Assembly: GCA_028716385.1 (NCBI GenBank)
Contig: JAQUPX010000001.1
Span: 282,775 to 346,774, forward strand
Reading direction: 5' to 3'
DNA from: a bacterium
GTDB lineage: Bacteria > Hydrothermota > UBA3073 > JACQXS01 > JAQTXJ01
DNA length: 64,000 nucleotides
The position numbers were made by a program, and so were the translations under genes. Positions 1-64,000 of the stretch are shown piece after piece; position 1 is the first letter of the stretch; every line of letters begins with the position of its first letter. The notes under the pieces are model-generated. The model saw only the letters and a list, made by a program, of their open reading frames with translations. It did no database searches and was not told the origin of the DNA.

Positions 1-552
1 GTCTCAGGAGAAACAGGCGGCGGATTTATTATTGTAGGGATGACATCCTCTTTCGGGATAGGAACTCCCGGTTGTCCTAATGTCTATCTAATCAGGATAA
101 ATTTTTCAGGTGATACTTTATGGACAAGGGCTTATGGCGGGACTGATTTTGATGGGAGCACTTCAGTTCAGCAGACTTCCGACGGCGGGTTTGTTATTGC
201 AGGATGTACATTGCATCCCGGGACACTCAACCAAGATGTCTATCTTATCAAGATTAAACCAGAACCGGGTATAGAAGAAAAATCAAAAATCAAATCACCG
301 CCAGGGCGGGATGTCGCTACGCTCCAAATCCTAAAAGGAAAGATTTGTTTATCCGTTCCGAATAACGAATATACTAATACACTAATAACGATTTATGATT
401 TAACAGGTAGACTTCAAAGCACTGTCTATTCAGGTACATTAACTAAAGGTAATTACATATTCACACCTAACATTCACAAGAGTGGGGTATATTTTGTAAA
501 ACTAACTAATGACAATATTAAACTAACACGGAAATTAGTTCTAATAAAATAA
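1..552 (+). CDS. T9SS-secreted repeat protein, 3' fragment (start lies upstream of window), with Por/T9SS C-terminal sorting tail
   Basis: Frame open from nt 1 to TAA at 550-552; repeat units (GGFxIxG...DxYLIK...GDTLWT) like CDS 44209-45618; last ~80 aa match the tail shared by 17 other proteins here (KIxLSVP...IYDLxGRL...GxYxFTPNIxKSGVYFVxL...KLVLIK). Confidence 0.6.
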   Translation, partial: VSGETGGGFIIVGMTSSFGIGTPGCPNVYLIRINFSGDTLWTRAYGGTDFDGSTSVQQTSDGGFVIAGCTLHPGTLNQDVYLIKIKPEPGIEEKSKIKSPPGRDVATLQILKGKICLSVPNNEYTNTLITIYDLTGRLQSTVYSGTLTKGNYIFTPNIHKSGVYFVKLTNDNIKLTRKLVLIK

Positions 553-559
553 AAGAAAT

Positions 560-1642
560 ATGAAAGAACTTGCTCTCTTATTTTTTATTACTTTAAATTC
601 TACAAACAACGGCATTGCTAAGACTTATCAAAACTCTGAAGCAAATGGGAAATATATTGCAGGTATTCATTTTCCCGAAAACCGGTATAACAAAAAGTTC
701 TCGCTTCCTTCATTGGATACCGTTTACTCTTTCCCAACGCCGGGAACATGGCCGGGAGGCTTAGCCTGGGATGGAACACATTTTTGGCTTTCGGATAATG
801 ATGCACTCTATATTTATAAACTTACTGCTACCGGGGTTGTAGATACATTCTTCCCTGAACCTGCCTCAGCCGGAGGGCTTACCTGGGACGGTTCGCACAT
901 TTGGTACGTAAGCGAACAAGACGCCAAATTATTTAAACTTGACCCGTCAACCGGAGCAGTAATGTCAACTTTCAACCTGCCTGCCTTTGGTCAGTCTGAC
1001 CCTAACTCCTGGGGAATTGCATGGGATGGCACTTATTTCTGGCACAGCGAGTATAACGGAGCCTCCTCAATAATATATAAACTTGACTCCGGAAATGGAA
1101 ATGTCATATCTTCATTTACAGTGCCATATGGTTTTATATTGGGTATAGTCTGGTTAAATAATTATCTTTATGGAGTTGATTGTCATTCTTTTAAAATTTA
1201 CAAAATAGATACTAACAGTGGTTCTGTAGTAGATAGCGGCGATTGGCCACTCCCTTATGCTTTGGGCCTGGCACGGAAAGATTCTTGCTGGTGGGGCGTC
1301 AGTAGCAAAATCCCGAGCGGAAATCAACGAGTATATGAGTTATGCGGTGAACTTTCGGGAGTTGAAGAAAAAAACAATGAACACTTATCAATAATGAAAA
1401 ATTGTCCTAATCCATTAAATAAAAAAACAATCATAAGTTATTGCCTCGTTTCCGGAACAGCCGTATCGTTAAAAATTTATGATATAAACGGGAAAGTAGT
1501 CAGAACGCTAATAAACGAAGAAAAACAAGCCGGAAATTATAATGTTAACTTAGATGCTCAAAACTTACCTGCAGGTATCTACCTCGCCAGACTTAATGCC
1601 GGCGAATATAAACAAACAATAAAAATGATTGTTGTGAAATAA
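560..1642 (+). CDS. secreted repeat (WDG[TS][HY][FI]W) propeller-like protein with T9SS C-terminal tail
   Basis: 360-aa ORF; four spaced G(L/I)(A/T)WDGxxxW repeats; C-terminal LKIYDINGKVVRTL...GIYLARL...IVVK tail. Confidence 0.55.
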   Translation: MKELALLFFITLNSTNNGIAKTYQNSEANGKYIAGIHFPENRYNKKFSLPSLDTVYSFPTPGTWPGGLAWDGTHFWLSDNDALYIYKLTATGVVDTFFPEPASAGGLTWDGSHIWYVSEQDAKLFKLDPSTGAVMSTFNLPAFGQSDPNSWGIAWDGTYFWHSEYNGASSIIYKLDSGNGNVISSFTVPYGFILGIVWLNNYLYGVDCHSFKIYKIDTNSGSVVDSGDWPLPYALGLARKDSCWWGVSSKIPSGNQRVYELCGELSGVEEKNNEHLSIMKNCPNPLNKKTIISYCLVSGTAVSLKIYDINGKVVRTLINEEKQAGNYNVNLDAQNLPAGIYLARLNAGEYKQTIKMIVVK

Positions 1643-1770
1643 TTGGCAGACCATTTTATCTGCCAAAGTCATAAAAATCTAAAATGACACTTGACAATAT
1701 GAAGCATAGATTGCATATATAAGGTATAGGATAAAAAGAGTTTTAGCATAAACAAAAAATAGGGGGATAG

Positions 1771-3651
1771 ATGATAGGTATTATTTTTCTTTTGTTAAAC
1801 ATAAACGTAGAATGGCAAACTGATTGGGTAGGCGGGTCAGGAGTTGCCGGGCCTGTTTCGGATTGGGGAAATAAATTCTGGCAATCCGACAGCGTTACAT
1901 ACAACATACAGGGGCAGGTGTCTCCAAGGGCATCAGGCACACCGAATTACACTAACTGGACAAAGCGCACGATTGATACTGATGCGAACATAGCTTATAA
2001 TGCAATATGGCCTGCCGATTTTGATAATGATGGCGATATGGATTTGGCAGGCTGGAAAAGCGTTAGCGGGCAGCTTGTTTTTTATAGAAATAACAGTAAT
2101 ACTTTTACTCAGGCAACTACTATGACCGGTCCGGTGGGTAGTTACTGGTCGTTTATGTATGGCGCTGACCTTGATAACGATACTAAAACGGATGTTGTAG
2201 TATGTGGAGGGGAGACGGGAAAAGGAGTATATTGGTATAAAAATAATGGCGGGTTTAGTTTTACTAAAAATACGATTACTACGGATAGTTGTTGCTTCTT
2301 TGTGGAAGGAGCTGACATTGATAAAGATGGTTATATTGACCTGGGGATTACAAGAGCATTTGTCGGCGGAGTAGAGATTTGGCATAATAATAAGAACGGC
2401 ACGTTTTCGCTCTGGCAAACACTGAGCGGGCTTGATTCCTGGAGGATTAAACTTGGAGATTTGAACGGCGACAGTTACCCCGATGTTGTAATAGGGGATG
2501 GGTATACCATTCTCTCTTCGGAGATTAGTTATAAAATATTTTTTAATGACGGCACGGGTCATTTTAATGTTGCCGCCACGGTTGCAAATGGCGCAAGCAC
2601 TACTACTAACGATGGCCTGTGGATTAGGGACGTGAATAACGACGGCAAAAACGATATAATTACTGCGCTTATAGATAACTCGTCCGGGCCAACCAGTGTT
2701 GCAATATACTGGTTTGAGAATGATGGCACGGGCGTAAACTATACTCAACATACCGTATATCCCGGGGGAAACATTTTTTACGGGGATGGCGGTTTCGCGG
2801 AAGATATAGATATGGACGGCAAAGCGGATGTCCCGACAGGATGGACACATCTTTCCTGGTTCAGGCAAAATAACTCCGATAGCTGGACTGAATACGTAAT
2901 TGACCAGCCTACGGATTTGTACACTCACTGGATTGTGCCGTTTAAAACAGAGTGGGGGCAATGTTTCGAGAGCGCAAAAATTAACTTGCTCGTTTCCTGG
3001 AGAGGGGCTTCTACGGGGTCATTTGTGTGGTACGAGAATAACATAGTAAGCGGTTTTGTTGCAAGCGCATCGCTTCAATCCTCTATTTTACGCTCCTCCG
3101 AATGCGATACTACGACATGGTTGCAGTTTGGTTGGAAAACTTGCTGTCCCTTTGACAACGCTATAAGTTTTCAATTCCGCAGCGGCAAGGATTACAGCAG
3201 TATAACAAGCGCTTTATGGAGCACGCCTGTCGTAGTAACTGCGGCGACTTCCATTGATTCGGTTGACCTTTCCTCGTATGTGCAGAATGGTAGCGGAGAT
3301 TCGCTTTTCCAGTATAAGGTTGGTTTTGTAGGCGCAAGCGATGCGGGCATATTGGATAGTGTGTGGGTAACCTACCATTGTGGAATTGCCGGAGTCGCTG
3401 AGAACAAGACAATCGGGAAAGAAGGACTTTCCATATATGCGAATAAAATTCTTTACTCTTTGCCAAAGGATACCGAAGTAAGGCTTGCTTTGTATGATGT
3501 GTCCGGGAGATTGGCAAAATTGCTTGATGAGGGCAAAAAGTCTCAAGGGGACTATACGGCAAACATTCCAAAACTTTCGAACGGAATCTATCTTGTGGTA
3601 TTAAAAGCAGGAGAGAAAATATTCTCCAAAAAGATTACGGTTATAAAATAG
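1771..3651 (+). CDS. FG-GAP/VCBS-like repeat protein with T9SS C-terminal tail
   Basis: 626-aa ORF; recurring DxDxDGxxDL/V motifs (DFDNDGDMDL, DIDKDGYIDL, DVNNDGKNDI, DIDMDGKADV); C-terminal sorting tail; GGGGGA purine-rich site upstream of ATG. Confidence 0.6.
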   Translation: MIGIIFLLLNINVEWQTDWVGGSGVAGPVSDWGNKFWQSDSVTYNIQGQVSPRASGTPNYTNWTKRTIDTDANIAYNAIWPADFDNDGDMDLAGWKSVSGQLVFYRNNSNTFTQATTMTGPVGSYWSFMYGADLDNDTKTDVVVCGGETGKGVYWYKNNGGFSFTKNTITTDSCCFFVEGADIDKDGYIDLGITRAFVGGVEIWHNNKNGTFSLWQTLSGLDSWRIKLGDLNGDSYPDVVIGDGYTILSSEISYKIFFNDGTGHFNVAATVANGASTTTNDGLWIRDVNNDGKNDIITALIDNSSGPTSVAIYWFENDGTGVNYTQHTVYPGGNIFYGDGGFAEDIDMDGKADVPTGWTHLSWFRQNNSDSWTEYVIDQPTDLYTHWIVPFKTEWGQCFESAKINLLVSWRGASTGSFVWYENNIVSGFVASASLQSSILRSSECDTTTWLQFGWKTCCPFDNAISFQFRSGKDYSSITSALWSTPVVVTAATSIDSVDLSSYVQNGSGDSLFQYKVGFVGASDAGILDSVWVTYHCGIAGVAENKTIGKEGLSIYANKILYSLPKDTEVRLALYDVSGRLAKLLDEGKKSQGDYTANIPKLSNGIYLVVLKAGEKIFSKKITVIK

Positions 3652-3811
3652 AAATAGTCCATAACAAAAAAAGTAGTTCCATTTGCTCCTGCGGTAAATC
3701 TTTCTGTATCTGCGCTCCCTGTTAAATTTTCTGTTTGTTATTTGTGCTTTTGTGGCGATATCTTTTCCCCTTGACAATTCCTGACAACTAATTATATTAC
3801 TCACTGAAACT

Positions 3812-4426
3812 ATGAGAAAACTTTTTATACTTTTAATTTTTAGCGCGCAAATCGCATCCGCGGATTCTTCCTCTTTTTCTGTTGATTTCCCAATAACTAA
3901 TATCCTAATAACCAATAATGTGTGTGATTCTTTTTCTCCCATCGGACTTAAGCCAAGCAATCTCATACTGACAGATTTATATGGATGTAAGAGTAATTAT
4001 TTGTTCACGGCAGTAAACGATTCTCAAAAATCTGTTACCTCTGCCGAAGATAGAACGTGGGTCGTAACCGAGCCTTTCGGCGGATTTTTAGGTGGAGTTT
4101 TGGGTGGACTTGCAGGCGCTATAATTGTTGCCTTGGCAGTGCCGTATAGCTTAGACAGTAGTGATCCCACAGTAAGGAACGGATTTCTTTTTGGGTATGC
4201 GGCCGGATGTGGGCTTGGTATCTGGTCAGCAGGGAAATGGATAGAAAGAGAAAAAGGAAATTTGATATGGACAATTTTTGGTAGTATGGCAGGAGAATTC
4301 CTTGCTTATGCAAAACTTACTTATAACAATAATCATGATGATTACAGTACCGGTATTTATTTAGTCATACCTGTATTACCTATAATATCAGGAGTAATTG
4401 CTTATCGTATGAGTTTTAAAAAATGA
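3812..4426 (+). CDS. glycine-zipper membrane protein, tandem paralog 1 of 5
   Basis: 204 aa; N-terminal signal-like segment, IGLKPSxL motif, WVVTEPxGG, Gly-rich hydrophobic segments, GIWxxGKxIEREKG, ends YRMSFKK; stop overlaps next start (ATGA). Confidence 0.55.
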   Translation: MRKLFILLIFSAQIASADSSSFSVDFPITNILITNNVCDSFSPIGLKPSNLILTDLYGCKSNYLFTAVNDSQKSVTSAEDRTWVVTEPFGGFLGGVLGGLAGAIIVALAVPYSLDSSDPTVRNGFLFGYAAGCGLGIWSAGKWIEREKGNLIWTIFGSMAGEFLAYAKLTYNNNHDDYSTGIYLVIPVLPIISGVIAYRMSFKK

Positions 4427-5040
4427 AAAAACTTTTTATCGTCTTTGTAATTTCCGTCACAATCATATCCGCCGATTCCCCATCTTCTTCTTTTGATTCC
4501 CAATTACCTGATTACCACTTAATTACTACAAGTTACAATCAATTACCATCCGGTATCGGCTTAAAGCCCAGCGACTTAACGCTAACTGATGCTTACGAAT
4601 ACAATCGTGGCAAGGCATTCGCATCATTTGGGGGGGAAGGGTATTCTTACGACGAATCTAACGGTGATGAAGATAACTCGTGGAAAATAACCGAACCTTT
4701 GGGTGGCTTGGCAGGAGGATTAATAAGCGCGCTTTTAGTAGGCGGGGCAGTAGGACTTGCAACACGTTCCAGTGATGATTGGAGCGGATTGATTTTAGCG
4801 TACTATGGTGTATTTATAGTATATCCGATAGGCGTTGGAACCGGCATCTGGATGACAGGGAAATACAGGGAAAAAGAAAAAGGGAACTTGTTGTTATCAA
4901 TATTGGGCGCTGCCGTTGGAACGATTCCTGCCTTTTTCTACCCGCCGTTATTACTTGTAACCCCTATATTATCAGGATTAACCGTTTATCGATTGACCCT
5001 TGGAATAGGAAATCCAAATTGTTGTTTAGGTTTGAAGTAA
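4423..5040 (+). CDS. glycine-zipper membrane protein, tandem paralog 2 of 5
   Basis: 205 aa; shares IGLKPSDLTLTDAYEY, ITEPLGGLAGG, GIWMTGKYREKEKG, YRLTLG with neighbours. Confidence 0.55.
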   Translation: MKKLFIVFVISVTIISADSPSSSFDSQLPDYHLITTSYNQLPSGIGLKPSDLTLTDAYEYNRGKAFASFGGEGYSYDESNGDEDNSWKITEPLGGLAGGLISALLVGGAVGLATRSSDDWSGLILAYYGVFIVYPIGVGTGIWMTGKYREKEKGNLLLSILGAAVGTIPAFFYPPLLLVTPILSGLTVYRLTLGIGNPNCCLGLK

Positions 5041-5047
5041 ATAAAAT

Positions 5048-5734
5048 ATGCATAAAATTATACTCTTTATAATTTTATTAGCCAGTAATCTTGCATTCGC
5101 AGACTCTTCGTCTTTTTCTGTTGATTCCCAATTACCTGATTGCCACTTAATTACTACAAGTTACAATCAATTACCATCCGGTATCGGCTTAAAGCCCAGC
5201 GATTTAACACTAACTGACGCGTGGGAAAACAGTTTTTTATTTTCAGCGTCAGGAGAAGACGATTTCACAAAAGAGTCTGATAAGGGATGTTGTACGCTTG
5301 GAAGTTTCAGTTTTAAAAAACCGAAAAACTCATGGGTAGTAACTGAACCTTTAGGTGGAATTGCAGGAATAGTGACAGGTGGATTAGCAGGGGCAATAGC
5401 GGGACTTATTTGTATATCTCCATTTATATCACACGATGGGAGTGAAGACTTCTTTGGCTTGTTAAATATATTATTTGGGGGGTTTGCTGTTGGCGCAACA
5501 ATAGGCATCCCAACCGGTATATGGTTAACCGGGAAGCATATAGAAAAAGAAAAAGGTAGCTGGAAGTGGGCAATGTTAGGCAGTGCTGTAGGGACCGGAT
5601 GTGTTCTCCTTATAAACAAAATAAACAATTCCCAAGAAGACATCTCTTCTACACTAGTGTTTCTTCCCCAAGTGTCTATTTCTTTACCCTTCATATCAAG
5701 TTTAGTTTTTTATCGTTTAAGTTTAAAAAAATGA
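5048..5734 (+). CDS. glycine-zipper membrane protein, tandem paralog 3 of 5
   Basis: 228 aa; same motif set (IGLKPSDLTLTDAWE, WVVTEPLGGIAG, GIWLTGKHIEKEKG, YRLSLKK). Confidence 0.55.
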   Translation: MHKIILFIILLASNLAFADSSSFSVDSQLPDCHLITTSYNQLPSGIGLKPSDLTLTDAWENSFLFSASGEDDFTKESDKGCCTLGSFSFKKPKNSWVVTEPLGGIAGIVTGGLAGAIAGLICISPFISHDGSEDFFGLLNILFGGFAVGATIGIPTGIWLTGKHIEKEKGSWKWAMLGSAVGTGCVLLINKINNSQEDISSTLVFLPQVSISLPFISSLVFYRLSLKK

Positions 5735-5820
5735 AAAATAGAATATCACAAAACAAAAAGTCGCTGAGCTCGCAGAGGATAAAAAAGTCGGACCGGGATA
5801 GTTGGATTTTTCGATGCAAA

Positions 5821-6510
5821 ATGAAAAAACTTTTTATCGTCTTTGTAATTTTTAGCGCAAATATATTCGCGGATTCTACGAATAATCAAATAACCGGGGT
5901 AGAGATGGGAGCACGTGCTCCTATCTACCCGCTTTGCTTAACGCCTTCAATCGGTCTTAAGCCAAGCGATTTAACACTCACCGATGCGTATGAATACAAA
6001 CGTGGCAAGGCATTCGCATCATTTGGAGGGGAGTATTCTGCTGATGAATCTGAATTAAACTGTTGTTTAATCAGGTGTTGTACGTTCGGGAAAATAGATC
6101 CCAGGATAGAAAGAACAAGAAGCTCATGGATGATAACTGAGCTTTTGGGTGGGCTTTTGGGGGGAGGTGTCGGCGGCGGTATAGTTGGAATAGCAGCAGG
6201 AAGCGCGTTCGAAGAGGAGAACCAGTACAAAATGGTAGTTGGAGCAATTATTGGATACTCAATTGGATGTGGAATTGGCATTTGGACAGCAGGTAGCCTT
6301 ATAGAAAAAGAAAAAGGGGATTGTCTATGGGCAACGGTAGGGAGTATTGTTGGAGCAACTATTATCTATTTTAAATTTCAGCATGACTATTATCGCAGTG
6401 CTACAAATACAATGTATGATTTCTGTTTGATTCCCATATTGCCTCTAATATCGGGATTAACTCTTTATCGCTTGACTTTAGGGAAAAGCTCTTTTTTAGG
6501 AATAAAGTAA
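5821..6510 (+). CDS. glycine-zipper membrane protein, tandem paralog 4 of 5 (start chosen by paralog alignment)
   Basis: Track ORF 5566-6510 has a 5' extension overlapping paralog 3; in-frame ATG at 5821 gives MKKLFIVFVIF..., the same N-terminus as paralog 2; same motif set. Confidence 0.5.
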   Translation: MKKLFIVFVIFSANIFADSTNNQITGVEMGARAPIYPLCLTPSIGLKPSDLTLTDAYEYKRGKAFASFGGEYSADESELNCCLIRCCTFGKIDPRIERTRSSWMITELLGGLLGGGVGGGIVGIAAGSAFEEENQYKMVVGAIIGYSIGCGIGIWTAGSLIEKEKGDCLWATVGSIVGATIIYFKFQHDYYRSATNTMYDFCLIPILPLISGLTLYRLTLGKSSFLGIK

Positions 6511-6512
6511 AA

Positions 6513-7199
6513 ATGACTTACAAACTTAAAATCCTAATCGTTTCAATAATTATATTTTCAGGAACAAACACCTTTGCGGATTCTTCCTCTTTTTCTGTTA
6601 ATTCTCCAATAACTAATACCCAATTACCTAATACCCTAATAACTAATTCCGTCTGTAATTTTTCTCCTTCCATCGGTCTCAAAGCGAGCGACTTGGTGAT
6701 AGCTGATGCGTGGAAAGGGAATTACTTATTTTTAGCTGAGTCTTCCGAAGGAGAGAACCCTGTAATTAAAAATGATGAATATTTGGGATGTTGTTTGGGA
6801 GGATGTACGTTTGGCAAACTAAATCCCAGGATAAAAAAACCGAAAAATTCCTGGGTGATAACGGAACCGTTGGGTGGGATTGCGGGTGGCGCTTTCGGTA
6901 TGCTTATTTTTGGCGGACTAGGCGTGGTTATTACTGGTTTTGAGGGGTATGATGTTGTTGGACTTTACGGTTTAATATTTGGATATATAATCGGAAGTCC
7001 GTACGGTATTTGGGCAACGGGCAAACTTATTGAAAAGGAAAAAGGATCTTTAAATCGTACAATGTTGGGAGGAATGTTGGGAGGATTAGGTGCAATGATA
7101 ATTTGCAATTCGAACGTAGATGGAGTGATTAAAACCGGTTCAATACTTGCCCTTCCTTTCGCAGGCGGGTTAATCGGTTATCGTATGAGTTTGAAATAA
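6513..7199 (+). CDS. glycine-zipper membrane protein, tandem paralog 5 of 5
   Basis: 228 aa; IGLKASDL, WVITEPLGGIAGG, GIWATGKLIEKEKG, YRMSLK. Confidence 0.55.
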   Translation: MTYKLKILIVSIIIFSGTNTFADSSSFSVNSPITNTQLPNTLITNSVCNFSPSIGLKASDLVIADAWKGNYLFLAESSEGENPVIKNDEYLGCCLGGCTFGKLNPRIKKPKNSWVITEPLGGIAGGAFGMLIFGGLGVVITGFEGYDVVGLYGLIFGYIIGSPYGIWATGKLIEKEKGSLNRTMLGGMLGGLGAMIICNSNVDGVIKTGSILALPFAGGLIGYRMSLK

Positions 7200-7223
7200 T
7201 GAAAAATTGTTTTTATCAGGGTA

Positions 7224-7245
7224 GGCGAAAGCCCTCGCTTTCGCC
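7224..7245. other. GC-rich hairpin (GGCGAAAG-ccctcg-CTTTCGCC) after the paralog array; no T-run
   Basis: Perfect 8-bp inverted repeat read directly; a second hairpin CCGCCTCAGGCGG follows at about 7267-7283. Confidence 0.4.
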
Positions 7246-7316
7246 ATACTCAACAAATTCGAGCGAGTCCGCCTCAGGCGGATCGAACCTACCCATAAAT
7301 TAAAAAAGGAGAAAAA

Positions 7317-8081
7317 ATGAAAACTAAAATTCCGCTAATCTTTTTCGCCATCATTCTTTTGACGCCTTCTTTTGCGCAGGGCGTGGAAAGCTATTTTCAC
7401 GTTTGTCCCCTTTCGCTTGACAAAGGAACGTCCTCATTCACGAGTATGGATTTTATGGAACTCGGCTTCGGCGCAGGTCCCGTAGTTCTGGGAACCGAGT
7501 TTATCGGATACAAAGTAGTGCCGGGTGGACATCAATATAACATAGAAATGTTCCCGTTAAAAGCGTATCTTATTTTATCCGATACAAAAAGAATGAAACT
7601 ATACGGGTACTTAAATTACAGCCCTTTCGGCGAAGGCGGGTCCGGGTATGAATATGAACTTGAGCGCGGGGATATTTCCGGGTCGTCTTCAGTGCATTCA
7701 CTTTCGCTGGGGATAGGTGCCACTTTTTATCACAGTATGCGATTGTGCTTAGGGTATTACAATTCTGAAGGACCATACAATCTTCGTTCCGGCAATGTTT
7801 ATGCTTCATTAGGAGTGGGGCTTCCCGATTTTTATGGAAAATGGAACCCCGTAAAGGGCGAGAAAAGCGCTCTTGCAAGAATAGGTTTGCCTACATTAGG
7901 CGGAGCGCTGGCGAGTCCACTTATTGGATTTGCAGGAACTCTTGTTTTTGGCGTAATAAAGGGCACCGGGAAAACTGGCATATATTATGACCCGGATGCA
8001 ATTCTAATAGCACTTTTGGGAGTGCCTGTCGGAGCGGTTATAGGACTTGCTTCCGGAATATATTGGAGCACCTGCAAATAA
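7317..8081 (+). CDS. secreted/membrane hypothetical protein with C-terminal glycine-zipper segments
   Basis: 254 aa; AGGAG 8 nt upstream of ATG; N-terminal signal-like MKTKIPLIFFAIILLTPSFAQG; C-terminal GxxxG-rich hydrophobic stretches. Confidence 0.5.
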   Translation: MKTKIPLIFFAIILLTPSFAQGVESYFHVCPLSLDKGTSSFTSMDFMELGFGAGPVVLGTEFIGYKVVPGGHQYNIEMFPLKAYLILSDTKRMKLYGYLNYSPFGEGGSGYEYELERGDISGSSSVHSLSLGIGATFYHSMRLCLGYYNSEGPYNLRSGNVYASLGVGLPDFYGKWNPVKGEKSALARIGLPTLGGALASPLIGFAGTLVFGVIKGTGKTGIYYDPDAILIALLGVPVGAVIGLASGIYWSTCK

Positions 8082-8230
8082 TCCCTTCTTGAATTATCTT
8101 TTTTCTGTACTATTCCGTATCTATATGTGACTATAATTTTTCTGCTCTTTTTTTTTCTGTGTTGATATTCTATTTTTCTGTGTTATTCTGTGTATTTCCC
8201 TGCCTACCGGCAGACAGGCAAAATTCTTGC

Positions 8231-9073
8231 CTACTCAACGACCGTATTTACGCCTAAATACTTCAGATAAGAATTTATACGGTCTTTACGGGACGGCATT
8301 CTGTCTGCGAAATTCCCTTTAACGGCTCCTTTTGTAGGTGTGCCGACATAGAAATCCACGCCACGATTATTGCCTTCAGCCGTAATAAATCCTTTAATAT
8401 CGCCTGTCATATTTCCTGTTTGTCCGACTTGAGCTAATTTTCCGGAACAAGGAGCTATACCCAAATAAACATAATACCAGGTAGCTCCCGCGACATTAAA
8501 ATAAGATGCAGGTATTGTTAAACTATTGGAAACAGGATAAACTCGACGGTCTGGACAATTGCCAATAGGGCCAAGAGAGGAATCATTATATGCCGCTGCG
8601 TAATACCATACATCGTAATACTGAGCGTTTTGTGCAGCTGTCCAGGTACAGTTAACCTGTCCCAAAGCTAAAGTATCGTGATCCAGGGGAGCAGTGATTT
8701 TAATAGTGTCCGGGAAAGTAATACTTCCGCCGGAGTTGCCGAGATTAGAAGTAAGCTCAAGCGTATAGGTTGTTAAAGGAGTTAGCAATGTAGAATCCAT
8801 AAACGCTAAATATCCCGGAGCTATTCCTTCCTGCGGGAATACAATGCTGTTTGTGCCCCATTTAATTTTTACCTGTGACTGTGCCGTATCTGCGATTGGG
8901 TCAGAAAGAAATATAACCTGTGAGTAGCCTGTATACAAGAAACCAAGAATCATAGCCGCAGTATTCGTATCGTCTGTTGAACCTGTTGTAGTTGTTTTCT
9001 TGCAACCGGAGAAAACCGTAACTGCAACGACAAAAAGCGTAACTACCGAAAACTTTAAGTTTTTATTCTTCAT
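8231..9073 (-). CDS. putative lipoprotein
   Basis: 280 aa; N-terminal MKNKNLKFSVVTLFVVAVTVFSGCKK (signal peptide plus lipobox-like Cys); GGGGGAAAG upstream of ATG on minus strand. Confidence 0.5.
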   Translation of the reverse strand: MKNKNLKFSVVTLFVVAVTVFSGCKKTTTTGSTDDTNTAAMILGFLYTGYSQVIFLSDPIADTAQSQVKIKWGTNSIVFPQEGIAPGYLAFMDSTLLTPLTTYTLELTSNLGNSGGSITFPDTIKITAPLDHDTLALGQVNCTWTAAQNAQYYDVWYYAAAYNDSSLGPIGNCPDRRVYPVSNSLTIPASYFNVAGATWYYVYLGIAPCSGKLAQVGQTGNMTGDIKGFITAEGNNRGVDFYVGTPTKGAVKGNFADRMPSRKDRINSYLKYLGVNTVVE

Positions 9074-9322
9074 CTTTCCCCCTTAGTTGGACTTTGTTCC
9101 GTAAGGAACATTATAGTCAAGCTCTTTCCAGCTCCGCTGGATTAGAGATTGCTATCCCGCTAGCGGGAGACCAACTTATCCAGCTTTGCCGGATTATGAA
9201 ACATTTCTTAATTACATACCCACTATAAATTACTTAATAAAAGGATTAGTATGTTTTGTCAAGATTTAAGAGTTTAGCGTGTTCTCCCATTCCCGATAAT
9301 CCCCATTAGAATTAATAAACTA

Positions 9323-9351
9323 TTGACAAAGTAAGGTTTTCAGAGTATAAC
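9323..9351 (+). promoter_or_regulatory. sigma70-like promoter candidate (TTGACA-N17-TATAAC) for the two-component operon
   Basis: TTGACA at 9323-9328 and TATAAC at 9346-9351, about 25 nt upstream of ATG at 9377. Confidence 0.3.
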
Positions 9352-9376
9352 AAATTTATCAAAGCTATAGATAAAT

Positions 9377-9760
9377 ATGGAAAAGAAGATATTAATTGTG
9401 GATGATGATTTCCATCTTATTACTCTCCTGCGGTTCAATCTGGAGAAAGCAGGTTACTCTGTTTGGTCTGCAAAAGACGGCAGCCAGGCGTTGAACATAA
9501 TGAAAAAAGACAAAATGGACCTCATAATTGCCGATATGATGATGCCGGTGATGGACGGTTTGGAATTATGTCGACGGGTAAAAAGCGAACCTTTATGGAA
9601 ATCCTGTCCCGTAATAATGCTCACTGCCAGAGTTCAGCTTTCGGACAAGGAAAAAGGAAAAGAGGCGGGAGTTGATGATTATATTACAAAACCTTTTCAG
9701 ATGAAAGAATTGCTTGCTTCGGTAAAAAACAATCTGAAACTATATTCAGATAAAAAATGA
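9377..9760 (+). CDS. single-domain response regulator (CheY-like receiver)
   Basis: 127 aa; ILIVDDD...MDLIIADMMMP..DGLEL...PVIMLTA...KEAGVDDYITKPF matches the receiver-domain pattern (acidic pocket, phospho-acceptor Asp, conserved Thr and Lys positions). Confidence 0.85.
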   Translation: MEKKILIVDDDFHLITLLRFNLEKAGYSVWSAKDGSQALNIMKKDKMDLIIADMMMPVMDGLELCRRVKSEPLWKSCPVIMLTARVQLSDKEKGKEAGVDDYITKPFQMKELLASVKNNLKLYSDKK

Positions 9761-10137
9761 ACAAACAAAGAAGAGAAATAGTAATAGGGAAGCATACTTT
9801 CTATCTTGATAAAAGCAATATATTACGCATAACCGTTGTCGGGGAACCGGGAAACGAAACCGTAACCGCAATGAAAACACTACATGAGAAACTCGATGAC
9901 ATAGCTAAAGACAAGGTGAATTTCCTTATAGACCTTAACCGGGCAGGAAAGCCCTCTCCGGAAGTAAGAAATATGGAGAAGTTAATTTACCGGCATAAGA
10001 AAGTTAGAAAAATCGCTTTCTGCGGCGCGCATCCTGTTGCAAAAGTACTTGCAAATTTTACTATATCCGTCACAAAAAAGAAAGATATGCAGTTCTTTGA
10101 CACTGAAGAAAAAGCCCTTTCCTGGCTGAAAAAATAA
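9757..10137 (+). CDS. small STAS/SpoIIAA-like protein, tandem paralog 1 of 4 (fold assignment tentative)
   Basis: 126 aa; shares with the next three ORFs IGKHTxxLxxxNIL...VxG...KVxxLxDL...KPSxExR...KKVxKIAxxGxxPVAKV...KKxxxFFxTxExALxWLK; start overlaps receiver stop (ATGA). Confidence 0.5.
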   Translation: MNKQRREIVIGKHTFYLDKSNILRITVVGEPGNETVTAMKTLHEKLDDIAKDKVNFLIDLNRAGKPSPEVRNMEKLIYRHKKVRKIAFCGAHPVAKVLANFTISVTKKKDMQFFDTEEKALSWLKK

Positions 10138-10149
10138 TAAAAAATGAAC

Positions 10150-10214
10150 AAAGAAAAAAAGATGTAAAATTTTTCAATACGAAAGAATCGGCAATCGTAT
10201 GGTTACGGGAATAA
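10150..10214 (+). pseudogene. 3'-terminal remnant of a fifth STAS-like paralog (internally deleted copy)
   Basis: 10150-10214 is near-identical to 10941-11004 (the last ~21 codons of paralog 3, ...KKDVKFFNTKESAIVWL(R/K)E*); ATGAACAAA at 10144 mimics the paralog-1 start but is out of frame, giving M-N-K-E-K-K-M-stop. Confidence 0.55.
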
Positions 10215-10226
10215 CGCGTAAAGGAC

Positions 10227-10613
10227 GTGAAAATGAATAAAGAAGAAAGAGAAATATTAATAGGAAAGCATACCGTCTGCCTCGGTGAAGACAATATATT
10301 ATATATAACTATTGTCGGAGACATTGACGAAGAAAAAATAGAGATATTGTTTGAAACAATTAGTAAACTTCTGGAGATGGGAAAAGGAAAAGTAAGCGTA
10401 TTAGTAAATATTAGCAAAGCCAAGAAGCCTTCTGTAAAAACAAGAAACCATATCGCACAATTCCATACGAATAAAAAGGTCGGGCAGATTGCCATTTTTG
10501 GACTAACCCCGGTTGCAAAAGTAATGTCGGCTTTCGCCGTAGGAATTACTAAAAAAAGAAATATAAAATTCTTTGATACAAAAGAATCGGCTCTTGCCTG
10601 GCTAAACGAATAA
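10227..10613 (+). CDS. small STAS/SpoIIAA-like protein, tandem paralog 2 of 4
   Basis: 128 aa; same conserved motif set; AAGGA upstream. Confidence 0.5.
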   Translation: MKMNKEEREILIGKHTVCLGEDNILYITIVGDIDEEKIEILFETISKLLEMGKGKVSVLVNISKAKKPSVKTRNHIAQFHTNKKVGQIAIFGLTPVAKVMSAFAVGITKKRNIKFFDTKESALAWLNE

Positions 10614-10617
10614 TAAA

Positions 10618-11004
10618 ATGGAAAAAGGGAAAAAAGAGTTTTTTATAGGGGAGAACAGATTATACCTCGGGGAAGATAAAATACTTTATGCGGATTTTTC
10701 AGGGGAACTTACCGTGGATATAATAAATTCGTTATACGATTTTTTTAATCTCAATAAAACCAAAATGATGAACGAAGGAAAAGTAAAGATACTTATACAC
10801 CTTAAGAATCCAAAGAAATCTTCTCCTGAAGCCAGGAAATTAACATATACGTTGAGTAAAGATAAAAATATTGGCAAAGTCGCCCTCTTGGGAATTAACC
10901 CGGTTACAAAAGTAATCGCCTCTTTCTTTATGGGAAATTCAAGAAAAAAAGATGTAAAATTTTTCAATACAAAAGAATCGGCAATCGTATGGTTAAAGGA
11001 ATAA
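10618..11004 (+). CDS. small STAS/SpoIIAA-like protein, tandem paralog 3 of 4
   Basis: 128 aa; same conserved motif set. Confidence 0.5.
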   Translation: MEKGKKEFFIGENRLYLGEDKILYADFSGELTVDIINSLYDFFNLNKTKMMNEGKVKILIHLKNPKKSSPEARKLTYTLSKDKNIGKVALLGINPVTKVIASFFMGNSRKKDVKFFNTKESAIVWLKE

Positions 11005-11017
11005 TGCATACAGAGAT

Positions 11018-11410
11018 ATGAAAATGAAAAAACAAGAAAAAGAAATATGGGCAGGGCAAAATAGATTATGTTTCGGAGAAGACAAAATACTTTACGCAAC
11101 TCTTGTCGGGGACCTTTCTGCGGAAATAGTGAATACGTTATATGTATTTTTCGAACAAAATAAAAATGAAAATATGGTTGACGGGAAAGTAAGATTTTTT
11201 GTAGACCTTACTAATTCAGGGAAACCTTCTATGGAAGCAAGAAAATTGACTTATGCGCTGAGTGAAAGTAAAGACATCGGGAAATTTGCCATAATCGGAA
11301 TGAATCCGGTTGCAAGGGTAATAGCGGCTTTTTTTATGGGAAATTCAAGAAAGAAAGGTATGAAATTTTTCAACACAAGGGAGGAAGCGCTTGAATGGCT
11401 AAAGAAATAA
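11018..11410 (+). CDS. small STAS/SpoIIAA-like protein, tandem paralog 4 of 4
   Basis: 130 aa; same conserved motif set; 3' end overlaps the kinase start. Confidence 0.5.
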   Translation: MKMKKQEKEIWAGQNRLCFGEDKILYATLVGDLSAEIVNTLYVFFEQNKNENMVDGKVRFFVDLTNSGKPSMEARKLTYALSESKDIGKFAIIGMNPVARVIAAFFMGNSRKKGMKFFNTREEALEWLKK

Positions 11411-12747
11411 TACCGTCAGACAAATTCAAAGAAATTACCTATAACAAGGAAAACCCTTTGCGCGATGAAACAATTATTCGTCTTAATAAGATGATTGAAA
11501 TTGTTATGAACGTGGCAAAAGGAATTTACTCCGAACAGGTTCAACTCTCGGATAAAAACGATGAGATTGATGCGCTTGGGATAGGTATAAATATGATGAT
11601 TGACGATATTAAAAAAAACGTTGAAAGAATCAAAAAAGAAAAAATTAACCTCGATAAACAAGAAAAAAGAAGAACTATAGAACTTAAAGAAGAACGGAAT
11701 AAATTCCACGCTACAGCCGAAAGCATATCCGACGGTATACTCGTGATAGACTTCAAGGGGAATATTCTAATCGTTAATTCGGCATTTGAAAGGTTATTTG
11801 GCATCAAAAAAGAACAGGTAACGGGACGACACGTGCTTGATTGTCTGGAGGATGTAAAAATTTTAGACCTTATAACCCGAAAATTAACAACAGGGCATGA
11901 ATATTATACGGAAGAACTTATAATCACGGATAGGGTAACCAACACAGAAAAAATCTTAAACGGACGAATATCTTCCGTCTTCAACCAGGCCGGAAAAAAA
12001 TTGGGAGCCGTAATAGTTCTGAGGAATATCACAAAAGAAAAAGAAGCCGAGAGAATAAAAAATGAATTTGTATCAAACGTGTCTCACGAAATCAGGACGC
12101 CCCTGTCTTCCATAAAAGGTTTCGTTGATACTCTTCTTATGGTTAAAGTTTCCGAGTCCGAACGTAAAAAGTTTTTAAACATAATCAAACAGGAATCAAA
12201 CAGGTTGAACCAGCTTATTACTGATTTGCTTGACCTTTCCCGTATTGAATCCGGAAGGGTAGAGCTTAAATTTGAACCCGTTGACGTTTTTCAAAAGTTG
12301 GAAGCCGTAAAATCGGAAATTTTAGGTAAAATCTCACGGAAGAAACTTTCTTTTGAAATAAAAGTGCCGGCTTCTTTGCCGCTGATAAAAGCCGATAAAA
12401 ATGCTTTGTTCCAGATTCTTATTAATCTTGTTAGTAATGCAATTAAGTTTACGGAAAAAGAAGGAAAAATTTGCGTGAAAGCGGAACTGTGCAACAAGAA
12501 AGAATGTGTCAAATTTTCTGTCCGGGATACGGGGTATGGAATAGAAAAACAATACCTGACAAAAATATGGGAAAAATTCTACAGGATTGAAACTTCTTCG
12601 CATAAAATCCCCGGAACAGGACTCGGGTTACCTATTGTTAAAGATTTGGTAGAAAAGCATAACGGGAAAATATGGGTAAACAGTAAACCCGGAAAAGGCA
12701 GTGTTTTTTACTTTACCATACCGGTTTTTACCGAAAGGAAAAAATGA
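11395..12747 (+). CDS. cytoplasmic sensor histidine kinase (PAS + HisKA + HATPase_c)
   Basis: 450 aa; no transmembrane segment seen; PAS-like region (ATAESISDGILVIDFKGNILIVNSAFERLFG); H-box NEFVSNVSHEIRTPLSSIKGF; ATP-lid motifs (LINLVSNAIKFT, VRDTGYGI, GTGLGLPIV). Confidence 0.85.
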   Translation: MAKEIIPSDKFKEITYNKENPLRDETIIRLNKMIEIVMNVAKGIYSEQVQLSDKNDEIDALGIGINMMIDDIKKNVERIKKEKINLDKQEKRRTIELKEERNKFHATAESISDGILVIDFKGNILIVNSAFERLFGIKKEQVTGRHVLDCLEDVKILDLITRKLTTGHEYYTEELIITDRVTNTEKILNGRISSVFNQAGKKLGAVIVLRNITKEKEAERIKNEFVSNVSHEIRTPLSSIKGFVDTLLMVKVSESERKKFLNIIKQESNRLNQLITDLLDLSRIESGRVELKFEPVDVFQKLEAVKSEILGKISRKKLSFEIKVPASLPLIKADKNALFQILINLVSNAIKFTEKEGKICVKAELCNKKECVKFSVRDTGYGIEKQYLTKIWEKFYRIETSSHKIPGTGLGLPIVKDLVEKHNGKIWVNSKPGKGSVFYFTIPVFTERKK

Positions 12748-13130
12748 GCGATATAGATAAATTACAAAAAATACTTATAATAGACGATGAATACAACTTA
12801 TGCACGCTTCTGCGGTTTCATTTGCAGATGGAAGGATTCAAAGTGTTTACTGCGCATAATGCGGCAGATGGCGTAGAAGCGGCAAAAACGAAACTTCCCG
12901 ACCTTATCCTGCTTGACGTAAAAATGCCGGATACGGACGGCATACAAGTATGTAAAATCTTAAGAAGAAACCGTAAAACCAAGCATATCCCTATATTTAT
13001 GATTACGGGATTATCCCAGATGGGCATTATGGAAGATGCGTTCAAGGCAGGCGCGAACGATTATATCTCCAAACCTTTTGACGTGACTACAATCGTAGAG
13101 CTGGTTACCGAAAAATTTTCCAAACTCTAA
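12744..13130 (+). CDS. single-domain response regulator (CheY-like receiver)
   Basis: 128 aa; ILIIDDE...PDLILLDVKMPDTDG...IPIFMITG...AGANDYISKPF; start overlaps kinase stop. Confidence 0.85.
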   Translation: MSDIDKLQKILIIDDEYNLCTLLRFHLQMEGFKVFTAHNAADGVEAAKTKLPDLILLDVKMPDTDGIQVCKILRRNRKTKHIPIFMITGLSQMGIMEDAFKAGANDYISKPFDVTTIVELVTEKFSKL

Positions 13131-13544
13131 TCCGCTTCCCTGTCCTATTTTCCTAATAACTAATACCCTATTAACGGATTCTCCCGCACGGGGTGTGCCA
13201 ATTTTATCTTTTCTCTGTGCACTCTCTGTCTTCGGAGTTTACCCCGCATTTTGCGGGGTAGTTTTAATCTGTATTCTGTTTTTTGTTGTTTACACTATAA
13301 ATTTCTTTTCTCTGTGCTCTCTGTGGTTAGACTTTCGTGGCGATGTTCTTTTTTTCCTTGCAAAAACGAAACTATAGTATATTCTGAAAACTAACAATTA
13401 TAAGATACAAATAGAAAATAGTAACTGGTAGTCCCGCTAGCGGGATAGCAATCTCTAATGACTAACATCAAAGAGCTTGCTATAATTTAAGGAGTAATTG
13501 GTTGTAACTGAAAAAAAGAATAACCGTAACTAATAGGAGGAAAG

Positions 13545-15725
13545 ATGCGAAATGTTTTCAGGAGTGTTTTTGTCGGGATAATGCTTATCCCGTTTATTTT
13601 ATCCGGCGAACAAAAAATCGCCGCCCGGTCAGTAAGAATTCAGCAGGATAATGTTTTTGAAACAAAAGGCGGAACAAAAACGGGCGTTCCGTCAGAGATT
13701 AACTACCAGGGATGGCTTGGCGCTGCAGATACATCGGCGGTGACAGGAAAACTTAATATGGTATTTAAAATTTATACCGCATCAACAGGCGGGACATTAT
13801 TATGGACAGAGCAAGACAGCGTGCAGGTGAGCAAAGGGATATTCAACGTATTACTTGGCAGCGTAACGCCTATACCGGACAGTATTTTCAACAACACGTC
13901 TCTTTATCTTGAGACACAAGTTGACGCGGACGTTTTAGAGCCGAGGAAAAAACTTACAAGCGTCGGTTATGCAATAAAATCAAAACATTCGGACAATGCA
14001 ACTCGAGCGGACACCGCGACTTACGCAATCAACGCCAACGTTCAGTACGTGGATTCGGCGAGAGTAGCGGCTACGGCTTATGCCTTGACGGATACGACTG
14101 CTTTCAACGACAAATATGTGAGTGTATCCGGCGACACAATGACGGGGCCGTTTGTTGCTTCGGCGAATTCGGCCGATAATTTGGTTTCTTCAATCCAGGC
14201 AGGCGTAGGCAAAGCAGGGTATTTCGAGATAGCCAATATTACAAATGCAAATGACGTGGTATATAATTACACAACCGGCACGGGAAACGCCGGTTTATTC
14301 CGGATAAACAATGCCGTAAATTCGAACAATGCGGTATACGGGATGACGAATGGCGCCGGGCATGCGGTATATGGTTATACGAACGGCACGGGGAATGCGG
14401 TACGCGCGACTACAATCGGAGCCGGGGATGCGCTGTATAGTTATACGACCGGTACCGGGGGCGCGGGATATTTTAATATAAACAATGCTTCAAATGCGAA
14501 CAATGTAGTATATGGGACTACGAATGGCGACGGGGATGCAATATCCGGATATACGACCGGAGCCGGGCATGCGGTATACGGGCAGACAAATTCCAGCGGG
14601 GATGCTGTATACGGTTATACGAACGGCACGGGCAGGGCAGCGTTATTCCAGATAGGGAATGTTTCAAATGCAAGCGATGCTTTGTATACTTATACAAACG
14701 GCACGGGAAAAGCGGCGTATTTTGAGATAGGAAATGTCGCGAGTTCAAGTCCTGTGGTGCATGCGTATACAAACGGCACGGGAAACTGCGGGTATTTTTC
14801 GATAGCCAATGCTTCGAATTCAAACAACGCAGTCTATGCTTCTACGAGTGGAAACGGGCATGCGATACAGGGGTATATGGCAGGAACGGGCACCGCGGGG
14901 TATTTTTCGGTAAACAATGCCGCAAGCGCAGGCGAGGCAATAGCCGCAACTACAATCGGAACGGGCAGGGCGGGGTATTTTTCGATAAGCAATGCCACGA
15001 ATCCAAGTTCCGTAATATATGCGACTACAAATGGAAACGGAGTAGCAGGGCATTTCCAGGTAAGCAATGTTTCAAGTTCAGGCCCTGCGCTGTATGGGGT
15101 AACGAATGGCAGCGGGGAAGCCGTGTACGGGTCAGGGAGCGGAAGCGGGATTGCGGTACGCGGGAGCACAAACGGAACGGGTAGGGCAGGATTTTTCCAG
15201 ATAACAAATGTTTCAAATTCAAGCGATGTGTTGTATGGAACTACGGACGGAAGCGGGAACGTGGTGCATGGTTATACAAGCGGAACGGGCAGGGCGGGGT
15301 ATTTCCAGATAAACAATGTTTCAAATTCGTCAGATGTAATTTATTTAACGTGCAACGGGACGGGGAATTTCATAAATACGTCTAAAAGCGGTTGTTACCT
15401 TGACAAAGACGGTGTATGGCATACTCCAAGCAGTCGTGAACTCAAAGAAAACATAGAAGAACTCCGTGCGGATGAAGCGATGAGTGCGGTTGAAAAGTTG
15501 AATCCGGTTAAATTCAATTACAGGAAAGGTGGAGGAGAAAGCTATGTAGGGTTTATCGCTGAGGACGTGCCCGACCTGGTAGCAATGAAAGACAGGAAAT
15601 CTTTATCGCCGATGGACATAGTAGCGGCTTTGACGAAGGTAGTGCAGGAACAGCAGAAAAGCATACAGGCGCAGCAAAAAGAGATAAACGCATTAAGGGA
15701 AAAAGTAGACCGGCTAACAAAATAA
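13545..15725 (+). CDS. secreted fibre-like repeat protein with C-terminal intramolecular-chaperone (peptidase S74 / endosialidase-chaperone-like) domain
   Basis: 726 aa; AGGAGG upstream; signal-like N-terminus; about 20 copies of a ~21-aa unit (YTNGTGxAGYFxIxNxSNxxxVVY); C-terminal SSRELKENIEEL...LNPVKFNYRK...GFIAEDVPDLVA...coiled-coil tail fits the tail-fibre chaperone pattern SDxRLKxNI...PVxF...GFIAQEV..PxLV. Confidence 0.7.
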   Translation: MRNVFRSVFVGIMLIPFILSGEQKIAARSVRIQQDNVFETKGGTKTGVPSEINYQGWLGAADTSAVTGKLNMVFKIYTASTGGTLLWTEQDSVQVSKGIFNVLLGSVTPIPDSIFNNTSLYLETQVDADVLEPRKKLTSVGYAIKSKHSDNATRADTATYAINANVQYVDSARVAATAYALTDTTAFNDKYVSVSGDTMTGPFVASANSADNLVSSIQAGVGKAGYFEIANITNANDVVYNYTTGTGNAGLFRINNAVNSNNAVYGMTNGAGHAVYGYTNGTGNAVRATTIGAGDALYSYTTGTGGAGYFNINNASNANNVVYGTTNGDGDAISGYTTGAGHAVYGQTNSSGDAVYGYTNGTGRAALFQIGNVSNASDALYTYTNGTGKAAYFEIGNVASSSPVVHAYTNGTGNCGYFSIANASNSNNAVYASTSGNGHAIQGYMAGTGTAGYFSVNNAASAGEAIAATTIGTGRAGYFSISNATNPSSVIYATTNGNGVAGHFQVSNVSSSGPALYGVTNGSGEAVYGSGSGSGIAVRGSTNGTGRAGFFQITNVSNSSDVLYGTTDGSGNVVHGYTSGTGRAGYFQINNVSNSSDVIYLTCNGTGNFINTSKSGCYLDKDGVWHTPSSRELKENIEELRADEAMSAVEKLNPVKFNYRKGGGESYVGFIAEDVPDLVAMKDRKSLSPMDIVAALTKVVQEQQKSIQAQQKEINALREKVDRLTK

Positions 15726-15746
15726 TAATTTATTCGTAATATCGTA

Positions 15747-15788
15747 GGGGCGAGGCTGTACAATAAATGTACAGGGTCGCCCTTTTTT
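15747..15788 (+). terminator. rho-independent terminator candidate after the fibre-like gene
   Basis: GGGCGAggcTGTACA-ataaa-TGTACAgggTCGCCC imperfect hairpin followed by TTTTTT. Confidence 0.5.
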
Positions 15789-15906
15789 ATTGGGGGCTTG
15801 CCCGCCGTTTTTCTTGGAGGATAATGTCCTGTTGGGGTAGCTGAGAGCCCTCGCTCTCAGCAATATTCTCTATACGAGGTCGTTTTTTTCGTTGGGAACG
15901 TCTTAA

Positions 15907-16530
15907 TCAATCTTTATTTTGAGGGGTCTTTTTTTTCAAATTATGGAAATTAAATCTAATGCTTCCGTAACGCATAGAGTAACTTTCTTCTTCCAGATGA
16001 ATTGGAATCACATCAATTTCTCCTAACAACTCCAGCCAATAAGTAAGGGAGAAACTGGCTCCACAAGCTATAAGCGGATAGCTATACGAGAAAAAAGATT
16101 CGGAATTTCCGGGGGGAACTACGTTTGTCATAATATTATATCTACAAGCAATATATGGGGTTGCGAAATCAATTCTTTTACTAAGATATGCCGTAGCTTC
16201 AAGATTAGCGGCGCCTAAGAAGTTGAATCCAAGCCCGCCTCCGATAGAGAAAGTAACGGGGTCTTTAATTAACCTGGCTTTGAGGCATCCGATCATTCCA
16301 AAGTTAGACACGCGTAGTTCGGAATCAAGATTATCTGCAACGCCTAGTTTAAGGTATAAATTAGAATTATAAAGATACGTAGGGTCATAAGGAACGTTTA
16401 CTAAAGTGCTAATTCCCGCTTCTATTTTATGCGGCGGCAAGGTTTCGCCCGTATCAACTATGGAAGTGGTACAGCCGGACAATAATATTACGGACAAGGG
16501 TAATATTTTCAACAGTATTCGTTTTCGCAT
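15907..16530 (-). CDS. putative lipoprotein / outer-membrane hypothetical protein
   Basis: 207 aa; N-terminal MRKRILLKILPLSVILLSGCTT (signal plus lipobox-like Cys). Confidence 0.5.
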   Translation of the reverse strand: MRKRILLKILPLSVILLSGCTTSIVDTGETLPPHKIEAGISTLVNVPYDPTYLYNSNLYLKLGVADNLDSELRVSNFGMIGCLKARLIKDPVTFSIGGGLGFNFLGAANLEATAYLSKRIDFATPYIACRYNIMTNVVPPGNSESFFSYSYPLIACGASFSLTYWLELLGEIDVIPIHLEEESYSMRYGSIRFNFHNLKKKTPQNKD

Positions 16531-16559
16531 TTTTCAGTATCTTTTTCCTATATAAAATG

Positions 16560-17100
16560 ATTAGTATGTTTTGTCAAGATTTAAGAGTTTTTGGTAGCCG
16601 CAAGCTTTAGCTTGCGCAACTATTTCAAAATGTTAACATATTGACTTAGTAGTAACAGATTTAAGAGTTTTTGGTAGCCGCAAGCTTTAGCTTGCGCAAC
16701 TCTGCCTTTCCCTCTGCTTCCGCGTCCCGTGCATCTTGTCTCTTACAGTCCCTGTTGAAATTCTCTGTTTTTTCGTGTCCTTTTTTCGTAGTAAGTTTTT
16801 CTGTTTCTGTTCTTTTTATCTCTTACAAGTCTTAACAAGTAACAGATTTAAGAGTTTTTGGTAGCCGCAAGCTTTTTACCCTGAGCGTAGTCGAAGGATA
16901 GCTTGCGCAACTATTTCAAAATGTTAACATATTGACTTAGTAGTAACAGATTTAAGGGTTTTTGGTAGCCGCAAGCTTTAGCTTGCGCAACTCTGCCTTT
17001 CCCTTTGCTCTCTCCCCATCTTCGCGTCCCGTGCATCTTGTCTCTTACAGTCCCTGTTGAAATTCTCTGTTTTTTCGTGTTTAGCTGGCGTTTTCTGTTA
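16560..17100. repeat. tandemly duplicated ~290-bp intergenic unit with four copies of a ~45-bp hairpin element
   Basis: (a)GATTTAAGAGTTTTTGGTAGCCGCAAGCTTtAGCTTGCGCAACT at about 16585, 16660, 16855, 16945; flanking TTGACT-containing and CTCTTACAGTCCCTGTTGAAATTCT segments also repeated; the 16855 copy carries a ~22-nt insertion (TTACCCTGAGCGTAGTCGAAGG) in its loop. Confidence 0.6.
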
Positions 17101-17108
17101 CTAACTTT

Positions 17109-18596
17109 TTACTTCACAACTACTATTTTCGATGTGCAGTTTTGTCCGCAAGCGGACAGTCTTGCGAGGTATACGCCGGAGGTAAACCCTGTCGGCGTCC
17201 ATTCTAATGTATATTCACCGGGAACCTTATTTGTGTTTAAAAGAGTTTTAACCAATTCGCCTGCAGTGTTATATATCCTTAAACATACATCGGAATTTTT
17301 TGGTATGGAGTATCTGAAAAGTAATTTGTGGTTAGAGAGTTGTGCATATAATCTAGGCGTTTCCCGAGAATAAACTTTTTCCTGAACACCGGCTATACAT
17401 CCTCCATCCAGGACTTTCAAAATTCCTGTTCCTCCGATTACCACTTCCAATTGCCCGTCCCCGTCTACGTCTCCGATTGAAGGGTCGCTGTCTCCGGCAG
17501 AACTATTGCCAAATTCCCATAGAAGAGTTCCGTCATTATTGAGTCCGCGTATTATTGTATCGTTAGAGGCAAATACTATTTCGGGTTTATCGTCACTGTC
17601 CAAATCGCCAATCGCAGGGCATGACCATATGTGACTTCCCGTTGCATAACTCCAGAGCACTGAGCCATCTTCACCGTTGAGAGCGTAAAAGTTGAAATCA
17701 TCGGAGCCAAATACTATTTCAGGTTTAGTGTCGTTATCCAAATCTGCAATCGCAGGGGAAGAGCGTACGGAACCTCCTGTCGTCGTGTAGCTCCAAAGTA
17801 AAGAACCGTCTTCTCCGTTGAGAGCGTAGAAATCGAATGAGCCGACAACTATCTCGAGTTTAGTATCGTTATCCAAATCTGCAATCGCCGGGGAAGCGCT
17901 AACTCCTATTGGATAACTCCAGATAAGCGAACCATCTTCACCATTAAGAGCATATAATTTATTGTCGCCAAGAACTACCTCAAGTTTAGTATCGTTATCC
18001 AAATCCGCAATTGCAGGCGAAGACCATATGTAACTTCCCGTTGCATAACTCCAGAGTACTGAGCCGTCTTCACCGTTGAAAGCGTAGAACGTATAATCCA
18101 GGGAGCCAACAGCTATTTCAGGTTTACTATCGTTATCCAAATCCGCAATCGCGGGGGAAGACATTACCCGATTTCCTGTCTTATAACTCCAGAGCAGGGA
18201 GCCGTCTTCAGTATTGAGGGCATAAAGTTGGCTGTCATAGGAGCAGACAACCACCTCGAGTTTAGTGTCCCCGTCTAAATCCCCAAGTGCAGGGCAAGAG
18301 CATATTTTACCCGACGTTGTATAGCTCCATATTACTGAACCGTTTTCTCCATTGAAATTATATATTTTATTGTCTATGTCATTACCGGAAATTATTTCAG
18401 GGATGTTATCATTATTTATGTCTACAATTGCAAATTTAGCGAATCCCTCGTTAGGGGTTTGCCATTTGATTCTCATAGAATCGGAAGTTAAGCATCCTTT
18501 GAGTTCAGGTTGAAAACCAGTATTTTGCAGGTCATGATGGAATTTCAGCCATTCTCCGGGCAAGGTCAAAAGGCAAATAAGAAATATATTCAACAT
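17109..18596 (-). CDS. propeller-repeat (PQQ-like / FG-GAP-like) protein with T9SS C-terminal tail; inverted paralog of 29316-30824
   Basis: 495 aa; repeating IADLDNDTKxEVVxGSxDxxLYALNGEDGSxLWSYxTG units; C-terminal sorting tail; N- and C-terminal regions about 80-90 percent identical at nucleotide level to 29316-30824 on the other strand. Confidence 0.65.
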   Translation of the reverse strand: MLNIFLICLLTLPGEWLKFHHDLQNTGFQPELKGCLTSDSMRIKWQTPNEGFAKFAIVDINNDNIPEIISGNDIDNKIYNFNGENGSVIWSYTTSGKICSCPALGDLDGDTKLEVVVCSYDSQLYALNTEDGSLLWSYKTGNRVMSSPAIADLDNDSKPEIAVGSLDYTFYAFNGEDGSVLWSYATGSYIWSSPAIADLDNDTKLEVVLGDNKLYALNGEDGSLIWSYPIGVSASPAIADLDNDTKLEIVVGSFDFYALNGEDGSLLWSYTTTGGSVRSSPAIADLDNDTKPEIVFGSDDFNFYALNGEDGSVLWSYATGSHIWSCPAIGDLDSDDKPEIVFASNDTIIRGLNNDGTLLWEFGNSSAGDSDPSIGDVDGDGQLEVVIGGTGILKVLDGGCIAGVQEKVYSRETPRLYAQLSNHKLLFRYSIPKNSDVCLRIYNTAGELVKTLLNTNKVPGEYTLEWTPTGFTSGVYLARLSACGQNCTSKIVVVK

Positions 18597-18699
18597 TTCA
18601 TCCCTAAGATACGGCTAAACAAACACCTTGTCAATTTTTTATCTGTTATAGTCATTATAGAAAGCCCTTGAGTCCGCCTGCCCACAGTTCTTTTTGGTA

Positions 18700-18870
18700 G
18701 ACCTGCCTTTTGTCATTCTCGTGAAAACGGGAATCCATTTCGTGGTTTAGTGCTTTGCCCGTCCTTTCCTGCCCGCCGTTCCTTTTGGTAGGCCTGCCTT
18801 TTGTCATTCTCGTGAAAACGGGAATCCATTTCGTGGTTGAGTTGTCATTCTGAGTCGAAGACGAAGAATC
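18700..18870. repeat. intergenic direct repeats (two copies of TTTTGTCATTCTCGTGAAAACGGGAATCCATTTCGTGGTT plus a related GTCATTCTGAGTCGAAGACGAAGAATC unit)
   Basis: Near-identical ~80-bp blocks at about 18690-18760 and 18780-18840, read directly. Confidence 0.5.
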
Positions 18871-19221
18871 TCTTTGTTATTTTTTCGGCGATAGTCTGCG
18901 AAAATCCCTGCCTGTCCGCCTCAGGCGGAGCAGGTGCGTCCAAAAAATTGTTTTCTATTTTTCGTGGTTACTTAGAGTTTGTTCCTCTCAGGAACATTAC
19001 TCTAAGTTATCCAGCTCAGCTGGGCCTTCTTTTGTTTTTATTTGTTTGGAGTTTACCCCGCTTTGGCGGGGTGGTTAAAGCTTTTCCATTCTCTTTCTTT
19101 TGTTTTGAACTTTGCGGCTTAGCGACTTGGCGCGAGATATTCCGTTTTCTATTTCTGTTCTCTGTTTTTGTCTCTTAAAGTCTCATCCCTGCCTGCCGGC
19201 AGGCAGGAAGTCCCTGTTGAA

Positions 19222-19602
19222 CTATTTGTCTCTTTTCGTAGCAGTTTTTCTCTTAAGGAATTCGACACTCCCGGAAATGATATTAGCGAAGCCCAGAATC
19301 CATCCAATAGGGTACGGCAAAACCGTAAGCCCCCACCACCACGAATGTGCGCCGGGACCAAATCCTCCGACAGCGCTCCATCCAAACAATGCTCCGACTC
19401 CTACTGCTATCATAATAAAAATAAATCTCCAGTAACGGAACAAACTGCGCCGGTTTTTATCAAGGAACGTACCGAACAAAACCATACCGCTGGCGGGAAG
19501 GATAAGCAGAGAGCCTTCCAGGGGATCCACGATTCCGAGTATCATAAAAATACTGCCAACAACAATCATAACCCGCGACCATTTCATAATGTTAATTTCC
19601 AA
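19222..19602 (-). CDS. small multi-pass membrane protein (hypothetical)
   Basis: 126 aa with three to four hydrophobic helices (IVVGSIFMILGIV, MVLFGTFL, FIFIMIAVGVGALFGW, LTVLPYPIGWILGFANII); overlapping plus-strand ORFs have no such features. Confidence 0.4.
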   Translation of the reverse strand: MEINIMKWSRVMIVVGSIFMILGIVDPLEGSLLILPASGMVLFGTFLDKNRRSLFRYWRFIFIMIAVGVGALFGWSAVGGFGPGAHSWWWGLTVLPYPIGWILGFANIISGSVEFLKRKTATKRDK

Positions 19603-19666
19603 TAAAAGGAATAAATGTCAAGTGGGAAATTAAAGTGACAGTTCTTTACCGGATTCGGCGGATAAA

Positions 19667-19864
19667 CTATCCGTTTTTCCTGAATTCTTTCGCCCATTCT
19701 TGATGTTTACAGCTTGGGCATTGAAGGAGTTTTTTACCGGGGAGGAGTACTTTGAAAACAAAACCGCATTTACGGCATTTATAAACGTGTGTGTTGGCAT
19801 ACCCTATTATGATGGAAAGCAGAACGATTACTGCAATTAAAATCCCAATCATCCATTTTTGCAT
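19667..19864 (-). CDS. small membrane-anchored zinc-ribbon protein (hypothetical)
   Basis: 65 aa; N-terminal helix IGILIAVIVLLSIIIGY then CRKCG...CPSCK (two CxxC pairs). Confidence 0.4.
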   Translation of the reverse strand: MQKWMIGILIAVIVLLSIIIGYANTHVYKCRKCGFVFKVLLPGKKLLQCPSCKHQEWAKEFRKNG

Positions 19865-20172
19865 TGCACAACTAATATATGTTAAAAATCCGCACTGTCA
19901 AGAAAATAGCTCCCCTGTGTTCCGATTATACGATTACACGAATATCCTAATAACGACTTTGTCTGTTAATTTTGATATTTAATATTTATTTATCTCTTAC
20001 AAGTCTCTTACAGTCCCTGTTGAAATTCTTTCTGTTATCTGCTTGCCTACGCCTGCCCGCCGTTCTGTTTGGAGGGGTAGGTTTTTCGTGATGGACTTTC
20101 TTGTGTTCCGTTCTATGTTTTTCTGTTTAGTATAATTTCGTGTTTTTGTGCCTTAGTGGCGAGTATTACTCT

Positions 20173-22224
20173 TCACCAAAAGAACAGATACCTCACCTTC
20201 GCAACGGCGACTCTATCCGTCAATTCCATATCGTCTTCGACGTTGTCTATGGTTTGGTTAAACGCCAGATACACCCACGACTTCGGTCTGAAGTTATAAG
20301 AAATAAGCGCATTAAATTTATGTATATGCGTATCGGTATTCGGCTCTGCGTATATCCTCAATTGCATATCCTTTGTAAGCGCATACTGTACGGTCGGCAG
20401 TAAAATCGAAGCTATTGCCACGCTATCATTATTCGGAGTCCATTCAAAAGTGTTTGACAGGACAAGTGAAAAACTTAAAGACGGATTGACTTTCCAGTCT
20501 ACAATAAAGTCATTCGTTCCGGTTGATGCAAAATACTTTTTCCTGTAATTAAAACCATAACTCTTATACCACACCTCTTCGTTTAAGACAAAAGCCTTGC
20601 TGAAATCGGTATATAAGCAAACGCTCAGACGGGAGTAATCATACTCCGTATTCATTTCATATCCTTTACCTTTGTAAACGTTTATGTGTCCCCCGTAATT
20701 ATTCTTAAAGCAAGGGCTGACGCGCGCGCTAATCCAATTCCCGCCCGGATTGCCGGCTTTTTGTGTTCCGCCTGCTCCCGCGCAAGCCACGAATTTACGA
20801 AAAGGTCCCTTGTTAAAAAATTGCGGTCCCGCCATAAGAGAATATATCTTGTACCCGACATACGGAGCAAACCCGATTTCCCCGACATCGAAACTTGTAT
20901 CATAATTTTCGTACCCTGCCAGCACCAGAAATTTCGGCGCATACCAATTCAGAGCTATCTCCTCCGCATACCCGCTGTCCGATTTCGCCACCTCTGCGGC
21001 ACATTGCAGTTGATGCGTTCGGAACATCCCGTCTATCCCCATTACTTTCTGGTTGTTAAAACTGCTGTCCCCGCTGACTCCCGAATAAGTAAACCCTATG
21101 TCCGAATTTTTCAGGATGCCCATTTTTATCCTTCCCACGGAGTATAAATTTCTAGGTTCAAACCAATCTTCTCCCGGCGAAATGCTGTCCGTGTACGCCG
21201 ACAACATTCCGAATTTTACTCTCCCCAGCGACCCCGTATATTTTGCCCCGCCCAAAATCGGGACTTCACCTTCGGGCAATTTTTTGCCTATCCTACGGGA
21301 ATAGAAAAGTGTTATCGGAGTGGCGAAGACTTCCTGCGATTCGATAAAAAACGGCCGTCTTTCGTCGAGATAAAGTTCGTACTCGGAAAGGTTAATCGTA
21401 TAAGGGTCTGCTTCTATTTGCGCAAAATCCGGCAGCATCGTAAGCGAAAGCTGCGACGAAGTAAACCCCCAACCGACGTCCAGTCCTGCCTGCGGGCGAA
21501 GGATTAAAGTATCTCTATCCTCAAGGGTCTTTCCCAATTCGTATCTTACAAGTCCCACGGGATAAACTTCAAGGTTCAGTCCCTGTCTGGTGTTCGGGAT
21601 TCCTTTGAGCGCTCCACTTCTGGAAACACGCATCCCTTCTACCTGTTTAAGGGGCGCCCACGATACGCTCTCGCTATTTTTTGAAATATATCTAAAGAAG
21701 TTGACGCCCCATTCATCGAGTCCTTGTTTAAACCGTAATGTTTTGAAAGGTATTTTCATTTCCGCGACATACCCGTATTTCGTAACTTTAGCCACCGAGT
21801 ACCAGACTCCGTCCCAGCTTACGTCGTCTGCTCTTCCGTCCTGGGAAATTTTTTCATCGTATTGCACGCCTGCGGCGTTCAGCATAAATTCGTAAGCAGT
21901 AGTTTTATCGCCAAAAGTATCGAATATAATTCCGACGTTATCTTCGTTATAGAAATAATCTCTCGGCACTTTTTTAATATTTAAGCTTTTCGGGTCGGCG
22001 TCAAAACACTTAAATGCGATATAAATATTTTTATCATCGCAACAGATGTAGACTTTAGTGGATTCGGAAGGAGACGCTCCCTCGTCCGGGTCACTCTGGA
22101 CGAAGTTTTGAACGGAGTCTGCGTTCTGCCAGACCGAGTCAATTTTTCCGTCAATAACCGGCGGAGTGGTAACTTTCGGTATGTTTACGACACTTCCAAG
22201 GCTTAAAAAAAGTAATAGCAACAT
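20173..22224 (-). CDS. predicted outer-membrane protein: N-terminal CBM9/DOMON-like domain plus C-terminal beta-rich region (DUF5916-like)
   Basis: 683 aa; signal-like N-terminus; DGKIDSVWQNA...IYIAFKCFD...DxVxIxFDTFxDxxTAYxF motif block; ends in aromatic ...RYLFFW as in many outer-membrane barrels. Confidence 0.5.
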   Translation of the reverse strand: MLLLLFLSLGSVVNIPKVTTPPVIDGKIDSVWQNADSVQNFVQSDPDEGASPSESTKVYICCDDKNIYIAFKCFDADPKSLNIKKVPRDYFYNEDNVGIIFDTFGDKTTAYEFMLNAAGVQYDEKISQDGRADDVSWDGVWYSVAKVTKYGYVAEMKIPFKTLRFKQGLDEWGVNFFRYISKNSESVSWAPLKQVEGMRVSRSGALKGIPNTRQGLNLEVYPVGLVRYELGKTLEDRDTLILRPQAGLDVGWGFTSSQLSLTMLPDFAQIEADPYTINLSEYELYLDERRPFFIESQEVFATPITLFYSRRIGKKLPEGEVPILGGAKYTGSLGRVKFGMLSAYTDSISPGEDWFEPRNLYSVGRIKMGILKNSDIGFTYSGVSGDSSFNNQKVMGIDGMFRTHQLQCAAEVAKSDSGYAEEIALNWYAPKFLVLAGYENYDTSFDVGEIGFAPYVGYKIYSLMAGPQFFNKGPFRKFVACAGAGGTQKAGNPGGNWISARVSPCFKNNYGGHINVYKGKGYEMNTEYDYSRLSVCLYTDFSKAFVLNEEVWYKSYGFNYRKKYFASTGTNDFIVDWKVNPSLSFSLVLSNTFEWTPNNDSVAIASILLPTVQYALTKDMQLRIYAEPNTDTHIHKFNALISYNFRPKSWVYLAFNQTIDNVEDDMELTDRVAVAKVRYLFFW

Positions 22225-22314
22225 AGTTTTCTATCTTTCTCTTTTAATGCAAAACATATCCGTTGTCAAAAAAACACCCTCAATTCTGTCCAAAATTCAT
22301 GAATCTTAGAATCT

Positions 22315-24177
22315 TTAGGTCTTCTCACTCAGTTGATTAAGCATTTTTTCCTGTGAAATTTTTACGGCCGCCATTTTTTCCCTTAATGCTGAATGTAGAT
22401 GGCTCCATGTTTCAAAATCACACTCTTCTCTAAGTTCACATTCATTACATCTAAAACATCTTGGGAGTTTTAGCCCGCTAAAAAAGTTGTATTCAATATT
22501 TTTAATAATTTTTTCTACTAATTGTTGCGAATAGAAAATCTCAAGTTTTTCTTTTGCCATTTTAGTATTATAATTCTTAAGCTTTTTTAAAACCAAATAA
22601 TCTCTTATCGCTGAAAAATAAGTAATTTCTTCCTCGTTGTTTTTTATATTTCCGGACGATAGTATATTAATAAATTTTTGCAATTCATATATCGCTTTTT
22701 TATATGAACCGGTAACTAAATGCAAAAACGAAAGTAGTAAAACAGGATTTATTCTGCTCCATTGAGAATCCCATTTACGCAAAGGGAGCCATGTAAAAGG
22801 GAGGATATTATTTATTTTATAGGGAGTCTTATATACGCTGTTGTTAACCAGTTCTTTGATTTCTTTGAATTCATCAATTTTTCTTTTATCTAAATCTATA
22901 AATAAATTATTTTTTTCTATTTTTTCTTTATGTAATTCTAACTCCTTCCATGAAGCTCTTCTGGAGTTAGTCCCCGGTACAATAACTTGATAACTTGGAA
23001 ATCCCAAAAAAGATACATCTCTTATAAATATAGGTCCTTTTGTTGCTCTATGTAATATATTACACATACGTTGATAGTGTAGTTTATTGTTAAATTTGTT
23101 ATTTGTGTTTGCCGACAAAGTACTATTATAAGATGGTTTTCCAAAGAAAAAACTGTTTGGATAAGCACCGTCATTCGTTTTTAGCAAGTTAAAAAAGTTG
23201 TTAGACCATCCGCCATTATTAATTTTTTGTTCGAATAATAAATCTTTTAAGTTTACTTTCGTTCCGCTTTTGTAGTCCAAAATATGTCTACCTTGAAATG
23301 TTTCTGTAATGGCGCGGGAAATAGCCTCATCTATATTAGGATGCGACCCAAAATTTACATGGTAGCTGCCTTTCCTTTTATCGTGCGCTATGACAGCAAC
23401 AACAGGCAACGCCATATTTAGAGAACAATCTTTAATTGAAATATGGAAATTACTATTTTTTTCTATTTCCTCAATCATAATCTTTAAGTGTGGGGAACGA
23501 GATATACAACTTTTGTTTAATTCCGGGGGAGTTAATTGCTTGTGGTAAATAACATCCATACAGTGCCTTTCACTTACTTCGCTCATCCCTTGCACCAATG
23601 CTTCGTAAATATTATTCCCGGCGCACATCCCCGTAGAACCATAATGATACCTTATCATCTCCAATGGCAAAAAAACAATTTTTCCGCTAATCACATCCGC
23701 AAATGGAATGCATAGCAATTTTCCTTCGTATGAAAAAAAATCCAGCCATTTTTCGGCATCCCCTTTCTGTCTGTCACACGGAGCAAAATTTCTTAACAAA
23801 TTCTTGTCGACAGACTTAACAAATTGGCGCGGTGTTAAAAATATTTCATCCGGGGAATAAATAAAATCAGAAATCTTATGCAGTGTTTTATAGTTTAATA
23901 TAAAACTATTATGATTTGCGGTGTTGAATTGATTTTGTATTCTTTCCATTAGTTCCGCATAAGCGCTGGCAAGCGCCGCTTCTTTTGACATCCCCTTCCC
24001 GTTTGAACCAATAAAACTATCATTAAAACTAATGCGTACCGAATATAAAGAATCTCCATTCTTATACCACCTGTCTTCATTAATCAAAACTCCTATTTTG
24101 TAAAAAATGTTTCTTATACGAGTTATAGTTTCTATGGGTTTTACATCTTTATATAAAACTGTCTGAACCTTTTCCAT
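22315..24177 (-). CDS. ycaO: YcaO-domain protein, full-length E. coli YcaO-type
   Basis: 620 aa; SVRISFNDSFIGSNGKGMSKEAALASAYAELMERIQNQF matches the YcaO ATP-binding core (GKG...AxxSAxxExxER); further blocks YHYGSTGMCAGNNIYEALVQGMSEVSERH and FGSHPNIDEAISRAITETFQGR line up with E. coli YcaO along its length. Confidence 0.85.
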   Translation of the reverse strand: MEKVQTVLYKDVKPIETITRIRNIFYKIGVLINEDRWYKNGDSLYSVRISFNDSFIGSNGKGMSKEAALASAYAELMERIQNQFNTANHNSFILNYKTLHKISDFIYSPDEIFLTPRQFVKSVDKNLLRNFAPCDRQKGDAEKWLDFFSYEGKLLCIPFADVISGKIVFLPLEMIRYHYGSTGMCAGNNIYEALVQGMSEVSERHCMDVIYHKQLTPPELNKSCISRSPHLKIMIEEIEKNSNFHISIKDCSLNMALPVVAVIAHDKRKGSYHVNFGSHPNIDEAISRAITETFQGRHILDYKSGTKVNLKDLLFEQKINNGGWSNNFFNLLKTNDGAYPNSFFFGKPSYNSTLSANTNNKFNNKLHYQRMCNILHRATKGPIFIRDVSFLGFPSYQVIVPGTNSRRASWKELELHKEKIEKNNLFIDLDKRKIDEFKEIKELVNNSVYKTPYKINNILPFTWLPLRKWDSQWSRINPVLLLSFLHLVTGSYKKAIYELQKFINILSSGNIKNNEEEITYFSAIRDYLVLKKLKNYNTKMAKEKLEIFYSQQLVEKIIKNIEYNFFSGLKLPRCFRCNECELREECDFETWSHLHSALREKMAAVKISQEKMLNQLSEKT

Positions 24178-24224
24178 AGTTTTAACTAATTCCCCTCATC
24201 TCCCTATCCGCCTTATTCTTTTCT

Positions 24225-24651
24225 TTTAATCTCTCCAATCTATTACCAACCCTTGATTTATCTAGGGATGGTTATCCAGCTCTGCTGGAAAATCTCCAAT
24301 CCAAAATCCAAAATCTATTACTTGCCTGCCCCGTACATTTATTGCACAGGGGCGCTCACTTGGTAGCCGCAAGCTTTAGCTTGCGCCTGTCCACCTTTTG
24401 TTTTGGCGGAAAGCGGGGAAGAATCTCGTTTTTCCCCTTCGCCCTTTGCTCTTCTCGCTCCTCCGTATCTCCCCAATTCGCATTCCAAAATCTTTTTTTT
24501 CAGTATCTTTTAATTCCCCAATTCCTTCTTTTAATCCGTTCAATCCCCAATCCCTGCCTACCGGTCAGGCAGGCAAAATCTAAAATCTATTACCAGCCCT
24601 TGAGTTATCTAGGGATGGTTATCCAGCTCCGCTGTGGCTGGAAAATCCGCC
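24225..24651. repeat. repeat-rich intergenic region containing remnants of T9SS-linker coding sequence
   Basis: Two copies of CTATTACCxxCCCTTGAxTTATCTAGGGATGGTTATCCAGCTCxGCTG (about 24235-24290 and 24585-24640); AATCCAAAATCCAAAATC and CCCTGCCTACCGGTCAGGCAGGCAAAATC blocks match coding sequence at 33585-33625; GGTAGCCGCAAGCTTTAGCTTGCGC hairpin at about 24360. Confidence 0.45.
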
Positions 24652-26370
24652 CTATCCCTCGTTTTCTATTGTTTGAAATAAATGCTGGTATAAGATATTC
24701 GTTTGTATCAATTCTCTGTGCGTCCCCGATGTAACAAAATTCCCCTTATCAAGAACTATCGTCCTGTCCGCTAAAAGCATCGTTTCTTTTGAATGACTGA
24801 TAACTATCGTTATTCTGTCGTCTTTGCCGTCTATTAAAACATTATGTATCGCTTTAATGTTGTTCGCATCAAGTCCTGCCGTGGCCTCATCCAACAGCAA
24901 TACGTCCGGTTTTTTTAGAAAAGCCCGCGCTATCGCCAGCCTCTGTTTTTGCCCGCCACTCAGATTTCCACCGCTTTCATTAAGTTTATGATTCAACCCG
25001 TCTTCTAATTGATTAATGAATTCCATTGCCTGGGCCCTTTTTAGAACAGTATCAATTTCTTCATCGGTTGAATTTAACTTGCCCATAGAAATGTTCTCTT
25101 TTATCGTTGCTAAAAATAAAAAAGGCGCCTGTTGCACTATTGCTATTTTATTCCGATACGAATCCAGGGATATTGAATTGATGTTAATGCCGTTTGCGCT
25201 TATCTCACCTTTCTCCGGCATATATACCCGCTGCAATAACTTAAATATCGTCGTTTTCCCCGCCCCGCTTTCCCCTACTAATGCTATGATTTCACCTTTC
25301 TTTGCGCTGAAAGAAACATTCTTAAGACCAAAATCATCCTTTTCGGAATATGAAAAACAAACTTCTTTAACGTTGAGCGTTTCTATGCTTTCAATATCAA
25401 TGCCTTCTTTCTTCTCCTGCTCTATAGAGAATAATTCCTGCACTCTTTTTATACAACTTTTCCCCGTTTGAAGAGATATGTTAAGATTCGTTAACCCGGA
25501 CGTTGAACTGAATACTTGCACCATAAGCATATTAAACGCAAAGAAACTGCCAAAAGTAAGCTCCCCTTTAATTATCAGGTATCCCCCCAGCCATATTAAT
25601 ACGACCTTCCCCAGGGTCGAACTTAGTTGCCCCAGCACAGATGGCTTGCAGGAATATACGAACCGTTCAATTGCAATATTAAACAACTCTGTTAATTTTT
25701 TAGCATACCTGCTTATAATTTCTTTTTCTGCTCCTAAATATTTTATTTCCAGACGCCCGGAAATGATTTCGTTCAAATAAAAAGTATTATTTGCTTTCTT
25801 CTCCAGCATTTTTATCGTTCTCTGGTTCATCCCGCGATTAAATAGCTTTAAAGAAATGGCAAAAATCGGGAGTATACTGAAAAACACTAAAGATAACGTA
25901 AGATTAAACTTCGCAATGATTATCACGCTAACTACAAGCGTAATCGCATCTTTTGTTAAATTTAACATATCGTCTATAAAAAACGTATTAACTCCTTCCA
26001 AATCTCCCTCTATTCGTCCCGTAAGATATCCCGACCCTTTTTGAGATAATTCTTTCCAGTTGGAATTAATAATTCGTCCCAATAATATTGACTTTAAATA
26101 GTTCCCGAAACCATACTTCAGGCAATTTGCCATATAAGTATCAAAAATGCTTATCCCTATAAGGCAAACTTGAGCAGCCAATATCGCAATAGCCCATTTT
26201 GTTAAAAGAAGATAGTCTTTAGAAGGCAAAACAATATCAAGGATATGTTTTGTCAGGAGCGGAATTATAACGACTAAAGCGACTTTCAATATGTTCCCAA
26301 CAACAATAAGTAGTGATGATGAAAAAGCAATCCCAAAAAAATATTTACCTGCTAATTTTCTTACTTTCAT
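24652..26370 (-). CDS. ABC exporter, fused permease-ATPase (no N-terminal C39 peptidase domain)
   Basis: 572 aa; N-terminal half with multiple hydrophobic helices; Walker A GESGAGKTT, signature LSGGQKQRLAIARAF, Walker B VLLLDEATAGLD; start overlaps the rSAM stop by 4 nt. Confidence 0.85.
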   Translation of the reverse strand: MKVRKLAGKYFFGIAFSSSLLIVVGNILKVALVVIIPLLTKHILDIVLPSKDYLLLTKWAIAILAAQVCLIGISIFDTYMANCLKYGFGNYLKSILLGRIINSNWKELSQKGSGYLTGRIEGDLEGVNTFFIDDMLNLTKDAITLVVSVIIIAKFNLTLSLVFFSILPIFAISLKLFNRGMNQRTIKMLEKKANNTFYLNEIISGRLEIKYLGAEKEIISRYAKKLTELFNIAIERFVYSCKPSVLGQLSSTLGKVVLIWLGGYLIIKGELTFGSFFAFNMLMVQVFSSTSGLTNLNISLQTGKSCIKRVQELFSIEQEKKEGIDIESIETLNVKEVCFSYSEKDDFGLKNVSFSAKKGEIIALVGESGAGKTTIFKLLQRVYMPEKGEISANGININSISLDSYRNKIAIVQQAPFLFLATIKENISMGKLNSTDEEIDTVLKRAQAMEFINQLEDGLNHKLNESGGNLSGGQKQRLAIARAFLKKPDVLLLDEATAGLDANNIKAIHNVLIDGKDDRITIVISHSKETMLLADRTIVLDKGNFVTSGTHRELIQTNILYQHLFQTIENEG

Positions 26371-27731
26371 AGTTTGTCCTTATAGATGAGTTTCATTATC
26401 CCACACTGGTATTCATCCGGAGTATATAAATTGCCGTTTGCCAATAAAGCAGCCCCCGGACACATTTTACAATAATTCTTTATACTACATATATTACACG
26501 TTTTCAAATCGTCTACTTTAATATTATGATGCATTCTTATTTCATCACTTCCCCATATCTCATCTATTGATTTGTTTCTAATGTTTTGACTCCCGTACCT
26601 CAATGTTGCACACGGGAAAACGTTCCCCTTAGCATCTATTGCAAAACTATAAGCTCCGGAATAACAATTTGCTGAATTTGGCCCCCTAATATCCTCTTCT
26701 TGTTGCAAACTCTCTCTTCCCACTTTGTTAATTAACCAATCAATCTGTGATAAAGAACAGAAAACATTTTGATTCATATTTCTATACAATCCTTTTCTCA
26801 TTTGGGTAATGTCGTAAGTATATCTTAAACCATAAGATGCGCATAATTTTTCCATTGCGGGAATCTGCCGGTAATTCATCGCCAAAACTGGGGTTTTAAT
26901 ACGGATGCGCATATTAGTTTTAGAAAGTATGGGAAGTAAAGTTTTTATATGCTCTGAGGCAGTTACTCCGCAAATCTCTTTATAAGTTTTTTCATTAGCT
27001 CCCAAAACGCTAATTTCTAACTTGTATACCCCAAGAGATTCCAAATGTTTTATAAGAGCCTTATTCAATAAATACCCATTTGTAAAAACTACTACTGCAA
27101 AATTTCTATCTATTGCCATCTTTATAATATTAAGAAAATCTTTTCTTATAAGAGGTTCTCCCCCTGAAATTGTAACTCTTAAACACTTTTTTTCTTTGAG
27201 CCAATTTAATATCTCTATAATTTCATTTAGTGAAAGGTCTTCGGATGTTTTTGATTTTTTACTTGGTATTTTGTTATAGCAATGTATACATTGGAAATTG
27301 CACATAGATGAAACCTCTATAAATGCCGACATAGGAAGTTTTTCTCCGGCATATAATCTACGTATTTTCTTAGAATCTAATATCTGCTTAGCATTAAATA
27401 GTTTTTCATTTTTGTTTGATTGGGATTTCATTATTTGTTCTTTATCAACAAACAAAATACTTTCGGCATTTAACCAATTTATTATTAATTTTATATTATC
27501 AACAATAAACTTGTGCGATATAATTATTTTCTTTTTATACGCTAAAGAAATTATATTTTTTTCAATCTTATTCTTGCTATTACCTTTTAAAAAAGAGTAT
27601 ACTATTAGTGCCCCAATTCCATTTATAAGGCTATAGCTATCTGTTTTTTTATTAAAAACAATTGCTTGATTTAGATTTTTAAAATATCTACAAATAAAAA
27701 TCTTATTTAATCTCGACATTTTTAGTCCCAT
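26367..27731 (-). CDS. radical SAM enzyme with C-terminal SPASM domain and ~130-aa N-terminal extension (possible peptide-recognition, RRE/PqqD-like)
   Basis: 454 aa; CNFQCIHC (CxxxCxxC) cluster; glycine-rich SAM motif VTISGGEP; C-terminal Cys cluster CNICSIKNYCKMCPG typical of SPASM; N-terminal region before the rSAM core is a small alpha/beta unit. Confidence 0.8.
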   Translation of the reverse strand: MGLKMSRLNKIFICRYFKNLNQAIVFNKKTDSYSLINGIGALIVYSFLKGNSKNKIEKNIISLAYKKKIIISHKFIVDNIKLIINWLNAESILFVDKEQIMKSQSNKNEKLFNAKQILDSKKIRRLYAGEKLPMSAFIEVSSMCNFQCIHCYNKIPSKKSKTSEDLSLNEIIEILNWLKEKKCLRVTISGGEPLIRKDFLNIIKMAIDRNFAVVVFTNGYLLNKALIKHLESLGVYKLEISVLGANEKTYKEICGVTASEHIKTLLPILSKTNMRIRIKTPVLAMNYRQIPAMEKLCASYGLRYTYDITQMRKGLYRNMNQNVFCSLSQIDWLINKVGRESLQQEEDIRGPNSANCYSGAYSFAIDAKGNVFPCATLRYGSQNIRNKSIDEIWGSDEIRMHHNIKVDDLKTCNICSIKNYCKMCPGAALLANGNLYTPDEYQCGIMKLIYKDKL

Positions 27732-27780
27732 CAGTATTTTACTTTTTTAATACATTATAAAATTAATAATCTACTCCTTG

Positions 27781-27803
27781 TGTACACCTGTAAAAGGTGT
27801 ACA
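27781..27803 (-). terminator. perfect 9-bp-stem hairpin between small ORF and rSAM gene (possible attenuator)
   Basis: TGTACACCT-gtaaa-AGGTGTACA, 17 nt downstream of the small-ORF stop and about 50 nt upstream of the rSAM start. Confidence 0.4.
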
Positions 27804-27819
27804 CAAGGATGCAATACAA

Positions 27820-27963
27820 TTACATAAGGACCATTGTACAATTATCCGTCATGTCAGTTTCATCTTCATTCAATCTACTAGGCCCTATACGTCTTGCTAA
27901 TTTCCCTGGTGTTGTCCCAGCCTCAATAGTTACGGTACTTTCAATTTTTGTTAGTTCAAACAT
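27820..27963 (-). CDS. unannotated 47-aa ORF, candidate precursor peptide
   Basis: Minus-strand ATG at 27963 with AAGGAGGTGA 8 nt upstream; translation MFELTKIESTVTIEAGTTPGKLARRIGPSRLNEDETDMTDNCTMVLM; stop TAA at 27820-27822; sits directly 5' of the rSAM-ABC operon on the same strand; below the 60-aa track cutoff. Confidence 0.35.
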   Translation of the reverse strand: MFELTKIESTVTIEAGTTPGKLARRIGPSRLNEDETDMTDNCTMVLM

Positions 27964-27990
27964 TTTTTCATCACCTCCTTTTTCACATAG

Positions 27991-28073
27991 CAATCACTTT
28001 AAATGTATGTCAAGAGAATTGCAAGAAAAAATCCTAGTAAAATATTAGGATTTCTAGTAAAATATTAGTATCC
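27991..28073 (-). promoter_or_regulatory. promoter/operator module with tandem direct repeats (CTAGTAAAATATTAG x2), -35-like TTGACA and a TTTAAAGT box
   Basis: Minus-strand reading: TTTTACTAGAAATCCTAATATTTTACTAGGATTTTTTCTTGCAATTCTCTTGACATACATTTAAAGTGATTGC, just upstream of the RBS of the small ORF; about 80 percent identical to 61715-61794. Confidence 0.45.
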
Positions 28074-28272
28074 CTTTCGCCCCCATTTTTCCCTGAAATA
28101 CCCATTGTCCCCCATCTTTCAGAGAAATTTCTGCTAACCGGTTCTAAACTTTAAAAAATACTTATTTCCCTTTACAAATCGAATTTTTCCACCCCATAAA
28201 ATCTATTTCGCCGGCGGCGGAAATACTAAAACGTTTGAAAAATTTATACGGGAACAGAAAAAACCGCAGAAC

Positions 28273-29046
28273 CTAAAACGCTTTTTGTCCCAGAATAGTC
28301 ATATTGAAAGAATTAGTATTGAATTTGTTTTCTTCAAGATTAGGATTGACCGAATCGCCATAGACTGCCTTAATGCTGATGTTGACTTCGCGAAACATTT
28401 TTTCTATGTCCCCATAAGAATAAACTTTAATTTTTTGTTTGGGGTATTCGTATGAATTATTCCCTTCAATAACTGTCGTGTTGACGGTAAAAATACTTTG
28501 CAAAACATCAAAAGCGTTCTCTACTATAAAAGTTTTTTCCCCGATTTTATACCTGTCTTTTTTTAGCAGCTTCGGAATATATTGCAAGTTAAATAAATCC
28601 AGAAGTAAATGTCCCTGCGGTTTTAACAAACCCGATATGAGATTTAGCGCCTTCATATTTTCTTTGTCCGACAAAAGACCGAAACTGATGTCCATCATAT
28701 AGACAGCATCAAACCTACACTTGAAACAAGGCGAAAGCATATCCCCGCAAACAAAAGAAGCGCTTAACTTCTTTCTCCCTGCCTCTGCCATTCCGGATTT
28801 TAAAAGCACAAAAGAGTAATCCATCCCTACGACGTTTTCGTATTTCCTTTTCGCAAATTCTATAATATGTCTTCCGTCCCCACATCCTAAATCCAACACC
28901 GCCGTTTCTTTACGTATATTCAAAACTTTTTCAAGGAAGTCCGTCTGGGCAACTGTCACGGCAAGGGATTCTCTCCACCCGTTTTCATACCTGAGCGCGT
29001 AAAGCTCCTTCCACCATTCCTTTGAATATCCTTTTTTCATTGTCAT
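28273..29046 (-). CDS. class I SAM-dependent methyltransferase
   Basis: Motif I VLDLGCGDGRH and downstream acidic/hydrophobic motifs; track ORF extends to 29199 but the likely start is MTMKKGYSK at 29046. Confidence 0.7.
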   Translation of the reverse strand: MTMKKGYSKEWWKELYALRYENGWRESLAVTVAQTDFLEKVLNIRKETAVLDLGCGDGRHIIEFAKRKYENVVGMDYSFVLLKSGMAEAGRKKLSASFVCGDMLSPCFKCRFDAVYMMDISFGLLSDKENMKALNLISGLLKPQGHLLLDLFNLQYIPKLLKKDRYKIGEKTFIVENAFDVLQSIFTVNTTVIEGNNSYEYPKQKIKVYSYGDIEKMFREVNISIKAVYGDSVNPNLEENKFNTNSFNMTILGQKAF

Positions 29047-29278
29047 CTTAAAACCCCAACCTAACTCACTTTCATCGGTTGAAGCGGTCCCCCAAAGCAC
29101 TACATTAACATACAAATAACACAATTTAAAGTTGTGTCTACAATTACTTTTTTCGGCACGCAAGATGTCCCATTTAAAATCCTGACTGCCGTCAGGCAAG
29201 TTATCGGACTATGCCCATTCTGCTTTCCTTTTTTAAAAATATTGTAGGGACAGCCTCCCCAAAAAAAATGCTTATTCC

Positions 29279-29306
29279 TTGACAAACTTTTTTAACAAAA
29301 TAAAAT
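29279..29306 (+). promoter_or_regulatory. sigma70-like promoter candidate (TTGACA-N16-TAAAAT)
   Basis: TTGACA at 29279-29284 and TAAAAT at 29301-29306, immediately upstream of ATG 29316. Confidence 0.3.
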
Positions 29307-29315
29307 AAGGGTAAG

Positions 29316-30824
29316 ATGTTAAACATTTTTCTTATCTGTCTTCTCAACCTCCCCGGCGAATGGCTCAAATTCCATCACGACCTCCAAAACACAGGTTTCC
29401 AATCTGAACTCAAAGGATGCTTAACTCCTGACTCCGTCAGAATCAAATGGGAAACTCCTAATTTGGGATTCGCCAAATTCACAATTGTAGATATAAATAA
29501 TGACGGCATTCCTGAAATAATTGCCGGTAATTACTATGACTATTCAATATATAATTTCAAAGGGGAAGACGGTTCGGTAATATGGAGTTACGAAACAGGA
29601 AGCAAAGTGTCCTCTACTCCTGCGATTGCAGATTTGGATAACGATACTAAACTTGAGATACTTGTTGGCTCAAGGGATTATAATTTATACGCTCTCAAGG
29701 GTGAAAATGGGACACTGCTCTGGAATTATACAACAGGAGGTTCTGTGTATTCTTCGCCAACGATTGCGGATTTAAATAACGACAGTAAACTTGAGGTAGT
29801 TGTTGGCTCTGGCGATTTTACACTATATACGCTCAACGGAGAAGATGGTTCTCTACTCTGGAGTTATACAACAGGAGGGAGTATAATATCTTCACCTGCA
29901 ATTGCGGATTTGGATAACAACGCTAAACTTGAGGTAGTTGTTGGGTCCGATGATTCTACGCTGTATGGCCTAAATGGAGAAAATGGCTCACTACTCTGGA
30001 GCTATAAAACAGGAAATTGCATAGAGTCTTCGCCGGCAATTGGGGATTTGGATAACGACACTAAACCTGAAGTAGTTTTTGGCTCTGTGGATTCGACGTT
30101 GTATGCTCTCAATGGCGAAGATGGCTTACTACTCTGGAGTTATACAACAGGAGGTTCCGTATACTCTTCGCCGGCAATTGGGGATTTGAATAACGACAGT
30201 AAACTTGAGGTAGTTGTTGGATCATTTGACCATAAACTGTATGCTCTCAATGGAGAAGATGGCTCATTGCTCTGGAGTTATGGAACAGAGAATTGGATAT
30301 ACTCCTCGCCAGCAATTGGGGATTTGGATGGTGATGGGAAACTTGAGATAGTATTTGCCTCTTGTGATACAATAACAACAGTATACGGACTCAACGACGA
30401 TGGCACTCTTCTATGGACATTTAACATTTATTCTGCTGGAGACAGCGACCCTTCAATCGGAGATGTAGACGGTGACGGACAACTAGAAGTAGTAATCGGG
30501 GGAACGGGTTATTTAAAAGTTCTGGATGGAGGATGCATAGCCGGCGTTCAGGAAAAAATTGATTCTAAAGAAACCCCTAAACTCCATACACAAATCTTCG
30601 GGCGCAAATTACTTTTCAGATACTCCATACCAAAGAAATCCGACGTCTGTTTACGAATATATAACACTGCAGGCGAATTAGTTAAGACTCTTTTAAACAC
30701 AAATAAAGCCCCCGGTGAATATACATTAGAATGGACGCCGACAGGTTTTGCCTCAGGCATCTACCTTGCAAGACTATCCGCTTGCGGAGCAAACTGCACG
30801 TCAAAAATAGTAGTCGTGAAGTAG
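29316..30824 (+). CDS. propeller-repeat (PQQ-like / FG-GAP-like) protein with T9SS C-terminal tail; inverted paralog of 17109-18596
   Basis: 502 aa; same repeat architecture and near-identical first ~60 and last ~100 residues as 17109-18596. Confidence 0.65.
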   Translation: MLNIFLICLLNLPGEWLKFHHDLQNTGFQSELKGCLTPDSVRIKWETPNLGFAKFTIVDINNDGIPEIIAGNYYDYSIYNFKGEDGSVIWSYETGSKVSSTPAIADLDNDTKLEILVGSRDYNLYALKGENGTLLWNYTTGGSVYSSPTIADLNNDSKLEVVVGSGDFTLYTLNGEDGSLLWSYTTGGSIISSPAIADLDNNAKLEVVVGSDDSTLYGLNGENGSLLWSYKTGNCIESSPAIGDLDNDTKPEVVFGSVDSTLYALNGEDGLLLWSYTTGGSVYSSPAIGDLNNDSKLEVVVGSFDHKLYALNGEDGSLLWSYGTENWIYSSPAIGDLDGDGKLEIVFASCDTITTVYGLNDDGTLLWTFNIYSAGDSDPSIGDVDGDGQLEVVIGGTGYLKVLDGGCIAGVQEKIDSKETPKLHTQIFGRKLLFRYSIPKKSDVCLRIYNTAGELVKTLLNTNKAPGEYTLEWTPTGFASGIYLARLSACGANCTSKIVVVK

Positions 30825-31119
30825 TATCCAATCGCGCATCTAGCGGGATTAGCCTAACTAAACGTGCTCTCCCATCTACCCTGTGTTTTGTTTTCAATCC
30901 TGTTCATCTGCGTCCAAATATTTTTTGTTTTTCCTTACTTAACTAACTATACTCACTTACCTAACTCAACTATTTTAGTATCACCATCTTCTTCGTCTCC
31001 TTAACATTCCCAGCCGTTACCCTCACAAAATATAGCAGACTCTTGCGTTCAACAAAGTGGAACGCTTAGAGGTCGCTATCCGGCTCTGCTACAACCTCTT
31101 TCTCTCTCGCATAGGCTTT

Positions 31120-31548
31120 TTATGGTAAAAGCGCAGGGTCTGTGTACCACCAAATTTTATTTATTTTAATTTCAATTTTTAATGTGTCACTGGAAGAGGT
31201 ATTTACGACTACAAGCATAACGGTATCGGGATCATCTGCTTTCCAACCCCAGTCAACATTATAAAGAGTGTCTTTCGTAATCTCTTTGTAACTGCTGTCT
31301 TTGTATTCACTGAGAGATATGCGCCCGACAGAAGGCCCGGATTCGTGAGTCGTTTTAACGTATAAAGTATCTCCTTCACCCCAACAATGTCTCCATATAA
31401 TAGAATCATTCTGAGAAATCGTCCATACTGTATCAACCCAACAATCATTGTACCTATAAGGTTTTTTCTTAGGGGCATTGCAGGCAAGGGTAAAAACTAT
31501 AAAACACATACTACAAATGGAAAGAATAAAAAAATAATTCTTTTTCAT
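31120..31548 (-). CDS. putative lipoprotein
   Basis: 142 aa; MKKNYFFILSICSMCFIVFTLACNAPKK signal/lipobox-like; AAGGAGGGGGA upstream. Confidence 0.5.
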   Translation of the reverse strand: MKKNYFFILSICSMCFIVFTLACNAPKKKPYRYNDCWVDTVWTISQNDSIIWRHCWGEGDTLYVKTTHESGPSVGRISLSEYKDSSYKEITKDTLYNVDWGWKADDPDTVMLVVVNTSSSDTLKIEIKINKIWWYTDPALLP

Positions 31549-31697
31549 ATCCCCCTCCTTTTTTACCCGGCTCAGCTACAAACTCTTGGATACAATCCTT
31601 AGAGTTTGTTGTCCAGCTCAGCTGTGGCCGTGGCTTTTTTTATTTTGCTTTCTGTTTTGTCATTGTCATCCCGCACTTGATGCGGGATCCATTGTTT

Positions 31698-33131
31698 TCA
31701 CTTTATTAGTACCATTTTCTTTGTCTCTTTAAAATTATTAGTTGTCACCCTCACAAAATATACCCCACTCTTTTTTATATTCGGCGTAAACACATAATCC
31801 CCTTTGCTTAATGCTCCATTGTAAATAACCTCTTTCGTTCTCCCGCACAAATCGTAAATTTTCAATTCCGCATTTATACTCTTTGGCACGCTCAAATAAA
31901 TCTTATCTTTTATTATTTCCATTTTTGATATTTGATTTTTGATTTTTGATTTCTCCTCTATCCCTACCTTAACATATTTTAATGCAAGCGAATAGTTCCA
32001 TCCTGCCGAAATTGCAGTAACGCCTGTCAGGAGGCTTGTCTGGACAGGCTGATTACGCTGGGTGCCGGTAGAATCTCCAAGCTGTCCATAACCGTTCTGC
32101 CCCCAAGCCCATACGGTACTGTCGGATTTTATTAATGCGAGTGAATGTTCCCCTCCTGCTGAGATTGCAACGGCATTGGTCAGATTAAGTGTCTGCAAGG
32201 GCACGGAATGAGGATTATAATCACTACTTCCGATACCAAGCTCCCCATAGCCGTTATATCCCCAAGCCCATACGGTTCCGTCAGGCTTTAATGCGAGTGA
32301 ATGCGCGCCCCCTGCTGAGATTGCAATAACACCGGTCAGGAGTTTTACCTTGACAGGCTGATTATTCTGGGTGGTGGTAGAATCTCCAAGCTGTCCGTAG
32401 TAGTTATATCCCCAAGCCCAGACTGTACTGTCAGACTTTAACGCAAGTGAATGGTGACCTCCCGCTGAAATTGCAACGACATTCGTCAAAAGATTTGTCT
32501 GGACAGGTACGAAATGAGTATTGTAATCGCTACTTCCGATACCAAGCTGTCCGGAGCCGTTATATCCCCATGCCCAGACGGTTCCGTCAGATTTTAACGC
32601 AAGTGAATGCGAACCTCCCGCAGAAATTGCAATAACATTCGTAAGAAGTTTTGTTTGCACAGGATAACGGCGATAGGCAGTAACAGTAGAATCTCCAAGC
32701 ACTCCGGAACCATTACTTCCCCAAGCCCAGACAATGCTGTCAGATTTTAAAGCAAGTGAATGCGAACCTCCCGCAGAAATTGCAACAACATTAGTCAAGA
32801 ACTTTGTCCGGACAGGATTATATCTATAATAAAAAGTAGTAGAATCTCCAAGCTGTCCGTAGGCATTATATCCCCACGCCCAGACAGTGCTGTCATAGTT
32901 TATGGCAAGCGAAAAGTCATATCCTCCTCCGCCTTTTCCTGCACAGATTGCAAGAACATTAGTCAAGATTTTTGTCCGGACGGGTTGATTCCGTTGCCAA
33001 GTATTAGTAGAATCTCCAAGCTGTCCCCAGTCATTACTTCCCCATGCCCATACATTTTCATCGGCTTTTGCGACACCTGCGCTTCCTGCTATCAACAGGC
33101 TTACGACCCACATAAAACTTTGTTTCTTCAT
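31698..33131 (-). CDS. RCC1-repeat propeller protein with T9SS C-terminal tail
   Basis: 477 aa; seven-plus repeats of VWAWGxNxYGQLGDST...GGxHSLALKSDxTV; C-terminal sorting tail. Confidence 0.7.
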   Translation of the reverse strand: MKKQSFMWVVSLLIAGSAGVAKADENVWAWGSNDWGQLGDSTNTWQRNQPVRTKILTNVLAICAGKGGGGYDFSLAINYDSTVWAWGYNAYGQLGDSTTFYYRYNPVRTKFLTNVVAISAGGSHSLALKSDSIVWAWGSNGSGVLGDSTVTAYRRYPVQTKLLTNVIAISAGGSHSLALKSDGTVWAWGYNGSGQLGIGSSDYNTHFVPVQTNLLTNVVAISAGGHHSLALKSDSTVWAWGYNYYGQLGDSTTTQNNQPVKVKLLTGVIAISAGGAHSLALKPDGTVWAWGYNGYGELGIGSSDYNPHSVPLQTLNLTNAVAISAGGEHSLALIKSDSTVWAWGQNGYGQLGDSTGTQRNQPVQTSLLTGVTAISAGWNYSLALKYVKVGIEEKSKIKNQISKMEIIKDKIYLSVPKSINAELKIYDLCGRTKEVIYNGALSKGDYVFTPNIKKSGVYFVRVTTNNFKETKKMVLIK

Positions 33132-33345
33132 CTTTCCCCCTTAGAAACTCTTATTTTTTTATGTTTAGAGTTTCTTATCAGTGTTTCTGCATTAGTTGGA
33201 CTTTCCCGCTCCGCCTGAGGCGGACGGATTAGACCAACTTATCAGTGTTCCTGGCTTTATCAAATTCCCGGCAAATCCGGGTTTTTTTTATTTTGCTTTC
33301 TGTTCTGTCATTGTCATCCCGCACTTGATGCGGGATCCATTGTTT

Positions 33346-34407
33346 TCATTTTATTAGTACCAGTTTCTTTGTCTCTTTAAAATTATTAGTTGTCACCCTC
33401 ACAAAATACACCCCATTCTTTTTCACATTCGGAGTAAACACATAATCCCCTTTGCTTAATGCGCCATTGTAAATAACCTCTTTCGTTCTCCCACACAAAT
33501 CGTAAATTTTCAATTCCGCATTTATACTTTTAGGCACATCCAAATAAATCTTATTTTTTCTTATCTGTAAATCCGCATTCCCCAATCCCTGCCTACCGGT
33601 CAGGCAGGCAAAATCCAAAATCGATGGGTCTTCTATCCCTGCACCGGCATCATAAACTGCTATTGTTGCCCTGCCGCTATCATCCCATGCTATTGCTTCG
33701 CTGGGCGACGAAGCGGAAATCTCTCCCCCGGCTCTAAAGTATACATTTGAAATACCTGAGAAAACGTAATGAGACGCAAGATTTGTGAAGTATAAATCAA
33801 GAGGATAGAGAGTGGAAAGCCCTACGTTCATATTAAATGCATTAGCCACGGGAGCTATGTTCTGATTAGGACAATATGCATTTTCAGACATTATTAAAAT
33901 TCCACCTGTTTTTAAGAGCCAGTTGAATGCATTTAAAGCGAAAGCTTTGTTATCTGCAGAATCAATATACTCACTGTCACAGAAATTACAGTCCCCGACT
34001 AACAATACGCGCCCGTTTTTTCTTTTAATATATTGAGCAAGAGAATCTACTTCAGAGGGTTGATAAAAACTATCCCAGGCACATGCGGAATTAATTACTA
34101 TAACATCGTAACCCGATAGATTCATAAAACCTATACCTGTGTCAACGACATCTATGCAATAATCATTAGAATCTAAAAGAGCAGTTAATCTGCTATACCC
34201 TCCGGAAGGAAGGTAGTAGTTACTGTATATTCCGTGCGTAGTATCCCACAGAACTGAGTATGTTGCCGTTTTCCCCTTTTTTTGTAATGATGGTTTTTGG
34301 GATTCATTCGTAGTATTAATTATTCTTCCTGTAGTAGCATCGTACTGAGCATAAGTCAGGTTACAAAATACAATTATTCCTGCAAAGACAAGCCGAATTT
34401 TTCTCAT
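33346..34407 (-). CDS. secreted hypothetical protein with T9SS C-terminal tail, duplicate A
   Basis: 353 aa; signal-like N-terminus; first ~270 codons about 98 percent identical at nucleotide level to 37724-38797. Confidence 0.55.
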   Translation of the reverse strand: MRKIRLVFAGIIVFCNLTYAQYDATTGRIINTTNESQKPSLQKKGKTATYSVLWDTTHGIYSNYYLPSGGYSRLTALLDSNDYCIDVVDTGIGFMNLSGYDVIVINSACAWDSFYQPSEVDSLAQYIKRKNGRVLLVGDCNFCDSEYIDSADNKAFALNAFNWLLKTGGILIMSENAYCPNQNIAPVANAFNMNVGLSTLYPLDLYFTNLASHYVFSGISNVYFRAGGEISASSPSEAIAWDDSGRATIAVYDAGAGIEDPSILDFACLTGRQGLGNADLQIRKNKIYLDVPKSINAELKIYDLCGRTKEVIYNGALSKGDYVFTPNVKKNGVYFVRVTTNNFKETKKLVLIK

Positions 34408-34414
34408 AACTTTA

Positions 34415-36040
34415 TTATCTCATTAGAATCAATTTCTTTGTTTCTCTGTAATTATCCGTTTTTAACTTCACAAAATAAATCCCTGTTTTTAGGTCTTTTG
34501 AGTTATTATCGGTACCATCCCAGGTGACAGTGGTCATTGGGGAATTAGGTAATTGAGTTATTGGGAAACTCTTTACTAATTTGCCGGCAATGTCGTAAAG
34601 TTTCAAGGAACAGTCCCGACTGTTCCCTACGGAGAAGGAAATGACTGTTGATTTTGAGAATGGATTTTTGTTTACCCTAAGCGTAGTCGAAGGGGGAGTG
34701 ATGTTTACTTTTTCCTGTATGCCCATTTTTTCGTTAGTTTTATAATGATACCCCATATCTACATATTTTTTATCAAAGACCGAGTCAGTTCTTGTTGTGT
34801 AAAGATGGAACCCCAAATCTTCTGCAAGCGTGTCTCCTGCCTCTACGCAAGGGCTTTCGACTGCTTGTCCTGCCGCTATCTGACTAAGGAAAAACGAATC
34901 TGCGCCCGATATTGCAAACATTGGGGGGCGGGAAATATTATAAAAACTATCACAAGGAATTCCGTTGCGATTTACACCCCAAGTCGTATCTCCGACTCCC
35001 GGACAAAAAACAAAATTTCCGGCCGAATTACCCCAAACGTTATTAAAAGCAATAAGAGAAGGAGTGATTTGACCACAATTATAACAATCTATCCCATATC
35101 CCGAACAACTAACAATAATATTATTAAGAATTACTGCGGGAGAAGGTGACTGACTGAGCCAGACCTGAGTAGGAGGAGCAGAACCGGAAGACCACGTCGT
35201 ATTATTTGAAATAGTATTATTTATAACGAAACTATTAGAGCGACATATATCAATTGCATAAGCGCGTTGAGATATGTTTCTACATATAAGATTGTTTTTT
35301 ATGGTATCAGACGAGGAGACACATCTTATTCCTCCGCCATCGAACCAAACTGAATTGTTTTTTATAATATTCCCAAATATTATAGAGCCTGTATTGGAGT
35401 CAAGATAAATGCCTCCGCCATATCCTCCTCCAATGGGTGTCACTGAGAAAAGCCCGCCATTTCCAACTATTTGATTATACATTATTTTAGCTCCATTAGA
35501 ATGACCACAATAAATAGCTGACCCTAAATGCCCTTTATTGCCTGATAAAACATTAAAGGTGATTTTAGTTGCCCCGCCCAAACAGCAAATTCCACCGCCG
35601 TTAGAGGAAATGGACCCATTTACAAAATTATTAAGTATCTTGTTATTGGTAATGGTAAGATAAGAATTATAACAATATATACCGCCTCCAACACTATCAG
35701 TAACATATCCCCATTGGATTGTAAAACCGGAAATTATTGTGTTGGAATCAAGAGTATTGCAGTTAAAAATCCTATTAGTACTATCCGCATCAACTATCGT
35801 AGAATCCGCACCTTTCTCGCTCATCAAAATTACCCCATTTTCCATATTTATCGGGAAAGTTTCTCCGGATGCCGTGTCGTAAATTCCCGGGGCTACGAGA
35901 ACAGTATCGCCATATTTAGCCGAATCTTCAACTGCATGTTTTATTGTTGAAATATATGATGGAACATACCATATTTTTGCCTGCAAAGAGTTAACCACAA
36001 ATAATAAGGTTGTAACAACAAAACAATTTACTCTTTTCAT
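34415..36040 (-). CDS. right-handed parallel beta-helix repeat protein with T9SS C-terminal tail
   Basis: 541 aa; repeated GGGIYxxNSxxTIxNNxIxNN units typical of pectate-lyase-fold repeats; C-terminal sorting tail. Confidence 0.65.
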   Translation of the reverse strand: MKRVNCFVVTTLLFVVNSLQAKIWYVPSYISTIKHAVEDSAKYGDTVLVAPGIYDTASGETFPINMENGVILMSEKGADSTIVDADSTNRIFNCNTLDSNTIISGFTIQWGYVTDSVGGGIYCYNSYLTITNNKILNNFVNGSISSNGGGICCLGGATKITFNVLSGNKGHLGSAIYCGHSNGAKIMYNQIVGNGGLFSVTPIGGGYGGGIYLDSNTGSIIFGNIIKNNSVWFDGGGIRCVSSSDTIKNNLICRNISQRAYAIDICRSNSFVINNTISNNTTWSSGSAPPTQVWLSQSPSPAVILNNIIVSCSGYGIDCYNCGQITPSLIAFNNVWGNSAGNFVFCPGVGDTTWGVNRNGIPCDSFYNISRPPMFAISGADSFFLSQIAAGQAVESPCVEAGDTLAEDLGFHLYTTRTDSVFDKKYVDMGYHYKTNEKMGIQEKVNITPPSTTLRVNKNPFSKSTVISFSVGNSRDCSLKLYDIAGKLVKSFPITQLPNSPMTTVTWDGTDNNSKDLKTGIYFVKLKTDNYRETKKLILMR

Positions 36041-36048
36041 TTTATTTC

Positions 36049-37638
36049 CTATTTCATTAAAATCAGTTTCTTCGTTTCTTTTATATTTCCTGCTGTTAGC
36101 CTCACAAAATACACTCCGCTCTTTTTTATGTTCGGCGTAAATGTATAATTGCCTTTGGTTAATGTACCTGAATAAACAGTGCTTTGAAGTCTACCACATA
36201 AATCGTAAATAGTTATTAGGGCATTAGGACAATAGTTATTAGGAACAGAAAGATAAATCTTTCCTTTTATAATTTTCAATTCCAAATTCCGAAATCCAAA
36301 ATCCAAATTCTTTTTATCCGCCTTCTCTTCAACTCCTATCTGTGTTCCATAATGGTATCCCAAATCAACCCATCCGGTATCAGGCTTTCCGTCAGTGGTA
36401 TTGCCACCCAGAAAGAGAAACTCATTATTAACAATATAATCCCCGCACCCTGAAACATTTTGCTGGTAATAATTTCCTAACGTCCCGCTCGTAAATCCCG
36501 GGTCAATGTTTATGTTATAAAAGCTATCGCAGGCATTTCCGTTCCTGTTAGTGCCCCAGGAGAAATTGCCAACTCCCTGCGGAGCATTATGAAAATTATC
36601 GGGATTATTGAGATAAAAACCGTTATATCCGATAAAAACTTTAGCCAGACTGTCGCAATATATTCCTCCTCCTGTTATTGCGCTGTCATAGGCAATTATG
36701 TTATTTTTTATAATTATAGAGTCCTGTCCCGAATCATTTCCCCAACAAAAAATACCGCCACCTCGTCCATCCCCATTATTAAACGGGTAATAATTATTAA
36801 CTATTGTATTGTTGATTATCTCTACCGGAGCAGAGCACTCAATTCCCATTCCAAAACCTTCTACATACCAGCCATTGCATGCATAATTGCTATCTATAAG
36901 ATTATTAAAAATAACGGCTTTTATGCAATTTACACACTCAATTCCGCCTCCATAAGGACTAGCTTCTATTGCATTATTTTTAGCTATAACATTATTCTTG
37001 ATAGTGATAATTGTAGCTTCTGCATATATTCCGCCCCCCCCGTATGCCTCATAGTATTTTGAGATATCCCCTTGAAGGTTATTTCCATCTTCTTTTACTA
37101 ACATACCGGCAGACTTTTTATTGTTTTTAAGATTGTCGGCCTCAGAGCTATTATACTTTATTATGTTATTCTCAATCAAAGCGGACCCTCCGTAAACAAA
37201 TATACCCCCACCCGCTGCAGGGAGATTATAAGCAGGATCTAACGTGTTATCCCGAATAATATTATTCCTTATAATTATATTTGAATTGTCGGAATATATT
37301 CCACCCCCATAAGAATGAAAACTACTGCCATCACTTATGGTAAAGCCATCAATTAGAACTGTATCGGTTAAACCAATGCATTTGATAACTGAGTACCCTC
37401 CGCTAATGATTGTGCTTTCCGGGCCTTCTTCGCTTTTGAGATGGATACCCCCCTTCATATTTATACTGTTTATACCGCCGGAGTAAGTCCCTTTTGAGAC
37501 AAGAACCACATCTCCCGACACGGCAGAATCAATTCCCGTTTGAATTGTAGAATAGTCAGCCGGGATACGAATTGTTTTTGCTTCAATATTACCCGTAATA
37601 AAGAATATCAAAGACACAAAAAATAAATATGTTCTCAT
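36049..37638 (-). CDS. right-handed parallel beta-helix repeat protein with T9SS C-terminal tail
   Basis: 529 aa; GGGIYSDNSNIIIRNNIIRDN and GGGIFCWGNDSGQDSIIIKNNII units; C-terminal sorting tail. Confidence 0.65.
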   Translation of the reverse strand: MRTYLFFVSLIFFITGNIEAKTIRIPADYSTIQTGIDSAVSGDVVLVSKGTYSGGINSINMKGGIHLKSEEGPESTIISGGYSVIKCIGLTDTVLIDGFTISDGSSFHSYGGGIYSDNSNIIIRNNIIRDNTLDPAYNLPAAGGGIFVYGGSALIENNIIKYNSSEADNLKNNKKSAGMLVKEDGNNLQGDISKYYEAYGGGGIYAEATIITIKNNVIAKNNAIEASPYGGGIECVNCIKAVIFNNLIDSNYACNGWYVEGFGMGIECSAPVEIINNTIVNNYYPFNNGDGRGGGIFCWGNDSGQDSIIIKNNIIAYDSAITGGGIYCDSLAKVFIGYNGFYLNNPDNFHNAPQGVGNFSWGTNRNGNACDSFYNINIDPGFTSGTLGNYYQQNVSGCGDYIVNNEFLFLGGNTTDGKPDTGWVDLGYHYGTQIGVEEKADKKNLDFGFRNLELKIIKGKIYLSVPNNYCPNALITIYDLCGRLQSTVYSGTLTKGNYTFTPNIKKSGVYFVRLTAGNIKETKKLILMK

Positions 37639-37723
37639 TTTTCCTCCCCTCCTCCGATATTTTTTCTGTTATTTGTTTTATTTGTCTTATTCGTCCTATA
37701 TGACTTATATGTCTTATCTTTTC

Positions 37724-38797
37724 CTATTTCATTAATATTAGTTTCTTTGTCTCTTTTATATTCCCCGCACTTACCCTCACAAAATACACCCCACTCTTTT
37801 TTATATTCGGAGTAAACACATAATCCCCTTTGCTTAATATGCCATTGTAAATAACCTCTTTCGTTCTCCCGCATAAGTCGTATATTTTCAATTCCGCATT
37901 TATACTCTTTGGCGCGCTCAAATAAATCTTATCTTTTAGCAATTGGAGCGAAGCGACATCCCGCCCTGGCGGGACCAAAATCGATGGGTCTTCTATACCT
38001 GCACCGGCATCATAAACTGCTATTGTTGCCCTGCCGCTATCATCCCATGCTATTGCTTCGCTGGGCGACGAAGCGGAAATCTCTCCCCCGGCTCTAAAGT
38101 ATACATTTGAAATACCTGAGAAAACGTAATGAGACGCAAGATTTGTGAAGTATAAATCAAGAGGATAGAGAGTGGAAAGCCCTACGTTCATATTAAATGC
38201 ATTAGCCACGGGAGCTATGTTCTGATTAGGACAATATGCATTTTCAGACATTATTAAAATTCCACCTGTTTTTAAGAGCCAGTTGAATGCATTTAAAGCG
38301 AAAGCTTTGTTATCTGCAGAATCAATATACTCACTGTCACAGAAATTACAGTCCCCGACTAACAATACGCGCCCGTTTTTTCTTTTAATATATTGAGCAA
38401 GAGAATCTACTTCAGAGGGTTGATAAAAACTATCCCAGGCACATGCTGAATTAATTACTATAACATCGTAACCCGATAGATTCATAAAACCTATACCTGT
38501 GTCAACGACATCTATGCAATAATCATTAGAATCTAAAAGAGCAGTTAATCTGCTATACCTTCCGGAAGGAAGGTAGTAGTTACTGTATATTCCGTGCGTA
38601 GTATCCCACAGAACTGAGTATGTTGCCGTTTTTTCTTTTTTTTGTAATGATAGTTTTTGGGGTTCATTCGTAGTGTTAATTATTCTTCCTGTTGTAACGT
38701 CATATTGAGCGTAAGCTATGTTAAAAAATACGATTATTCCTGCAAAGACAAGCCGAATTTTTCTTCTGCCTGAGGCGGATTTCGCTTTGCTCAACAT
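37724..38797 (-). CDS. secreted hypothetical protein with T9SS C-terminal tail, duplicate B
   Basis: 357 aa; see duplicate A; the linker before the tail differs (VPPGRDVASLQLL versus DFACLTGRQGLGNADLQI). Confidence 0.55.
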   Translation of the reverse strand: MLSKAKSASGRRKIRLVFAGIIVFFNIAYAQYDVTTGRIINTTNEPQKLSLQKKEKTATYSVLWDTTHGIYSNYYLPSGRYSRLTALLDSNDYCIDVVDTGIGFMNLSGYDVIVINSACAWDSFYQPSEVDSLAQYIKRKNGRVLLVGDCNFCDSEYIDSADNKAFALNAFNWLLKTGGILIMSENAYCPNQNIAPVANAFNMNVGLSTLYPLDLYFTNLASHYVFSGISNVYFRAGGEISASSPSEAIAWDDSGRATIAVYDAGAGIEDPSILVPPGRDVASLQLLKDKIYLSAPKSINAELKIYDLCGRTKEVIYNGILSKGDYVFTPNIKKSGVYFVRVSAGNIKETKKLILMK

Positions 38798-38804
38798 AAT
38801 TTTC

Positions 38805-40268
38805 CTATCTCATTAGAATCAATTTCTTTGTTTCTCTGTAATTATCCGTTTTTAACTTCACAAAATAAATCCCTGTTGTTAAACCTTTGGCGTCAAAATT
38901 AACACTATAACTTCCCGCTTGTTTTTCTTCATTGACAAGTGTTTTAACACAACTGCCCGTTATGTCATAAAGGGCTAACGAAACTTTACTTTTCCCATTG
39001 TTGAGCGAAGCGAAATCCGCCGTAGGCGCGAGTATTTGATATTTAATAATCCCTTTATTTACTATAGGATTTGGAAAACAATCGGTCAATCCATATGTTT
39101 TTGGAGTCCCGGTTTCTTCTTGAATGCTGCCAAAGCCAGGTCCTATCGCATAAAAAAGACTATCGCTTCCTTGTACATATATTGTTCCATCTGAACCTAT
39201 CGTAGGAGAAGAATATATTGGCGCTCCTGTTAAATAAGACCATTTAAGCGAACCATCAGAATTTATTGCGTAAAGGTTACTATCACTAGACCCAATATAT
39301 ATAGTTCCATTAAAATCTATTGCCGGAGAACTTCCTATTCTCTCACCTGTTAGAAAAGACCATTTAACCGAGCCATCAGGATTCATTGCATAAAGTTTCC
39401 TATCGTACGATCCAACATATATAGTCTCATCATAACCTATTGCAGGGCAAGAAGTAGTTATCATACCTCCTGTTTGATATGACCATTTTAGCGTCCCACT
39501 ATCAGGGTTTAAAGCATAAAGCTTGTGATTATATGCTCCTATATATACGGTTCTATCAGAACCTATCGCCGGTGCAGGATTGGGCTGACTTCCCGTTTGA
39601 TATGACCATTTTTCAACCCCGTCGTAATTTATCGCGTAAACCTTACCGGCATCACACCCCAAATATATAACCCCGTTAAGAGGGTCTATTGCCGGAGATG
39701 ACGCTATTCGGAAGTCTGTTTGATATGACCATTTAAGCGAACCATCAGGGTTTATCGCATAAAGTTTAAAATTAGATGACCCAAAATATATAATCCCGGC
39801 AGAATCTATTGCCGGGGAGCTGTTTTGATACCATCCGCTTCCTACTGTTACAAAAGACCATTTAAGCGAGCCGTCAGGATTTATTGCATAAAGTTTACTA
39901 TCCCAGGATAATACATATATAGTACTATCATAGCCTATTGCCGGCGAAGATATTACATAGTCCCCCGTTTTATATGACCATTTGATAGAGCCCATAGAAT
40001 CTATTGCATAAAGATTGCTATCGCTTGACCCGACATATAAAGTCCCATCAAAACCTATTGTTGGGGAAGAAAAACTCAAATAATTTCCTGTTACACAGCT
40101 CCATTTAAGTTGAGGGGTTGCAGGTCCGATATATGGGCTGCGTCCTGTATGTTGTAAATCATGGTGAAACATTGGCCAGGGAGTATTTGCTAACTGAGCA
40201 TCCAGGTTTCTAAACCCAATCAACCCAACAAATAAAATGAAAAAAACTTTTATACTTTTTATTGTCAT
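38805..40268 (-). CDS. PQQ-like beta-propeller repeat protein with T9SS C-terminal tail
   Basis: 487 aa; eight-plus repeats of YAINPDGSLKWSYxTGxxxxSSPAI; C-terminal sorting tail. Confidence 0.65.
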   Translation of the reverse strand: MTIKSIKVFFILFVGLIGFRNLDAQLANTPWPMFHHDLQHTGRSPYIGPATPQLKWSCVTGNYLSFSSPTIGFDGTLYVGSSDSNLYAIDSMGSIKWSYKTGDYVISSPAIGYDSTIYVLSWDSKLYAINPDGSLKWSFVTVGSGWYQNSSPAIDSAGIIYFGSSNFKLYAINPDGSLKWSYQTDFRIASSPAIDPLNGVIYLGCDAGKVYAINYDGVEKWSYQTGSQPNPAPAIGSDRTVYIGAYNHKLYALNPDSGTLKWSYQTGGMITTSCPAIGYDETIYVGSYDRKLYAMNPDGSVKWSFLTGERIGSSPAIDFNGTIYIGSSDSNLYAINSDGSLKWSYLTGAPIYSSPTIGSDGTIYVQGSDSLFYAIGPGFGSIQEETGTPKTYGLTDCFPNPIVNKGIIKYQILAPTADFASLNNGKSKVSLALYDITGSCVKTLVNEEKQAGSYSVNFDAKGLTTGIYFVKLKTDNYRETKKLILMR

Positions 40269-40275
40269 CTTTTCC

Positions 40276-41622
40276 TTATTTCATCACGATTAACTTTTTT
40301 GTTAGTTTGTAATTGTCTGCACTTAGTTTCACAAAATAAATTCCTGTTTTTAATTCTTTTGCATTTAGAGTAACACTATAACTTCCCGCTTCTTTTTCCC
40401 CGTCAGCTAATGTCTTAACACAACTTCCTGAAATGTCGTAGAGCCTTAATGAGATATTGCTTTTATCGGGTACGCAGTAACTAACAGTAGTTGATTTAAT
40501 AAACGGGTTTTTCAGTATTTCTAATTTTGCATTTCGGAATGTGAATTGCGGATTTTGGGATTCTTCCATCCCCATAGTTGTATAAACCCATTTTAAGTCT
40601 TTGTTTGTGAAATCATAATAAGCAACATCCATTGCGTACCCATCTTCACCACAACTCGTGTATCCTCCAACATCTCCAAAATCACACGCCCCTCCGCCCG
40701 ATGAAGTGTTTCCCCATTTAAGAACTCCGCCAGTTTTATCATAGTAAGTGATCATCCCATCGTTACAGCAAGCAAACATCCCTACATCTCCAACACTATC
40801 CAGAATAGAAGTTATCCAACTGCTCCCATTAAAAACAGCTTTTTTCAGGTCACCGTTTGTTACATCGTAATAAGCAATTACATAATTATTAGTTACTTTA
40901 CTGAGAGAACAGTACTGTCCTACATTTCCTGCTGTGTCCGCTTTTCCAATTATCCACTGGGTTCCGGTCCGGTATGCATATTTCAGGTCGCCGTTTGTTG
41001 CATCATAATAAGCTATTCCATATCTATCCTCTTTGTAGAGAGAACTGTATTGTCCAACGTCTCCCGCGGTATCCACTTTCTCAATTATCCATTGTGTTCC
41101 ATTCCAACTTGCATATTTTAAGTCGCCGTTTGTCGCATCATAATAGCTTATGTGTGGATAATTGAGAGTATCTAATTTCAACGAGGTGTATAATCCAACA
41201 TTTCCGGTAGTGTCCACTTTTTCAATATCCCATTGTGTCCCATTCCAATGGACATACTTTAAGTCTCCATTTGTAGAGTCATAATAACTTATGTGCGGAG
41301 AATACAGACTGTCTTTAATAACGGTTTGTATTCCAATAGAAGTCCACATTCCCACATCACCTATTGTATCTACATTTTGGATTGAAAACATTTCAAATCC
41401 TTCTGCACACTTTAGATTACCATTTGTAGCATCATAATAGGATATAAAAACAGGGAAAAGATCTGCTCTGGATATACTTTGAGGCGCTACCATTGAAATA
41501 TATTTTCCAACGTCCCCGGTTGTATCTACCCTGAAAATAGCTCCTCCTGTTGATTTTTCACTGAGAATTGCCAACATTACTACTGTCCAGAATATACTTA
41601 GCATAAATCTACTTCTTCTCAT
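40276..41622 (-). CDS. tandem ~45-aa repeat (ISYYDATNGDLKYA...) protein with T9SS C-terminal tail
   Basis: 448 aa; five-plus copies of DTxGDVGxYxSLxxxxxxxPHISYYDATNGDLKYAxWNGTQW; C-terminal sorting tail. Confidence 0.55.
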   Translation of the reverse strand: MRRSRFMLSIFWTVVMLAILSEKSTGGAIFRVDTTGDVGKYISMVAPQSISRADLFPVFISYYDATNGNLKCAEGFEMFSIQNVDTIGDVGMWTSIGIQTVIKDSLYSPHISYYDSTNGDLKYVHWNGTQWDIEKVDTTGNVGLYTSLKLDTLNYPHISYYDATNGDLKYASWNGTQWIIEKVDTAGDVGQYSSLYKEDRYGIAYYDATNGDLKYAYRTGTQWIIGKADTAGNVGQYCSLSKVTNNYVIAYYDVTNGDLKKAVFNGSSWITSILDSVGDVGMFACCNDGMITYYDKTGGVLKWGNTSSGGGACDFGDVGGYTSCGEDGYAMDVAYYDFTNKDLKWVYTTMGMEESQNPQFTFRNAKLEILKNPFIKSTTVSYCVPDKSNISLRLYDISGSCVKTLADGEKEAGSYSVTLNAKELKTGIYFVKLSADNYKLTKKLIVMK

Positions 41623-41871
41623 CTTTCCTCCTACTTTATTTCATCCTCAAGTATCTTTATACTTAATATTCTCAAAACCTTTCTTTGTCAATCTTAAATG
41701 TCAACTTTTTTAATTCCTTCGGTGAATCAAAGAATTCTGTGCCAACTTTGCGATAATCCATCAAACAGAGGAAAGAGAATTTTCCAATTTTTGTCTAAAT
41801 CTCGGGGCAAAAGTTAGGTCGTGTAAATTAGGAACCGCAGACATCCATACGATCATAAACTTAAAACATTC

Positions 41872-43299
41872 TTATTTTAACACTTTCCAATATCCGCCTT
41901 TATCCGGTCCAATTCGCTTGATAATTTTCTCTTTAACCAGTTTTCGTAATCGAGACTGTATTGTTTCTTCTGTCTCGTTCAGTTGTATAGATAATTCTTT
42001 CCTTGATAACTGCGGGTTTTCTTTTATCGTATTTATTATTATCCGGTATTTATCCGGTATTTTTCTGGGACTTTTCTGGGACTTTTCTGGGACTTTTGCA
42101 GTGATCTTTACAGTGCCTTTCCCGGCGTCCTTGTTATATAATTTTTCTGAAAACTTTTTTTTCGACTTATAAAAAATTACTACAAAACCTGTTTTTATAC
42201 ACTGAAACTCAACTTTTATTTTATATTTCTCGCATTCTTCGTAGATTCTTTTTAATCCGCTTCCCCATTTTTCAATGTCACTTGATTTATACAAAGTCTC
42301 CGCAATTAATGGATTCCTTAAGATAGAATGCTCTTTGCCCTTGATAAAGTCTTCAGGGGTTGCTTCTTCCGGGAACTGTCCGGGGTTATATATTTCTATC
42401 CTGTCCTTAAAAATAGCAATTTCATTGCCTTTAGGATTAGCATAATCCCTGTGACATAATGAATTGACAATAGCCTCTGTAATGGCTCTGACAGAGATTT
42501 CAGGGATTTCTTCTCTCCTGCTTCCTTCAAGATTAGCGCGCCAGTTCATATGCTCTTTTATGTAAGTTTCTGATTGTGCTTTCAAATTGAAAATATTTCC
42601 CTTAAATTTCTTGATATCAAGAAATGTGAGTTTATCCGTACCGGCAAATACAGCCGCCTGTACTTCCATTAAATTGTCATCACAAAATAAAACCTCTGCG
42701 GATTTGAGTAGTTTGTTTCCTTTGCTAAGATTTAATTTATGTAATACAGTTTTTATGTTTGAAAACTTGAAGTTAATTCTTTTAGCTTCGTTTGCCCTTG
42801 CTATATAATTTTTTACTGTATCTACATTTATATCTTTAAGAGATTTCTCTGATACTCCGTTTTCCCAAAAGATTTTGTTTTTCTTAAGTATTAAATTCTC
42901 CAATTCTCGAGCACTCAATTGCCTGTTTTCGTCGCCAACTCTCATATATGCTCTACCATAAGCAAAGTAAGGAATGTCCTGCCCGGAAAATTCAACCTCA
43001 ATATACATCTTTTTATTTGCCTTATTTGCAGAAACTTTAGGGAAAATTCTAGGCTCAATATGTTCTGAAATAGCTCTGGAAATTTCTCTTAAAGTATTTT
43101 TACCTATCGCCTGGCCTACAAAAGTGCTATCATCTTTTATGCCAAAATATATTTTACCTTTACTATGTTTATTAAGAATGGCAGATATAGAAATAATGGC
43201 TTCTTTTAATTCTGAAGTTGATGCCTTAAGCTCAACCTTTTCTGATTCTATATATTTCATTCTATTAGTACTACTATATAGTTTCTGTAATGTCGTCAA
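41872..43299 (-). CDS. putative DNA-binding regulator (AlbA_2/Schlafen-like domain + HATPase_c_4-like + C-terminal winged helix)
   Basis: 475 aa; N-terminal YIESEKVELKAS...GKIYFGIKDD block, central ITEAIVNSLCHRDYANPKGNEIAIFKDRIEIYNPG block, C-terminal IINTIKENPQLSRKELSIQLNETEETIQSRLRKLVKEKIIKRIG helix-turn-helix; contains an 11-nt x3 tandem repeat at 42061-42093. Confidence 0.65.
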   Translation of the reverse strand: MTTLQKLYSSTNRMKYIESEKVELKASTSELKEAIISISAILNKHSKGKIYFGIKDDSTFVGQAIGKNTLREISRAISEHIEPRIFPKVSANKANKKMYIEVEFSGQDIPYFAYGRAYMRVGDENRQLSARELENLILKKNKIFWENGVSEKSLKDINVDTVKNYIARANEAKRINFKFSNIKTVLHKLNLSKGNKLLKSAEVLFCDDNLMEVQAAVFAGTDKLTFLDIKKFKGNIFNLKAQSETYIKEHMNWRANLEGSRREEIPEISVRAITEAIVNSLCHRDYANPKGNEIAIFKDRIEIYNPGQFPEEATPEDFIKGKEHSILRNPLIAETLYKSSDIEKWGSGLKRIYEECEKYKIKVEFQCIKTGFVVIFYKSKKKFSEKLYNKDAGKGTVKITAKVPEKSQKSPRKIPDKYRIIINTIKENPQLSRKELSIQLNETEETIQSRLRKLVKEKIIKRIGPDKGGYWKVLK

Positions 43300-43369
43300 T
43301 AAAATTATTAAAGCGTATGATTAAAAGGGGGAAATCCAGTGCCAAATCTGTGCCCATCCGTGCTTTGTA

Positions 43370-44197
43370 TCATTTCATTAATATTAGTTTCTTTGTCTCT
43401 TTTATATTCCCCGCACTTAACTTCACAAAATATACCCCGCTCTTTTTTATGTTCGGCGTAAATGTATAATCCCCTTTACTTAATGTGCCACTGTAAATAA
43501 CCTCTTTCGTTCTCCCGCATAAATCGTAAATTTTCAATTCCGCATTTATACTCTTTGGCGCGCTCAAATAAATCTTTCCTTTTATAATTTTCAAGTCAAC
43601 AGCTTGAAGCGAGGGCTTCAAGCTACCCTGTTCTTCTATCCCTACGACAGGAGTGCCTGTTATGGAAACATCGTCAATCCAAAAAGCGACAGAGTCAGTA
43701 TAACTTGAAGTACCGGGAGATTGTATATCTGCTCCGAATATAATTCCGGTTATAGTATCCTTATCAGTATAAATTCCTTGCCATTGTGTCCATACCAAGT
43801 TTTCCCCCATACCATACAGATAATCCCCCCTAGTCCATACTGTATCATTCTTTTTATTTATAAGGAGAATGATAGATATTTTGTTAACAGACATCGCAGG
43901 CGCATCGCACGAATATTGATACTGAATTTTGCATGTGCAAGATATTACGGGTTTTATCGTTTGGGACATAGTTATGCTACTGAACTGGCATGAAGGTTTA
44001 TATCCATAAGCATATACCTCGCAACTTGCCGGAGAGGAGTAATATTTTGTATAGCAAGGAGTTGCCCTCCCGCCACCGTGTGCTATTGTGGGCGACCAGC
44101 TCGTTACTCCCGAATTAAATCCACCGTTAGTTATCATCTCACTCGCAAACATAGATAACGGCACAATTAACATCAAACCTATCAATACCTTTTTCAT
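43370..44197 (-). CDS. secreted hypothetical protein with T9SS C-terminal tail
   Basis: 275 aa; signal-like N-terminus; C-terminal sorting tail. Confidence 0.5.
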   Translation of the reverse strand: MKKVLIGLMLIVPLSMFASEMITNGGFNSGVTSWSPTIAHGGGRATPCYTKYYSSPASCEVYAYGYKPSCQFSSITMSQTIKPVISCTCKIQYQYSCDAPAMSVNKISIILLINKKNDTVWTRGDYLYGMGENLVWTQWQGIYTDKDTITGIIFGADIQSPGTSSYTDSVAFWIDDVSITGTPVVGIEEQGSLKPSLQAVDLKIIKGKIYLSAPKSINAELKIYDLCGRTKEVIYSGTLSKGDYTFTPNIKKSGVYFVKLSAGNIKETKKLILMK

Positions 44198-44208
44198 AGT
44201 TTTTTCTC

Positions 44209-45618
44209 CTACTTAATCAAGATTAATTTCTTTGTTTCTGTAAAATTATTAGTTTTTAATTGCACAAAATACACCCCATTCTTTTTTATCTTCGGCGTAA
44301 ACGTATAATCCCCTTTACTCAATATGCCATTATAGACAGTGCTTTGAAGTCTTCCACATAAATCATAAATCGTTATTAGTGTATTAGTATAATAGTTATT
44401 AGGAACAGAAAGACAAATCTTATCTTTTATAGTTTTTATATTTACTGACCACTCACCACTCACCACTGGCAACTGTTCTTCTTCTACGCCGACTTCTTTC
44501 CCCAATTTAATCAGATAGACTCCACAACCTGCCCCACTTCCTGCAATAATAAATCCGCTGTCAGAAGTTTGTTGAATTGATCTTCCCGCATCATAGCCGG
44601 TTCCGCCGATAGTTTTTGTCCAGAGAGTGTCGCCCGAACTATTTATCTTGATTAGATAGATATCTCCACCACCTGCCCCAAAAGAGGTTGTCATTCCTGA
44701 AATAATAAATCCGCTATCAGAAGTTTGTTGAAATGCCCAGCCCTCATCATACTCAGTTCCACCATAAGTTTTTGTCCAAATCGTATTACCTGAAGAATTT
44801 GTACGTATAAAATAAATATCTCCCTTACCTGCTCCTAAAAGTTCTGAATAACCTAAAACAATAAAGCCACCCATTCCGCCCGAAACTGATTGAACGGAAG
44901 TGCCGCCATCATATCCGCTTACACCGAAAGTTTTAGTCCAGATAACATCTCCCGAACTAGTTGTCCTTATTAGATAAACATCTCCCTCGCCCGGTCCATA
45001 ATATGCTTTTGTCATTCCTGAAATGATAAACCCTCCGTCTTGAGTCTGTTGAACGGAAAAACCTACATCATCGTAAATTCCGCCATAAGTTTTTGTCCAG
45101 AGAGTATTACCCGAAGAATCTGTCTTGATAAAATAAAAATTCTGATAATCCGGTGCGCCTGTCCCGAAAGAGTATGTCCCGCCTACGATAACAAATCCTC
45201 CGTCTTGAGTCTGTTGAACGCATTCTCCATAATCAGAGTCAGTCCCGCCGTAACTTCTTGACCATAAGGTATCCCCTAAAGAATCCGTTTTAATCAAACA
45301 AACATCTTTCCCGGAATACGTATTGCCTGCAATAATAAACCCGCAGTCAGAAGTCTGTTGGACCGAAAAGCCCCCATTGTTGCTAATTTTTCCGAAAGTT
45401 TTTGTCCACAGGGTATCCCCCGAAGAGTTTGTTCTGATGAGATAAATATTATTAGAATCTGTACGGCTTACAATAACAAATCCCCCGTCTTGAGTCTGTT
45501 TAACAAAATAGGCAGATGCACTTTTCCCGCCATAAGTCCTTGTCCATAAAGTATCCGGTGCAGATGCGAACAAGTTTGTTCCCGTTATGATAATTAATAT
45601 AATCAAATATCTTTTCAT
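44209..45618 (-). CDS. beta-propeller-type repeat (SBBP-like) protein with T9SS C-terminal tail
   Basis: 469 aa; eight repeats of GDTLWTKTYGGxxxDxGxSVQQTxDGGFIIxGxT...DxYLIKT; C-terminal sorting tail; same family as the fragment at 1-552. Confidence 0.6.
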   Translation of the reverse strand: MKRYLIILIIITGTNLFASAPDTLWTRTYGGKSASAYFVKQTQDGGFVIVSRTDSNNIYLIRTNSSGDTLWTKTFGKISNNGGFSVQQTSDCGFIIAGNTYSGKDVCLIKTDSLGDTLWSRSYGGTDSDYGECVQQTQDGGFVIVGGTYSFGTGAPDYQNFYFIKTDSSGNTLWTKTYGGIYDDVGFSVQQTQDGGFIISGMTKAYYGPGEGDVYLIRTTSSGDVIWTKTFGVSGYDGGTSVQSVSGGMGGFIVLGYSELLGAGKGDIYFIRTNSSGNTIWTKTYGGTEYDEGWAFQQTSDSGFIISGMTTSFGAGGGDIYLIKINSSGDTLWTKTIGGTGYDAGRSIQQTSDSGFIIAGSGAGCGVYLIKLGKEVGVEEEQLPVVSGEWSVNIKTIKDKICLSVPNNYYTNTLITIYDLCGRLQSTVYNGILSKGDYTFTPKIKKNGVYFVQLKTNNFTETKKLILIK

Positions 45619-45724
45619 ATTGCCCCCCTATTTCAGTGGGTAGTTGGGAGCACGTGCTCCCAACGCTACCCTGTGTTTTCATTCTGTCATTGTCATCCCG
45701 CACTTGATGCGGGATCCATTGTTT

Positions 45725-46900
45725 TCATTTTATTAGTACCATTTTCTTCGTTTCTTTAAAATTATTAGTTGTCAGCCTCACAAAATACACCCCGCTCTTT
45801 TTTATATTGGGCGTAAATGTATAATCCCCTTTGCTTAGTAGACCTTGATAAACAGTGCTTTGAAGTCTTCCACATAAATCATAAATTTTCAATTCCGTAT
45901 TTATACTCTTTGGCGCGCTCAAATAAATCTTGCCCTTTATTATCTGTAAATCCGCATTCCCCAATCCGAAATCCAAAATCAAAGGTTCTTCCACTCCCGA
46001 TTTTGAGTTAATGAATTTTAATATCCACTTTCCCGTAGTGTCGGGAACATTATATAAATATAACTCGGAAGAATCCGGTGTCAAACTTAGCCCTGACACA
46101 AACCCTATTCCACTAAATTCCGGCATCGCTTCAGGTGTAGAAAAAGTGTCTCCTATCGAACCTCTTTTTGCGTAGTAAATAATACCGGCTCTAAAATAAA
46201 TTTCCAGTTCATTATTTGTCAGGAAACAAGAAAAGTTATTAGTGCCGGGAAAATTAATTTTAAGGGACTCTTTAGCTCCGAATAAAGAATCTCTATTGCT
46301 TCTGGAAGCCATATATAAATAAACCCCCTGAGAATCCTCCTGCGCAAAATAAAGATGTAATCCGTTTGGTGAAATCCATGGGTAAGCGTCTGCCGTATCG
46401 GTAATATTTATCTCGCTTAGCGGGCGCAAACTATCAAAAGGGTCCGTTAAAGAATTCCTTACGGCAATCCATAAATCATTGTTGTCCCAGTTATTGTCCC
46501 AGCTTTTCGTAAATACCATTATTTTCCCGTCTTCCGTAATTGTGGGCTGGCTATTCGAGAAAGTATCCACATCATTAATATTCCCGGGCAATTTTGTCAG
46601 ACTTAATGAATCAAACTCTTCCTTAAGATTATTGCGGGACATAACATACAATCTATAGTTACCCGTGCTATCCGCAATGCTTGCATAATATTTCAGTCCG
46701 TCTTTTGAGAGCTGTCCCGGTCCGGGTATAAGATTCTGCGGAACTATAAGCGTATCCTTTAAAATAAAAGTTGTATCCGAGAAAAAAGCCGTTTTTGTAT
46801 TATTCTTTGTCTGGAGAATCCGCAGATTCCCGTCCTGTTTCCTTTCAACGTTTCCCTGCGTTAACGCAAGAACAAACCCCATCAAAATCGCATAAATCAT
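45725..46900 (-). CDS. secreted protein with T9SS C-terminal tail (start set at MIYAIL...)
   Basis: Track ORF reaches 46939, but ATG at 46900 has AAGGAGAG 5 nt upstream and begins a signal-like MIYAILMGFVLALTQG; C-terminal sorting tail. Confidence 0.55.
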   Translation of the reverse strand: MIYAILMGFVLALTQGNVERKQDGNLRILQTKNNTKTAFFSDTTFILKDTLIVPQNLIPGPGQLSKDGLKYYASIADSTGNYRLYVMSRNNLKEEFDSLSLTKLPGNINDVDTFSNSQPTITEDGKIMVFTKSWDNNWDNNDLWIAVRNSLTDPFDSLRPLSEINITDTADAYPWISPNGLHLYFAQEDSQGVYLYMASRSNRDSLFGAKESLKINFPGTNNFSCFLTNNELEIYFRAGIIYYAKRGSIGDTFSTPEAMPEFSGIGFVSGLSLTPDSSELYLYNVPDTTGKWILKFINSKSGVEEPLILDFGLGNADLQIIKGKIYLSAPKSINTELKIYDLCGRLQSTVYQGLLSKGDYTFTPNIKKSGVYFVRLTTNNFKETKKMVLIK

Positions 46901-46984
46901 ATTCTCTCCTTTATTAACCGGTATGTCGGTTAATAACACCCATCAACAACAAAAGTCAAACATTTTAATTTGTACGATGCAAGC

Positions 46985-48568
46985 TTATTTCAATACTATA
47001 AATCTTTTATTTATGCAGTGGCCGTTGGATTCCAACCTGACAAAATATATCCCGCCGGATAACCCTTTTGTATCTATACTAACCGTATGTTCGCCTGCGC
47101 ACTGCTCTCCGCTGAAAATAGTCCTGACCGCTCTCCCGCTGACATTATAAACTTTCAACGAAAAACTACTTTTAACGGGGAGTTCGTAACTTATATTCGC
47201 AAACTTTGAAACGAGATTCGGATTTACCTTTAATTCCCCAATCCGAAATCCAAAATCCGAATTCGACGATTCTTCTACCGCATTTAACGAAACTTTCGAG
47301 TAATAAACATCGGGATTCTCCATAGAAATCGACAAAGCGCTCCATACTATGTGGAGATATCCCGAGCCGTCAATTGCTGCCGAAGGATACATAGAAGCAA
47401 AACCTCCCGTGCTGATAATATTAGAGCTCCACGATAGTCCGCTGTTCTTGGAATACTTTACCCCGATTTTCGGATAAGGTTCCCCCATTAAACTATCGTA
47501 TTGATAAACACCATAAACAACTGCAACAAAATTATCCCGGACATTAATTTGAGGTATCCCCATCCCGTATCCCCCCACAGCCAAAGTCTCTACTGCCGGA
47601 ATCAGACAAACAGGAGTTCCCCAACTTGCTCCTCCATTGGAGGAATATCTTATGTAATACGAAAAAACGGAATCTTGTTTCTCGCACTGTAACCACCCTA
47701 TATAAACCGAATTTCCGCTTGACGCAACCGACGGCAAAATAGAAATATCCGTATCCGTCGTAAGCCTGACATCGGACGCCCAGACTTTTCCGCTGTCCGT
47801 TGAGCGTTTATAATATATCTCTCCGAGCGAATCGTTTTTTGAATCCTGCCATACCAGATGCACAAGATTACCGGAAGCTGATATTACCGGGAAAGGCTCA
47901 CATAAAAGACCCATTTGAGGAGGCGTATGTGTTACACCGGCAGTTGTCAACTTTTCAACGGGATTTGACCACCCGGAACCGCTGTTGAAAGAATGAGTAT
48001 AAACAAAATCATAAGTGCTGTCGGTTTCTAGTTTCGTCCAGATTGAATGAACGGTATTATTCCCGGACGTCGCCATAGATACGAGTCCCAGCCCTTGAAT
48101 CGAGTCCGATTTGTACAACACGGTATCTTTCCATATACTTCCGCCATCTACGGAACGAGTATAATAAATACAATAATTATCGCCGACATTTTCGTATTTG
48201 GAATAAAATATATGAACGGCATCGAGATTGTTAGTTGCTATCGTAGGCCAAAACCCAAGGGAGTCGGCAAGCCTTACGGTATCGCCGAACGTTGTTCCTC
48301 CATCGGTAGAGCGTTTATAATAAAGATGTGTTGCCGAACTTTTAGCCTTGTTTTTTGAGAATAATTCTATTGATTTGTAGCCTGTAGTGTCTACGTCATC
48401 TATCCACACGATATGAACACGGTTTCGCGAATCCAAAGCAACGGAATGCTGGGAAAAAAGAGAACTCGCCGAACATCCCGGGGTGTTGCTTATATTCGTT
48501 GCGCTCTTATACGAAACAGTCAATCCACCCAAAAGGATGCTTACTAAAAAATATTTAATGTATACCAT
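46985..48568 (-). CDS. BNR/Asp-box repeat (sialidase-fold) protein with T9SS C-terminal tail
   Basis: 527 aa; Asp-box motifs STDGGTTF, SVDGGSIW, STDSGKVW, SSNGGASW, SKNSGLSW; C-terminal sorting tail. Confidence 0.65.
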   Translation of the reverse strand: MVYIKYFLVSILLGGLTVSYKSATNISNTPGCSASSLFSQHSVALDSRNRVHIVWIDDVDTTGYKSIELFSKNKAKSSATHLYYKRSTDGGTTFGDTVRLADSLGFWPTIATNNLDAVHIFYSKYENVGDNYCIYYTRSVDGGSIWKDTVLYKSDSIQGLGLVSMATSGNNTVHSIWTKLETDSTYDFVYTHSFNSGSGWSNPVEKLTTAGVTHTPPQMGLLCEPFPVISASGNLVHLVWQDSKNDSLGEIYYKRSTDSGKVWASDVRLTTDTDISILPSVASSGNSVYIGWLQCEKQDSVFSYYIRYSSNGGASWGTPVCLIPAVETLAVGGYGMGIPQINVRDNFVAVVYGVYQYDSLMGEPYPKIGVKYSKNSGLSWSSNIISTGGFASMYPSAAIDGSGYLHIVWSALSISMENPDVYYSKVSLNAVEESSNSDFGFRIGELKVNPNLVSKFANISYELPVKSSFSLKVYNVSGRAVRTIFSGEQCAGEHTVSIDTKGLSGGIYFVRLESNGHCINKRFIVLK

Positions 48569-48770
48569 TATTTCTCCTTGTCTTGTTTTTAAACTAGACC
48601 CTTACTCCATATCTTTGTTTGTTGGGGTTGTCAAGTGGAAAAAGAAGGGGAAAAGGAATAAATATTAATTTAGCAGTAACTTATAGCCTAGCCCAATGAA
48701 AGAGACTGCAGCAGAACCGGGTAAACCGCCTTTGGCAGAAAGCGGAGCGCCCCAACCTACCCTCTATTTT

Positions 48771-50516
48771 TCATTTTAATGGATTTGCTCCCCGATTTAT
48801 CAAAGCGTTGTAATATTTGTTTCGTCGGCAAAGTTCCTCGTGTGTTCCCGTATCTATTAAACTGCCCTCTGCCAACACAATAATTTCGTCTGCCAACTTT
48901 GCAACTGACGGGTGATGTGTTATGAAAATAACGATTCTATCCTTGAAACTATTCAATACATTTTGGAGCACTTTTTTCTCTGTTTCGGAATCCAATGAAG
49001 CCGTCGCTTCATCAAGCACTACGATGTCCCCGCCTTTTAAAAACATCCGCGCAAGTATGATTCGCTGGATTTGCCCCTCGCTTAGACCGAGCCCGTTTTC
49101 CCCAAGATAAGTGTTGTATCCCGATTTTGTTTCTTTGATAAATTCGTTTGCCGTTGCCAGAATGGATGCCTGCTCTATCCCACTCTCATCCGTTGTGGTT
49201 TTCGCAATCCGTATATTATCGGAAATGCTTTCGGAAAAAATGAAATCCGAAATCGAAGCAATGCTTATTCGTGACCTGATATAATCAACAGGCAACTTTT
49301 CATACGCAATATTATTGATGAGATATTGTCCTTTCTGAGGAGAATAAAGACCGGCAAGTATATTCGCAATCGTGGACTTTCCCGCTCCCGAACTTCCTAC
49401 TAAGGCATACACCCGCCCGGCAACGCACTCAAACGTAATCTCTTGTAAAGCAACCGTCTTATCGGGATAAGCATAACTTATATTGTCTAACTTAATTTGT
49501 GTTATCCTGTTCGGTAAAACTGTATTTTGCTGTAAGTCGTTGGATTCTGATGGCATCAAAAGATATTCCTGTAAACGTTTTATCGTGCCTTCAATAATAG
49601 GTAATTTGCCTCCGACATTGATTACATTAGTAAACGACCCTATAAATCGACTAGAATATAAATCAAGCGCTATCCATTGTCCTATCGTCATATTCCCTTT
49701 CAATACTAAATATCCACCGAACAAAAAAACCAATAATGTTGGCAGATACTCTAAAAACAATTCCTGGAATAAAGAGGGGTAATACTCGGCAACGGAGAGC
49801 TTAACGCTTTTGTTAATGTAATCCGTATATCGTTTTTTATATGTTTCCATACGGAATTTATGCGCGAGCCATAATTTAAGCGAGCGAAGTCCGGCAAGCG
49901 TTTCATAGCGAAAAGTTTCTATATCGCACGCCTGGTCGCGAACCGCAAAAACCTGCTCACGCATCCGGTCATAGTATTTCCCTATGAAAAAATATAACGG
50001 AAAGAAGACAACCGCTATAATAACGGCAATCCAGATATTTACCGTTAGCGCATAAACGATTGCCCATATTGCGGTAACTATCTGGCTGACTAAACGGGAA
50101 CTAATATGTTCATAAAAATTCATTACGCTTTCGGTATCTTTTTTAATTCTGTTCGCATGGAAACTGCCGGGTTTTTGCCCGAGCGATTGCACGGATACGT
50201 CCAGAATTTTACTCAGTATTTGATTGTCCAATGCGCAGGTTAAAGTAAGTTTCACCCGCCCCTGCAATAGCGTAATAATATATTGCGCAAGAAGAATCCC
50301 TCCAATATTCAGCGCCAGAACCCCGACAAACGGATACAACATAGCAAGGCTTTTACTCGGGACGATGGTATCGATAAAATATTTCGCATAAAGGGGCAGC
50401 GCCATATAAAGGCAATCCAGTATTATCTGTAAGATTACTATTAACAGCGTTTTGTTTCCCTGTGTAGAGATAAGACTTTTATAAAACGCCGTTATTTTAC
50501 GAATGTCGTTTATCAT
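48771..50516 (-). CDS. ABC exporter, fused permease-ATPase
   Basis: 581 aa; hydrophobic N-terminal half; Walker A GSSGAGKST; signature LSEGQIQRIILARMF; Walker B VVLDEATASLD. Confidence 0.8.
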   Translation of the reverse strand: MINDIRKITAFYKSLISTQGNKTLLIVILQIILDCLYMALPLYAKYFIDTIVPSKSLAMLYPFVGVLALNIGGILLAQYIITLLQGRVKLTLTCALDNQILSKILDVSVQSLGQKPGSFHANRIKKDTESVMNFYEHISSRLVSQIVTAIWAIVYALTVNIWIAVIIAVVFFPLYFFIGKYYDRMREQVFAVRDQACDIETFRYETLAGLRSLKLWLAHKFRMETYKKRYTDYINKSVKLSVAEYYPSLFQELFLEYLPTLLVFLFGGYLVLKGNMTIGQWIALDLYSSRFIGSFTNVINVGGKLPIIEGTIKRLQEYLLMPSESNDLQQNTVLPNRITQIKLDNISYAYPDKTVALQEITFECVAGRVYALVGSSGAGKSTIANILAGLYSPQKGQYLINNIAYEKLPVDYIRSRISIASISDFIFSESISDNIRIAKTTTDESGIEQASILATANEFIKETKSGYNTYLGENGLGLSEGQIQRIILARMFLKGGDIVVLDEATASLDSETEKKVLQNVLNSFKDRIVIFITHHPSVAKLADEIIVLAEGSLIDTGTHEELCRRNKYYNALINRGANPLK

Positions 50517-50553
50517 AATTACTTACGAAATATAACTATTTCAGGATTATTTT

Positions 50554-51993
50554 TTAGACAAGATATTTATTAAGTCTTGCAATAAAAGGTTCAAAAAAGA
50601 AATCCTTGATTCCCATACTTTGTAAAATTTCAAATAGAGTATGTTTTTTCCCGATTTTCCAAAGGTTTTTCAAAAAATTACCTGCCGCAGGATCATTAAA
50701 CCATTTCTCCCCATAATTTTTTTCAAGATAAGCAGAGAAAACGGGTTCAAATAACGCAGATTTTATATAGTTTATGATTTCAAACGCCGGATCAATGCTT
50801 CTCAAATACATAGCTTCCGGGAATTCTCCCTTACACGCATTAGACAAAATGTTTTTATAAAGCTCGCCCTTCCCTTTTAATTCTTCTGTTTTACGAAGCT
50901 CAATTTCGTAAATAAACTCGGCAGCCCATTGACGCAAAAGGGAAAGGTCGCGGAAAAACATTAATCGCAAAAACTTTTCAGGTTTCTTTATGCCTAATGC
51001 GGAAAACAACCAATGCGGATTATAAATAAGATGATCAAATGTTGCGGCAAATCCCTCTTCGACTGAATTATCCCCCAATCGCATATACTCAAAAGGAGTA
51101 TGTTCATCCATATGTATATTTGAAAGGGCATGCCCCAATTCATGCAGAAATGCTCCATAAGTTCTGTATGATATTCCCAATGGGGCAATAACTAAAAAGA
51201 TTTTAGAAGGAATTTCAATCGGCGCACAAAAACCGTTCCCTGCTTTTTTCTCTCTCGTGTCTGTGTCAAACTTAATATTATTTTCTCCACTATAACCTAT
51301 ATCCATATCTTCAAGTAATTTTTTAATAATATTAACCATTGCGTCTTCAGGAAACAAAGAACTGAAAGTCTCAGGTTTTCCGTACTCTATCTTAATTGCT
51401 TTATCATAAATATCTTGAGTTTTTTTCAAAAAGTCTTGCATTGACTCCGAAAGTTTGTATAAATCTATACCACTAATAGTCTGAAACATAGAAATGTAAT
51501 TACTAAATCCCAGCTCTTCGGGTATTTTCATTGTTCTTTTATGAATATCCTCAAGAGACGGATTAATTTTATCCATAATTTTTATTTTCTCTTCCGTCCA
51601 CCAGGTTTTTAAGTATGAATTTTTATTGCTCATCATTTCTATTTGAGCAGCATAATAGGAAACCTTTCTTCCATCAGGAAAAATAACTGTAGCATCGGAT
51701 TCTATGTTGTCGGCATTATCATTAAGTTCTTTTACTTGCATTTGTTCATAATTATTAATAAGAAATTCAAGAATATACCGGATGCTTTTTTTCTCTTCTT
51801 CTCCCGCTTTATTCATAAACTCTATTACGGATTCTATTGTTTCTTTTGAACTCAAAACACTATATTTTTCGTATATTGCAGAAAAATTACTTTCGTCTTT
51901 CTGCCCGGACCATACGAGATATCTTTCCTGATATATTTCTCTAAAAAACTCTTCCCCTTTTTCTCTGATTGTTTGCACACTGATTTTTAACAT
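50554..51993 (-). CDS. zinc metallopeptidase (HExxH gluzincin-type; family not resolved)
   Basis: 479 aa; FLHELGHAL followed by a downstream Glu (EEGFAATF); no signal peptide seen. Confidence 0.55.
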   Translation of the reverse strand: MLKISVQTIREKGEEFFREIYQERYLVWSGQKDESNFSAIYEKYSVLSSKETIESVIEFMNKAGEEEKKSIRYILEFLINNYEQMQVKELNDNADNIESDATVIFPDGRKVSYYAAQIEMMSNKNSYLKTWWTEEKIKIMDKINPSLEDIHKRTMKIPEELGFSNYISMFQTISGIDLYKLSESMQDFLKKTQDIYDKAIKIEYGKPETFSSLFPEDAMVNIIKKLLEDMDIGYSGENNIKFDTDTREKKAGNGFCAPIEIPSKIFLVIAPLGISYRTYGAFLHELGHALSNIHMDEHTPFEYMRLGDNSVEEGFAATFDHLIYNPHWLFSALGIKKPEKFLRLMFFRDLSLLRQWAAEFIYEIELRKTEELKGKGELYKNILSNACKGEFPEAMYLRSIDPAFEIINYIKSALFEPVFSAYLEKNYGEKWFNDPAAGNFLKNLWKIGKKHTLFEILQSMGIKDFFFEPFIARLNKYLV

Positions 51994-52067
51994 TACTTCC
52001 CTCCCGGGATTTTCAATTAATTGTTTTTACAAAAATTGCAACTACAAGTGCCCCAGCCTACCCAACT

Positions 52068-52634
52068 TTATTTACAAAGCGCATCCTTCATTTCCTTTTC
52101 TATGTCAAAAACATTTTCTGACGTTAAAAGAACATTCGCCGTCTTTCCCTCTTTTAATTCTACGAGAATATACCAAACAAAAGTAATACCCTCTGTTGTC
52201 GTTCTCATTTTTGTAACTATCCATTTTTTTGCGCCCGGTTTCGGAACACCGTAAGACGTTTCCCCGAATCCGTTCATCCCGCCTTTCTTTGTCTCCCCTA
52301 TGAGTAAATCAATATCCGTTCCCTTAACCTTTGCGAAACATCCATCCCACAAAGCTCCCCATTTTAAAAGAGTGTCTTCCCTGCACTTTCCTTCCGATAG
52401 CCATTTTCTATACTTAATTTTGTTTTCTTTGAGTTTGTATCTCAATGCCGGTAGCGGGTCTTTATCAAATATTGCAAATTGCACAACATTAGGTTCTAAA
52501 GAGGTAGCGCCTAAACTTACAAATATCCCATATGCTTTTTGCAAGCCTGTTTCTAAGTATTCTATTTCAGTACTCGCTTTAACTTCTACCGTTATCCACC
52601 CCGTTATTACTAAAATCCATATCCACTTTTTCAT
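52068..52634 (-). CDS. secreted hypothetical protein
   Basis: 188 aa; signal-like MKKWIWILVITGWITVEVKAS. Confidence 0.45.
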   Translation of the reverse strand: MKKWIWILVITGWITVEVKASTEIEYLETGLQKAYGIFVSLGATSLEPNVVQFAIFDKDPLPALRYKLKENKIKYRKWLSEGKCREDTLLKWGALWDGCFAKVKGTDIDLLIGETKKGGMNGFGETSYGVPKPGAKKWIVTKMRTTTEGITFVWYILVELKEGKTANVLLTSENVFDIEKEMKDALCK

Positions 52635-52718
52635 ATTTTCTCCCTTCCAAAATATTCATAACTACTTAATCAAATATAACTAATTTTTTCAATTGTCAAA
52701 GGATATGATACCAACTTG

Positions 52719-53192
52719 TTAGTCCATCTTTGCGCCTTTGCGACTTAGCGTGAGATATTCTGTTATTTTTTCCATCTCTTTTTGAAACTCGGCAATTGGT
52801 TCTCTATAAGACGCTTTTAACAGAATCTTTCCTTCCCGGTTTACAAAAATTTTCGCAGGCGTCTCCTCGAACCCAAGTTTTTTCTTTGCCGATAAGTCCT
52901 TATCGAACAAAACAAGAAAATTGATTTTGGCATTCCTGACCCAGTCCACTAATTCTCTTTCGCTCACGTGATACGCAATCCCGATTACCCGGATATTTTC
53001 GTCTTTGGCAATCTCCGGCCAGACCCACCGTTCTGCAATGCAAGGCAAACTATCAAGTAACGAGAAATAAATAAACAACGTATGCTTTTTTTCTTTCAGT
53101 AGTTCCGAAACGTTTCTTTCTTTTCCCGTTAAATCGGGCAGCGAAAAAAACGGAATGCAAGATTCTTTGTTTTTCATTATATATTCATACAA
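52719..53192 (-). CDS. thioredoxin-fold (redoxin/TlpA-like) protein
   Basis: 157 aa; weak resemblance to redoxin-family proteins (ETPAKIFVNREGKIL) with a single Cys in LDSLPCIAERW; no CxxC; start overlaps upstream gene by 16 nt. Confidence 0.4.
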   Translation of the reverse strand: MYEYIMKNKESCIPFFSLPDLTGKERNVSELLKEKKHTLFIYFSLLDSLPCIAERWVWPEIAKDENIRVIGIAYHVSERELVDWVRNAKINFLVLFDKDLSAKKKLGFEETPAKIFVNREGKILLKASYREPIAEFQKEMEKITEYLTLSRKGAKMD

Positions 53193-54100
53193 TACTTTAC
53201 AATAAAATACTTCTGCGAATCTTCGGTTTTTTCTTCCCTGAGAAAATACACGAACCCGTTTTCATCCGCGCAAAGTAATTTGTCATTTGTCTTAAAATTG
53301 CCAACGAATTTTCCGCCTATAGTCCAAACGTCTATTACGTATTTTTCTTTAATTTCTTCTACCAAATCATTCATATTCAATTGTAAAAAAATCAGTTTGT
53401 CTTTTGGAGAGGTGCATATTTTTATTACTTGTGTCCAGGAACGTGCCCATTTTTCTATGTTGCCTTCCATACAGTTCCCGGGATATTTCAGTTTAGGGGA
53501 AACAAAATATTCAGGCTCTTCCCCCAAAGTTCTTATTAACTTACCCTCTAAACTATATTCCCAAATCTTATAATCACCTACTTGAACGACAAACAAACTA
53601 TCCTTATATAAATCAAAAAATACTCCCAGTATTTCAAAATCTATGGAAGTTGGGCTTTTAGGGCAGAATGAATATAGAAATTCGCCCCTTAAAGAAAGAG
53701 TATGTATGTAAGTTTGTGTAGCAGGATTTGATGCTCCCGCGAATATAAGTTCTTTTGCAACCCGTATTGTAAATGGTTGTGTATGGTATTCCGTAAAGAT
53801 AAAAGAATTGGTGAGTTCCCCGTCAGGACTGAAAGCGCTTAACCTTCTTATGGCGTGGTCGGTTATATAAAAATTTCCTTTTTCGTCTTTTGTTATTGCG
53901 TTCGGCAGTTGAAACTCTCCCGGCTTCAATCCTTCTTTTCCTATCGTTTTGATTAGTTTCCCGTCTTTGTTGAATATCAAAAATCGTTTGCCGTGCATAT
54001 CCGTTATCCCAAATCTTCCTTGCGAATCCACTACCATACCCGTTAAAGATAACGTTTGCGTTTCTAAAGGAATAATCGTTTTCAAGTTAAAAATATCCAT
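53177..54100 (-). CDS. NHL-type / six-bladed beta-propeller repeat protein
   Basis: 307 aa; repeated GxxxLxxPxGITxDxxGxxYITD-like units (GRFGITDMHGKRFLIFN, FQLPNAITKDEKGNFYITDH). Confidence 0.5.
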   Translation of the reverse strand: MDIFNLKTIIPLETQTLSLTGMVVDSQGRFGITDMHGKRFLIFNKDGKLIKTIGKEGLKPGEFQLPNAITKDEKGNFYITDHAIRRLSAFSPDGELTNSFIFTEYHTQPFTIRVAKELIFAGASNPATQTYIHTLSLRGEFLYSFCPKSPTSIDFEILGVFFDLYKDSLFVVQVGDYKIWEYSLEGKLIRTLGEEPEYFVSPKLKYPGNCMEGNIEKWARSWTQVIKICTSPKDKLIFLQLNMNDLVEEIKEKYVIDVWTIGGKFVGNFKTNDKLLCADENGFVYFLREEKTEDSQKYFIVKYCMNI

Positions 54101-54307
54101 AACAATATAGTTTTCTCCCTATTGGGTAGATAGGGCTTTAATGCCCTATCTTATTCTATGATATTCTTAATCAAATATAACTATTTTTTTCAATTGTCAA
54201 AGAATATGGTACCAACTTCTAATCCGTTTTTGTAAATTACCCCGTCCTTTAGGGCGGGGGCGTGAACCTAAAACAAAATATTTTCTTGGGCTTTAGCCCG
54301 AAATTAC

Positions 54308-55042
54308 CTACCTTTTCTGACAAATAAATATCGCCCGCGTTGTTTCCGCATCTACCTTTTTATCTTTTTTGTCTTCCACATCCCATACCTCTTTTATCGT
54401 AAACCCGCTTTTTTCAATCAAAGAACTTATCTCCGCAACTTCATAGCGTCTCTGGATGTGTGTTTCTTTATACGCTTTTCCCTTGAAGTTTAGAATAAGG
54501 TCCAGCGTCTTTATTTTTGTCGTCTCGTTGTAAGATGGAGATATTGTCACTCCAAAAGTATCAAACTTCGCATTAAATTTCACCGAGAATTTTTTCCCCT
54601 GGTATGGAGTAGTTATGTCAAATATGAAGTGTCCGTTTTCGTTTAGGCGGGCATACACATTATTGAAAACCTTTGTCATATCTTTTCTCAGGAGAATATA
54701 ATTTATGGCGTCAAAGTTACAGGTTGCCAAATCGAAGTAATCACGGAGTTGAATTTCTCTCATATCCCGGACAAAAAAATTACATAAGAGGCGTTGTTTT
54801 TTCGTTTTTATTTTTGCTAAACGTATCATTTCGGGAGACGAATCTATCCCCGTTCCCGTCCATCCGTTCTTTACCATTTCCAGAAGAAACGTTCCTGTCC
54901 CGCACCCGATATCCAGAAGTTTTTTGTTGTTTCCCGTTGTTGAACCGAAATAATCGTTGAGTAGTTTTATGGTTACTTGGTGTAACTCTTTGTATAAAAC
55001 ATCATACACCTGCGAGAGATATTTGTAAGGATTATTTAACAT
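54308..55042 (-). CDS. class I SAM-dependent methyltransferase
   Basis: 244 aa; motif I LLDIGCGTGTF; architecture parallels the methyltransferase at 28273-29046. Confidence 0.7.
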   Translation of the reverse strand: MLNNPYKYLSQVYDVLYKELHQVTIKLLNDYFGSTTGNNKKLLDIGCGTGTFLLEMVKNGWTGTGIDSSPEMIRLAKIKTKKQRLLCNFFVRDMREIQLRDYFDLATCNFDAINYILLRKDMTKVFNNVYARLNENGHFIFDITTPYQGKKFSVKFNAKFDTFGVTISPSYNETTKIKTLDLILNFKGKAYKETHIQRRYEVAEISSLIEKSGFTIKEVWDVEDKKDKKVDAETTRAIFICQKR

Positions 55043-55288
55043 TGTTTTTTATTCTTGTGTTTTATCATAAAACATATTCTTTGTCAAAGATATTCAGGAC
55101 GGAAATTTAAAAAACGTCTTCCCGCCGGTTTGCCTATTAGTAGGTAAAATTGTAGGGGCGACTCGCCGAGTCGCCAGTTTACAATGCCTGAGCCGGGTAT
55201 GATTTTCTAAAACAAAAGCCCTCCCCGAATAACGGGGAGGGCTTCTGCGTTATTATCTGTGTCTATCCTTGTCCATCTGTGTTTTGTA

Positions 55289-58200
55289 TCATTTCATCAA
55301 TATGAGTTTCTTTGTCTCTTTGTATTCACCAGCTTTAAACTTCGCAAAGTATATACCCGTCGGATAGTTCCTTGATTCAAGAGTTTCCTTGTAACAACCC
55401 GGTACTTTCTCTCCATCTACCAATGTCTTTATGCATCGTCCTGTAAGGTCGTAAAGTTTTAAAGAAACTTTGCTAGTTTTCGGTAGTGAATATTGAATCG
55501 TTGTTCTGTCCCTAAATGGATTAGGATAATTTTGATAGAGCTTGAATACAAGCGGTTTAGACATAGTTCCTTGCGATCCGCCGCTTCCAAGTTCAGCTCT
55601 GCAAATCTTTCCTTCGCCCCCATCTGTCGCATTATCAGGACCTATTCCTTGAGTTACCAAAACATTTCCCGTGAAAGTCTCTACATTTCTTATAAGTGCG
55701 ATTCTCCCGCCTGCCGATCCACCACCGTCCGCTTGTGTATTATTTGCTCCGTCATTTCCTTTTGCTTCTATGTTCCCTTCACCTTTTAATGAATCACAGC
55801 TTATAAAAATCGAGCCACCGCTTCCGGCACCGCCTGCATATCCACTTGCATATTTATATCCAGCTTCTCCATTTACTGAAACTACTCCGTCAATTGTTAT
55901 CACATTTGCTGAAAGTTTTAATCTTCCTCCACCGGAACCTCCCGGGGCTACTGTATAGTTATTTCCAGCGCCTCCGCCGGAACCAAGAGATGTAGGATTA
56001 AGAGAATCTGCTTCACCATAAGCAACTCCACCGGATATTCCGCTTTCTCCGTTTCCCCCTGTGTTTCCGTAACCTGCTCCGCCGGCACCCGCTCCATTCA
56101 ATCCGTTTGTGCCTTTCCCGGTTCCGTTTGATGTTAAATAGCCTTTTTTATCTGCACTTATCACTGCTCCCGAACCGACAGTTATCTCATTTGCTATAAT
56201 AGAAGCATTACCTAATACGGAATCTCCGGAATCAAGCTGGAATTTTACATTGCTGAAACTTGCTCCGTTAACAAACGAAAGCCTGTCATGTGAGCCTATT
56301 GTCGTATTTACCGGAGAAACAAGCAATTCTACGTTTCCGTTAGATTGAGCTACTTTTATTATTCCGCTCTGTCCGTCTTGTGCCTTATCCGGATAAATAG
56401 AGCCTGCCCCAACGCCACCGCTTGCCAATAACTTTCCACTAAAAGATGAATTCCTGTAATCAATTTGAAGCCTTCCCGCGCTTCCGCCTCCACCCTGTGC
56501 TGTGCTTCTATATGCGCCATTTCCTCCGTTTGTTTCTGCAATTCCGCTCCCTGCAATTGAATCGCAAGTTATCCAAATTGAACCTGCTCCACCGCCACCG
56601 CCGGCATAAGACGAGCCGCCTGCTTCTCCATCCGTTCCATTAGATTCTATTTTCCCTGAAAGCGTTAATGTCGCTGTTGAGAGTTTAATTAAACCGCCTC
56701 CTGCTCCACCCCAAGCCGAATAAGAGCTTCCGTTTCCGCCACCACAGCCAAGGTAAGCCATTGGAGAAAGAGTATCAGGATAAGCGGCTCCGCCTGATAT
56801 TTCTGTTTCTCCTAAACCGCCTTGCCCACAGCACGCTCCACCGCCTGCGCCTGCACCATTTGTGCCATTTGTGCCTTTGCCCGGTCCACTGGCTTTCGGA
56901 TTTCCCTTGCCTGTAGAGCTTAAAGTTCCTAATAGTTGCATTGTTTGAGCTTCCACGTCTATGATACCTGTAGTAGAATCAGTGCCATTAAATGCAACGC
57001 TATTCATCGTAGCGCCTGAATTTATCTTAAATAAGTTTATGTTATAATGTCTACCTGAAACGAGTCTTGTGCTGTCCGTTGTCCATACCCAATCAGTCCC
57101 GCCGTGATTTGTTCCACCAAGTCCTACGCTTAACTGGAAGTGACGCACTCCACCTGCACCTGAATTATAAACATAGTTTGGATTAGTGCGTAAGTTCTGT
57201 GTAGCCCCATTCCCAAGATCAAGCAAATATATGCCGTATCCCGAAGGCACATCGGACGGTAAAATGTTAAGTGTTATATTTTCGTTTGATTTATCCGTAT
57301 TGACTTCAAAGTTCCATACCATTGTGGAATCCGTAAGGTCAACCGTTTCTCTTACATCCTGACAGAACTTATCTCCTAAAGGATGATTCCATTCGGAATG
57401 AGGAAAATAGAGGTGTACATAATTGGAAGGGGGAGTAGAATATTTTGGAATGTCATATCCTTCGTCACAACTGTCAGAAGCTTCTCCAAGCACTCCTGCG
57501 TAATTTGAAATATCTTCGGCAAAGTTGGAAGTTGCTTTGACCTGGAGTTTCCAGTCGAGAGGTAGAATAGTTTTTATCGGCATAAAAGTACTATATCCGG
57601 AAACGGTACCTGCTATGGTAGCGGAATCGCTGTTCTCCCAGTAATTATTCTGAGCGATAATCGTATCTCCGGATGTGTTTACAAAATTCCATAACCCATT
57701 AGCATAAATGTTATTATTCCCGGGATTGTATTCCGCATTGGAATAAGTAGCATTACCAAAATTAATTCCTGTTCCTGTATTGGTAAATACTCCAATTGAG
57801 TCATTCGCAACTATTGTATTTTCCCTGCCGAGTAGGGAGGAATTATATGCTTTTATACCTATTCTGTTATGATGAATCGTACTTTTCCATACTTCCCCGT
57901 AAGGTGAATTATCATAGAGAATTCCGGCTTGTTTACAATTCTCTATTTCAAAACCACGTATTGTAATGTACTGTTTATTGCTTACATTAAATCCATAATC
58001 CCTTGTATTGTCTCCGGTAATGACAACTCTTTCTCCTTCGGCAGCAAGATAAACAATTCTTCCGTCGTCGGGATCTCCTGCGTTTTGGGGAGTTACGGTC
58101 TCGTGATAAGTGCCACCCTTTACGATAACGGCTTCACCGGGTTGAAGAGTGTTAGCGGCTTTTTGAATAGTTGCCCATGGTGATGTTTCAGTCCCCGAAT

Positions 58201-61200
58201 TCCCATCGTTACCGCCATTGCAATTCACGTATTTTACGGATTTGTATGTGATATAAGGCACAGGCGTACTCCATGGACCAATATTGCCAGACCTATCTAT
58301 TGCACAAACAGCATAATAATACATCCAGTCGACTGGCGCCCACTCATACCATGTCCTTTGAATAGGAGAAAATGTTGTAGCTAGATTAAACGTGTTTGGC
58401 GAGTTACTCGCACTCACAAAATAGCCGCCTAAATACGGTTCATGGTTAGATTCGCCAGTACCTGCCTCTGTAAATGGAGTAGCATCCCACACACAACGAA
58501 TAATGCCACCTCTGCCTCTAAAGAAAGACACGCCTGTTACCTGAGGAGGCTTCAAGATATTATTAGCACCGGTTTTTACAAAACTACCAGAAGGAGGCGG
58601 TGTTTCACTAAAAGAAGCAGGCTCTGAAGGTATTTCATTGGTGCCAACAGCATTAACCGCTCTAATTGCATAATAATAATCCCGTCCAACCTCACCGGTA
58701 AAGTCCTGGTAATTCAGCCCCGATGTGTTGCCAATATATTCATAATCTCCGTTACTGCTTACTTCCGAACGATAAATATAATATTCTAGGGCATAGGGAA
58801 CGGAGTTCCAACTTATAAAACCACTTTTTTCACCATGGTCTATGGGATAAGGAATACGTGACATTACGCTAGGTGCAATAGGCCTATTAGTAATAGGCAT
58901 TAATCCCCATGGTCTGGATTTGGCAGGCCCAATCCAGAATTGTGCTCGGTTTTCCCCCCCGTCATCCCATATGACTTTTACTTTGTACCAATATGGAATG
59001 TTAAAACAAACAGTATTATCCGTATACCCATAGAAATTAAAGCCGTTGTTTGTCGCATTAATTACACTGCCCGGAACCTCTTCAAACGGACCTTCCTCGC
59101 ATATACTGCGATATACAATATACTTAGTTATCTTATCGCTTACACCGCTTGTCCATGTTTCTTCTCCGGTAATCCAGCCTATGCTGACACCTCCTTCATA
59201 CCCTTCTGCCCAAATATTACCTAACAATGGAGCATAATACCTGCCAAGGAGTGTACCTTCTTCAACGTCTATGTTTGGACGTCTTCCTCCGGAATATGCC
59301 ATCCAGCCTTTTTCGCCGTTACTGCATACACAATAAAGATCATTATTCTTTAAGAAATATTCATGTTCCCATTCTGCATATGTTTTGTAAATTGCATCTG
59401 ATGTGCCAACGTAGAATGTTCCTTTCTCGCCGCCGCCGATACTTCCATATTTAACATCAGTGAACCATGTAGGATACATTATCCTGCCGTCAAAATTAAT
59501 ATCTACTGAAGTCGAATTCCACGCAGAGCCGGAACTTGCCCCAACCCCTCCCGTGGAAATTCCCATTATTGCGTCGTCTATAGCTCCGCCTGATCCTGTA
59601 ATTCCAAAATTTGCATGTCTGACATCTGCCCAGTTGACAGGAGCGTTTACCCAATCACTTTGTCCCCAACCCCAGGGATACGGATTATGTCCCGGTTCAT
59701 CATTCCTGAATGTATTAAAAGATGCAGCAGTTGTCTCATTCCATTTGGTCCAAGTTATGCCTCCATTCTTTGTCTGCGCCACACACCCTCTGTTGTCCGT
59801 TGTTATCCAAACGTTATTGCCAAGCAGATTGTTTTTGTCTACCCATATACCTCTTACACAGTCGGAAAAATGCTCTGGTGTGTTTGGGACGGGTTTTGTA
59901 GTTATATTTGCCTTCCAAGTTTGTCCAAAATCTACTGATTTTAATACATATCCTCCGGATGCTCCTATGTATCCAACCTGGTCATTTGCAAAATCCACAC
60001 AATAGAAAGCAAGGTTATTATTGTCTGCACCCACTATATTATCCGAATATAAAAAAGATTGCCCTCCTCCTGTTTTTTCAAGTTTTGCTATAATTCCTCG
60101 CACACCTGTATAAGTTATATCCGTGCTTACTTTTACATTTGTCCCTACGACATATGCATAGTCCTGCGTCTCGCATACTCCATAAAAATCCCAATCATTT
60201 CCACAACCCGTTACCGGGGTCCACTTTGAATATGCATCTTTTTTTAAGATTAATCCTTTATCTCCAACTGCATAGTTTTCACTAACTGCTCTTATAATTT
60301 GGTTATTGGAACCAAAATCCGGCTGTTGATTAAACCAACCGGAAGTAAATAAAGGGTCAAGTTTGTCGTCAAAAATAAATAAGCCGAAAGTATTACTATA
60401 AGAACCAGGTAGTGCTATTTCTAAATCACCATCGTTATCTATATCCCCTATTGCAAGCTCATGAATAGTAGTACCTATGGATAAAGTGTACGCGGTTTCC
60501 CATAAAAAACTTCCGTCATAATTAAGGCAAAGAAGACAATATTTTAACGCAACAAACGGATCTAGAGAAATAATTATTTCTGGGTTAGGAGTTAGGTCAT
60601 TTATATTGGCAACCGTTATAGAAAGACTTGTTGTAGCGATGCCGGTTAAAGCATAAGTCCATTTGAAGCTACCATCATGATATAAAGAATAAATTTGAGT
60701 CCCAGACGCAAAAATTATTTCATCATAAGGATTGTTGTCTATATTCGCTATTGCCGGGGAAGAAATAATTCTGTTTCCTGTTGTATAACTCCATCTGCAA
60801 GAACCATTTGTGTTTAACAGATATACTTTGTTATCATCCGAACCGGCTACTATTTCCAAAGTGGAGTTATTATTATCTATATCCGTTATTGCCGGGGAAA
60901 ACCTTACTTTGTCTCCTGTTGCATAATTCCATCTGCAAGAACCATTTGCATTTAATACGTATACATTGTTGTCATAAGAGCCGACCACTATTTCTAAAGC
61001 AGTGTTATTATTATCTATATCCGCTATTGCCGGGGAAGATTCTACGTCGCCTCCTGTTGCATAAGTCCATCTAAAAGAACCATTTGCATTTAATACATAT
61101 ACATTGTTATCATCAGAGCCGAATACTATTTCTAAAGGACCGTTATTATTATCTATATCCGTTATTGCCGGGGAAGATTCTATTTTATCTCCTGTTGGAG

Positions 61201-61642
61201 TCGAATAAGACCATAAACAATTGCCATCATGGTCAAGGGCATAAATTTTGCCATCCCAACTTCCAAAAACTATCTCAAGATCACCATCTCCGTTTATGTC
61301 TCCTACTGCCGGGGCAGAGGATACACCCTCCCATGGACTGGTGGGTGCATAATTCCAAAGGTCACTGCCATTATGGTCTATCGCATATACCCTTCCTTCA
61401 AAATTTACCATAGATTGCGCATTGTAAGTTCCAAGTATTGTTTCTAAATATCCATCCCCATTAATATCCGCAAGAACTCCTCCCGATTTAGCCGTGAGCG
61501 TATTTAAACGAGCAGTTTTAAATATCGGTGCAGTACTCATTTTCCCTGTTCCAATATTCTGGAAATTTGTATTACGTAAATCATGCCCATGCTTAGGCCA
61601 TGCCGAAAGACTCATTACTGCTAAAAGATAAACATACCACAT
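55289..61642 (-). CDS. giant multi-domain surface protein (propeller repeats, beta-helix, Gly-rich repeats) with T9SS C-terminal tail
   Basis: 2117 aa; AAGGAGGT 5 nt upstream; N-terminal IDNNNxxLEIVxGSDDNxVYVLNxNGS repeats; central pectate-lyase-like block; Gly-rich GGxGxxG segments; C-terminal LKLYDLTGRCIKTL...GIYFAKFKAGEYKETKKLILMK. Confidence 0.7.
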   Translation of the reverse strand: MWYVYLLAVMSLSAWPKHGHDLRNTNFQNIGTGKMSTAPIFKTARLNTLTAKSGGVLADINGDGYLETILGTYNAQSMVNFEGRVYAIDHNGSDLWNYAPTSPWEGVSSAPAVGDINGDGDLEIVFGSWDGKIYALDHDGNCLWSYSTPTGDKIESSPAITDIDNNNGPLEIVFGSDDNNVYVLNANGSFRWTYATGGDVESSPAIADIDNNNTALEIVVGSYDNNVYVLNANGSCRWNYATGDKVRFSPAITDIDNNNSTLEIVAGSDDNKVYLLNTNGSCRWSYTTGNRIISSPAIANIDNNPYDEIIFASGTQIYSLYHDGSFKWTYALTGIATTSLSITVANINDLTPNPEIIISLDPFVALKYCLLCLNYDGSFLWETAYTLSIGTTIHELAIGDIDNDGDLEIALPGSYSNTFGLFIFDDKLDPLFTSGWFNQQPDFGSNNQIIRAVSENYAVGDKGLILKKDAYSKWTPVTGCGNDWDFYGVCETQDYAYVVGTNVKVSTDITYTGVRGIIAKLEKTGGGQSFLYSDNIVGADNNNLAFYCVDFANDQVGYIGASGGYVLKSVDFGQTWKANITTKPVPNTPEHFSDCVRGIWVDKNNLLGNNVWITTDNRGCVAQTKNGGITWTKWNETTAASFNTFRNDEPGHNPYPWGWGQSDWVNAPVNWADVRHANFGITGSGGAIDDAIMGISTGGVGASSGSAWNSTSVDINFDGRIMYPTWFTDVKYGSIGGGEKGTFYVGTSDAIYKTYAEWEHEYFLKNNDLYCVCSNGEKGWMAYSGGRRPNIDVEEGTLLGRYYAPLLGNIWAEGYEGGVSIGWITGEETWTSGVSDKITKYIVYRSICEEGPFEEVPGSVINATNNGFNFYGYTDNTVCFNIPYWYKVKVIWDDGGENRAQFWIGPAKSRPWGLMPITNRPIAPSVMSRIPYPIDHGEKSGFISWNSVPYALEYYIYRSEVSSNGDYEYIGNTSGLNYQDFTGEVGRDYYYAIRAVNAVGTNEIPSEPASFSETPPPSGSFVKTGANNILKPPQVTGVSFFRGRGGIIRCVWDATPFTEAGTGESNHEPYLGGYFVSASNSPNTFNLATTFSPIQRTWYEWAPVDWMYYYAVCAIDRSGNIGPWSTPVPYITYKSVKYVNCNGGNDGNSGTETSPWATIQKAANTLQPGEAVIVKGGTYHETVTPQNAGDPDDGRIVYLAAEGERVVITGDNTRDYGFNVSNKQYITIRGFEIENCKQAGILYDNSPYGEVWKSTIHHNRIGIKAYNSSLLGRENTIVANDSIGVFTNTGTGINFGNATYSNAEYNPGNNNIYANGLWNFVNTSGDTIIAQNNYWENSDSATIAGTVSGYSTFMPIKTILPLDWKLQVKATSNFAEDISNYAGVLGEASDSCDEGYDIPKYSTPPSNYVHLYFPHSEWNHPLGDKFCQDVRETVDLTDSTMVWNFEVNTDKSNENITLNILPSDVPSGYGIYLLDLGNGATQNLRTNPNYVYNSGAGGVRHFQLSVGLGGTNHGGTDWVWTTDSTRLVSGRHYNINLFKINSGATMNSVAFNGTDSTTGIIDVEAQTMQLLGTLSSTGKGNPKASGPGKGTNGTNGAGAGGGACCGQGGLGETEISGGAAYPDTLSPMAYLGCGGGNGSSYSAWGGAGGGLIKLSTATLTLSGKIESNGTDGEAGGSSYAGGGGGAGSIWITCDSIAGSGIAETNGGNGAYRSTAQGGGGSAGRLQIDYRNSSFSGKLLASGGVGAGSIYPDKAQDGQSGIIKVAQSNGNVELLVSPVNTTIGSHDRLSFVNGASFSNVKFQLDSGDSVLGNASIIANEITVGSGAVISADKKGYLTSNGTGKGTNGLNGAGAGGAGYGNTGGNGESGISGGVAYGEADSLNPTSLGSGGGAGNNYTVAPGGSGGGRLKLSANVITIDGVVSVNGEAGYKYASGYAGGAGSGGSIFISCDSLKGEGNIEAKGNDGANNTQADGGGSAGGRIALIRNVETFTGNVLVTQGIGPDNATDGGEGKICRAELGSGGSQGTMSKPLVFKLYQNYPNPFRDRTTIQYSLPKTSKVSLKLYDLTGRCIKTLVDGEKVPGCYKETLESRNYPTGIYFAKFKAGEYKETKKLILMK

Positions 61643-61714
61643 CTTACCTCCTTTGCTCTAATAAAGAGCAAGCTACCTTACAAAAAATTATCTCCTCTTC
61701 TTCTTTATAAAAAA

Positions 61715-61794
61715 CAGTTTACTTTAAATATAGATTAATGCTTTTGCAATAAAAAATCCTAGTAAAATATTAGTATTTCTAGTAAAATCTTAAC
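61715..61794 (-). promoter_or_regulatory. promoter/operator module homologous to 27991-28073 (tandem CTAGTAAAAT repeats, TTGCAA, TTTAAAGT)
   Basis: Minus-strand reading: TTTTACTAGAAATACTAATATTTTACTAGGATTTTTTATTGCAAAAGCATTAATCTATATTTAAAGTAAACTG, about 75-150 nt upstream of the giant-protein ATG. Confidence 0.45.
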
Positions 61795-61822
61795 ATTTTT
61801 AGTTGGAGTTTCCGGCCTTGGC

Positions 61823-61915
61823 GGGATTACTCCAACTTATCAGTGTTTCTGATTAGTTAGAGTTTGCGATTCGCTCGTTACTCCAACTTATCAGTGTTTC
61901 TGATTAGTTAGAGTT
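61823..61915. repeat. tandem direct repeat of ~53-bp nested-palindrome element (TTACTCCAACTTATCAGTGTTTCTGATTAGTTAGAGTT x2)
   Basis: Two adjacent copies read directly; related single copies near 33185-33245 and 9100-9185; AGTTGG and CCAACT arms flank GC-rich inner hairpins. Confidence 0.5.
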
Positions 61916-62037
61916 TTATTCCTGAAATATTCGGTTTTTTAAAATTGTTTCGGGGGAAATGTAAGCTATTTAATTGAGGATAAACAAAAAGCCCTTCCCA
62001 TCACTGGGAAGGGCTTCAAATTAACTTTTTTTATTAA

Positions 62038-64000
62038 CTACTTCATCAATATCAGTTTCTTTGTTTCTTTATAATCCCCTGCCTTAAACTTCGCAAAGTA
62101 TATACCCGTCGGATAGTCTTTTGAATTCAGTTCCGCTTTGTAATATCCCGGTAGTTGTTCCTCATCTACTAACGTCTTTACACATCTGCCGGTTAAATCA
62201 TAAAGCATTAACGATACTTTACTCGTTAAAGGTATCTGGTACTTTATAGTCGTCTTATTCCTGAATGGATTCGGATAATTCTGGAACATCTTAAACACAA
62301 ACGGCAATCCCGCATTGTTCACATAAGATACAGGTGTGAAATTCTGCAAGAGTTTTTCCTTTAAAAACGTTCCCGTATCTCCCGGTGTTGCGCCAGTTCC
62401 TCCGGAATCTCCACCCACTACGTATACTGAAATTGTGTGTGTAGTGTCAAGGCTGTCCGTGTAAAATATTACTCTTCCGCCTGCACCTCCACCTGCTTTA
62501 CAGTTGGATATAGTTCCGCCGTTTCCGCCTCTCGCGTTTACGACTCCACTTCCTTTCAGGCATTTTGCGTAGATTAAGATACTTCCGCCGCTGGCTCCGC
62601 CGCCTGCATAACCGGTCTGTGACGTTCCGTTGCTTCCTTTTACGGATAACGTTCCGTCAAGCACTATCGTTCCGGCATCGCATTCAAGCTCAATTGCTCC
62701 ACCACCGTTTCCGCCGCCGTATCTGTATCCCGAGACGTTTGCAAAGTCTCCGCCGCCGCTTCCCAAACTATCCGGCATAAAAGAATCAGGATATGCAATT
62801 CCGCCGTCTCCGACTCCACCCTGTGTATGATAACTTCCCCATCCGCCTAAATTACCGTATCCCGCTCCGCCTGCTCCGTGTGAGCTTGAGCCGGTATGTC
62901 CGTAACCGGTCCCCTGGTTATGGGCATATCCTTTTTCATCTGCCAGGATATAAGAGGAGGTGTTTACTATAATAGAGTCTCTTGCTCTTGCCCTGAAGTT
63001 TCCTACTATACTATCTCCGCTTGTTAATCTTATATATTTATCCGTGAATTCAATTCCTTTTACAAAACCGTATCTGCTATCAGTCGAGCTGAATGTCTGC
63101 ACGGGAGATAAGATAATCTTTACCGAATCATCCGTCTGGTGAATCAATGCCGTTCCCATCTGTCCTGTCTGTGCATTGTCATAAGCAAGTCCACCCGACA
63201 CATCCACTCTTCCCGTAAACGAAGATTGTTGATACCAGACGTTCAATCTTCCGCCTGAGCCGCCGCCACCGTCAGCTGTCCCATTTGCTCCGTTTCCACC
63301 TTTACAGGACACAAGTCCGTTTCCTGTTAATTTATTAGTCTGTAGCCATACAGAGCCGCCTGCTCCTCCACCTGCTGCTTTGTTGCCTGATCCGGAGCCT
63401 GTTTTCCCGTCACTCTTGATTGTTCCTGCTACGTTTATAGTTCCTGAAGATATTAATCTGATAATTCCTCCGCCTGCTCCGCCTTTGTATGCAAGAGTTA
63501 CGTCGGAGTTACCTCCACCGCTTCCAAGGTCACATGGGTTTTCCAAATTGCCATAAGCAAACCCGCCGTATTTACTTGTATCGCCTTGTAAGTTACAACC
63601 ACCTGCTCCACCTCTGCCTCCATATCCAGCACCGCCTGCTCCGTATGCAGATGCGCCCATAGTGCCTGCTCCTGTGCCTTCGCCTGCCAGGTAACCTGCA
63701 GAGTCTGCCGAGAATGTGCCTTCAATGTCAAAGCTATCGGCTTCTATTGCAATCCAGCCGGTAGTATTGATTGATTTCGGTGCGACTTTTGCGGTCTTAC
63801 CGCTGTTGATTTTAAATGTCCCTACATTCCAGTAAGTGCCGTAGATTGTGGTGTCATTGGCGATTGTCCAGTCAGCATCCTTTAAGTCTATTCCGAAAGG
63901 CTCTCTTACTATTTTTCCTATTAGCTTTAATGAATCGGTATTGAAACTGCCCCAGTAATTTGCCTGTGCCATTATGCTGTCTTGTGTGTTGTTGAATAAA
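62038..64000 (-). CDS. Gly-rich beta-helix-like surface protein with T9SS C-terminal tail (5' end probably beyond window)
   Basis: Frame stays open upstream of the first Met (63972) to the window edge; no signal peptide at that Met; Gly-rich repeats resemble the giant protein; C-terminal LMLYDLTGRCVKTL...GIYFAKFKAGDYKETKKLILMK. Confidence 0.6.
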   Translation of the reverse strand, partial: LFNNTQDSIMAQANYWGSFNTDSLKLIGKIVREPFGIDLKDADWTIANDTTIYGTYWNVGTFKINSGKTAKVAPKSINTTGWIAIEADSFDIEGTFSADSAGYLAGEGTGAGTMGASAYGAGGAGYGGRGGAGGCNLQGDTSKYGGFAYGNLENPCDLGSGGGNSDVTLAYKGGAGGGIIRLISSGTINVAGTIKSDGKTGSGSGNKAAGGGAGGSVWLQTNKLTGNGLVSCKGGNGANGTADGGGGSGGRLNVWYQQSSFTGRVDVSGGLAYDNAQTGQMGTALIHQTDDSVKIILSPVQTFSSTDSRYGFVKGIEFTDKYIRLTSGDSIVGNFRARARDSIIVNTSSYILADEKGYAHNQGTGYGHTGSSSHGAGGAGYGNLGGWGSYHTQGGVGDGGIAYPDSFMPDSLGSGGGDFANVSGYRYGGGNGGGAIELECDAGTIVLDGTLSVKGSNGTSQTGYAGGGASGGSILIYAKCLKGSGVVNARGGNGGTISNCKAGGGAGGRVIFYTDSLDTTHTISVYVVGGDSGGTGATPGDTGTFLKEKLLQNFTPVSYVNNAGLPFVFKMFQNYPNPFRNKTTIKYQIPLTSKVSLMLYDLTGRCVKTLVDEEQLPGYYKAELNSKDYPTGIYFAKFKAGDYKETKKLILMK

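Follow-up and report, generated by a model that had tools for sequence, protein, structure and literature searches.

The 64,000-nucleotide stretch of DNA analysed here (hereafter the window) carries a small open reading frame (ORF) directly upstream of a radical SAM (rSAM) enzyme gene, and the question raised by this locus is whether the ORF encodes the peptide on which the enzyme acts. A first-pass annotation had proposed that it does. The minus-strand ORF 27963–27820 begins with an ATG at 27963 and ends with a TAA at 27822–27820 (27820..27963; 47 aa plus stop codon). Its translation, MFELTKIESTVTIEAGTTPGKLARRIGPSRLNEDETDMTDNCTMVLM, agrees exactly with the peptide given earlier. The ORF had been described as unannotated, and this holds for GenBank. 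The record of the MAG has no CDS at this position, and the rSAM gene and the next upstream gene bear the consecutive accessions MDD5528672.1 and MDD5528673.1. In Logan and ENA assemblies, gene finders have already predicted the identical 47-aa product. No model of Pfam or NCBIfam matched the peptide. The ORF was accurately described as the immediate same-strand upstream neighbour of the rSAM gene, with 100 nt from the peptide stop to the rSAM ATG at 27719. The Shine-Dalgarno (SD) site AAGGAGGTGA (27971..27980, minus strand) is separated from the peptide ATG by 7 nt (TGAAAAA), not by 8 nt as had been stated. Its pairing with a generic anti-SD sequence (−19.6 kcal/mol) was the strongest among the 50 ORF starts scored in the window, as had been claimed; the second best was −15.6 kcal/mol, and the rSAM start reached −5.9 kcal/mol.

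The rSAM gene (26367..27719, minus strand) encodes a radical SAM/SPASM peptide maturase of 450 aa, or of 454 aa if the alternative ATG at 27731 is used. Pfam domains Radical_SAM, Fer4_12, and SPASM were detected, together with the CxxxCxxC motif and the full set of SPASM cysteines; the cysteines conserved in the family are C140, C144, C147, C352, C370, C408, C411, C417, C420, and C439. The best structural matches of the enzyme were RiPP maturases, including SuiB, ChlB, SkfB, PqqE, and CteB. All NCBIfam equivalog models were missed several-fold. The best of them were AhbD, NirJ, MftC (83.5 vs. the cut-off of 265), WgkB (83 vs. 650), PqqE (75 vs. 381), and StsB (57 vs. 625). The enzyme has an N-terminal extension of ~130 aa. 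In the AlphaFold2 model (pLDDT 86.7), residues 8–85 form three strands followed by three helices, and the rSAM barrel and the SPASM domain come after them. For this beta3-alpha3 topology, the best structural matches were TbiB1 and TfuB1, both solved with bound leader peptides. The same two proteins were at the top when a profile of the N-terminal domains of the family was compared with the PDB (TfuB1, E = 0.014; TbiB1, E = 0.075). No PqqD domain was found by sequence in the N-terminus with Pfam. On the basis of the predicted structure and the weak profile matches, the N-terminal domain (about residues 1–90; 27450–27719, minus strand) is predicted to be an RRE, in line with the earlier expectation that this domain binds the peptide. 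Its obvious candidate ligand is the N-terminal stretch of the peptide with its conserved, alternating residues.

To find related loci, rSAM relatives were sought by an exhaustive HMMER search of 1.84 billion representative proteins, which returned only a handful of close relatives, and DNA was recovered for every close relative found. Readable DNA upstream of a close rSAM relative was available at four loci (L003, L093, L007, and L092), and the peptide ORF was present in 4/4, the rSAM enzymes of these lineages being 39–56% identical to that of the window. In L003, the upstream peptide is 85% identical to the window peptide; the peptides of the other loci are MFEPTEIEETVAENPDSRSGSISMGRNEVTDHTDNCTMCL in L093 (rSAM 56% identical to the window enzyme), MFEDTEITSTDVVQDGVLRAQQNWANEDVNHTDNCAATVP in L007 (39%), and MFDETVIETTDTTKGDVVWNSLCHFNEEVNHTDNCAATVP in L092 (43%). 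A lack of ORF conservation in syntenic loci had been named beforehand as refuting the proposal, and on checking, both the ORF and its motifs were recovered at all four of these loci. The homologous ORFs are 40–47 aa long, occupy the same position, and share the signature MF[ED]xTxIxxT ... NE-x3-4-[HM]T[DA]NC plus 4–5 residues. With four independent lineages among ~15 billion proteins, the family is small, and the motif statistics are those of five sequences.

Ten residues are invariant in the five-sequence alignment (M1, F2, T5, I7, T10, N32, E33, T39, N41, and C42). They form two blocks, and the linker between them is variable and contains indels. The first block is the N-terminal leader motif MF[ED]xTxIxxT (residues 1–10; 27934..27963, minus strand), which is the proposed RRE-binding strand. 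The second is the core motif NE-x3-4-[HM]-T-[DA]-N-C (residues 32–42; 27838..27870, minus strand), followed by a hydrophobic tail of 4–5 residues. The Cys, Thr, and Asp residues previously suggested to form the core sit inside this conserved C-terminal block, in which N32, E33, T39, N41, and C42 are invariant. A second, non-conserved Cys occurs once in each of the L093 and L092 peptides, and Tyr is absent from all five. This conservation of the ORF and its motifs beside rSAM relatives supports the interpretation of the ORF as a precursor peptide gene.

The most distant comparison was examined separately. The window and L007 peptides could not be aligned with BLASTP, as short peptides give no seeds, and the similarity was judged by shuffle and empirical-null tests. 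In the aligned codons of these two loci, the DNA identity is 46%, yet 16/40 residues are identical; nine of these identical residues, distributed peptide-wide, use different codons, including Ser AGT/TCC. The L007 ORF ranked first among 11,716 real small ORFs from 88 loci with a score of 54 (background maximum 42, mean 17, sd 4), and none of 20,000 shuffles reached this score. Between the window and L003, the peptide frame gave a dN/dS of 0.21, and the two remaining frames of this strand gave ~1. An HMM built from the window and L003 only, a two-sequence profile without power, placed the L007 peptide at the top with E = 3.4. A strict degenerate DNA pattern for the peptide had no match in JGI metagenomes; the pattern demanded MFE and NED, and the variants MFD/NEE of L092 and NEV of L093 fall outside it. 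Metagenome and genome scans with the enzyme and a plasmid tblastn search returned only relatives that are ~25–30% identical over the catalytic core, and the peptide profile detected no related small ORF beside these distant rSAM relatives. Two further loci were placed outside the family: L008 (rSAM 26% identical) is a lasso-type cluster with a different precursor, and L094 (rSAM 36% identical) has neither an RRE nor a YcaO.

The peptide ORF overlaps a plus-strand ORF of 83 aa (27797–28048), and it is conceivable, albeit extremely unlikely, that the latter is the real gene and the minus-strand ORF its mirror image. Wobble positions are common to the plus-strand and peptide frames, and the window and L007 resemble each other in the plus-strand translation too (BLOSUM 46; rank 1), so dN/dS alone cannot separate the sense and antisense frames. 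The plus-strand frame is also open in the window, L003, L093, and L007 (4/5 loci), because the peptide contains no Tyr and has few His and Gln codons. In L092, however, it is interrupted by two stop codons, and in both the window and L003, two stops fall in the codon-aligned antisense frame. No antisense frame is open in all five loci, and the peptide frame is the only one open in 5/5. The BLOSUM score is higher for the sense than for the antisense translation (72 vs. 46). The start and stop positions of the peptide frame are conserved, and its SD duplex is in the range from −18.1 to −19.6 kcal/mol at every locus (−2.5 to −13.0 kcal/mol for the rSAM starts), but the ends of the plus-strand ORF are not conserved, its GTG start falls inside the hairpin that follows the peptide gene, and its frame would cross the SD site and the promoter. 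It has no SD of its own, the anti-SD pairing being only −1.7 kcal/mol, which agrees with the earlier remark that this ORF lacks such signals. The stop codons in the antisense frames are the decisive evidence for the minus-strand frame.

The conserved unit consists of the peptide, the RRE-containing rSAM/SPASM enzyme, an ABC exporter that lacks a peptidase domain, and a YcaO of the E. coli type. The exporter gene (24652..26370, minus strand; 572 aa) has an ATGA start/stop overlap with the rSAM gene. Its product contains the Pfam domains ABC_membrane, starting at residue 20, and ABC_tran, but no C39 peptidase domain, and is 48% identical to the product of the gene that follows the rSAM gene in L007. 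An ABC gene occupies the equivalent position in L011, L092, and L094. The fourth cassette gene (22315..24177, minus strand; 620 aa) encodes the YcaO with a C-terminal CX2CX2CX5C motif (Pfam YcaO, 178 bits; PDB 4q84, E = 3e-29). Against NCBIfam, it scored 207 bits with YcaO_for_S12 over the full length (cut-off 700) and 68 bits with TOMM_cyclo_SagD (cut-off 219). It is 37% identical over the full length to the YcaO of L092, the CX2CX2CX5C motif being present in both, and 64% identical over 50 aa to that of L011. Membership of the YcaO in the operon had not been recognised in the first-pass annotation. The complete gene order of peptide, rSAM, ABC, and YcaO is found in L092. It is partial in L093, in L007 (peptide, rSAM, and ABC), and in L011, which comes from the same sample as L093 and shows rSAM, ABC, and the N-terminus of YcaO, with the ABC stop overlapping the YcaO start. 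Since the ABC and YcaO genes overlap in L011 and L092, the 475-nt gap between them in the window (24178..24651), which contains a 56-nt direct repeat and breaks the ABC–YcaO junction, is an insertion and is not a part of the conserved cassette.

Genes on the left of the cassette differ among the window, L003, and L092, and the GC content is 28–37% in the cassette and 39–47% in the flanks. The occurrence of an AT-rich cassette in differing contexts suggests horizontal movement. The SAM methyltransferase gene located upstream (28273–29199) was considered as a cluster member and rejected, as L003 and L092 have unrelated genes there. No gene for an E1-like partner, dehydrogenase, TfuA, or protease was found in or beside the cassette in the window and in L092. 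A leader peptidase is missing from the cassette, as are a C39 domain in the ABC protein and a GG motif in the peptide. In L092, the cassette is situated among unrelated genes and is accompanied by no other conserved small ORF.

Just upstream of the SD site, a putative promoter could be read from the sequence (27984..28013, minus strand), with a perfect −35 element TTGACA (28013–28008), an 18-nt spacer, and a weak −10-like element TATGTG (27989–27984). This block is almost unchanged between the window and L003. It was not reported by a consensus promoter scan, because the −10 element matches only at 3/6 positions. At the left edge of the block conserved with L003 lies an AT-rich hairpin followed by a U-run (28027..28055, minus strand). 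It folds no better than shuffles (z = −1.2) and may perhaps terminate, or insulate against, upstream transcription.

Between the peptide and rSAM genes, a second, stable RNA hairpin is located (27775..27809, minus strand), with the loop UUUAC and a start 11 nt past the stop codon. The perfect stem that had been reported here is real, but it is longer than the 9 bp first given: 14 bp (27808–27795 / 27789–27776), or 15 bp with the pair U27809–A27775. The folding z-score of the region is −5.7, and 0/200 shuffles fold as well. The arrangement of precursor, hairpin, and enzyme, noted at the outset for the window, is conserved in five loci with unrelated hairpin sequences. The stems are 14 bp long in the window, 14 bp in L003, 16 bp in L093, 14 bp in L007, and 11 bp in L092; the z-scores range from −3.0 to −6.3 (0/200 shuffles in each case), and the hairpins start 11–22 nt past the peptide stop. 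Of the two elements of an intrinsic terminator, the stem is present and the immediate U-run is absent at all five loci, and a terminator scan of the window found nothing; the hairpins are thus not canonical intrinsic terminators. A search of the 20–32 kb region against Rfam revealed no riboswitch, leader, or other known RNA family; the only match was a chance-level SAM/SAH hit inside the YcaO gene (E = 0.72).

These data bear on two readings in which the peptide is not a substrate. In the first, the region would serve the rSAM gene solely as a structured 5′ UTR, the inverted repeat would be the DNA operator of a regulator, and the ORF would be fortuitous. The non-coding DNA around the ORF is indeed also almost identical between the window and L003, and a weak promoter-like match (27794–27766, 9/12 positions) extends over the palindrome; such matches are not commoner than in shuffled sequence. 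Nevertheless, L007, L092, and L093 retain the ORF, the SD site, and the motifs within DNA that cannot otherwise be aligned. Hairpin sequences that are wholly different between lineages argue against a common operator. Moreover, the sole stem substitution between the window and L003, C-G to U-G, retains RNA pairing and breaks the DNA symmetry, as would be expected of an RNA structure rather than of an operator. We consider this reading very unlikely.

According to the second reading, the ORF is a regulatory leader peptide (uORF): the terminating ribosome would control the hairpin and hence the expression of the rSAM, ABC, and YcaO genes. The hairpins lie within reach of a terminating ribosome at all loci, the very strong SD would suit a translation sensor, and a leader peptidase is absent. 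What is conserved, however, is the amino acid identity, with ten invariant residues maintained through synonymous codon changes beside enzymes that are only 39–56% identical. Two conserved blocks joined by a variable linker are the layout of leader-plus-core precursors, and neither a run of regulatory codons nor an alternative antiterminator pairing was seen. In addition, an enzyme with a predicted RRE requires a peptide to act on, and among the small ORFs there is no further conserved candidate. A purely regulatory role of the peptide is therefore quite unlikely.

The most economical reading of the hairpin, together with the gap in SD strength between the genes, is probably a device for precursor excess. 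Hairpins between precursor and enzyme genes occur in RiPP and cofactor operons, such as nisA/nisB, sboA/albA, and pqqA/pqqB, and our literature search for a precedent of a precursor/enzyme-gene hairpin returned none. As in these operons, the stem-loop here directly follows the structural gene and precedes the enzyme genes, and the ribosome-binding site of the structural gene is much stronger than that of the enzyme gene. Unlike the hairpins of the nisA/nisB type, the five hairpins of the present family have no U-tract, and intrinsic termination is doubtful. The label of an attenuator or leaky terminator, originally given to the hairpin, may be appropriate, but a role in processing or mRNA stability rather than in termination is equally possible.

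Taken together, these results indicate, with a probability of roughly 0.8, that ORF 27963–27820 is a RiPP precursor gene and the first gene of a four-gene cassette. The features of generic RRE-dependent rSAM-SPASM systems are present: a co-oriented adjacent ORF conserved with the enzyme, a two-part precursor, a predicted RRE, and the CxxxCxxC motif with SPASM cysteines. Alternatively, the peptide could be a genuine small protein of the cassette with a function in immunity, chaperoning, or signalling, and the true substrate could be encoded elsewhere. The single Cys and the missing protease are atypical of the well-known rSAM RiPPs and would fit such a protein. Against this, the ORF is the first in the operon, has by far the top translation signal, is 40–47 aa long, and carries a conserved C-terminal motif; by its position, SD, length, and motif, it therefore matches the precursor genes of rSAM RiPPs. 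The cassette of L092, surrounded by unrelated genes, also offers no other conserved small ORF as a substrate. We regard a non-substrate role of the peptide as unlikely. As a precursor, it very probably founds a family of modified peptides that is rare and uncharacterised.

The following route from gene to product can be proposed. The operon would be transcribed from the promoter located just upstream of the peptide ORF. The precursor would be translated far more efficiently than the enzymes, because its SD is near-perfect and the rSAM SD is weak at the five loci. The hairpin would add to the precursor excess, either by a partial stop of transcription or by shielding a short precursor mRNA from 3′ decay. 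The winged-helix RRE with which the rSAM enzyme begins would take up the segment MF[ED]xTxIxxT as a strand, and the rSAM/SPASM enzyme would then modify the core NE...[HM]T[DA]NC. The likeliest product would be an intramolecular thioether from the single invariant Cys42 to a conserved residue close by (T39, N41, or N32/E33), a proposal modelled on NxxcB and KgrC, both single-Cys systems, as well as on CteB and PapB. The YcaO may catalyse an ATP-dependent backbone modification, such as a thiazoline at N41–C42 or an amidine or thioamide in the C-terminal tail. The product would be exported by the ABC transporter, and the leader would be cut by a protease encoded elsewhere or retained. A thioether at C42 combined with a YcaO backbone modification is our best guess for the chemistry, offered with much lower confidence than the assignment of the precursor.

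The YcaO of the cassette has E. coli YcaO (PDB 4q84) as its best relative with a solved structure, and the architecture of the C-terminal domain is common to both. E. coli YcaO is an accessory factor in the RimO-dependent methylthiolation of ribosomal protein S12. Each of the two proteins is thus paired, functionally or genetically, with a radical SAM enzyme, although the partner in the cassette is a SPASM enzyme and not a methylthiotransferase. In contrast to E. coli YcaO, which stands alone, the YcaO studied here is encoded in a peptide-exporter operon, and its 207 bits are far from the equivalog cut-off of 700. Assignment to the azoline (TOMM) or thioamide YcaO groups is not supported by a SagD-type score or by an E1-like/Ocin-ThiF, dehydrogenase, or TfuA partner in the window or in L092.

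Among the systems described so far, the cassette is closest to the itf rSAM+YcaO cluster of Bacteroides, with which it was compared by description. In Bacteroides thetaiotaomicron, this cluster comprises the precursor ItfA, the rSAM/SPASM enzyme ItfD (WP_004319392.1), the YcaO ItfB (WP_004319383.1), and the transporter ItfE (Clark and Seyedsayamdost, 2022; PMC11002830, PMC10352776). According to these reports, the rSAM/SPASM enzyme makes an Ile-Trp cross-link, the YcaO makes a C-terminal amidine and carries an extra Fe-S-related domain (PMC11002830, PMC10352776), and the cluster BGC8 of P. gulae is related to itf (PMC10352776). In the literature searched, itf is the only rSAM+YcaO RiPP system that has been biochemically characterised (PMC11002830, PMC10352776). 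Similarly to itf as outlined there, the cassette unites in one cluster the genes of a small precursor, an rSAM/SPASM enzyme with an RRE, a YcaO, and an exporter of the ABC type. The extra Fe-S-related domain of the itf YcaO also has a counterpart of sorts in the conserved C-terminal CX2CX2CX5C of the YcaO here. Instead of the conserved Trp, the ITF tail, and the GG motif, the peptides of the present family have the invariant TxNC and NE. The itf transporter is described with a C39 peptidase domain and a TonB partner, and the ABC protein of the cassette has neither; the ABC proteins of the family begin directly with the membrane domain. The cassette was therefore filed with the rSAM+YcaO kind of RiPP systems as one with a new precursor family.

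With respect to the rSAM chemistry, the single-Cys thioether RiPPs are similar. Peptides of the NxxC family contain a Cys to Asn beta-thioether (PMC13361665, PMC10288494), and among the enteropeptins, KgrA has a single Cys and forms a thiomorpholine sactionine (PMC10288494, PMC13361665). In common with these systems, the precursor of the cassette is short, and its one conserved Cys, close to the C-terminal end, is closely preceded by a conserved Asn (and Thr); the rSAM/SPASM maturase gene follows directly, and the operon includes an exporter gene. Unlike the NxxC and KGR systems, the motif is T-x-N-C, with Asn adjacent to Cys, there is no Rgg/SHP regulator, and the scores of the enzyme with the related NCBIfam models WgkB and StsB are far too low. 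Unlike both the NxxC and the enteropeptin systems, a YcaO is integral to the cassette, and the hosts are uncultured, non-streptococcal bacteria. The cassette was not placed among the NxxC RaS-RiPPs, as the motif is not N-x-x-C and no related NCBIfam model scored above its cut-off.

Among maturases with solved structures, the closest systems include the sactipeptide and ranthipeptide maturases CteB (5wgg) and SkfB (6efn) and SuiB (5v1q) of streptide. Sactipeptide and ranthipeptide cores usually contain several Cys, whereas C42 is the one invariant Cys here; the single core Cys speaks against classical multi-bridge sactipeptide or ranthipeptide chemistry. No recognised sactisynthase or ranthisynthase model was reached by the enzyme (StsB at 57 of 625 bits; no SCIFF model above cut-off). 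The mycofactocin and PQQ systems do not match either: MftC and PqqE are below their cut-offs, and the peptides have no Tyr for a Gly-Val-Tyr or Glu-x3-Tyr motif. We can only tentatively suggest that the cassette represents a new RiPP class, in which an RRE-SPASM rSAM enzyme and a non-TOMM four-Cys YcaO act on T-x-N-C and introduce an undescribed cross-link or backbone modification; this is less probable than not.

At the level of the organism, the deposited genome gains a missing gene. At the level of the family, the signature MF[ED]xTxIxxT ... NE-x3-4-[HM]T[DA]NC can be used for mining a rare family of rSAM+YcaO peptides. The cassette differs from itf in the precursor, the transporter, and probably the chemistry. 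If the chemistry is that of an ordinary thioether, the locus simply joins the thousands of RiPP clusters that are uncharacterised. Its four genes and its substrate of 40–47 aa make the system small enough for direct heterologous reconstitution, and the pairing of a YcaO of E. coli architecture with an rSAM enzyme on a defined peptide could help to explain this branch of YcaO proteins. Should the class prove to be new, such a portable peptide substrate could make the YcaO/rSAM partnership directly testable in vitro.

The four-gene cassette on the minus strand (window positions 22300-28050), comprising the genes for the 47-aa precursor peptide, the radical SAM/SPASM (rSAM) enzyme, the ABC exporter and the YcaO protein, had a GC content of 28-37% compared to 39-47% in the flanking DNA. 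The genes to the left of the cassette differed from those in L003 and L092, two independent loci with a related rSAM gene and a homologous peptide ORF. The low GC content relative to the flanks, together with the differing left-hand genes, suggests that the cassette was acquired by horizontal transfer.

Two direct copies of CTAATATTTTACTAG and an AT-rich hairpin followed by a U-run (28027-28067, minus strand) lay upstream of the putative promoter (27984-28013). Homology between L003 and the window began here: L003 retained the hairpin, the second of the two copies and the downstream block. The element might terminate or insulate transcription, or serve as a binding site for a regulator.

The ABC exporter and YcaO genes overlapped in L092 and in L011 (a locus with rSAM and ABC genes and the YcaO N-terminus), whereas in the window the ABC stop and the YcaO start were separated by an insertion of 475 nt (24178-24651) with a GC content higher than that of the cassette. 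Within the insertion, a 56-nt sequence was directly repeated at 24232-24287 and 24579-24634 (copies 91% identical), and no further copies were present in the window. The insertion is possibly a mobile element or small repeat element, and translation of YcaO may thereby be uncoupled from that of the ABC gene.

The C-terminal end of YcaO carried a CX2CX2CX5C motif conserved between the window (CFRCNECELREEC; 22315-22450) and L092 (CPNCDQCSVSINC; 8780-8926). The motif might bind a metal or an Fe-S cluster; no such feature is known in YcaO proteins of the E. coli type. An Rfam SAM/SAH riboswitch match within the YcaO coding region (22755-22802, minus strand; 20.5 bits, E = 0.72) was below the gathering score of 40 and is most likely due to chance.

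Two paralogous FG-GAP/beta-propeller proteins of ~500 aa flanked the cassette region on both sides in opposite orientation (17109-18596, minus strand; 29316-30824, plus strand). At least the second had a T9SS C-terminal sorting domain, and a further T9SS-tail protein was encoded at 34415-36040. A 726-aa protein (13545-15725, plus strand) ended with a Peptidase_S74 (endosialidase chaperone) domain, as is usual for the tail fibres or tail spikes of phages.

More distant rSAM relatives occurred in other settings. In a Gammaproteobacteria MAG (L008, 2973-8389), a full-length relative (P0136, 26% identity) was preceded by lasso-peptide-type genes (Transglut_core3, Asn_synthase); the candidate precursor (2973-3176) was unlike the window's peptide, and a 22-nt unit, GTCGCGGGAATGACGGAGGTCT, repeated ~11 times in tandem, filled the interval immediately upstream of the rSAM gene (6740-6970). 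In L094 (172-4022), the rSAM protein (36% identical) began right at the CxxxCxxC motif and was therefore without an RRE; an ABC exporter and then a TolB-like protein, in place of YcaO, followed. This locus represents either a reduced form or a different variant of the rSAM cassette system.

Follow-up and report, generated by a model that had tools for sequence, protein, structure and literature searches.

LytTR-family activators act at promoters of bacteriocin and quorum-sensing operons, with AgrA P2/P3, ComE, PlnC/D, BlpR, SilA and the HdrR/BrsR 'LytTR regulatory systems' as examples. Their repeats follow the consensus [TA][AC][CA]GTTN[AG][TG], and bacteriocin regulators usually adjoin their targets and control their own genes through these repeats. 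Tandem sites are also known from OmpR and PhoB, for example as the 20-bp OmpR F1-F3 boxes and the pho boxes. In LytTR promoters, repeats of 9-10 bp are separated by a spacer that is mostly 12 bp long and in a minority of cases 11 or 13 bp, and between the repeats and the -35 element that follows them there are 4-11 bp, with 10 bp the commonest distance (PMC6193735). S. mutans SMU_1070c is a case with an 11-bp inter-repeat spacer (PMC6193735), and SilA recognises repeats of 10 bp that are set 11 bp apart by AT-rich DNA (PMC2766830). The repeat sequences are poorly conserved across LytTR systems (PMC6193735), which typically control bacteriocin or peptide operons (PMC6193735; PMC2766830). A second relevant category is the putative mobile promoter of Matus-Garcia, Nijveen and van Passel (2012), in which upstream regions align over >50 nt at >=80% identity and both flanking coding sequences are non-homologous (PMC3488235).

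The window analysed here, by which we mean the whole 64-kb stretch of DNA, holds two homologous sites on its minus strand, at 28072-27989 (site 1) and 61796-61714 (site 2), the features of which are collected in Table 1. The initial annotation had described a pair of about 80 percent identical sequences at these positions, and this is borne out by blastn of the site 1 intergenic region against the window, which returns a single non-self match of 72 bp with 83% (83.3%) identity and E=1.3e-16. With flanks of +/-400-500 bp included (800-1000 bp compared), the likeness is limited to these 72 bp, and an nhmmer profile of the module core finds no copies in the window beyond sites 1 and 2. The 15-mer CTAATATTTTACTAG has three exact matches in the 64 kb and a fourth copy with two mismatches, all within the two modules; matches with three mismatches occur in the window at chance level. 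CTAG is found only 30 times in the window against ~227 expected, yet there are two in each module. The flanking genes are a 308-aa methyltransferase upstream of site 1 and a 644-aa T9SS protein upstream of site 2, with a 47-aa peptide and a 2117-aa protein, respectively, downstream. Neither blastp of the peptide against the giant protein nor that of the methyltransferase against the 644-aa T9SS protein gives a significant match.

Table 1. Coordinates of the features at sites 1 and 2 (window positions); counts of invariant positions refer to the three full copies of the module
Feature	Position	Strand	Remarks
Site 1, distal direct repeat CTAATATTTTACTAG	28054..28068	-	exact match; 13/15 invariant
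Site 1, proximal direct repeat CTAATATTTTACTAG	28034..28048	-	starts 20 bp after distal; 14/15 invariant
Site 1, T-tract GATTTTTTC	28025..28033	-	between proximal repeat and -35; 7/9 invariant
Site 1, putative -35 TTGCAA	28019..28024	-	also '-12' in rival sigma-54 reading; 6/6 invariant
17-bp spacer			8/17 invariant
Site 1, putative -10 TAAAGT	27996..28001	-	17 bp past TTGCAA; predicted transcription start ~27989; TAARGT 5/6 invariant
Downstream sequence			7/22 invariant
Shine-Dalgarno AAGGAGG (27980-27974) and 47-aa peptide gene (ATG 27963, stop 27820)	27820..27980	-	
Hairpin between peptide gene and radical SAM gene	27776..27808	-	perfect 14-bp stem; fold z = -5.35
Radical SAM/SPASM enzyme (26367-27731) and ABC exporter (24652-26370)	24652..27731	-	Pfam
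Intrinsic terminator of upstream T9SS gene	61988..62017	-	
Upstream boxes ATTTCCCCCGAAA (61960-61948) and TATTTCAGG (61929-61921)	61921..61960	-	homologous to JAQTXJ010000059.1 3920-3965
~105-bp insertion, site 2 only	61810..61914	-	parts the upstream boxes from the rest of the cassette
Site 2, distal repeat TTAAGATTTTACTAG	61779..61793	-	2 mismatches
Site 2, proximal repeat CTAATATTTTACTAG	61759..61773	-	exact match
Site 2, T-tract GATTTTTTA and -35 TTGCAA (61749-61744)	61744..61758	-	
Site 2, putative -10 TAAAGT	61721..61726	-	17 bp past TTGCAA; predicted transcription start ~61714
Vestigial Shine-Dalgarno GAGGAG, then TTG-TAA	61678..61697	-	aligns with Shine-Dalgarno/ATG of site 1 and of the STC_131 copy
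2117-aa FG-GAP/beta-propeller protein with T9SS C-terminal sorting domain	55289..61642	-	own AAGGAGG just 5' of ATG 61642

Read on the minus strand, the module consists of a distal repeat, AAAT(C/A), a proximal repeat, GATTTTTT(C/A), TTGCAA, a variable 17-bp spacer and TAAAGT. The repeat starts lie 20 bp apart at both sites (28068/28048 and 61793/61773), which amounts to two helical turns and corrects the ~21 bp and the single helical turn given in the initial annotation. Its two direct repeats per site are present at both, with the distal one of site 2 being degenerate.

A third full copy occurs in the metagenome-assembled genome (MAG) 'bacterium STC_131' (GCA_028688815.1, contig JAQTXJ010000059.1, positions 3980-4061), so that the module, earlier said to occur only at the two sites, is confined to them within the window and not beyond it. 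This copy was found by scanning representative genomes, a collection that lacks the window's own genome, with the pattern ATTTTACTAG-N10-ATTTTACTAG; the scan gave one genuine module copy (STC_131) and three chance tandem repeats. The STC_131 copy runs TTAATATTTTACTAG-AAATC-TTAATATTTTACTAG-GAATTTTTC-TTGCAA-17 bp-TAAGGT, with a Shine-Dalgarno site and an ATG next in line, and its spacings (20, 9 and 17 bp), order and orientation are identical to those of the window copies. The invariant 19-mer ACTAGGAATTTTTCTTGCA further marks two partial copies with which the STC_131 contig, 14.4 kb long, ends: partial copy A keeps a core of 16-19 nt alone and has no -10 at 17 bp, and partial copy B has a single upstream repeat, with the contig stopping 13 nt past TTGCAA. 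The window genome (protein MDD5528672.1; reads SRR22315506) and STC_131 (SRR22315507) are different MAGs from one study, and this sample of three full and two partial copies is what the counts below refer to. Neighbouring proteins of the two are <=32% identical, as against ~90% identity in the 85-bp non-coding core.

Alignment of these copies reveals a common geometry. The three full copies together have six repeat units, and none of these departs from the element (A)TTTTACTAG; an 11-bp spacer separates the 9-bp cores in each of the three. The YTAR motifs begin at offsets 0, 11, 20 and 31, which places about one on each turn of the helix. From the proximal repeat it is 9 bp to TTGCAA, which is invariant in 5/5 module occurrences, and then 17 bp to TAAAGT or TAAGGT, the two being predicted hexamers. 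When pooled, the repeats, T-tract, -35 and -10 are invariant at 49/56 positions and the spacer plus downstream sequence at 15/39 (Fisher p ~1e-6, for blocks drawn post hoc, after inspection of the data). The inter-repeat spacer and the T-tract are conserved almost perfectly, beyond what a binding site ordinarily requires, and recent copying instead of constraint could be the cause.

Taken together, we consider it probable that the module is an activator-dependent sigma-70-type promoter cassette that is reused before unrelated genes, with its regulator encoded elsewhere in the genome. The core promoter would be of the sigma-70 type, with TTGCAA as -35, a 17-bp spacer and TAAAGT as -10. The 17-bp distance is kept despite the diverged spacer sequence, as a -35/-10 pair predicts. 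This pair scores 8/12 against the consensus, just below the threshold of the promoter scan, so it was not called; such a match fits a promoter that needs an activator. Two helical turns separate the direct repeats, and 9 bp lie between the end of the proximal one and the -35 element; from this arrangement we infer an activator that would bind the two (A)TTTTACTAG cores head to tail, 20 bp apart, and recruit RNA polymerase to this mediocre promoter. A LytTR-type binder is favoured, and one of the OmpR/PhoB or AraC type is possible. The promoter/operator reading of the initial annotation, with its predicted promoter activity, agrees with the TTGCAA-17 bp-TAAAGT geometry in 3/3 full copies, with the lack of an RNA fold and with the copy in STC_131, which stands before a peptide gene at an equal distance and likewise oriented. 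Other promoter assignments were tried and rejected. The element TA(C/T)ATTTA resembles the -7 element of a Bacteroidota-type promoter (-33 TTTG / -7 TAnnTTTG), but there is no TTTG 19-21 bp upstream and the genes have strong Shine-Dalgarno sites. With TATATT/TACATT as the -10 instead, the spacer to TTGCAA would shrink to 11 bp, a divergent + strand promoter has the wrong spacings (13 or 33 bp), and the likeness to a phage T7-type promoter is superficial, with no phage RNA polymerase present.

The preferred binder follows from the comparison with the described systems. The module reads 9-bp repeat, 11 bp, 9-bp repeat, 9 bp, TTGCAA-17-TAAAGT, with peptide and bacteriocin genes downstream, and it is because this 9-11-9-9 layout lies within the published LytTR ranges that a LytTR-like activator is favoured. 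Unlike most LytTR promoters, the module has a 20-bp period, which is the minority value, and its repeat departs from the LytTR consensus, with no GTT core on the promoter strand. Furthermore, there is no LytTR gene near either locus among the scanned ORFs, the hosts are uncultured T9SS-bearing bacteria rather than Firmicutes, and one target is a giant surface protein. The module is a candidate LytTR-type promoter: the three geometric features agree with this class, and the repeat sequence and the lack of a regulator gene in the scanned ORFs nearby do not. As for OmpR/PhoB sites, the module may share with them contiguous 20-bp units ending just upstream of -35 and about one YTAR per turn, but its alternate half-units are not clearly alike and no winged-helix regulator was identified among the scanned ORFs. 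With respect to putative mobile promoters, the two window sites align over 72 nt at 83.3% between non-homologous flanking genes, and copies exist both within one genome and between genomes. That category is purely operational and silent on mechanism, whereas in the module an operator and promoter hexamers can be recognised, and site 2 retains the vestige of a ribosome-binding site (RBS). Of the departures from LytTR systems, the mismatch to the consensus is a weak criterion because repeat sequences vary across these systems (PMC6193735).

The initial annotation had put forward the response regulators of the window and an AlbA_2-type regulator as candidate binders. The two response regulators (9377-9760 and 12744-13130) are receiver-only and have no DNA-binding domain, so they cannot bind DNA themselves, and nothing ties the second candidate, an AlbA_2/HATPase_c_4/HTH_24 protein (41872-43299), to the motif. 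A Pfam scan of almost all large window ORFs, covering those outside the surface-protein paralogue cluster at ~31.7-46.9 kb, found no DNA-binding response regulator and no LytTR, winged-helix, AraC or sigma-54 activator domain, and the same search was negative for every gene of the 14.4-kb STC_131 contig. The receiver-only proteins belong to a plus-strand cluster at 9377-13130 that comprises one of them, four paralogous SpoIIAA-like/DUF7793 (STAS) proteins, a PAS histidine kinase and then the other, a layout that resembles a partner-switching system without a DNA-binding output.

Four other explanations were weighed, and all rank lower than a sigma-70 promoter with an activator. It is possible that the promoter is the same and that a repressor or some other HTH dimer uses the repeats as its operators, these being imperfect palindromes (CTAATA-N3-TACTAG) with two dimers on one face, though we regard this as unlikely. 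Each 15-mer, as read from the sequence, does match its own reverse complement at 10/15 positions, the 20-bp spacing puts the sites on one helical face, and an AlbA_2/HATPase_c_4/HTH_24 protein is encoded in the window. However, the left half CTAAT varies across the six repeats (C/T at position 1, T/G at position 5) while ATTTTACTAG is invariant, which favours a direct-repeat site over a palindrome, and sites centred upstream of -35 are typical of activators, not repressors; the AlbA_2 protein, as noted, lacks any tie to the motif. A sigma-54 (-24/-12) promoter, read through AGGAWTTTTTMTTGCA and with the repeats or the upstream boxes serving an enhancer-binding protein, is quite improbable. The exact GG-N10-GC spacing in 5/5 occurrences, the fit of TTGCA to the '-12' consensus and the 16-19-nt core that is the sole part kept in partial copy A are what speak for it. 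Against these stand a -24 element (AGGATT/AGGAAT) that matches TGGCAC at GG only, a conserved TAAAGT at a fixed 17 bp that would be left unexplained, and a conserved T-tract in positions unspecified by the sigma-54 consensus. Moreover, the repeats abut '-24', so that an enhancer-binding protein seated there would get in the way of the holoenzyme, and neither the window ORFs that were scanned nor the genes of the STC_131 contig include a Sigma54_activat protein.

That the module is a non-functional relic, i.e., a duplicated or mobile DNA fragment (a MITE or IS end, or a recombination scar) lying upstream of genes by chance, would suit the several copies, partial ones included, on one 14-kb contig, the repeat insertion that adjoins site 2, and the three independently assembled contigs that end inside the module, as at multi-copy repeats. 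We nevertheless hold this to be very improbable. There are no terminal inverted repeats, target duplications or inverted partner copy; the full copies all share one orientation and one distance to a downstream Shine-Dalgarno/start; conservation is block-wise with the 17-bp hexamer spacing preserved; and the module is kept between two MAGs whose neighbouring proteins are <=32% identical. A conserved non-coding block upstream of start codons could also be a transcribed cis-regulatory RNA, such as a 5' UTR leader, a riboswitch or a small-RNA target. This is hardly credible, since the fold is no better than that of shuffles (z -0.27 to -0.49), the window has no Rfam match at gathering score, the repeats are direct and not complementary, and conservation is highest ahead of the best promoter hexamers. 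Rfam and tRNA searches likewise found nothing.

We return to the activator-dependent sigma-70 reading and to the genes it would serve. At site 1, the Shine-Dalgarno sequence and the ATG fall within ~33 nt past TAAAGT, as expected from the description of both sites as lying just 5' of a strong RBS; at site 2 the description does not hold, in that the working Shine-Dalgarno/ATG of the 2117-aa gene is ~75 nt past TAAAGT. The 47-aa ORF at site 1 was also called on an independent Logan contig. Between a precursor peptide gene and its enzymes, a hairpin is the classic layout by which the peptide is over-expressed relative to the enzymes, and the one at site 1 is likely an attenuator or a partial terminator. 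NCBIfam assigns the radical SAM enzyme and the exporter to no specific RiPP family. A YcaO gene is found downstream of the radical SAM/ABC genes, beyond a 475-bp repeat-rich gap, and because of this gap it is possibly not part of the same transcript. The intergenic DNA at 24178-24651, like that at 18597-20100, is unusually G+C-rich and purine-rich and has its own repeat families, for example 56-nt copies at 24232-24287/24579-24634 (91% identical) and 75-nt copies at 18677-18751/18768-18842 (93% identical). A compositionally similar stretch, with no Rfam match, lies ahead of the partial module copies at JAQTXJ010000059.1 13960-14300.

At site 2, the terminator of the upstream T9SS gene means that a new transcription unit starts in the intergenic region, which calls for a promoter. 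Ahead of their repeats, both site 2 and the copy in STC_131 carry ATTTCCCCCGAAA...TTTCAG...ATAAA (Smith-Waterman score 29, reached in 1/1000 shuffles), and the likeness of site 1 to these boxes is marginal (p ~0.04). Since the boxes are common to site 2 and STC_131, the ancestral cassette would have been >=150 bp long. The insertion that parts them from the repeats at site 2 carries two identical 37-nt units ACTCTAACTAATCAGAAACACTGATAAGTTGGAGTAA (61914-61878 and 61863-61827), 51 nt apart, each of which folds as a 15-bp hairpin (z = -9.1), followed by a third partial arm, ACTCCAACTAAAAATG. This block has no other occurrence in the window; a REP-like element is one possible identity, and it may also be an additional operator or have arisen by tandem duplication. 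Past the giant gene and a methyltransferase, the minus strand at 48771-54100 encodes a DUF5128 beta-propeller, an AhpC/TSA thioredoxin-like protein, an ABC exporter, a secreted 188-aa protein and a 479-aa protein with a HELGH (HExxH) motif. The thioredoxin-like and ABC-exporter genes recall the bacteriocin operon of STC_131, and no small peptide gene is evident there.

In STC_131, the full copy stands ~30 nt ahead of the Shine-Dalgarno/ATG of a gene for a 61-aa bacteriocin-like peptide, in which a double-glycine-like leader can be read by eye. The operon further encodes a 501-aa membrane protein, an ABC ATPase, Yip1, a thioredoxin-like protein, a stand-alone Peptidase_C39, a MacB/FtsX permease, OEP, an HlyD-like adaptor and a second ABC ATPase, a set of genes that resembles the operons for bacteriocin export and immunity in Gram-negative bacteria. 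As one cassette precedes the peptide/radical-SAM operon, the giant T9SS gene and this STC_131 bacteriocin operon, these genes probably form one regulon under a shared regulator. If this is true, the module would be a concrete regulon marker for a lineage without cultured members; one short DNA pattern, scanned for in the two MAGs, would list all genes under the regulator, and autoregulation might reveal the regulator itself. The cassette ties peptide-antibiotic loci to a giant secreted surface protein and is a clean case of promoter reuse before non-homologous genes, within and between genomes. The feature is real yet ordinary in kind and reveals no new kind of mechanism.

A metagenome scan with the loose pattern TTTTACTAG-N11-TTTTACTAG gave no module among the at least 120 matches listed, all of which are unrelated tandem repeats. 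Viral contigs had 0 matches to the first pattern, and of their 8 matches to the 19-mer none has module-like flanks; by their translations (e.g. ...LLGFFIA...) these look like coding sequence matched by chance. Database searches with the radical SAM enzyme, with the giant protein and with the 501-aa protein of STC_131 each gave the query itself as the only close match; two contigs with distant FG-GAP homologues lack the module, and a literature search for the motif returned primer noise only. Assemblers break at multi-copy repeats. Three independently assembled contigs break inside the module, namely two Logan contigs (1-76 and 1-57) and JAQTXJ010000059.1 (14405-14446), and these breaks hint at further copies in these genomes or metagenomes.

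A more far-reaching reading, which we offer tentatively and think rather less likely to hold than not, is that a portable operator/promoter/RBS cassette of ~150 bp has been copied repeatedly in front of a radical-SAM peptide operon, a bacteriocin export operon of the double-glycine type and the gene for the 2117-aa secreted protein, and defines a LytTR-like, possibly cell-density-controlled, non-Firmicutes regulon for antimicrobial peptides and an adhesin-like protein. The vestigial RBS of site 2, the hairpin insertion and the contig breaks would then be traces of ongoing promoter mobility, and the host would be an uncultured T9SS-bearing lineage from one cave or groundwater study.

Several other features of the window were recorded. 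Like CTAG, GATC is scarce (31 observed vs ~227 expected), and this depletion, some seven- to eight-fold for either tetramer, suggests that they are avoided under restriction-modification pressure or for reasons of repair. Within the T9SS surface-protein family at 31.6-48.6 kb, 300 nt are 100% identical between two paralogue genes (33615-33914 and 37975-38274), which indicates recent gene conversion or duplication. The plus strand at 3812-7199 carries five tandem paralogues of ~205-230 aa (one ORF extended to 314 aa) that belong to no Pfam family and have signal peptides, a common 'GLKPSDL...EKEKG' pattern and glycine-rich membrane segments. Finally, a 726-aa protein (13545-15725, plus strand) combines Gly/Thr/Asn-rich repeats of ~25 residues with a C-terminal Peptidase_S74 (endosialidase chaperone) domain, an architecture typical of phage tail fibres.

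Follow-up and report, generated by a model that had tools for sequence, protein, structure and literature searches.

Clustered genes whose unrelated products end in nearly the same C-terminal domain have been described in Tannerella forsythia, where the KLIKK proteases (karilysin, mirolysin, forsilysin, mirolase, miropsin-1 and miropsin-2) share near-identical domains that the authors called unusual and whose origin they left unexplained (Ksiazek et al., 2015, PMC4404884). A second relevant case is Porphyromonas gingivalis, with domain rearrangements among rgpA, kgp and hagA (PMC5266723). Both concern substrates of the type IX secretion system (T9SS), and in the latter homologous recombination between repeated coding segments yields mosaic surface or secreted cargos. 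Polymorphic toxin loci such as Rhs and CDI also contain orphan modules, and their conserved segment acts as a recombination handle.

The window analysed here, a stretch of 64,000 nucleotides from a metagenome-assembled genome (MAG), carries 18 T9SS tails in total, as an earlier note on this DNA had counted. Eight of these, termed family A, comprise seven minus-strand tails at 31.7-46.9 kb, all encoding one sub-family of type A C-terminal domain, and one distant copy (Table 1). The KLIKK genes are the closest precedent, in that clustered T9SS cargo genes with unrelated domains share a near-identical sorting domain with a basic/hydrophobic end. The window array is nevertheless an analogue of the KLIKK system and not a member of it, because both termini and cargo types differ: the family-A terminus is K-[LM]-[VI]-L-[IM]-K (KKMVLIK, KKLVLIK, KKLILMK or KKLILIK) rather than KLIKK, and the cargos are not proteases, so that membership in KLIKK-type protease arrays was rejected. 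The window tails are furthermore mosaic, with at least two alternative versions per block, whereas the KLIKK domain is uniform throughout its array; potempin-like inhibitor genes, one of which precedes each gene of a KLIKK-type array, were not noticed in the window, and exchange is documented here at the nucleotide level, with breakpoints and a comparison of orthologues. In P. gingivalis it is adhesin domains and between-strain alleles that are exchanged, whereas here it is the secretion signal itself, on unrelated passengers. The resemblance to Rhs and CDI loci would lie in a conserved segment as the recombination handle of an array with orphan fragments nearby, but the polarity is reversed, with a conserved C-terminus and a variable N-terminus; the window is without toxin/immunity pairs, and nothing suggests that its orphan fragment at 30970-31044 is a donor.

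The family-A core is defined as the 213 nt from K-x-K-I-Y to the stop codon, and every family-A domain ends at the stop codon of its gene. Across the eight tails 32 of 70 residues are invariant. All eight score 38.8-43.7 bits against TIGR04183, above the curated cut-off of 23 bits (NCBIfam), under the NCBI protein name 'T9SS type A sorting domain-containing protein'. The seven minus-strand tails miss the gathering score of PF18962 (21.2-26.2 bits against 27), which other tails of the window clear (33.8-46.6 bits), and because of these low scores family A is regarded as a divergent sub-family without the N-terminal 'NPF' segment. An AF2 model of the tail of 31698 is a 7-strand beta sandwich (pLDDT 88.7), and its Foldseek matches include substrate C-terminal domains (CTDs) in T9SS translocon structures (8gl8_D, 8glk_D, 8gl6_D) and the mirolase CTD (8qb1), with the weak E-values (3e-3 to 2e-2) that a small generic fold would lead one to expect. 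The N-termini of the cargos resemble signal peptides (putative, for example MKKQSFMWVVSLLIAGSAGVAKA). None of the T9SS machinery genes SprA, PorV, PorU and GldKLMN lies within the window; the cargos are presumably secreted by a T9SS.

Table 1. Features of the window discussed in the text, in window coordinates
Feature	Position	Strand	Remarks
Eighth family-A tail	334..552	+	opposite strand, 31 kb away; SBBP-like gene cut by window start
Orphan tail 3' fragment	30970..31044	-	ends in ...LLYFVRVTAGNVKETKKMVILK and stop; no intact gene ahead
Non-coding 3' flank	31632..31697	-	in common with 33280-33345; hairpin 31665-31694
Family-A tail	31698..31910	-	RCC1-repeat gene 31698-33131; block types a-a-a; TIGR04183 42.1 bits
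Non-coding 3' flank	33280..33345	-	hairpin 33313-33342
Family-A tail	33346..33558	-	gene 33346-34407; block types a-a-a; cargo a duplicate of that of 37724, kind unassigned
Recently copied segment	33638..34487	-	matches 37998-38877
End of family-B tail	34415..34487	-	last 72 nt, beta-helix gene 34415-36040
Family-A tail	36049..36267	-	gene 36049-37638, beta-helix-like cargo; blocks 1 and 2 type b
Family-A tail	37724..37936	-	gene 37724-38797; blocks 1-3 type a, last block type b (SAGNIKETKKLILMK)
Family-A tail	43370..43582	-	gene 43370-44197
Family-A tail	44209..44427	-	SBBP-like repeat gene 44209-45618; blocks 1 and 2 type b; last block its own variant
Non-coding 3' flank	45682..45724	-	in common with 31698 and 33346; hairpin 45692-45721
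Mosaic family-A tail	45725..45937	-	gene 45725-46939
Canonical type A tail, not family A	46985..47242	-	BNR-repeat gene 46985-48568

The similarity of the tails resides in the DNA and not solely in the protein. Among the seven clustered tails, 5 of 21 pairs are 85-93% identical in nucleotides over the 213-nt core (31698/33346, 92.9%; 37724/43370, 92.4%; 31698/37724, 88.1%; 33346/37724, 85.7%; 31698/43370, 85.2%), and the figure of 85-95% in the earlier note thus holds for these pairs but not for the rest, which lie at 68-83%: the tail of 45725 is 75-83% identical to the other listed tails, and the corresponding range for 36049 and 44209 is 68-79%. The longest exact run common to two tails is at most 47 nt. 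In the five-gene core, nucleotide identity exceeds the amino-acid-based expectation (z = 5.6-8.5), with 7 synonymous differences observed against about 36 expected.

It is clear that the tails are also mosaics of one another. The PHI test across them gives p<=2e-4; restricted to third positions p is 1e-4, to one site per codon 2e-4 and to synonymous sites alone 0.02. In addition, 18 of the 97 triplets tested reach the lowest p possible with 5,000 permutations (0.0002). GARD-like segmentation with one, two or three breakpoints gains 13, 19 and 24 parsimony steps where permutations reach at most 8, 12 and 13, so that three breakpoints are backed by permutation. The sub-blocks of the earlier note are real, and its condition for refutation, that tail identity is no higher than amino-acid conservation predicts and that no breakpoints are supported, does not describe these tails. 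In the tail of 45725, block 1 is 94% identical to 43370, block 2 is 85 and 82% identical to 36049 and 44209, and the last block is 92% identical to 31698/33346, with inferred breakpoints near 45887 and at 45838-45840 and 45773-45775. The end of this tail, likened in the earlier note to 37724/43370, is only 63-65% identical to these and is in fact of the 31698/33346 kind, hairpin included. The last block of 37724 is in turn 96% identical to that of 43370 and only 69-73% to those of 31698/33346, and that of 36049, whose blocks 1 and 2 carry two extra codons (NNYCPN...LITIY, LQSTVY), resembles 37724/43370 (80-82%). Tract endpoints differ between pairs and lie where conservation is highest.

Homology between tails extends 43-66 nt beyond the stop codon into non-coding DNA, and blastn aligns 31632-31916 with 33280-33564 at 93.7% over 285 nt. 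Downstream of three of the eight family-A tails lies an exact 30-nt hairpin, GTCATCCCGCACTTGATGCGGGATCCATTG (at 31665, 33313 and 45692), with no copies expected by chance, which bears out the earlier report of a hairpin common to three genes. The stem-loop at 31665-31694 is stable, with a folding energy of -15 kcal/mol (z -4.2), with no U-tract on the gene strand.

The cargos upstream are RCC1 (31698), beta-helix-like (36049), SBBP-like repeat (44209) and three of unassigned kind; for 36049 Pfam detects the tail alone, and its cargo shares 33% identity with the Beta_helix protein 34415. Their description as unrelated is mostly correct, with the exceptions that 33346 and 37724 are near-identical duplicates (97% in amino acids) and that 44209 is paralogous to the cargo of the 334-552 copy. 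Within the window cargo and tail have separate histories. Over 621 nt (33640-34260) the cargo bodies of 33346 and 37724 show only 2 differences (99.7% identity), whereas their tails are 86% identical; the linker between is unalignable, and identity collapses at 33614, ahead of the family-A tail. The recently copied segment to which these cargo bodies belong, with identical runs of 72, 31, 72, 112 and 449 nt, extends from within the family-B tail of the upstream gene, across the spacer, as far as the cargo/linker junction of 33346 and 37724. The end of this family-B tail is identical to 38806-38877, the tail end of the PQQ-propeller gene 38805-40268, and the cargos of the beta-helix and PQQ-propeller genes are unrelated.

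The discordance recurs in two related MAGs (STC_131 and Ga0265297). The orthologues of 43370, 45725 and 46985 have other tail types. For 43370 the Ga0265297 orthologue (mL021_+3371) has a cargo 48.5% identical in amino acids and a type-b tail, the blocks of the 43370 tail being 51-75% identical in nucleotides to it versus 86-96% to the co-resident 37724; for 45725 the orthologue sL018_+81 is 71% identical in the cargo and only 46-81%, by block, in the tail. Taken together, the tails of these two genes reach 94-96% per block to co-resident non-orthologous tails versus 46-82% to those of their orthologues. The tails of 31698, 33346, 37724 and 43370 form a genome-specific clade (85-93% within, 78-80% to the closest outside tail), so that likeness within the genome exceeds likeness to orthologues for this clade as for 43370 and 45725. 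The tails of 36049, 44209 and 334-552 are not closer to window tails than to those of the relatives (for 44209, 79% versus 77-78%), and they therefore show shared ancestry and block mixing, not recent homogenisation. As far as the junction, the cargo of 46985 matches mL019_+1_1335 and sL006 with 56% amino-acid identity, and past it the tails are unalignable; since the orthologues in both relatives have family-A tails, the whole tail type has been replaced in 46985 at the AVEE junction. The relatives show the same behaviour between themselves, orthologous pairs of STC_131 and Ga0265297 having cargo/tail identities of 97.8/80.4, 91.6/70.5, 90.2/67.2 and 99.6/96.2%; in the least affected pair the tail has diverged about ten-fold more than the cargo (3.8% versus 0.4%), and tail divergence is greater in the others. 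In the 97.8/80.4% pair, one clean tract of about 65 nt matches another gene of the same genome. Many tails of the relatives contain a small palindromic element, in frame and common to unrelated cargos, and the window hairpin is present in none of the 30 loci examined in them. Exchange of DNA between tails is thus shown, as are its breakpoints and the fact that it recurs in three genomes.

Recurrent homologous gene conversion among the tail-coding 3' ends is very probably the best explanation, and as such the tail exchange is a clear and unsurprising case of the process. The genes would form a tandem array of T9SS cargos, in each of which a signal peptide at the N-terminus is followed by an unrelated passenger, a G-[IV]-E-E linker and, at the C-terminus, a domain of some 70 aa, the last acting as a type A sorting signal that the secretion system would recognise and, in species studied, then cleave off. 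Eight genes use one lineage-specific domain sub-family, and because the tail segments, each roughly 210 bp, share homology and lie near one another, tracts could be copied between them repeatedly. General homologous recombination, presumably of the RecA type, would copy tracts of about 50-100 nt, sometimes longer, from tail to tail with variable endpoints, and occasionally larger segments with ends inside tails. The outcome is a group of nearly identical tails whose cargos are unrelated (31698, 33346, 37724, 43370), tails that are mosaic (45725, for example), and a 3' stem-loop that travels with one last-block type. Exchanged tails are probably tolerated because selection favours compatibility with the T9SS of the host itself. 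Donor and recipient are assigned tract by tract, by parsimony with two outgroup genomes only, and part of the similarity could derive from recombination with other strains and not with paralogues on the same chromosome.

The earlier note had left the choice between gene conversion and cassette exchange open, and the PHI test, the breakpoints, the flank homology and the discordance of orthologues support such exchange in general. Gene conversion is the better fit because tract endpoints vary, the window has no att-like site and its scanned ORFs encode no recombinase domain. It is improbable that a mobile 3' cassette of tail and stem-loop was captured by illegitimate or site-specific recombination, for example via small palindromic elements. 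Such a cassette would accommodate the exact hairpin that moves with one last-block type in three genes, the in-frame palindromic element inside many of the relatives' tails across unrelated cargos, the orphan tail fragment beside a dispersed repeat, and the swap in 46985, at a conserved G/A-V-E-E junction, to a tail type wholly unlike that of its orthologues. Orthologues already have homologous tails, however, which must therefore have been overwritten and not acquired; the endpoints vary by pair and lie where conservation is highest, instead of at the fixed boundaries and recombination sites of an integron-like or other site-specific cassette system; the hairpin stands at three of eight tails and at none of the relatives' 30 loci examined; and none of the ORFs scanned, which comprise nearly all those of at least 150 aa in the window, carries an integrase, transposase or recombinase domain.

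That assembly or polishing of the metagenomes produced the mosaic, paralogous repeats having been joined or mutually corrected, is more doubtful still and can be considered highly unlikely. It is true that the genomes are all MAGs, that shared motifs caused the T. forsythia KLIKK loci to be mis-assembled at first (PMC4404884) and that the window holds a 449-nt exact repeat; yet exact runs within tails are short for de Bruijn mis-joins at usual final k-mer sizes, 45725 would have to switch at least twice in 210 nt, the alternative blocks are 40-50% different and thus too far apart for mis-polishing, the reading frames are all intact, and the pattern recurs in three genomes assembled independently. 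Purifying selection alone, whether its target is the secretion signal or an RNA element inside that signal, and without any exchange of DNA, has almost nothing to commend it as a full account. It draws on the many invariant residues and on the finding that CTDs are not interchangeable between species (PMC11285876), which therefore implies lineage-specific constraint, but synonymous sites and non-coding flanks are in common too, the recombination signal remains at synonymous sites, orthologues bear different tails, and the tails have no Rfam match and no conserved RNA structure (consensus energy -3.8 kcal/mol, no compensatory pairs).

Gene conversion among these tails makes the T9SS sorting signal an exchangeable module within a genome, seen here at nucleotide resolution, and provides a simple mechanism by which the KLIKK proteases of Tannerella could have come by their 'virtually identical' CTDs. 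In practice, CTD sequences are poor phylogenetic markers for cargo genes, and tail arrays of this type are prone to mis-assembly. The analysis also defines a CTD sub-family that is small, restricted to this lineage and known from three MAGs. Its natural chimeras map the domain segments that tolerate swapping, with the reading frame and, presumably, function retained. A more speculative proposal, which we consider unlikely, is that the alternative block versions are functionally distinct secretion signals (for routing, anchoring versus release, or efficiency), such that recombination re-routes cargos and selection keeps tails matched to the T9SS; if true, it would explain the much faster turnover of tails than of cargos between close relatives and would provide a general origin for shared CTDs of the KLIKK type.

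The orphan 3' fragment matches the tail ends of 31698 and 37724 at 77-80% identity, with stop codons upstream in translation, and it adjoins a dispersed repeat.

Between 31.1 and 48.6 kb the window carries an array of minus-strand genes predicted to encode secreted proteins, each with a signal-peptide-like N-terminus, a passenger domain (the cargo) and a C-terminal domain of ~70-85 amino acids (the tail, or CTD); the genes are named here by the coordinate of their 3' end. C-terminal domains of the T9SS tail kind number 18 in the window, reproducing the count of an earlier note made from the sequence alone, and 8 of the 18 form a sub-family, family A: those of 31698, 33346, 36049, 37724, 43370, 44209 and 45725, all on the minus strand, and that of an SBBP-like gene cut by the window start (334-552, plus strand; 552+ below). 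The window genome encodes at least three more (P0015, P0034 and P0040). All eight score above the cut-off of TIGR04183, the NCBIfam model of the T9SS type A sorting domain (38.8-43.7 bits against 23), and the seven minus-strand tails fall just under the gathering score of Pfam PF18962 (21-26 bits against 27) because they lack the N-terminal 'NPF' segment of canonical tails. AlphaFold models the 31698 tail with confidence as a seven-strand beta sandwich (pLDDT 88.7); PDB matches to this model, with weak E-values, include substrate CTDs bound within structures of the T9SS translocon as well as the CTD of mirolase, a KLIKK protease. From these profiles and models the family-A tails are predicted to be T9SS type A sorting domains.

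Several passengers, including that of 36049-37638, have no Pfam match outside the tail; the cargo of this last gene shares 33% identity with the cargo of 34415, the beta-helix gene. A gene without a secretion tail separates 43370 from 40276 in the array, which also encloses a second ABC exporter and is flanked by what is likely a RiPP-type cluster (see the table).

Passenger assignments in the array and neighbouring genes
Feature	Coordinates	Strand	Remark
RCC1 repeats	31698-33131	-	Pfam passenger
Beta-helix	34415-36040	-	Pfam passenger
PQQ/BamB-like propeller	38805-40268	-	Pfam passenger
SBBP-like repeat protein	44209-45618	-	passenger
BNR repeats	46985-48568	-	passenger
Schlafen AlbA_2 + HATPase_c_4 + winged helix	41872-43299	-	no secretion tail
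YcaO cyclodehydratase	22315-24177		likely RiPP-type cluster
ABC exporter	24652-26370		likely RiPP-type cluster
Radical SAM/SPASM enzyme	26367-27731		likely RiPP-type cluster
Second ABC exporter	48771-50516		within array

The earlier note had described near-identical tails on unrelated cargos, and this description is borne out in part. Most of the cargos are indeed unrelated, the exceptions being those of 33346 and 37724, which are 97% identical at the protein level, and that of 44209, a paralogue of the 552+ cargo; whole-gene duplication was therefore rejected as the general source of the common tails. The claimed nucleotide identity of 85-95% holds, over a 213-nt core, for 5 of the 21 pairs (31698/33346, 92.9%; 37724/43370, 92.4%; 31698/37724, 88.1%; 33346/37724, 85.7%; 31698/43370, 85.2%) and not for the others, the 45725 tail being 75-83% and the 36049 and 44209 tails 68-79% identical to the rest. 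Each tail consists of four blocks, most of which exist in two alternative versions, types a and b. Block 1 reads KSINAELKIY in 31698, 33346, 45725, 37724 and 43370 and NNYxxNxLITIY, two codons longer, in 36049, 44209 and 552+; for block 2 the alternatives are TKEVIY, in four tails, and LQSTVY, in 45725, 36049, 44209 and 552+; the last block is TTNNFKETKK[ML]VLIK in 31698, 33346 and 45725 and [ST]AGNIKETKKLILMK in 37724, 43370 and 36049. The 45725 tail thus runs through block types a, then b, then a, and is a mosaic as proposed, although it does not end like 37724 and 43370, as had been stated: its last block is 92% identical to those of 31698 and 33346 and 63-65% identical to those of the other two.

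That selection on the protein could by itself account for the likeness of the tails is contradicted by their synonymous sites. When codons were drawn at random from the codon usage of the window for the observed amino-acid sequences, core pairs among five genes were predicted to be 67-76% identical in nucleotides, and 77-93% was observed (z = 4.6-8.5; z = 5.6-8.5 for pairs among 31698, 33346, 37724 and 43370); nucleotide identity is therefore higher than protein conservation predicts, and among the closest pairs synonymous differences number 7, against an expectation of about 36. An RNA element in the tails, and with it pure RNA-level selection, was considered and rejected, as RNAalifold gave -3.8 kcal/mol with no compensatory pairs and no Rfam match was found anywhere in the window. 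Homology also continues past the stop codon into non-coding DNA, for 66 nt in 31698/33346 and 43 nt in 45725, a stem-loop being included in both. As a separate observation, 43370 and 55289, whose tails belong to different sub-families, have ~20-25 nt in common in the 3' flank beyond the stop codon (43351-43369 and 55270-55288; TACAAAGCACGGATGG and TACAAAACACAGATGG).

Breakpoints within the tails are supported by three kinds of analysis. A PHI-type test on the seven tails gave p<=2e-4, and the signal stayed significant when only third codon positions were used (1e-4), when each codon contributed a single site (2e-4) and when the test was confined to the 15 informative sites whose codons have an invariant amino acid (0.02). 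Convergent protein selection and within-codon linkage are thereby ruled out as its cause. In a 3SEQ-like test 18 of 97 triplets reached the floor p of 0.0002 (5,000 permutations), and parental patterns were visibly blocky. A GARD-like segmentation by exhaustive parsimony over all 945 topologies placed breakpoints at alignment columns 82/83, 130/132 and 195/197 (45887, 45838-45840 and 45773-45775 in gene 45725); one, two and three breakpoints shorten the tree by 13, 19 and 24 steps, respectively (permutation maxima 8, 12 and 13; n=200). All lie within the best-conserved parts of the tail (IYDLCGR, GVYFV), where homologous recombination would be expected to place them.

Cargo and tail histories differ within the window. 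In their bodies, 33346 and 37724 are separated by 2 differences over 621 nt (33640-34260); the identity breaks down at 33614, from which point the linker is unalignable, and the tails that follow have cores 85-95% identical and last 60 nt about 70% identical. Upstream, the near-identical segment reaches over an 8-nt spacer to take in the final 72 nt of the tails on the genes that precede; these tails are of a different family and sit on unrelated beta-helix and propeller proteins, so that the copied segment starts inside one tail and stops before the next. An early idea that the linkers derive from intergenic repeats was abandoned because the linker G[IV]EE...NA[DE]LKIIK is conserved as protein in the window genome and both relatives described below; it therefore belongs to the tail module. 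Intergenic positions 24527-24590 are nonetheless 89% identical to the in-frame linker of 33346 (33564-33625, 'DFACLTGRQGLGN'), CCTGCC...GGCAGG palindrome included, and the surrounding 24180-24660 region is dense in GATTTTGGATTTTGGATTGG-type repeats, with a 51-nt direct repeat (24237-24287 and 24584-24634, 94%).

Outside the window genome, family A was found in only two organisms in the genome and metagenome collections scanned, the MAG STC_131 (GCA_028688815.1) and a MAG in the JGI metagenome Ga0265297, each with a dozen or more family-A tails that combine the same alternative blocks in other ways. Genes 31698, 33346, 37724 and 43370 have tails that cluster in a clade private to the window genome, with 78-80% identity to the closest outside tail. 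Orthologues were recognized for 45725 in STC_131 (cargo 71% identical in amino acids, with cargo genes of matching kinds nearby) and for 43370 in the Ga0265297 MAG (48.5%); both have tails of type b whose blocks are 46-82% identical to those of the window tails, whereas the block matches of 45725 and 43370 to co-resident, non-orthologous tails reach 94-96%. Orthologues of 46985 in both relatives (56%) have family-A tails and the window gene a canonical one, the switch falling directly after a conserved AVEE junction; as a control, 62038 and its orthologue (63%) share tail type. Exchange is seen directly between the two relatives, which are closely related: cargos and tails of orthologous pairs are 97.8% and 80.4%, 91.6% and 70.5%, 90.2% and 67.2%, and 99.6% and 96.2% identical, and in one pair a ~65-nt patch in the tail of one orthologue agrees with another gene in its own genome, and its counterpart retains a version also present in a neighbouring paralogue. 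Two further STC_131 tails (L011 545-2698 and L012 1594-3183) look hybrid between families, with a canonical start 'NPFSKSTVISYSVP' and middle 'GRCVKTL' together with a family-A type-b block 'NNEYTNTLLTIYDL', which suggests exchange between tail sub-families too.

The best explanation is recurrent gene conversion, and the exchange of tails among cargo genes proposed in the earlier note is supported by excess nucleotide identity, breakpoints and cargo-tail discordance together. Homologous tail-coding segments would be converted repeatedly by general homologous recombination, with occasional larger copies whose ends would lie inside tails. An artefact of assembly or polishing is unlikely, as exact shared runs do not exceed 47 nt, alternative blocks differ by 40-50%, 45725 requires at least two switches inside 210 nt and three independent assemblies have the same pattern. 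A mobile 3' cassette, moved as a unit between genes, has a small probability. In its favour are the whole-tail replacement in 46985, small palindromic insertions and a hairpin that travels with some tails. This hairpin, which the earlier note had correctly assigned to three tail genes, is present as three exact 30-nt copies in the window, where none is expected by chance; its stem is stable (-15 kcal/mol), and it accompanies only the type-a last block, being found at three genes, all of them the last in an operon-like unit. It is absent from all 30 loci fetched from the relatives. Two readings of it were rejected: a canonical intrinsic terminator serving the tail genes (there is no U-tract on the gene strand, and a scan flags only the opposite strand) and a CRISPR-like or attC-like element (single copies, no array, no integrase in the scanned ORFs). 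The simplest view is that it rides along with the type-a last block, to which it is linked. The restriction of the hairpin to one type of last block, together with tract endpoints that differ between pairs and the lack of integrase, transposase or other recombinase domains in the scanned window ORFs (nearly all those of at least 150 aa), favours conversion over a site-specific cassette.

The palindromic element (CHSDTERSEGEESN and variants) occurs as an insertion in L005, L007, L018, L022, L026 and L027 of the relatives and in P0040 of the window genome, where it keeps the reading frame and separates the final two strands of the domain. Its layout is TGTCATTCTGA-[variable hairpin core]-GAAGAATCTAAT, read as CHSDTERSEGEESN, CHSESAAGGEESN or CHSERSEESN, and the three core variants occupy the same position in tails on unrelated cargos, where the element is a rare marker of DNA-level copying. 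The 3' hairpin of the window is laid out in a comparable way, as 'GTCAT + hairpin', on the opposite strand. Beside the ORF 31120-31548, an orphan 3' tail fragment (LLYFVRVTAGNVKETKKMVILK*; 30970-31044, minus strand) lies behind stop codons and is preceded by a repeat, GAGCCGGATAGCGACCTCTAAGCGTTCCACTTTGTTGAACGC, also present 3' of an STC_131 tail gene (L005, just after 3219); the fragment could be the decayed remains of a tail that a dispersed element broke up.

The closest precedent, and the same kind of phenomenon, is provided by the KLIKK proteases of Tannerella forsythia, six clustered enzymes of different catalytic classes with virtually identical CTDs, the origin of which was left open by the authors and the loci of which were once mis-assembled (PMC4404884). 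The window array is not a member of this group, as its terminus and cargos differ; it is a further, better resolved example, arising via a well-known mechanism. For Porphyromonas gingivalis, gene conversion between T9SS cargo genes has been considered in the case of adhesin domains, not of the CTD (PMC5266723), and no account of mosaic or converted CTDs was found in literature searches covering gene conversion, concerted evolution and domain shuffling of T9SS CTDs. CTDs are not interchangeable between Porphyromonas and Tannerella (PMC11285876), so that a tail copied from the same genome would be a safe replacement, and tail exchange may be tolerated for this reason.

Other paralogues in the window lie outside family A. 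The genes at 17109-18596 (minus strand) and 29316-30824 (plus strand) are inverted paralogues, 76% identical in nucleotides over the whole gene, that encode FG-GAP/PQQ propellers with internal repeats and their own tail type (CLRIYNTAGELVKTLL...SKIVVVK), and a homologue with the same tail is found in the Ga0265297 MAG (L021 6076-7575). At 3812-8081 (plus strand), six tandem ORFs of 204-314 aa without a Pfam match form a second paralogue array, and their patchy nucleotide similarity (88% between 4467-4603 and 5095-5231; 100% between 4420-4453 and 5818-5851) is likewise mosaic-looking.

Follow-up and report, generated by a model that had tools for sequence, protein, structure and literature searches.

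Patchy near-identity between two paralogous T9SS cargo genes suggests recent gene conversion in a dense cargo array of an uncultured bacterium

We analysed a 64-kb stretch of DNA (the window) from a metagenome-assembled genome (MAG), whose host is an uncultured bacterium, probably a relative of candidate division WOR-3. The paralogous genes A and B lie there among cargo genes of a type IX secretion system (T9SS; Table 1). Both encode a putative Sec signal peptide, a weakly DUF4350/GIFT-like passenger domain, a linker and a T9SS type-A sorting domain (CTD), in this order. By inspection, the N-terminus of A reads MRKIR-LVFAGIIVFCNL-TYA/QY, with a basic n-region, a hydrophobic core and an AxA-like site. 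The two genes between A and B proved to be beta-helix genes, as the first-pass annotation had proposed. The only promoter-less fragment was the 75-nt orphan tail at 30970-31044. An Rfam search found no match in the window, and a scan for sigma-70 promoters gave 42 sites, not above the expectation from shuffled sequence (35.3 +/- 6.7).

Table 1. Features of the A/B locus and its neighbourhood, in window coordinates
Feature	Coordinates	Strand	Evidence
Gene A, MDD5528677.1, 353 aa	33346..34407	-	ORF; exact match to P0001; TIGR04183 36.0 bits
Gene B, MDD5528680.1, 357 aa, paralogue of A	37724..38797	-	92% aa identity, domain order as in A
Near-identical core, A copy: 215 passenger-domain codons	33616..34260	-	3 mismatches/645 nt vs B copy
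Near-identical core, B copy	37976..38620	-	3 mismatches/645 nt vs A copy
Diverged 5' region of A, signal peptide + N-terminal 48 codons	34261..34404	-	88% vs B 38621-38764, dS 0.36
In-frame 30-nt insertion right after the ATG of B, holding a degenerate palindrome copy	38765..38794	-	Fine map
Linker of A, unrelated to the B linker; contains 21-nt palindrome 33588-33608	33553..33615	-	Alignment
Linker of B, VPPGRDVASLQ type, resembling the linker of gene 40-552	37931..37975	-	Alignment
CTD of A + 66-nt 3' spacer with hairpin	33280..33564	-	93.7% to RCC1-gene module 31632-31916
CTD of B	37726..37938	-	92.5% to CTD of gene 43370-44197 (43372-43584)
Exact 72-nt patch, last 23 codons (TGIYFVKLKTDNYRETKKLILMR) of beta-helix gene 34415-36040	34416..34487	-	Identical to 38806-38877
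Exact 72-nt patch, second copy, end of PQQ-like beta-propeller gene 38805-40268	38806..38877	-	Identity; Pfam for gene
Beta-helix T9SS cargo gene between the copies, upstream of A	34415..36040	-	PF13229, DUF1565, TIGR04183
Second beta-helix T9SS cargo gene between the copies	36049..37638	-	Weak NosD-like match; TIGR04183
PQQ-like beta-propeller T9SS cargo gene upstream of B	38805..40268	-	Pfam, TIGR04183
RCC1-repeat T9SS cargo gene; CTD + 3' spacer closest to those of A	31698..33131	-	Alignment
Orphan CTD tail fragment (KSLLYFVRVTAGNVKETKKMVILK and stop), 75 nt, 24 codons	30970..31044	-	No start codon; stop 8 codons upstream

The CTDs of A and B scored 36.0 and 35.8 bits with TIGR04183 (cut-off 23), which places both in the type-A class. 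All genes in 31698-41622 and 43370-48568 exceeded the same cut-off, and a type-A CTD closes at least 18 genes of the window; the first-pass annotation had not recognised this sorting domain in the tail shared by the genes upstream of A and B. In the AF2 model of A (mean pLDDT of 57.8, with 10-residue block means of 40 to 81 over the CTD, residues 281-353), the CTD gave the RgpB CTD (7pq4) as the top Foldseek match, with E = 1.5e-4 and a probability of 1.00. It also matched the CTD chains 8gl8_D and 8gl6_D of the RemZ and RemA translocon complexes, respectively (E = 3-5e-4, probability 1.00). The type-A CTD is a C-terminal beta-sandwich of ~70-80 residues (RgpB CTD structure, PMC4804311; TIGR04183/PF18962), and its last 22 residues, the last two strands, constitute the export signal (PMC4804311). 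A, B and their neighbours resemble this family in scoring above the NCBIfam cut-off and in that the modelled CTD superposes on the solved ones. They differ from it in their PF18962 scores, which stay below the gathering score of 27 (22.3 bits for A and 22.6 for B), in a host outside Bacteroidota, and in the absence of T9SS machinery (PorK/L/M/N, Sov/SprA, PorU/V) among the genes of the 64-kb window. Literature searches for a T9SS in WOR-3 returned nothing. Judging from the CTD, A, B and the other proteins of the array are probably secreted through a T9SS.

The passenger domain showed weaker relationships. The DUF4350 profile matched A with E = 0.2 and 12.3 bits (cut-off 30.4), and five of the eight passenger-family members matched this profile, the best with 3.5e-9. 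A passenger profile search against the PDB returned IFT52 alone, weakly (E = 0.069). The AF2 model of the passenger domain of A was of medium to low confidence, and meaningful fold matches came from the CTD only. These profile matches weakly suggest that the passenger domain may be distantly related to the DUF4350/GIFT (GldG-IFT52)/ThuA-like group. A third paralogue, C (MDD5530461.1), is located on another contig. At the protein level, A and C share 26/27 residues in the signal peptide (the first 27 residues) and 169/215 in the core, and in codons 28-49 B is nearer to C than A is. Relatives found by the metagenome scan had at most 40% identity and were single-copy genes in unrelated contexts (e.g., L011). 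The scan of genome contigs gave CTD-level matches only, with 32-44% identity over the last ~60 residues, in MAGs of Ignavibacteria, Marinimicrobia and Bacteroidota.

A and B are paralogous as whole genes, and their homology, including the CTD to the stop codons, extends over 1.15 kb with 90% identity. The first-pass annotation had described a ~98% identical repeat of about 900 bp at this locus. The repeat is real and direct, with both copies on the - strand and 4360 nt apart, and its described anatomy was borne out: it comprises codons 1-264 of A and their equivalents in B, a 7-nt spacer and the last 23 codons of both upstream genes. The identity, however, is not uniform. Segments 33600-34480 and 37980-38880 were 97.3% identical without gaps and 91% with gaps, and the correct register is 33616 = 37976, the start coordinates given previously being off by ~15-20 nt. 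In the coding direction, the copies begin with the 72-nt exact run (34487->34416 = 38877->38806), followed by a diverged stop codon and spacer of the upstream genes (4/10 positions differ), the 30-nt insertion in B, 48 codons of 88% identity, the 645-nt core with 3 mismatches and the break at the linkers. The longest perfect run covers 449 nt (33638-34086). Chance can be ruled out, because the window contains no long near-perfect repeat other than the A/B pair. Two other origins were considered and rejected. A tandem duplication of a 4.4-kb unit does not fit the DNA between the copies, which is unique and whose beta-helix genes are old paralogues with 32% amino acid identity. A mobile element or insertion sequence does not fit the core, whose product is a conserved passenger domain that other MAGs also have homologues of.

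Synonymous divergence (dS) was distributed very unevenly between A and B. It was 0.014 in the core and 0 in the upstream tail, as opposed to 0.36 in the N-terminal 48 codons and 0.40 in the CTD, and the difference between the core and the N-terminal region was significant (Fisher p = 8e-11). The core is flanked by the 88% identical region and, at its other end, by an unrelated linker and a CTD of ~86% identity; near-identity, synonymous sites included, is confined to a bounded tract with more diverged paralogous flanks on both sides, as expected of gene conversion. A single duplication would leave uniformly low divergence across the duplicated unit, whereas here the spacer has diverged and a 30-nt indel is present in addition to the contrast in dS. 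Since dS is near 0 in the core and tail but 0.36-0.40 elsewhere, one event followed by uniform drift is excluded, and the data do not support the earlier proposal that ~900 bp were duplicated recently in one segmental event. The uneven dS would require either old paralogues with recent patchy conversion or a recent copy parts of which were later overwritten by other paralogues. We consider it likely that A and B are paralogous T9SS cargo genes homogenised by recent, patchy, non-reciprocal gene conversion within the cargo array.

The history with later overwriting would begin with one recent duplication of ~870-900 bp, comprising the upstream CTD tail, the spacer and the first 264 codons, after which the signal-peptide region and the linker and CTD of one copy were replaced by those of other paralogues through recombination. 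Both identical patches indeed lie in one colinear unit with equal spacing. The signal peptide of A, nearly identical to that of C, is compatible with a later import, and the linker, CTD and 3' spacer of A are nearest to the modules of other genes; its linker, apart from the palindrome, resembles that of gene 45725. However, at least two further recombination events would be needed to account for the dS of 0.36 in the 48 codons and for the differing stop codon and spacer. Furthermore, the 30-nt insertion sits in B rather than in A, and no simple overwrite from one donor fits, with B being nearer to C in codons 28-49. We therefore regard this history as improbable.

In line with the assembly-collapse concern of the first-pass annotation, it could also be argued that the repeat is an artefact of assembly or polishing, in which a strain variant was mis-duplicated or multi-mapped reads homogenised two paralogues. 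The source is a MAG, and the 449-nt perfect run exceeds a typical short read. On the other hand, both copies are intact in-frame ORFs set within distinct unique genes, and they differ in linker, CTD and 5' end. The core still contains three differences between the copies, which shows that the assembler did not merge them. Only one linear path leads through a direct repeat of two copies, and both proteins are called full length in the NCBI annotation. Such an artefact is very unlikely in our view. Consensus polishing could nevertheless have inflated part of the perfect identity, the source being a MAG.

Many cargo-gene CTD modules in the window are combinatorial mosaics, probably made by the same kind of gene conversion as proposed for A and B. 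The CTD-coding tails of unrelated cargo genes gave a significant mosaic signal (PHI p < 2e-4): for eight tails, the PHI statistic was 0.328 compared to 0.436 +/- 0.012, none of 5000 permutations was as low, and Rmin was 18. Exact runs of 20-72 nt were found in 22 pairs of CTD tails. The longest of them is the 72-nt patch, outside which the CTDs of genes 34415 and 38805 are ~60% identical. The CTD of gene 45725 is a three-part hybrid. Identity between CTD modules runs on into the non-coding 3' spacers and reaches synonymous sites, and protein-level convergence was rejected on these grounds. The T9SS sorting domain is the homology used by the recombination. The identical patch of 23 codons and the orphan fragment of 24 codons both correspond to its export signal, the last 22 residues, and both start at the G-x-Y-F point.

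Small palindromes were found at or beside the A/B homology breaks. The palindrome TCCGCCTCAGGCGGA occurs in intergenic DNA at 7268, 18915 and 33210, and a degenerate copy is present in the insertion of B. A 37-nt stretch of the A linker (33579-33615) is identical to intergenic positions 24544-24580. Compared to shuffled sequence, the folding z-scores were -2.7 for the palindrome in the A linker and -4.1 for the hairpin in the 3' spacer of A; the hairpin in the B insertion was not significant by itself. We asked whether the CTD tails and palindromes could be sites at which a specific enzyme shuffles passenger cassettes and so varies the cell surface. The recurrence of junctions at G-x-Y-F, where the last CTD hairpin begins (the 72-nt patch and the orphan tail), the position of the palindromes and the mosaic CTDs would agree with such dedicated variation. 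However, no recombinase, invertase, transposase or reverse transcriptase is present among the ORFs of the window, and programmed variation of the known kinds (invertase shufflons, DGRs, pilS/vls silent cassettes) was rejected on the same grounds. A and B are complete genes of the expressed type rather than silent cassettes, only one palindrome folds significantly better than shuffled sequence, and the breakpoints within the CTDs are scattered, as expected of general homologous recombination. A dedicated system is thus extremely unlikely. A looser version, which we put forward only tentatively and think unlikely, is that the CTD-tail joint lets passenger genes and CTD pieces be copied or swapped between unrelated loci, so that the array behaves as a self-shuffling surface cassette system with palindromes marking or promoting the junctions.

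Returning to patchy gene conversion, we infer a RecA-type mechanism, as well as the direction and order of the events. Already diverged paralogues A and B would have recombined homologously, resulting in near-identity. One end of the tract would be set by the conserved last two strands of the CTD, the GIYF...KKLILMR export-signal hairpin, which is common to all cargo genes and could supply 20-72 nt of exact homology between otherwise unrelated genes. The other end would lie at the non-homologous linkers, where A carries the 21-nt palindrome. As the identical patches are separate, the tract would have been discontinuous or there would have been two events; the 72-nt tail patch was probably copied from the B locus to the A locus. 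The 190 nt between the patches may have been spared by conversion or overwritten later; the latter was considered because the signal peptide of A resembles that of C. Deletion or amplification between the copies, as suggested by the first-pass annotation, is plausible and would be mechanistically reasonable because of the 645-nt direct repeat with its 449-nt perfect run, and the sequence contains no trace of such past events.

For annotators and assemblers, the stretches at 33.6-34.3 and 38.0-38.6 kb can be treated as genuine paralogues that recombination keeps similar, and the shared tail as the T9SS sorting signal, not as a chance oddity. The value of the result lies mainly in such housekeeping, and the homogenisation of A and B is an ordinary route of gene-family evolution. 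The locus also offers a clean single-genome case of a conserved secretion tag that serves at the same time as homology for recombination, unrelated genes sharing 20-72 nt without a mismatch. Such use of the tag may help to account for the way in which large T9SS cargo repertoires arise and change in lineages other than Bacteroidota. The array would become a useful model of surface diversification in uncultured lineages if active deletion, amplification or cassette exchange were seen at the joints in population data.

Several known systems are comparable. The tufA/tufB genes of Salmonella and rRNA operons undergo concerted evolution by RecA-dependent conversion, which is recurrent and homogenises them over their whole length. 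A and B similarly show a sharply bounded near-identical tract in diverged paralogues, with collapsed synonymous divergence, but their tract is partial and patchy and extends into a non-paralogous neighbour through the shared CTD tail. In Rhs, CDI and T6SS effector loci, a conserved coding segment provides the homology for swapping the variable part, and promoter-less orphan modules are left behind. The conserved segment common to many genes and the orphan CTD tail at 30970-31044 are comparable to these. However, the polarity is reversed here, with the conserved module C-terminal and the variable passenger upstream, and the array shows neither toxin-immunity pairs nor evidence for a mechanism of functional displacement. 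In Porphyromonas gingivalis, the adhesin modules of the T9SS cargo genes rgpA, kgp and hagA have undergone domain rearrangement and gene conversion (PMC5266723). Both cases involve T9SS cargo genes with a conserved CTD and repeated modules, in which recombination between paralogues gives rise to mosaic surface proteins. P. gingivalis shuffles adhesin (CAD/DUF2436) domains, as seen by strain comparison (PMC5266723), whereas in the single WOR-3-like, non-Bacteroidota genome studied here it is a DUF4350/GIFT-like passenger domain that has been homogenised, and pieces of the CTD with their 3' spacer make up the mosaic.

Genes A and B are paralogous, predicted cargo genes of type IX secretion (T9SS), and every gene of the array in which they lie ends in a T9SS type-A C-terminal sorting domain (CTD). 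TIGR04183 scored 36.0 bits in A and 35.8 bits in B against a cut-off of 23, and an HMM search of the whole window recovered at least 18 genes with a T9SS CTD. In the AlphaFold model of A, the predicted CTD superposes on the solved RgpB CTD (7pq4), as well as on the CTD chains 8gl6_D (RemA) and 8gl8_D (RemZ) of T9SS translocon complexes. The passenger domain of A and B had no Pfam match of its own. DUF4350 was matched by five of the eight passenger family members (best 3.5e-9), with weaker matches to GIFT and ThuA, and a search of the PDB with the family profile gave a marginal hit to IFT52 (E = 0.069). Both genes come from one MAG, where they share a contig of 953,578 nt. C, a third paralogue (MDD5530461.1; 73% amino acid identity), is located on a 312-kb contig and most likely belongs to the same MAG, because its accession is in the same series as those of A and B. 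The next-nearest relatives were 47-48% identical, one of them annotated as candidate division WOR-3. In alignment A2, the passenger domain was apparently rearranged between P0001-P0006 (P0001 being an exact match of A) and the PEP-CTERM-tagged relatives P0012 and P0016. In the WOR-3-type proteins the block GRVLLxGD...FALNxFNWL lies in the middle of the domain, and in P0012 and P0016 it is C-terminal, an arrangement that suggests a circular-permutation-like change. This passenger domain is also found with two different sorting tags, the T9SS CTD and PEP-CTERM.

All genes from 31698 to 41622 are on the minus strand. A and B could be aligned over 1.15 kb at 90% identity with a longest perfect run of 449 nt, and the pair is the sole long near-perfect repeat in the window, confirming that the repeat seen in the first-pass annotation is genuine. 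The alignment extends into the last 23 codons of each upstream gene, namely a beta-helix gene (34415-36040) for A and a PQQ-like beta-propeller gene (38805-40268, the pqq gene) for B. As had been annotated, the copies form a direct repeat around two beta-helix genes. The distance between the copies is 4360 nt, and the two beta-helix genes are old paralogues of each other with 32% amino acid identity. The identity of about 98% assigned to 33600-34480 and 37980-38880 held without gaps (97.3%) but not with gaps (91%), and these coordinates marked the right region but were ~15-20 nt out of register. That the repeat is an assembly error is argued against by the two intact ORFs, each in its own unique context, and by three copy-specific differences within the core, the 645-nt near-identical tract common to A and B. 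Furthermore, a two-copy direct repeat allows one linear traversal only.

Features of the A/B repeat (in coding direction) and members of two gene clusters
Feature	Position	Strand	Description
Gene A	33346-34407	-	353 aa, MDD5528677.1
Gene B	37724-38797	-	357 aa, MDD5528680.1
Exact run, 72 nt	34487->34416 = 38877->38806	-	encodes TGIYFVKLKTDNYRETKKLILMR
Stop codon (TAA vs TAG) and 7-nt spacer			4 of 10 positions differ between copies
In-frame insertion, 30 nt			immediately 3' of B's ATG
N-terminal 48 codons			88% identity, dS 0.36, dN 0.07
Core, 645 nt	34260->33616 = 38620->37976	-	3 mismatches, dS 0.014
Linkers of A and B			not alignable
CTD, 68 codons			~86% identity A vs B, dS 0.40
3' spacers of A and B			unrelated
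YcaO cyclodehydratase	22315-24177	-	RiPP-like cluster
ABC exporter	24652-26370	-	RiPP-like cluster
Radical SAM/SPASM enzyme	26367-27731	-	RiPP-like cluster
Methyltransferase	28273-29199	-	RiPP-like cluster
ABC exporter	48771-50516	-	second cluster
479-aa protein		-	second cluster; no assigned family
AhpC/redoxin-like protein	52719-53192	-	second cluster
DUF5128 six-bladed beta-propeller	53177-54100	-	second cluster
Methyltransferase	54308-55042	-	second cluster

Synonymous divergence differed 25-fold between adjacent segments (core versus the 48 N-terminal codons, Fisher p = 8e-11), so that one duplication, as first proposed, cannot produce the A/B pattern if it was followed by uniform drift. 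The pattern is best explained by gene conversion: homologous recombination, recent, patchy and non-reciprocal, between paralogues that had diverged beforehand.

Mosaicism was also observed among the other cargo genes. The CTD of A together with 66 nt of non-coding 3' spacer was 93.7% identical to the corresponding module of the RCC1-repeat gene (31632-31916), the CTD of B was 92.5% identical to that of the gene at 43370-44197, and the CTD of gene 45725 was a hybrid of three parts. The first ~40 nt 3' of the stop codon, hairpin included, were near-exact among the RCC1 gene, A and gene 45725. The linker of A resembled that of gene 45725 with the addition of a 21-nt palindrome, and the linker of B resembled that of gene 40-552. 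Exact runs of 20-72 nt were present in 22 CTD-tail pairs from unrelated cargo genes, the longest being the 72-nt patch of the A/B loci. The PHI test on eight CTD tails was significant (0.328 vs 0.436 ± 0.012; none of 5000 permutations reached so low a value), and Rmin for these tails was 18. Compared with C, A matched at 26 of 27 residues of the putative signal peptide but at just 169 of 215 core residues. Because the identity includes synonymous sites and non-coding spacers, it shows that DNA was exchanged and that convergent selection on the proteins is not the cause.

One junction lies where the DNA encoding the last two CTD strands begins, and this stretch is the most conserved part common to all cargo genes. 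PMC4804311 identifies the last 22 CTD residues, which form these two strands, as the primary signal for export. The other junction falls at the non-homologous linkers, where heterology would halt a conversion tract. The CTD of the pqq gene resembles that of the neighbouring gene 40276 over its whole length, whereas the CTD of the beta-helix gene at 34415-36040 is alien apart from the 72-nt patch, from which we infer that the B locus was probably the donor of the tail patch and the A locus its recipient. The 190 nt between the identical patches may have been spared by conversion, or overwritten afterwards, for example from C. An orphan CTD tail at 30970-31044 on the minus strand (75 nt, 24 codons, no start codon) starts at the same point as the 72-nt patch and was probably left behind by recombination or a deletion. 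It sits downstream of a small ORF (31120-31548) that has no CTD.

From what is established about homologous recombination, a direct repeat of 645 nt that includes a perfect run of 449 nt should be ample for the 4.36-kb unit to be deleted or amplified in a RecA-dependent manner, and deletion between the copies would yield an in-frame B/A hybrid gene. The sequence contained no trace of a past deletion or amplification between the A and B copies. That the CTD tails serve in general as joints for recombination, so that the cargo array would behave as a set of self-shuffling cassettes, seems unlikely.

Several small repeated elements were found. A 37-nt segment of A's coding linker (33579-33615) exactly matches intergenic DNA (24544-24580) inside the RiPP-like cluster and includes the 21-nt palindrome GCCTGCCTGACCGGTAGGCAG; comparison with the linker of gene 45725 suggests that this palindrome was inserted in frame in A. 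The palindrome TCCGCCTCAGGCGGA occupies three intergenic sites (7268-7282, 18915-18929 and 33210-33224), with a degenerate copy (38765-38779) within B's 30-nt 5' coding insertion; with 8 matches, both strands counted, against 0.01 expected, it may be a REP-like element. A conserved intergenic element of ~50 nt around CAGCNGAGCTGGAYAAC...CAAGRG is present in four copies (19006, 24271, 24618 and 31608), all on the minus strand and three of them upstream of minus-strand genes; it had no Rfam match.

The RiPP-like biosynthetic cluster spans 22315-29199 on the minus strand, with no convincing precursor-peptide ORF in the 475-nt gap at 24178-24651. Two FG-GAP/PQQ-like beta-propeller T9SS cargo paralogues, 17109-18596 (minus) and 29316-30824 (plus), are 12 kb apart on opposite strands with 89% identical CTD-coding DNA, and this inverted pair could mediate inversion of the intervening cluster. 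The gene content of a second cluster (48771-55042, minus strand) partly echoes the RiPP-like one. The T9SS cargo array is broken up by a minus-strand gene (41872-43299) with Schlafen/AlbA_2, HATPase_c_4 and winged-helix HTH domains. Seven consecutive ORFs at 3812-9073 had no Pfam match, and farther along, 13545-15725 encodes a 726-aa protein with a Peptidase_S74 domain, which in endosialidases and tail fibres is the intramolecular chaperone. This may be a cluster of phage origin or one for a novel surface structure.

A programmed variation system was rejected for the A/B pair, because A and B are each complete genes and none of the window ORFs encodes a recombinase, reverse transcriptase or transposase. 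More broadly, the pair resembles the concerted evolution of bacterial paralogues, and the closest described case is the modular rearrangement and gene conversion among T9SS cargo genes of P. gingivalis (PMC5266723).
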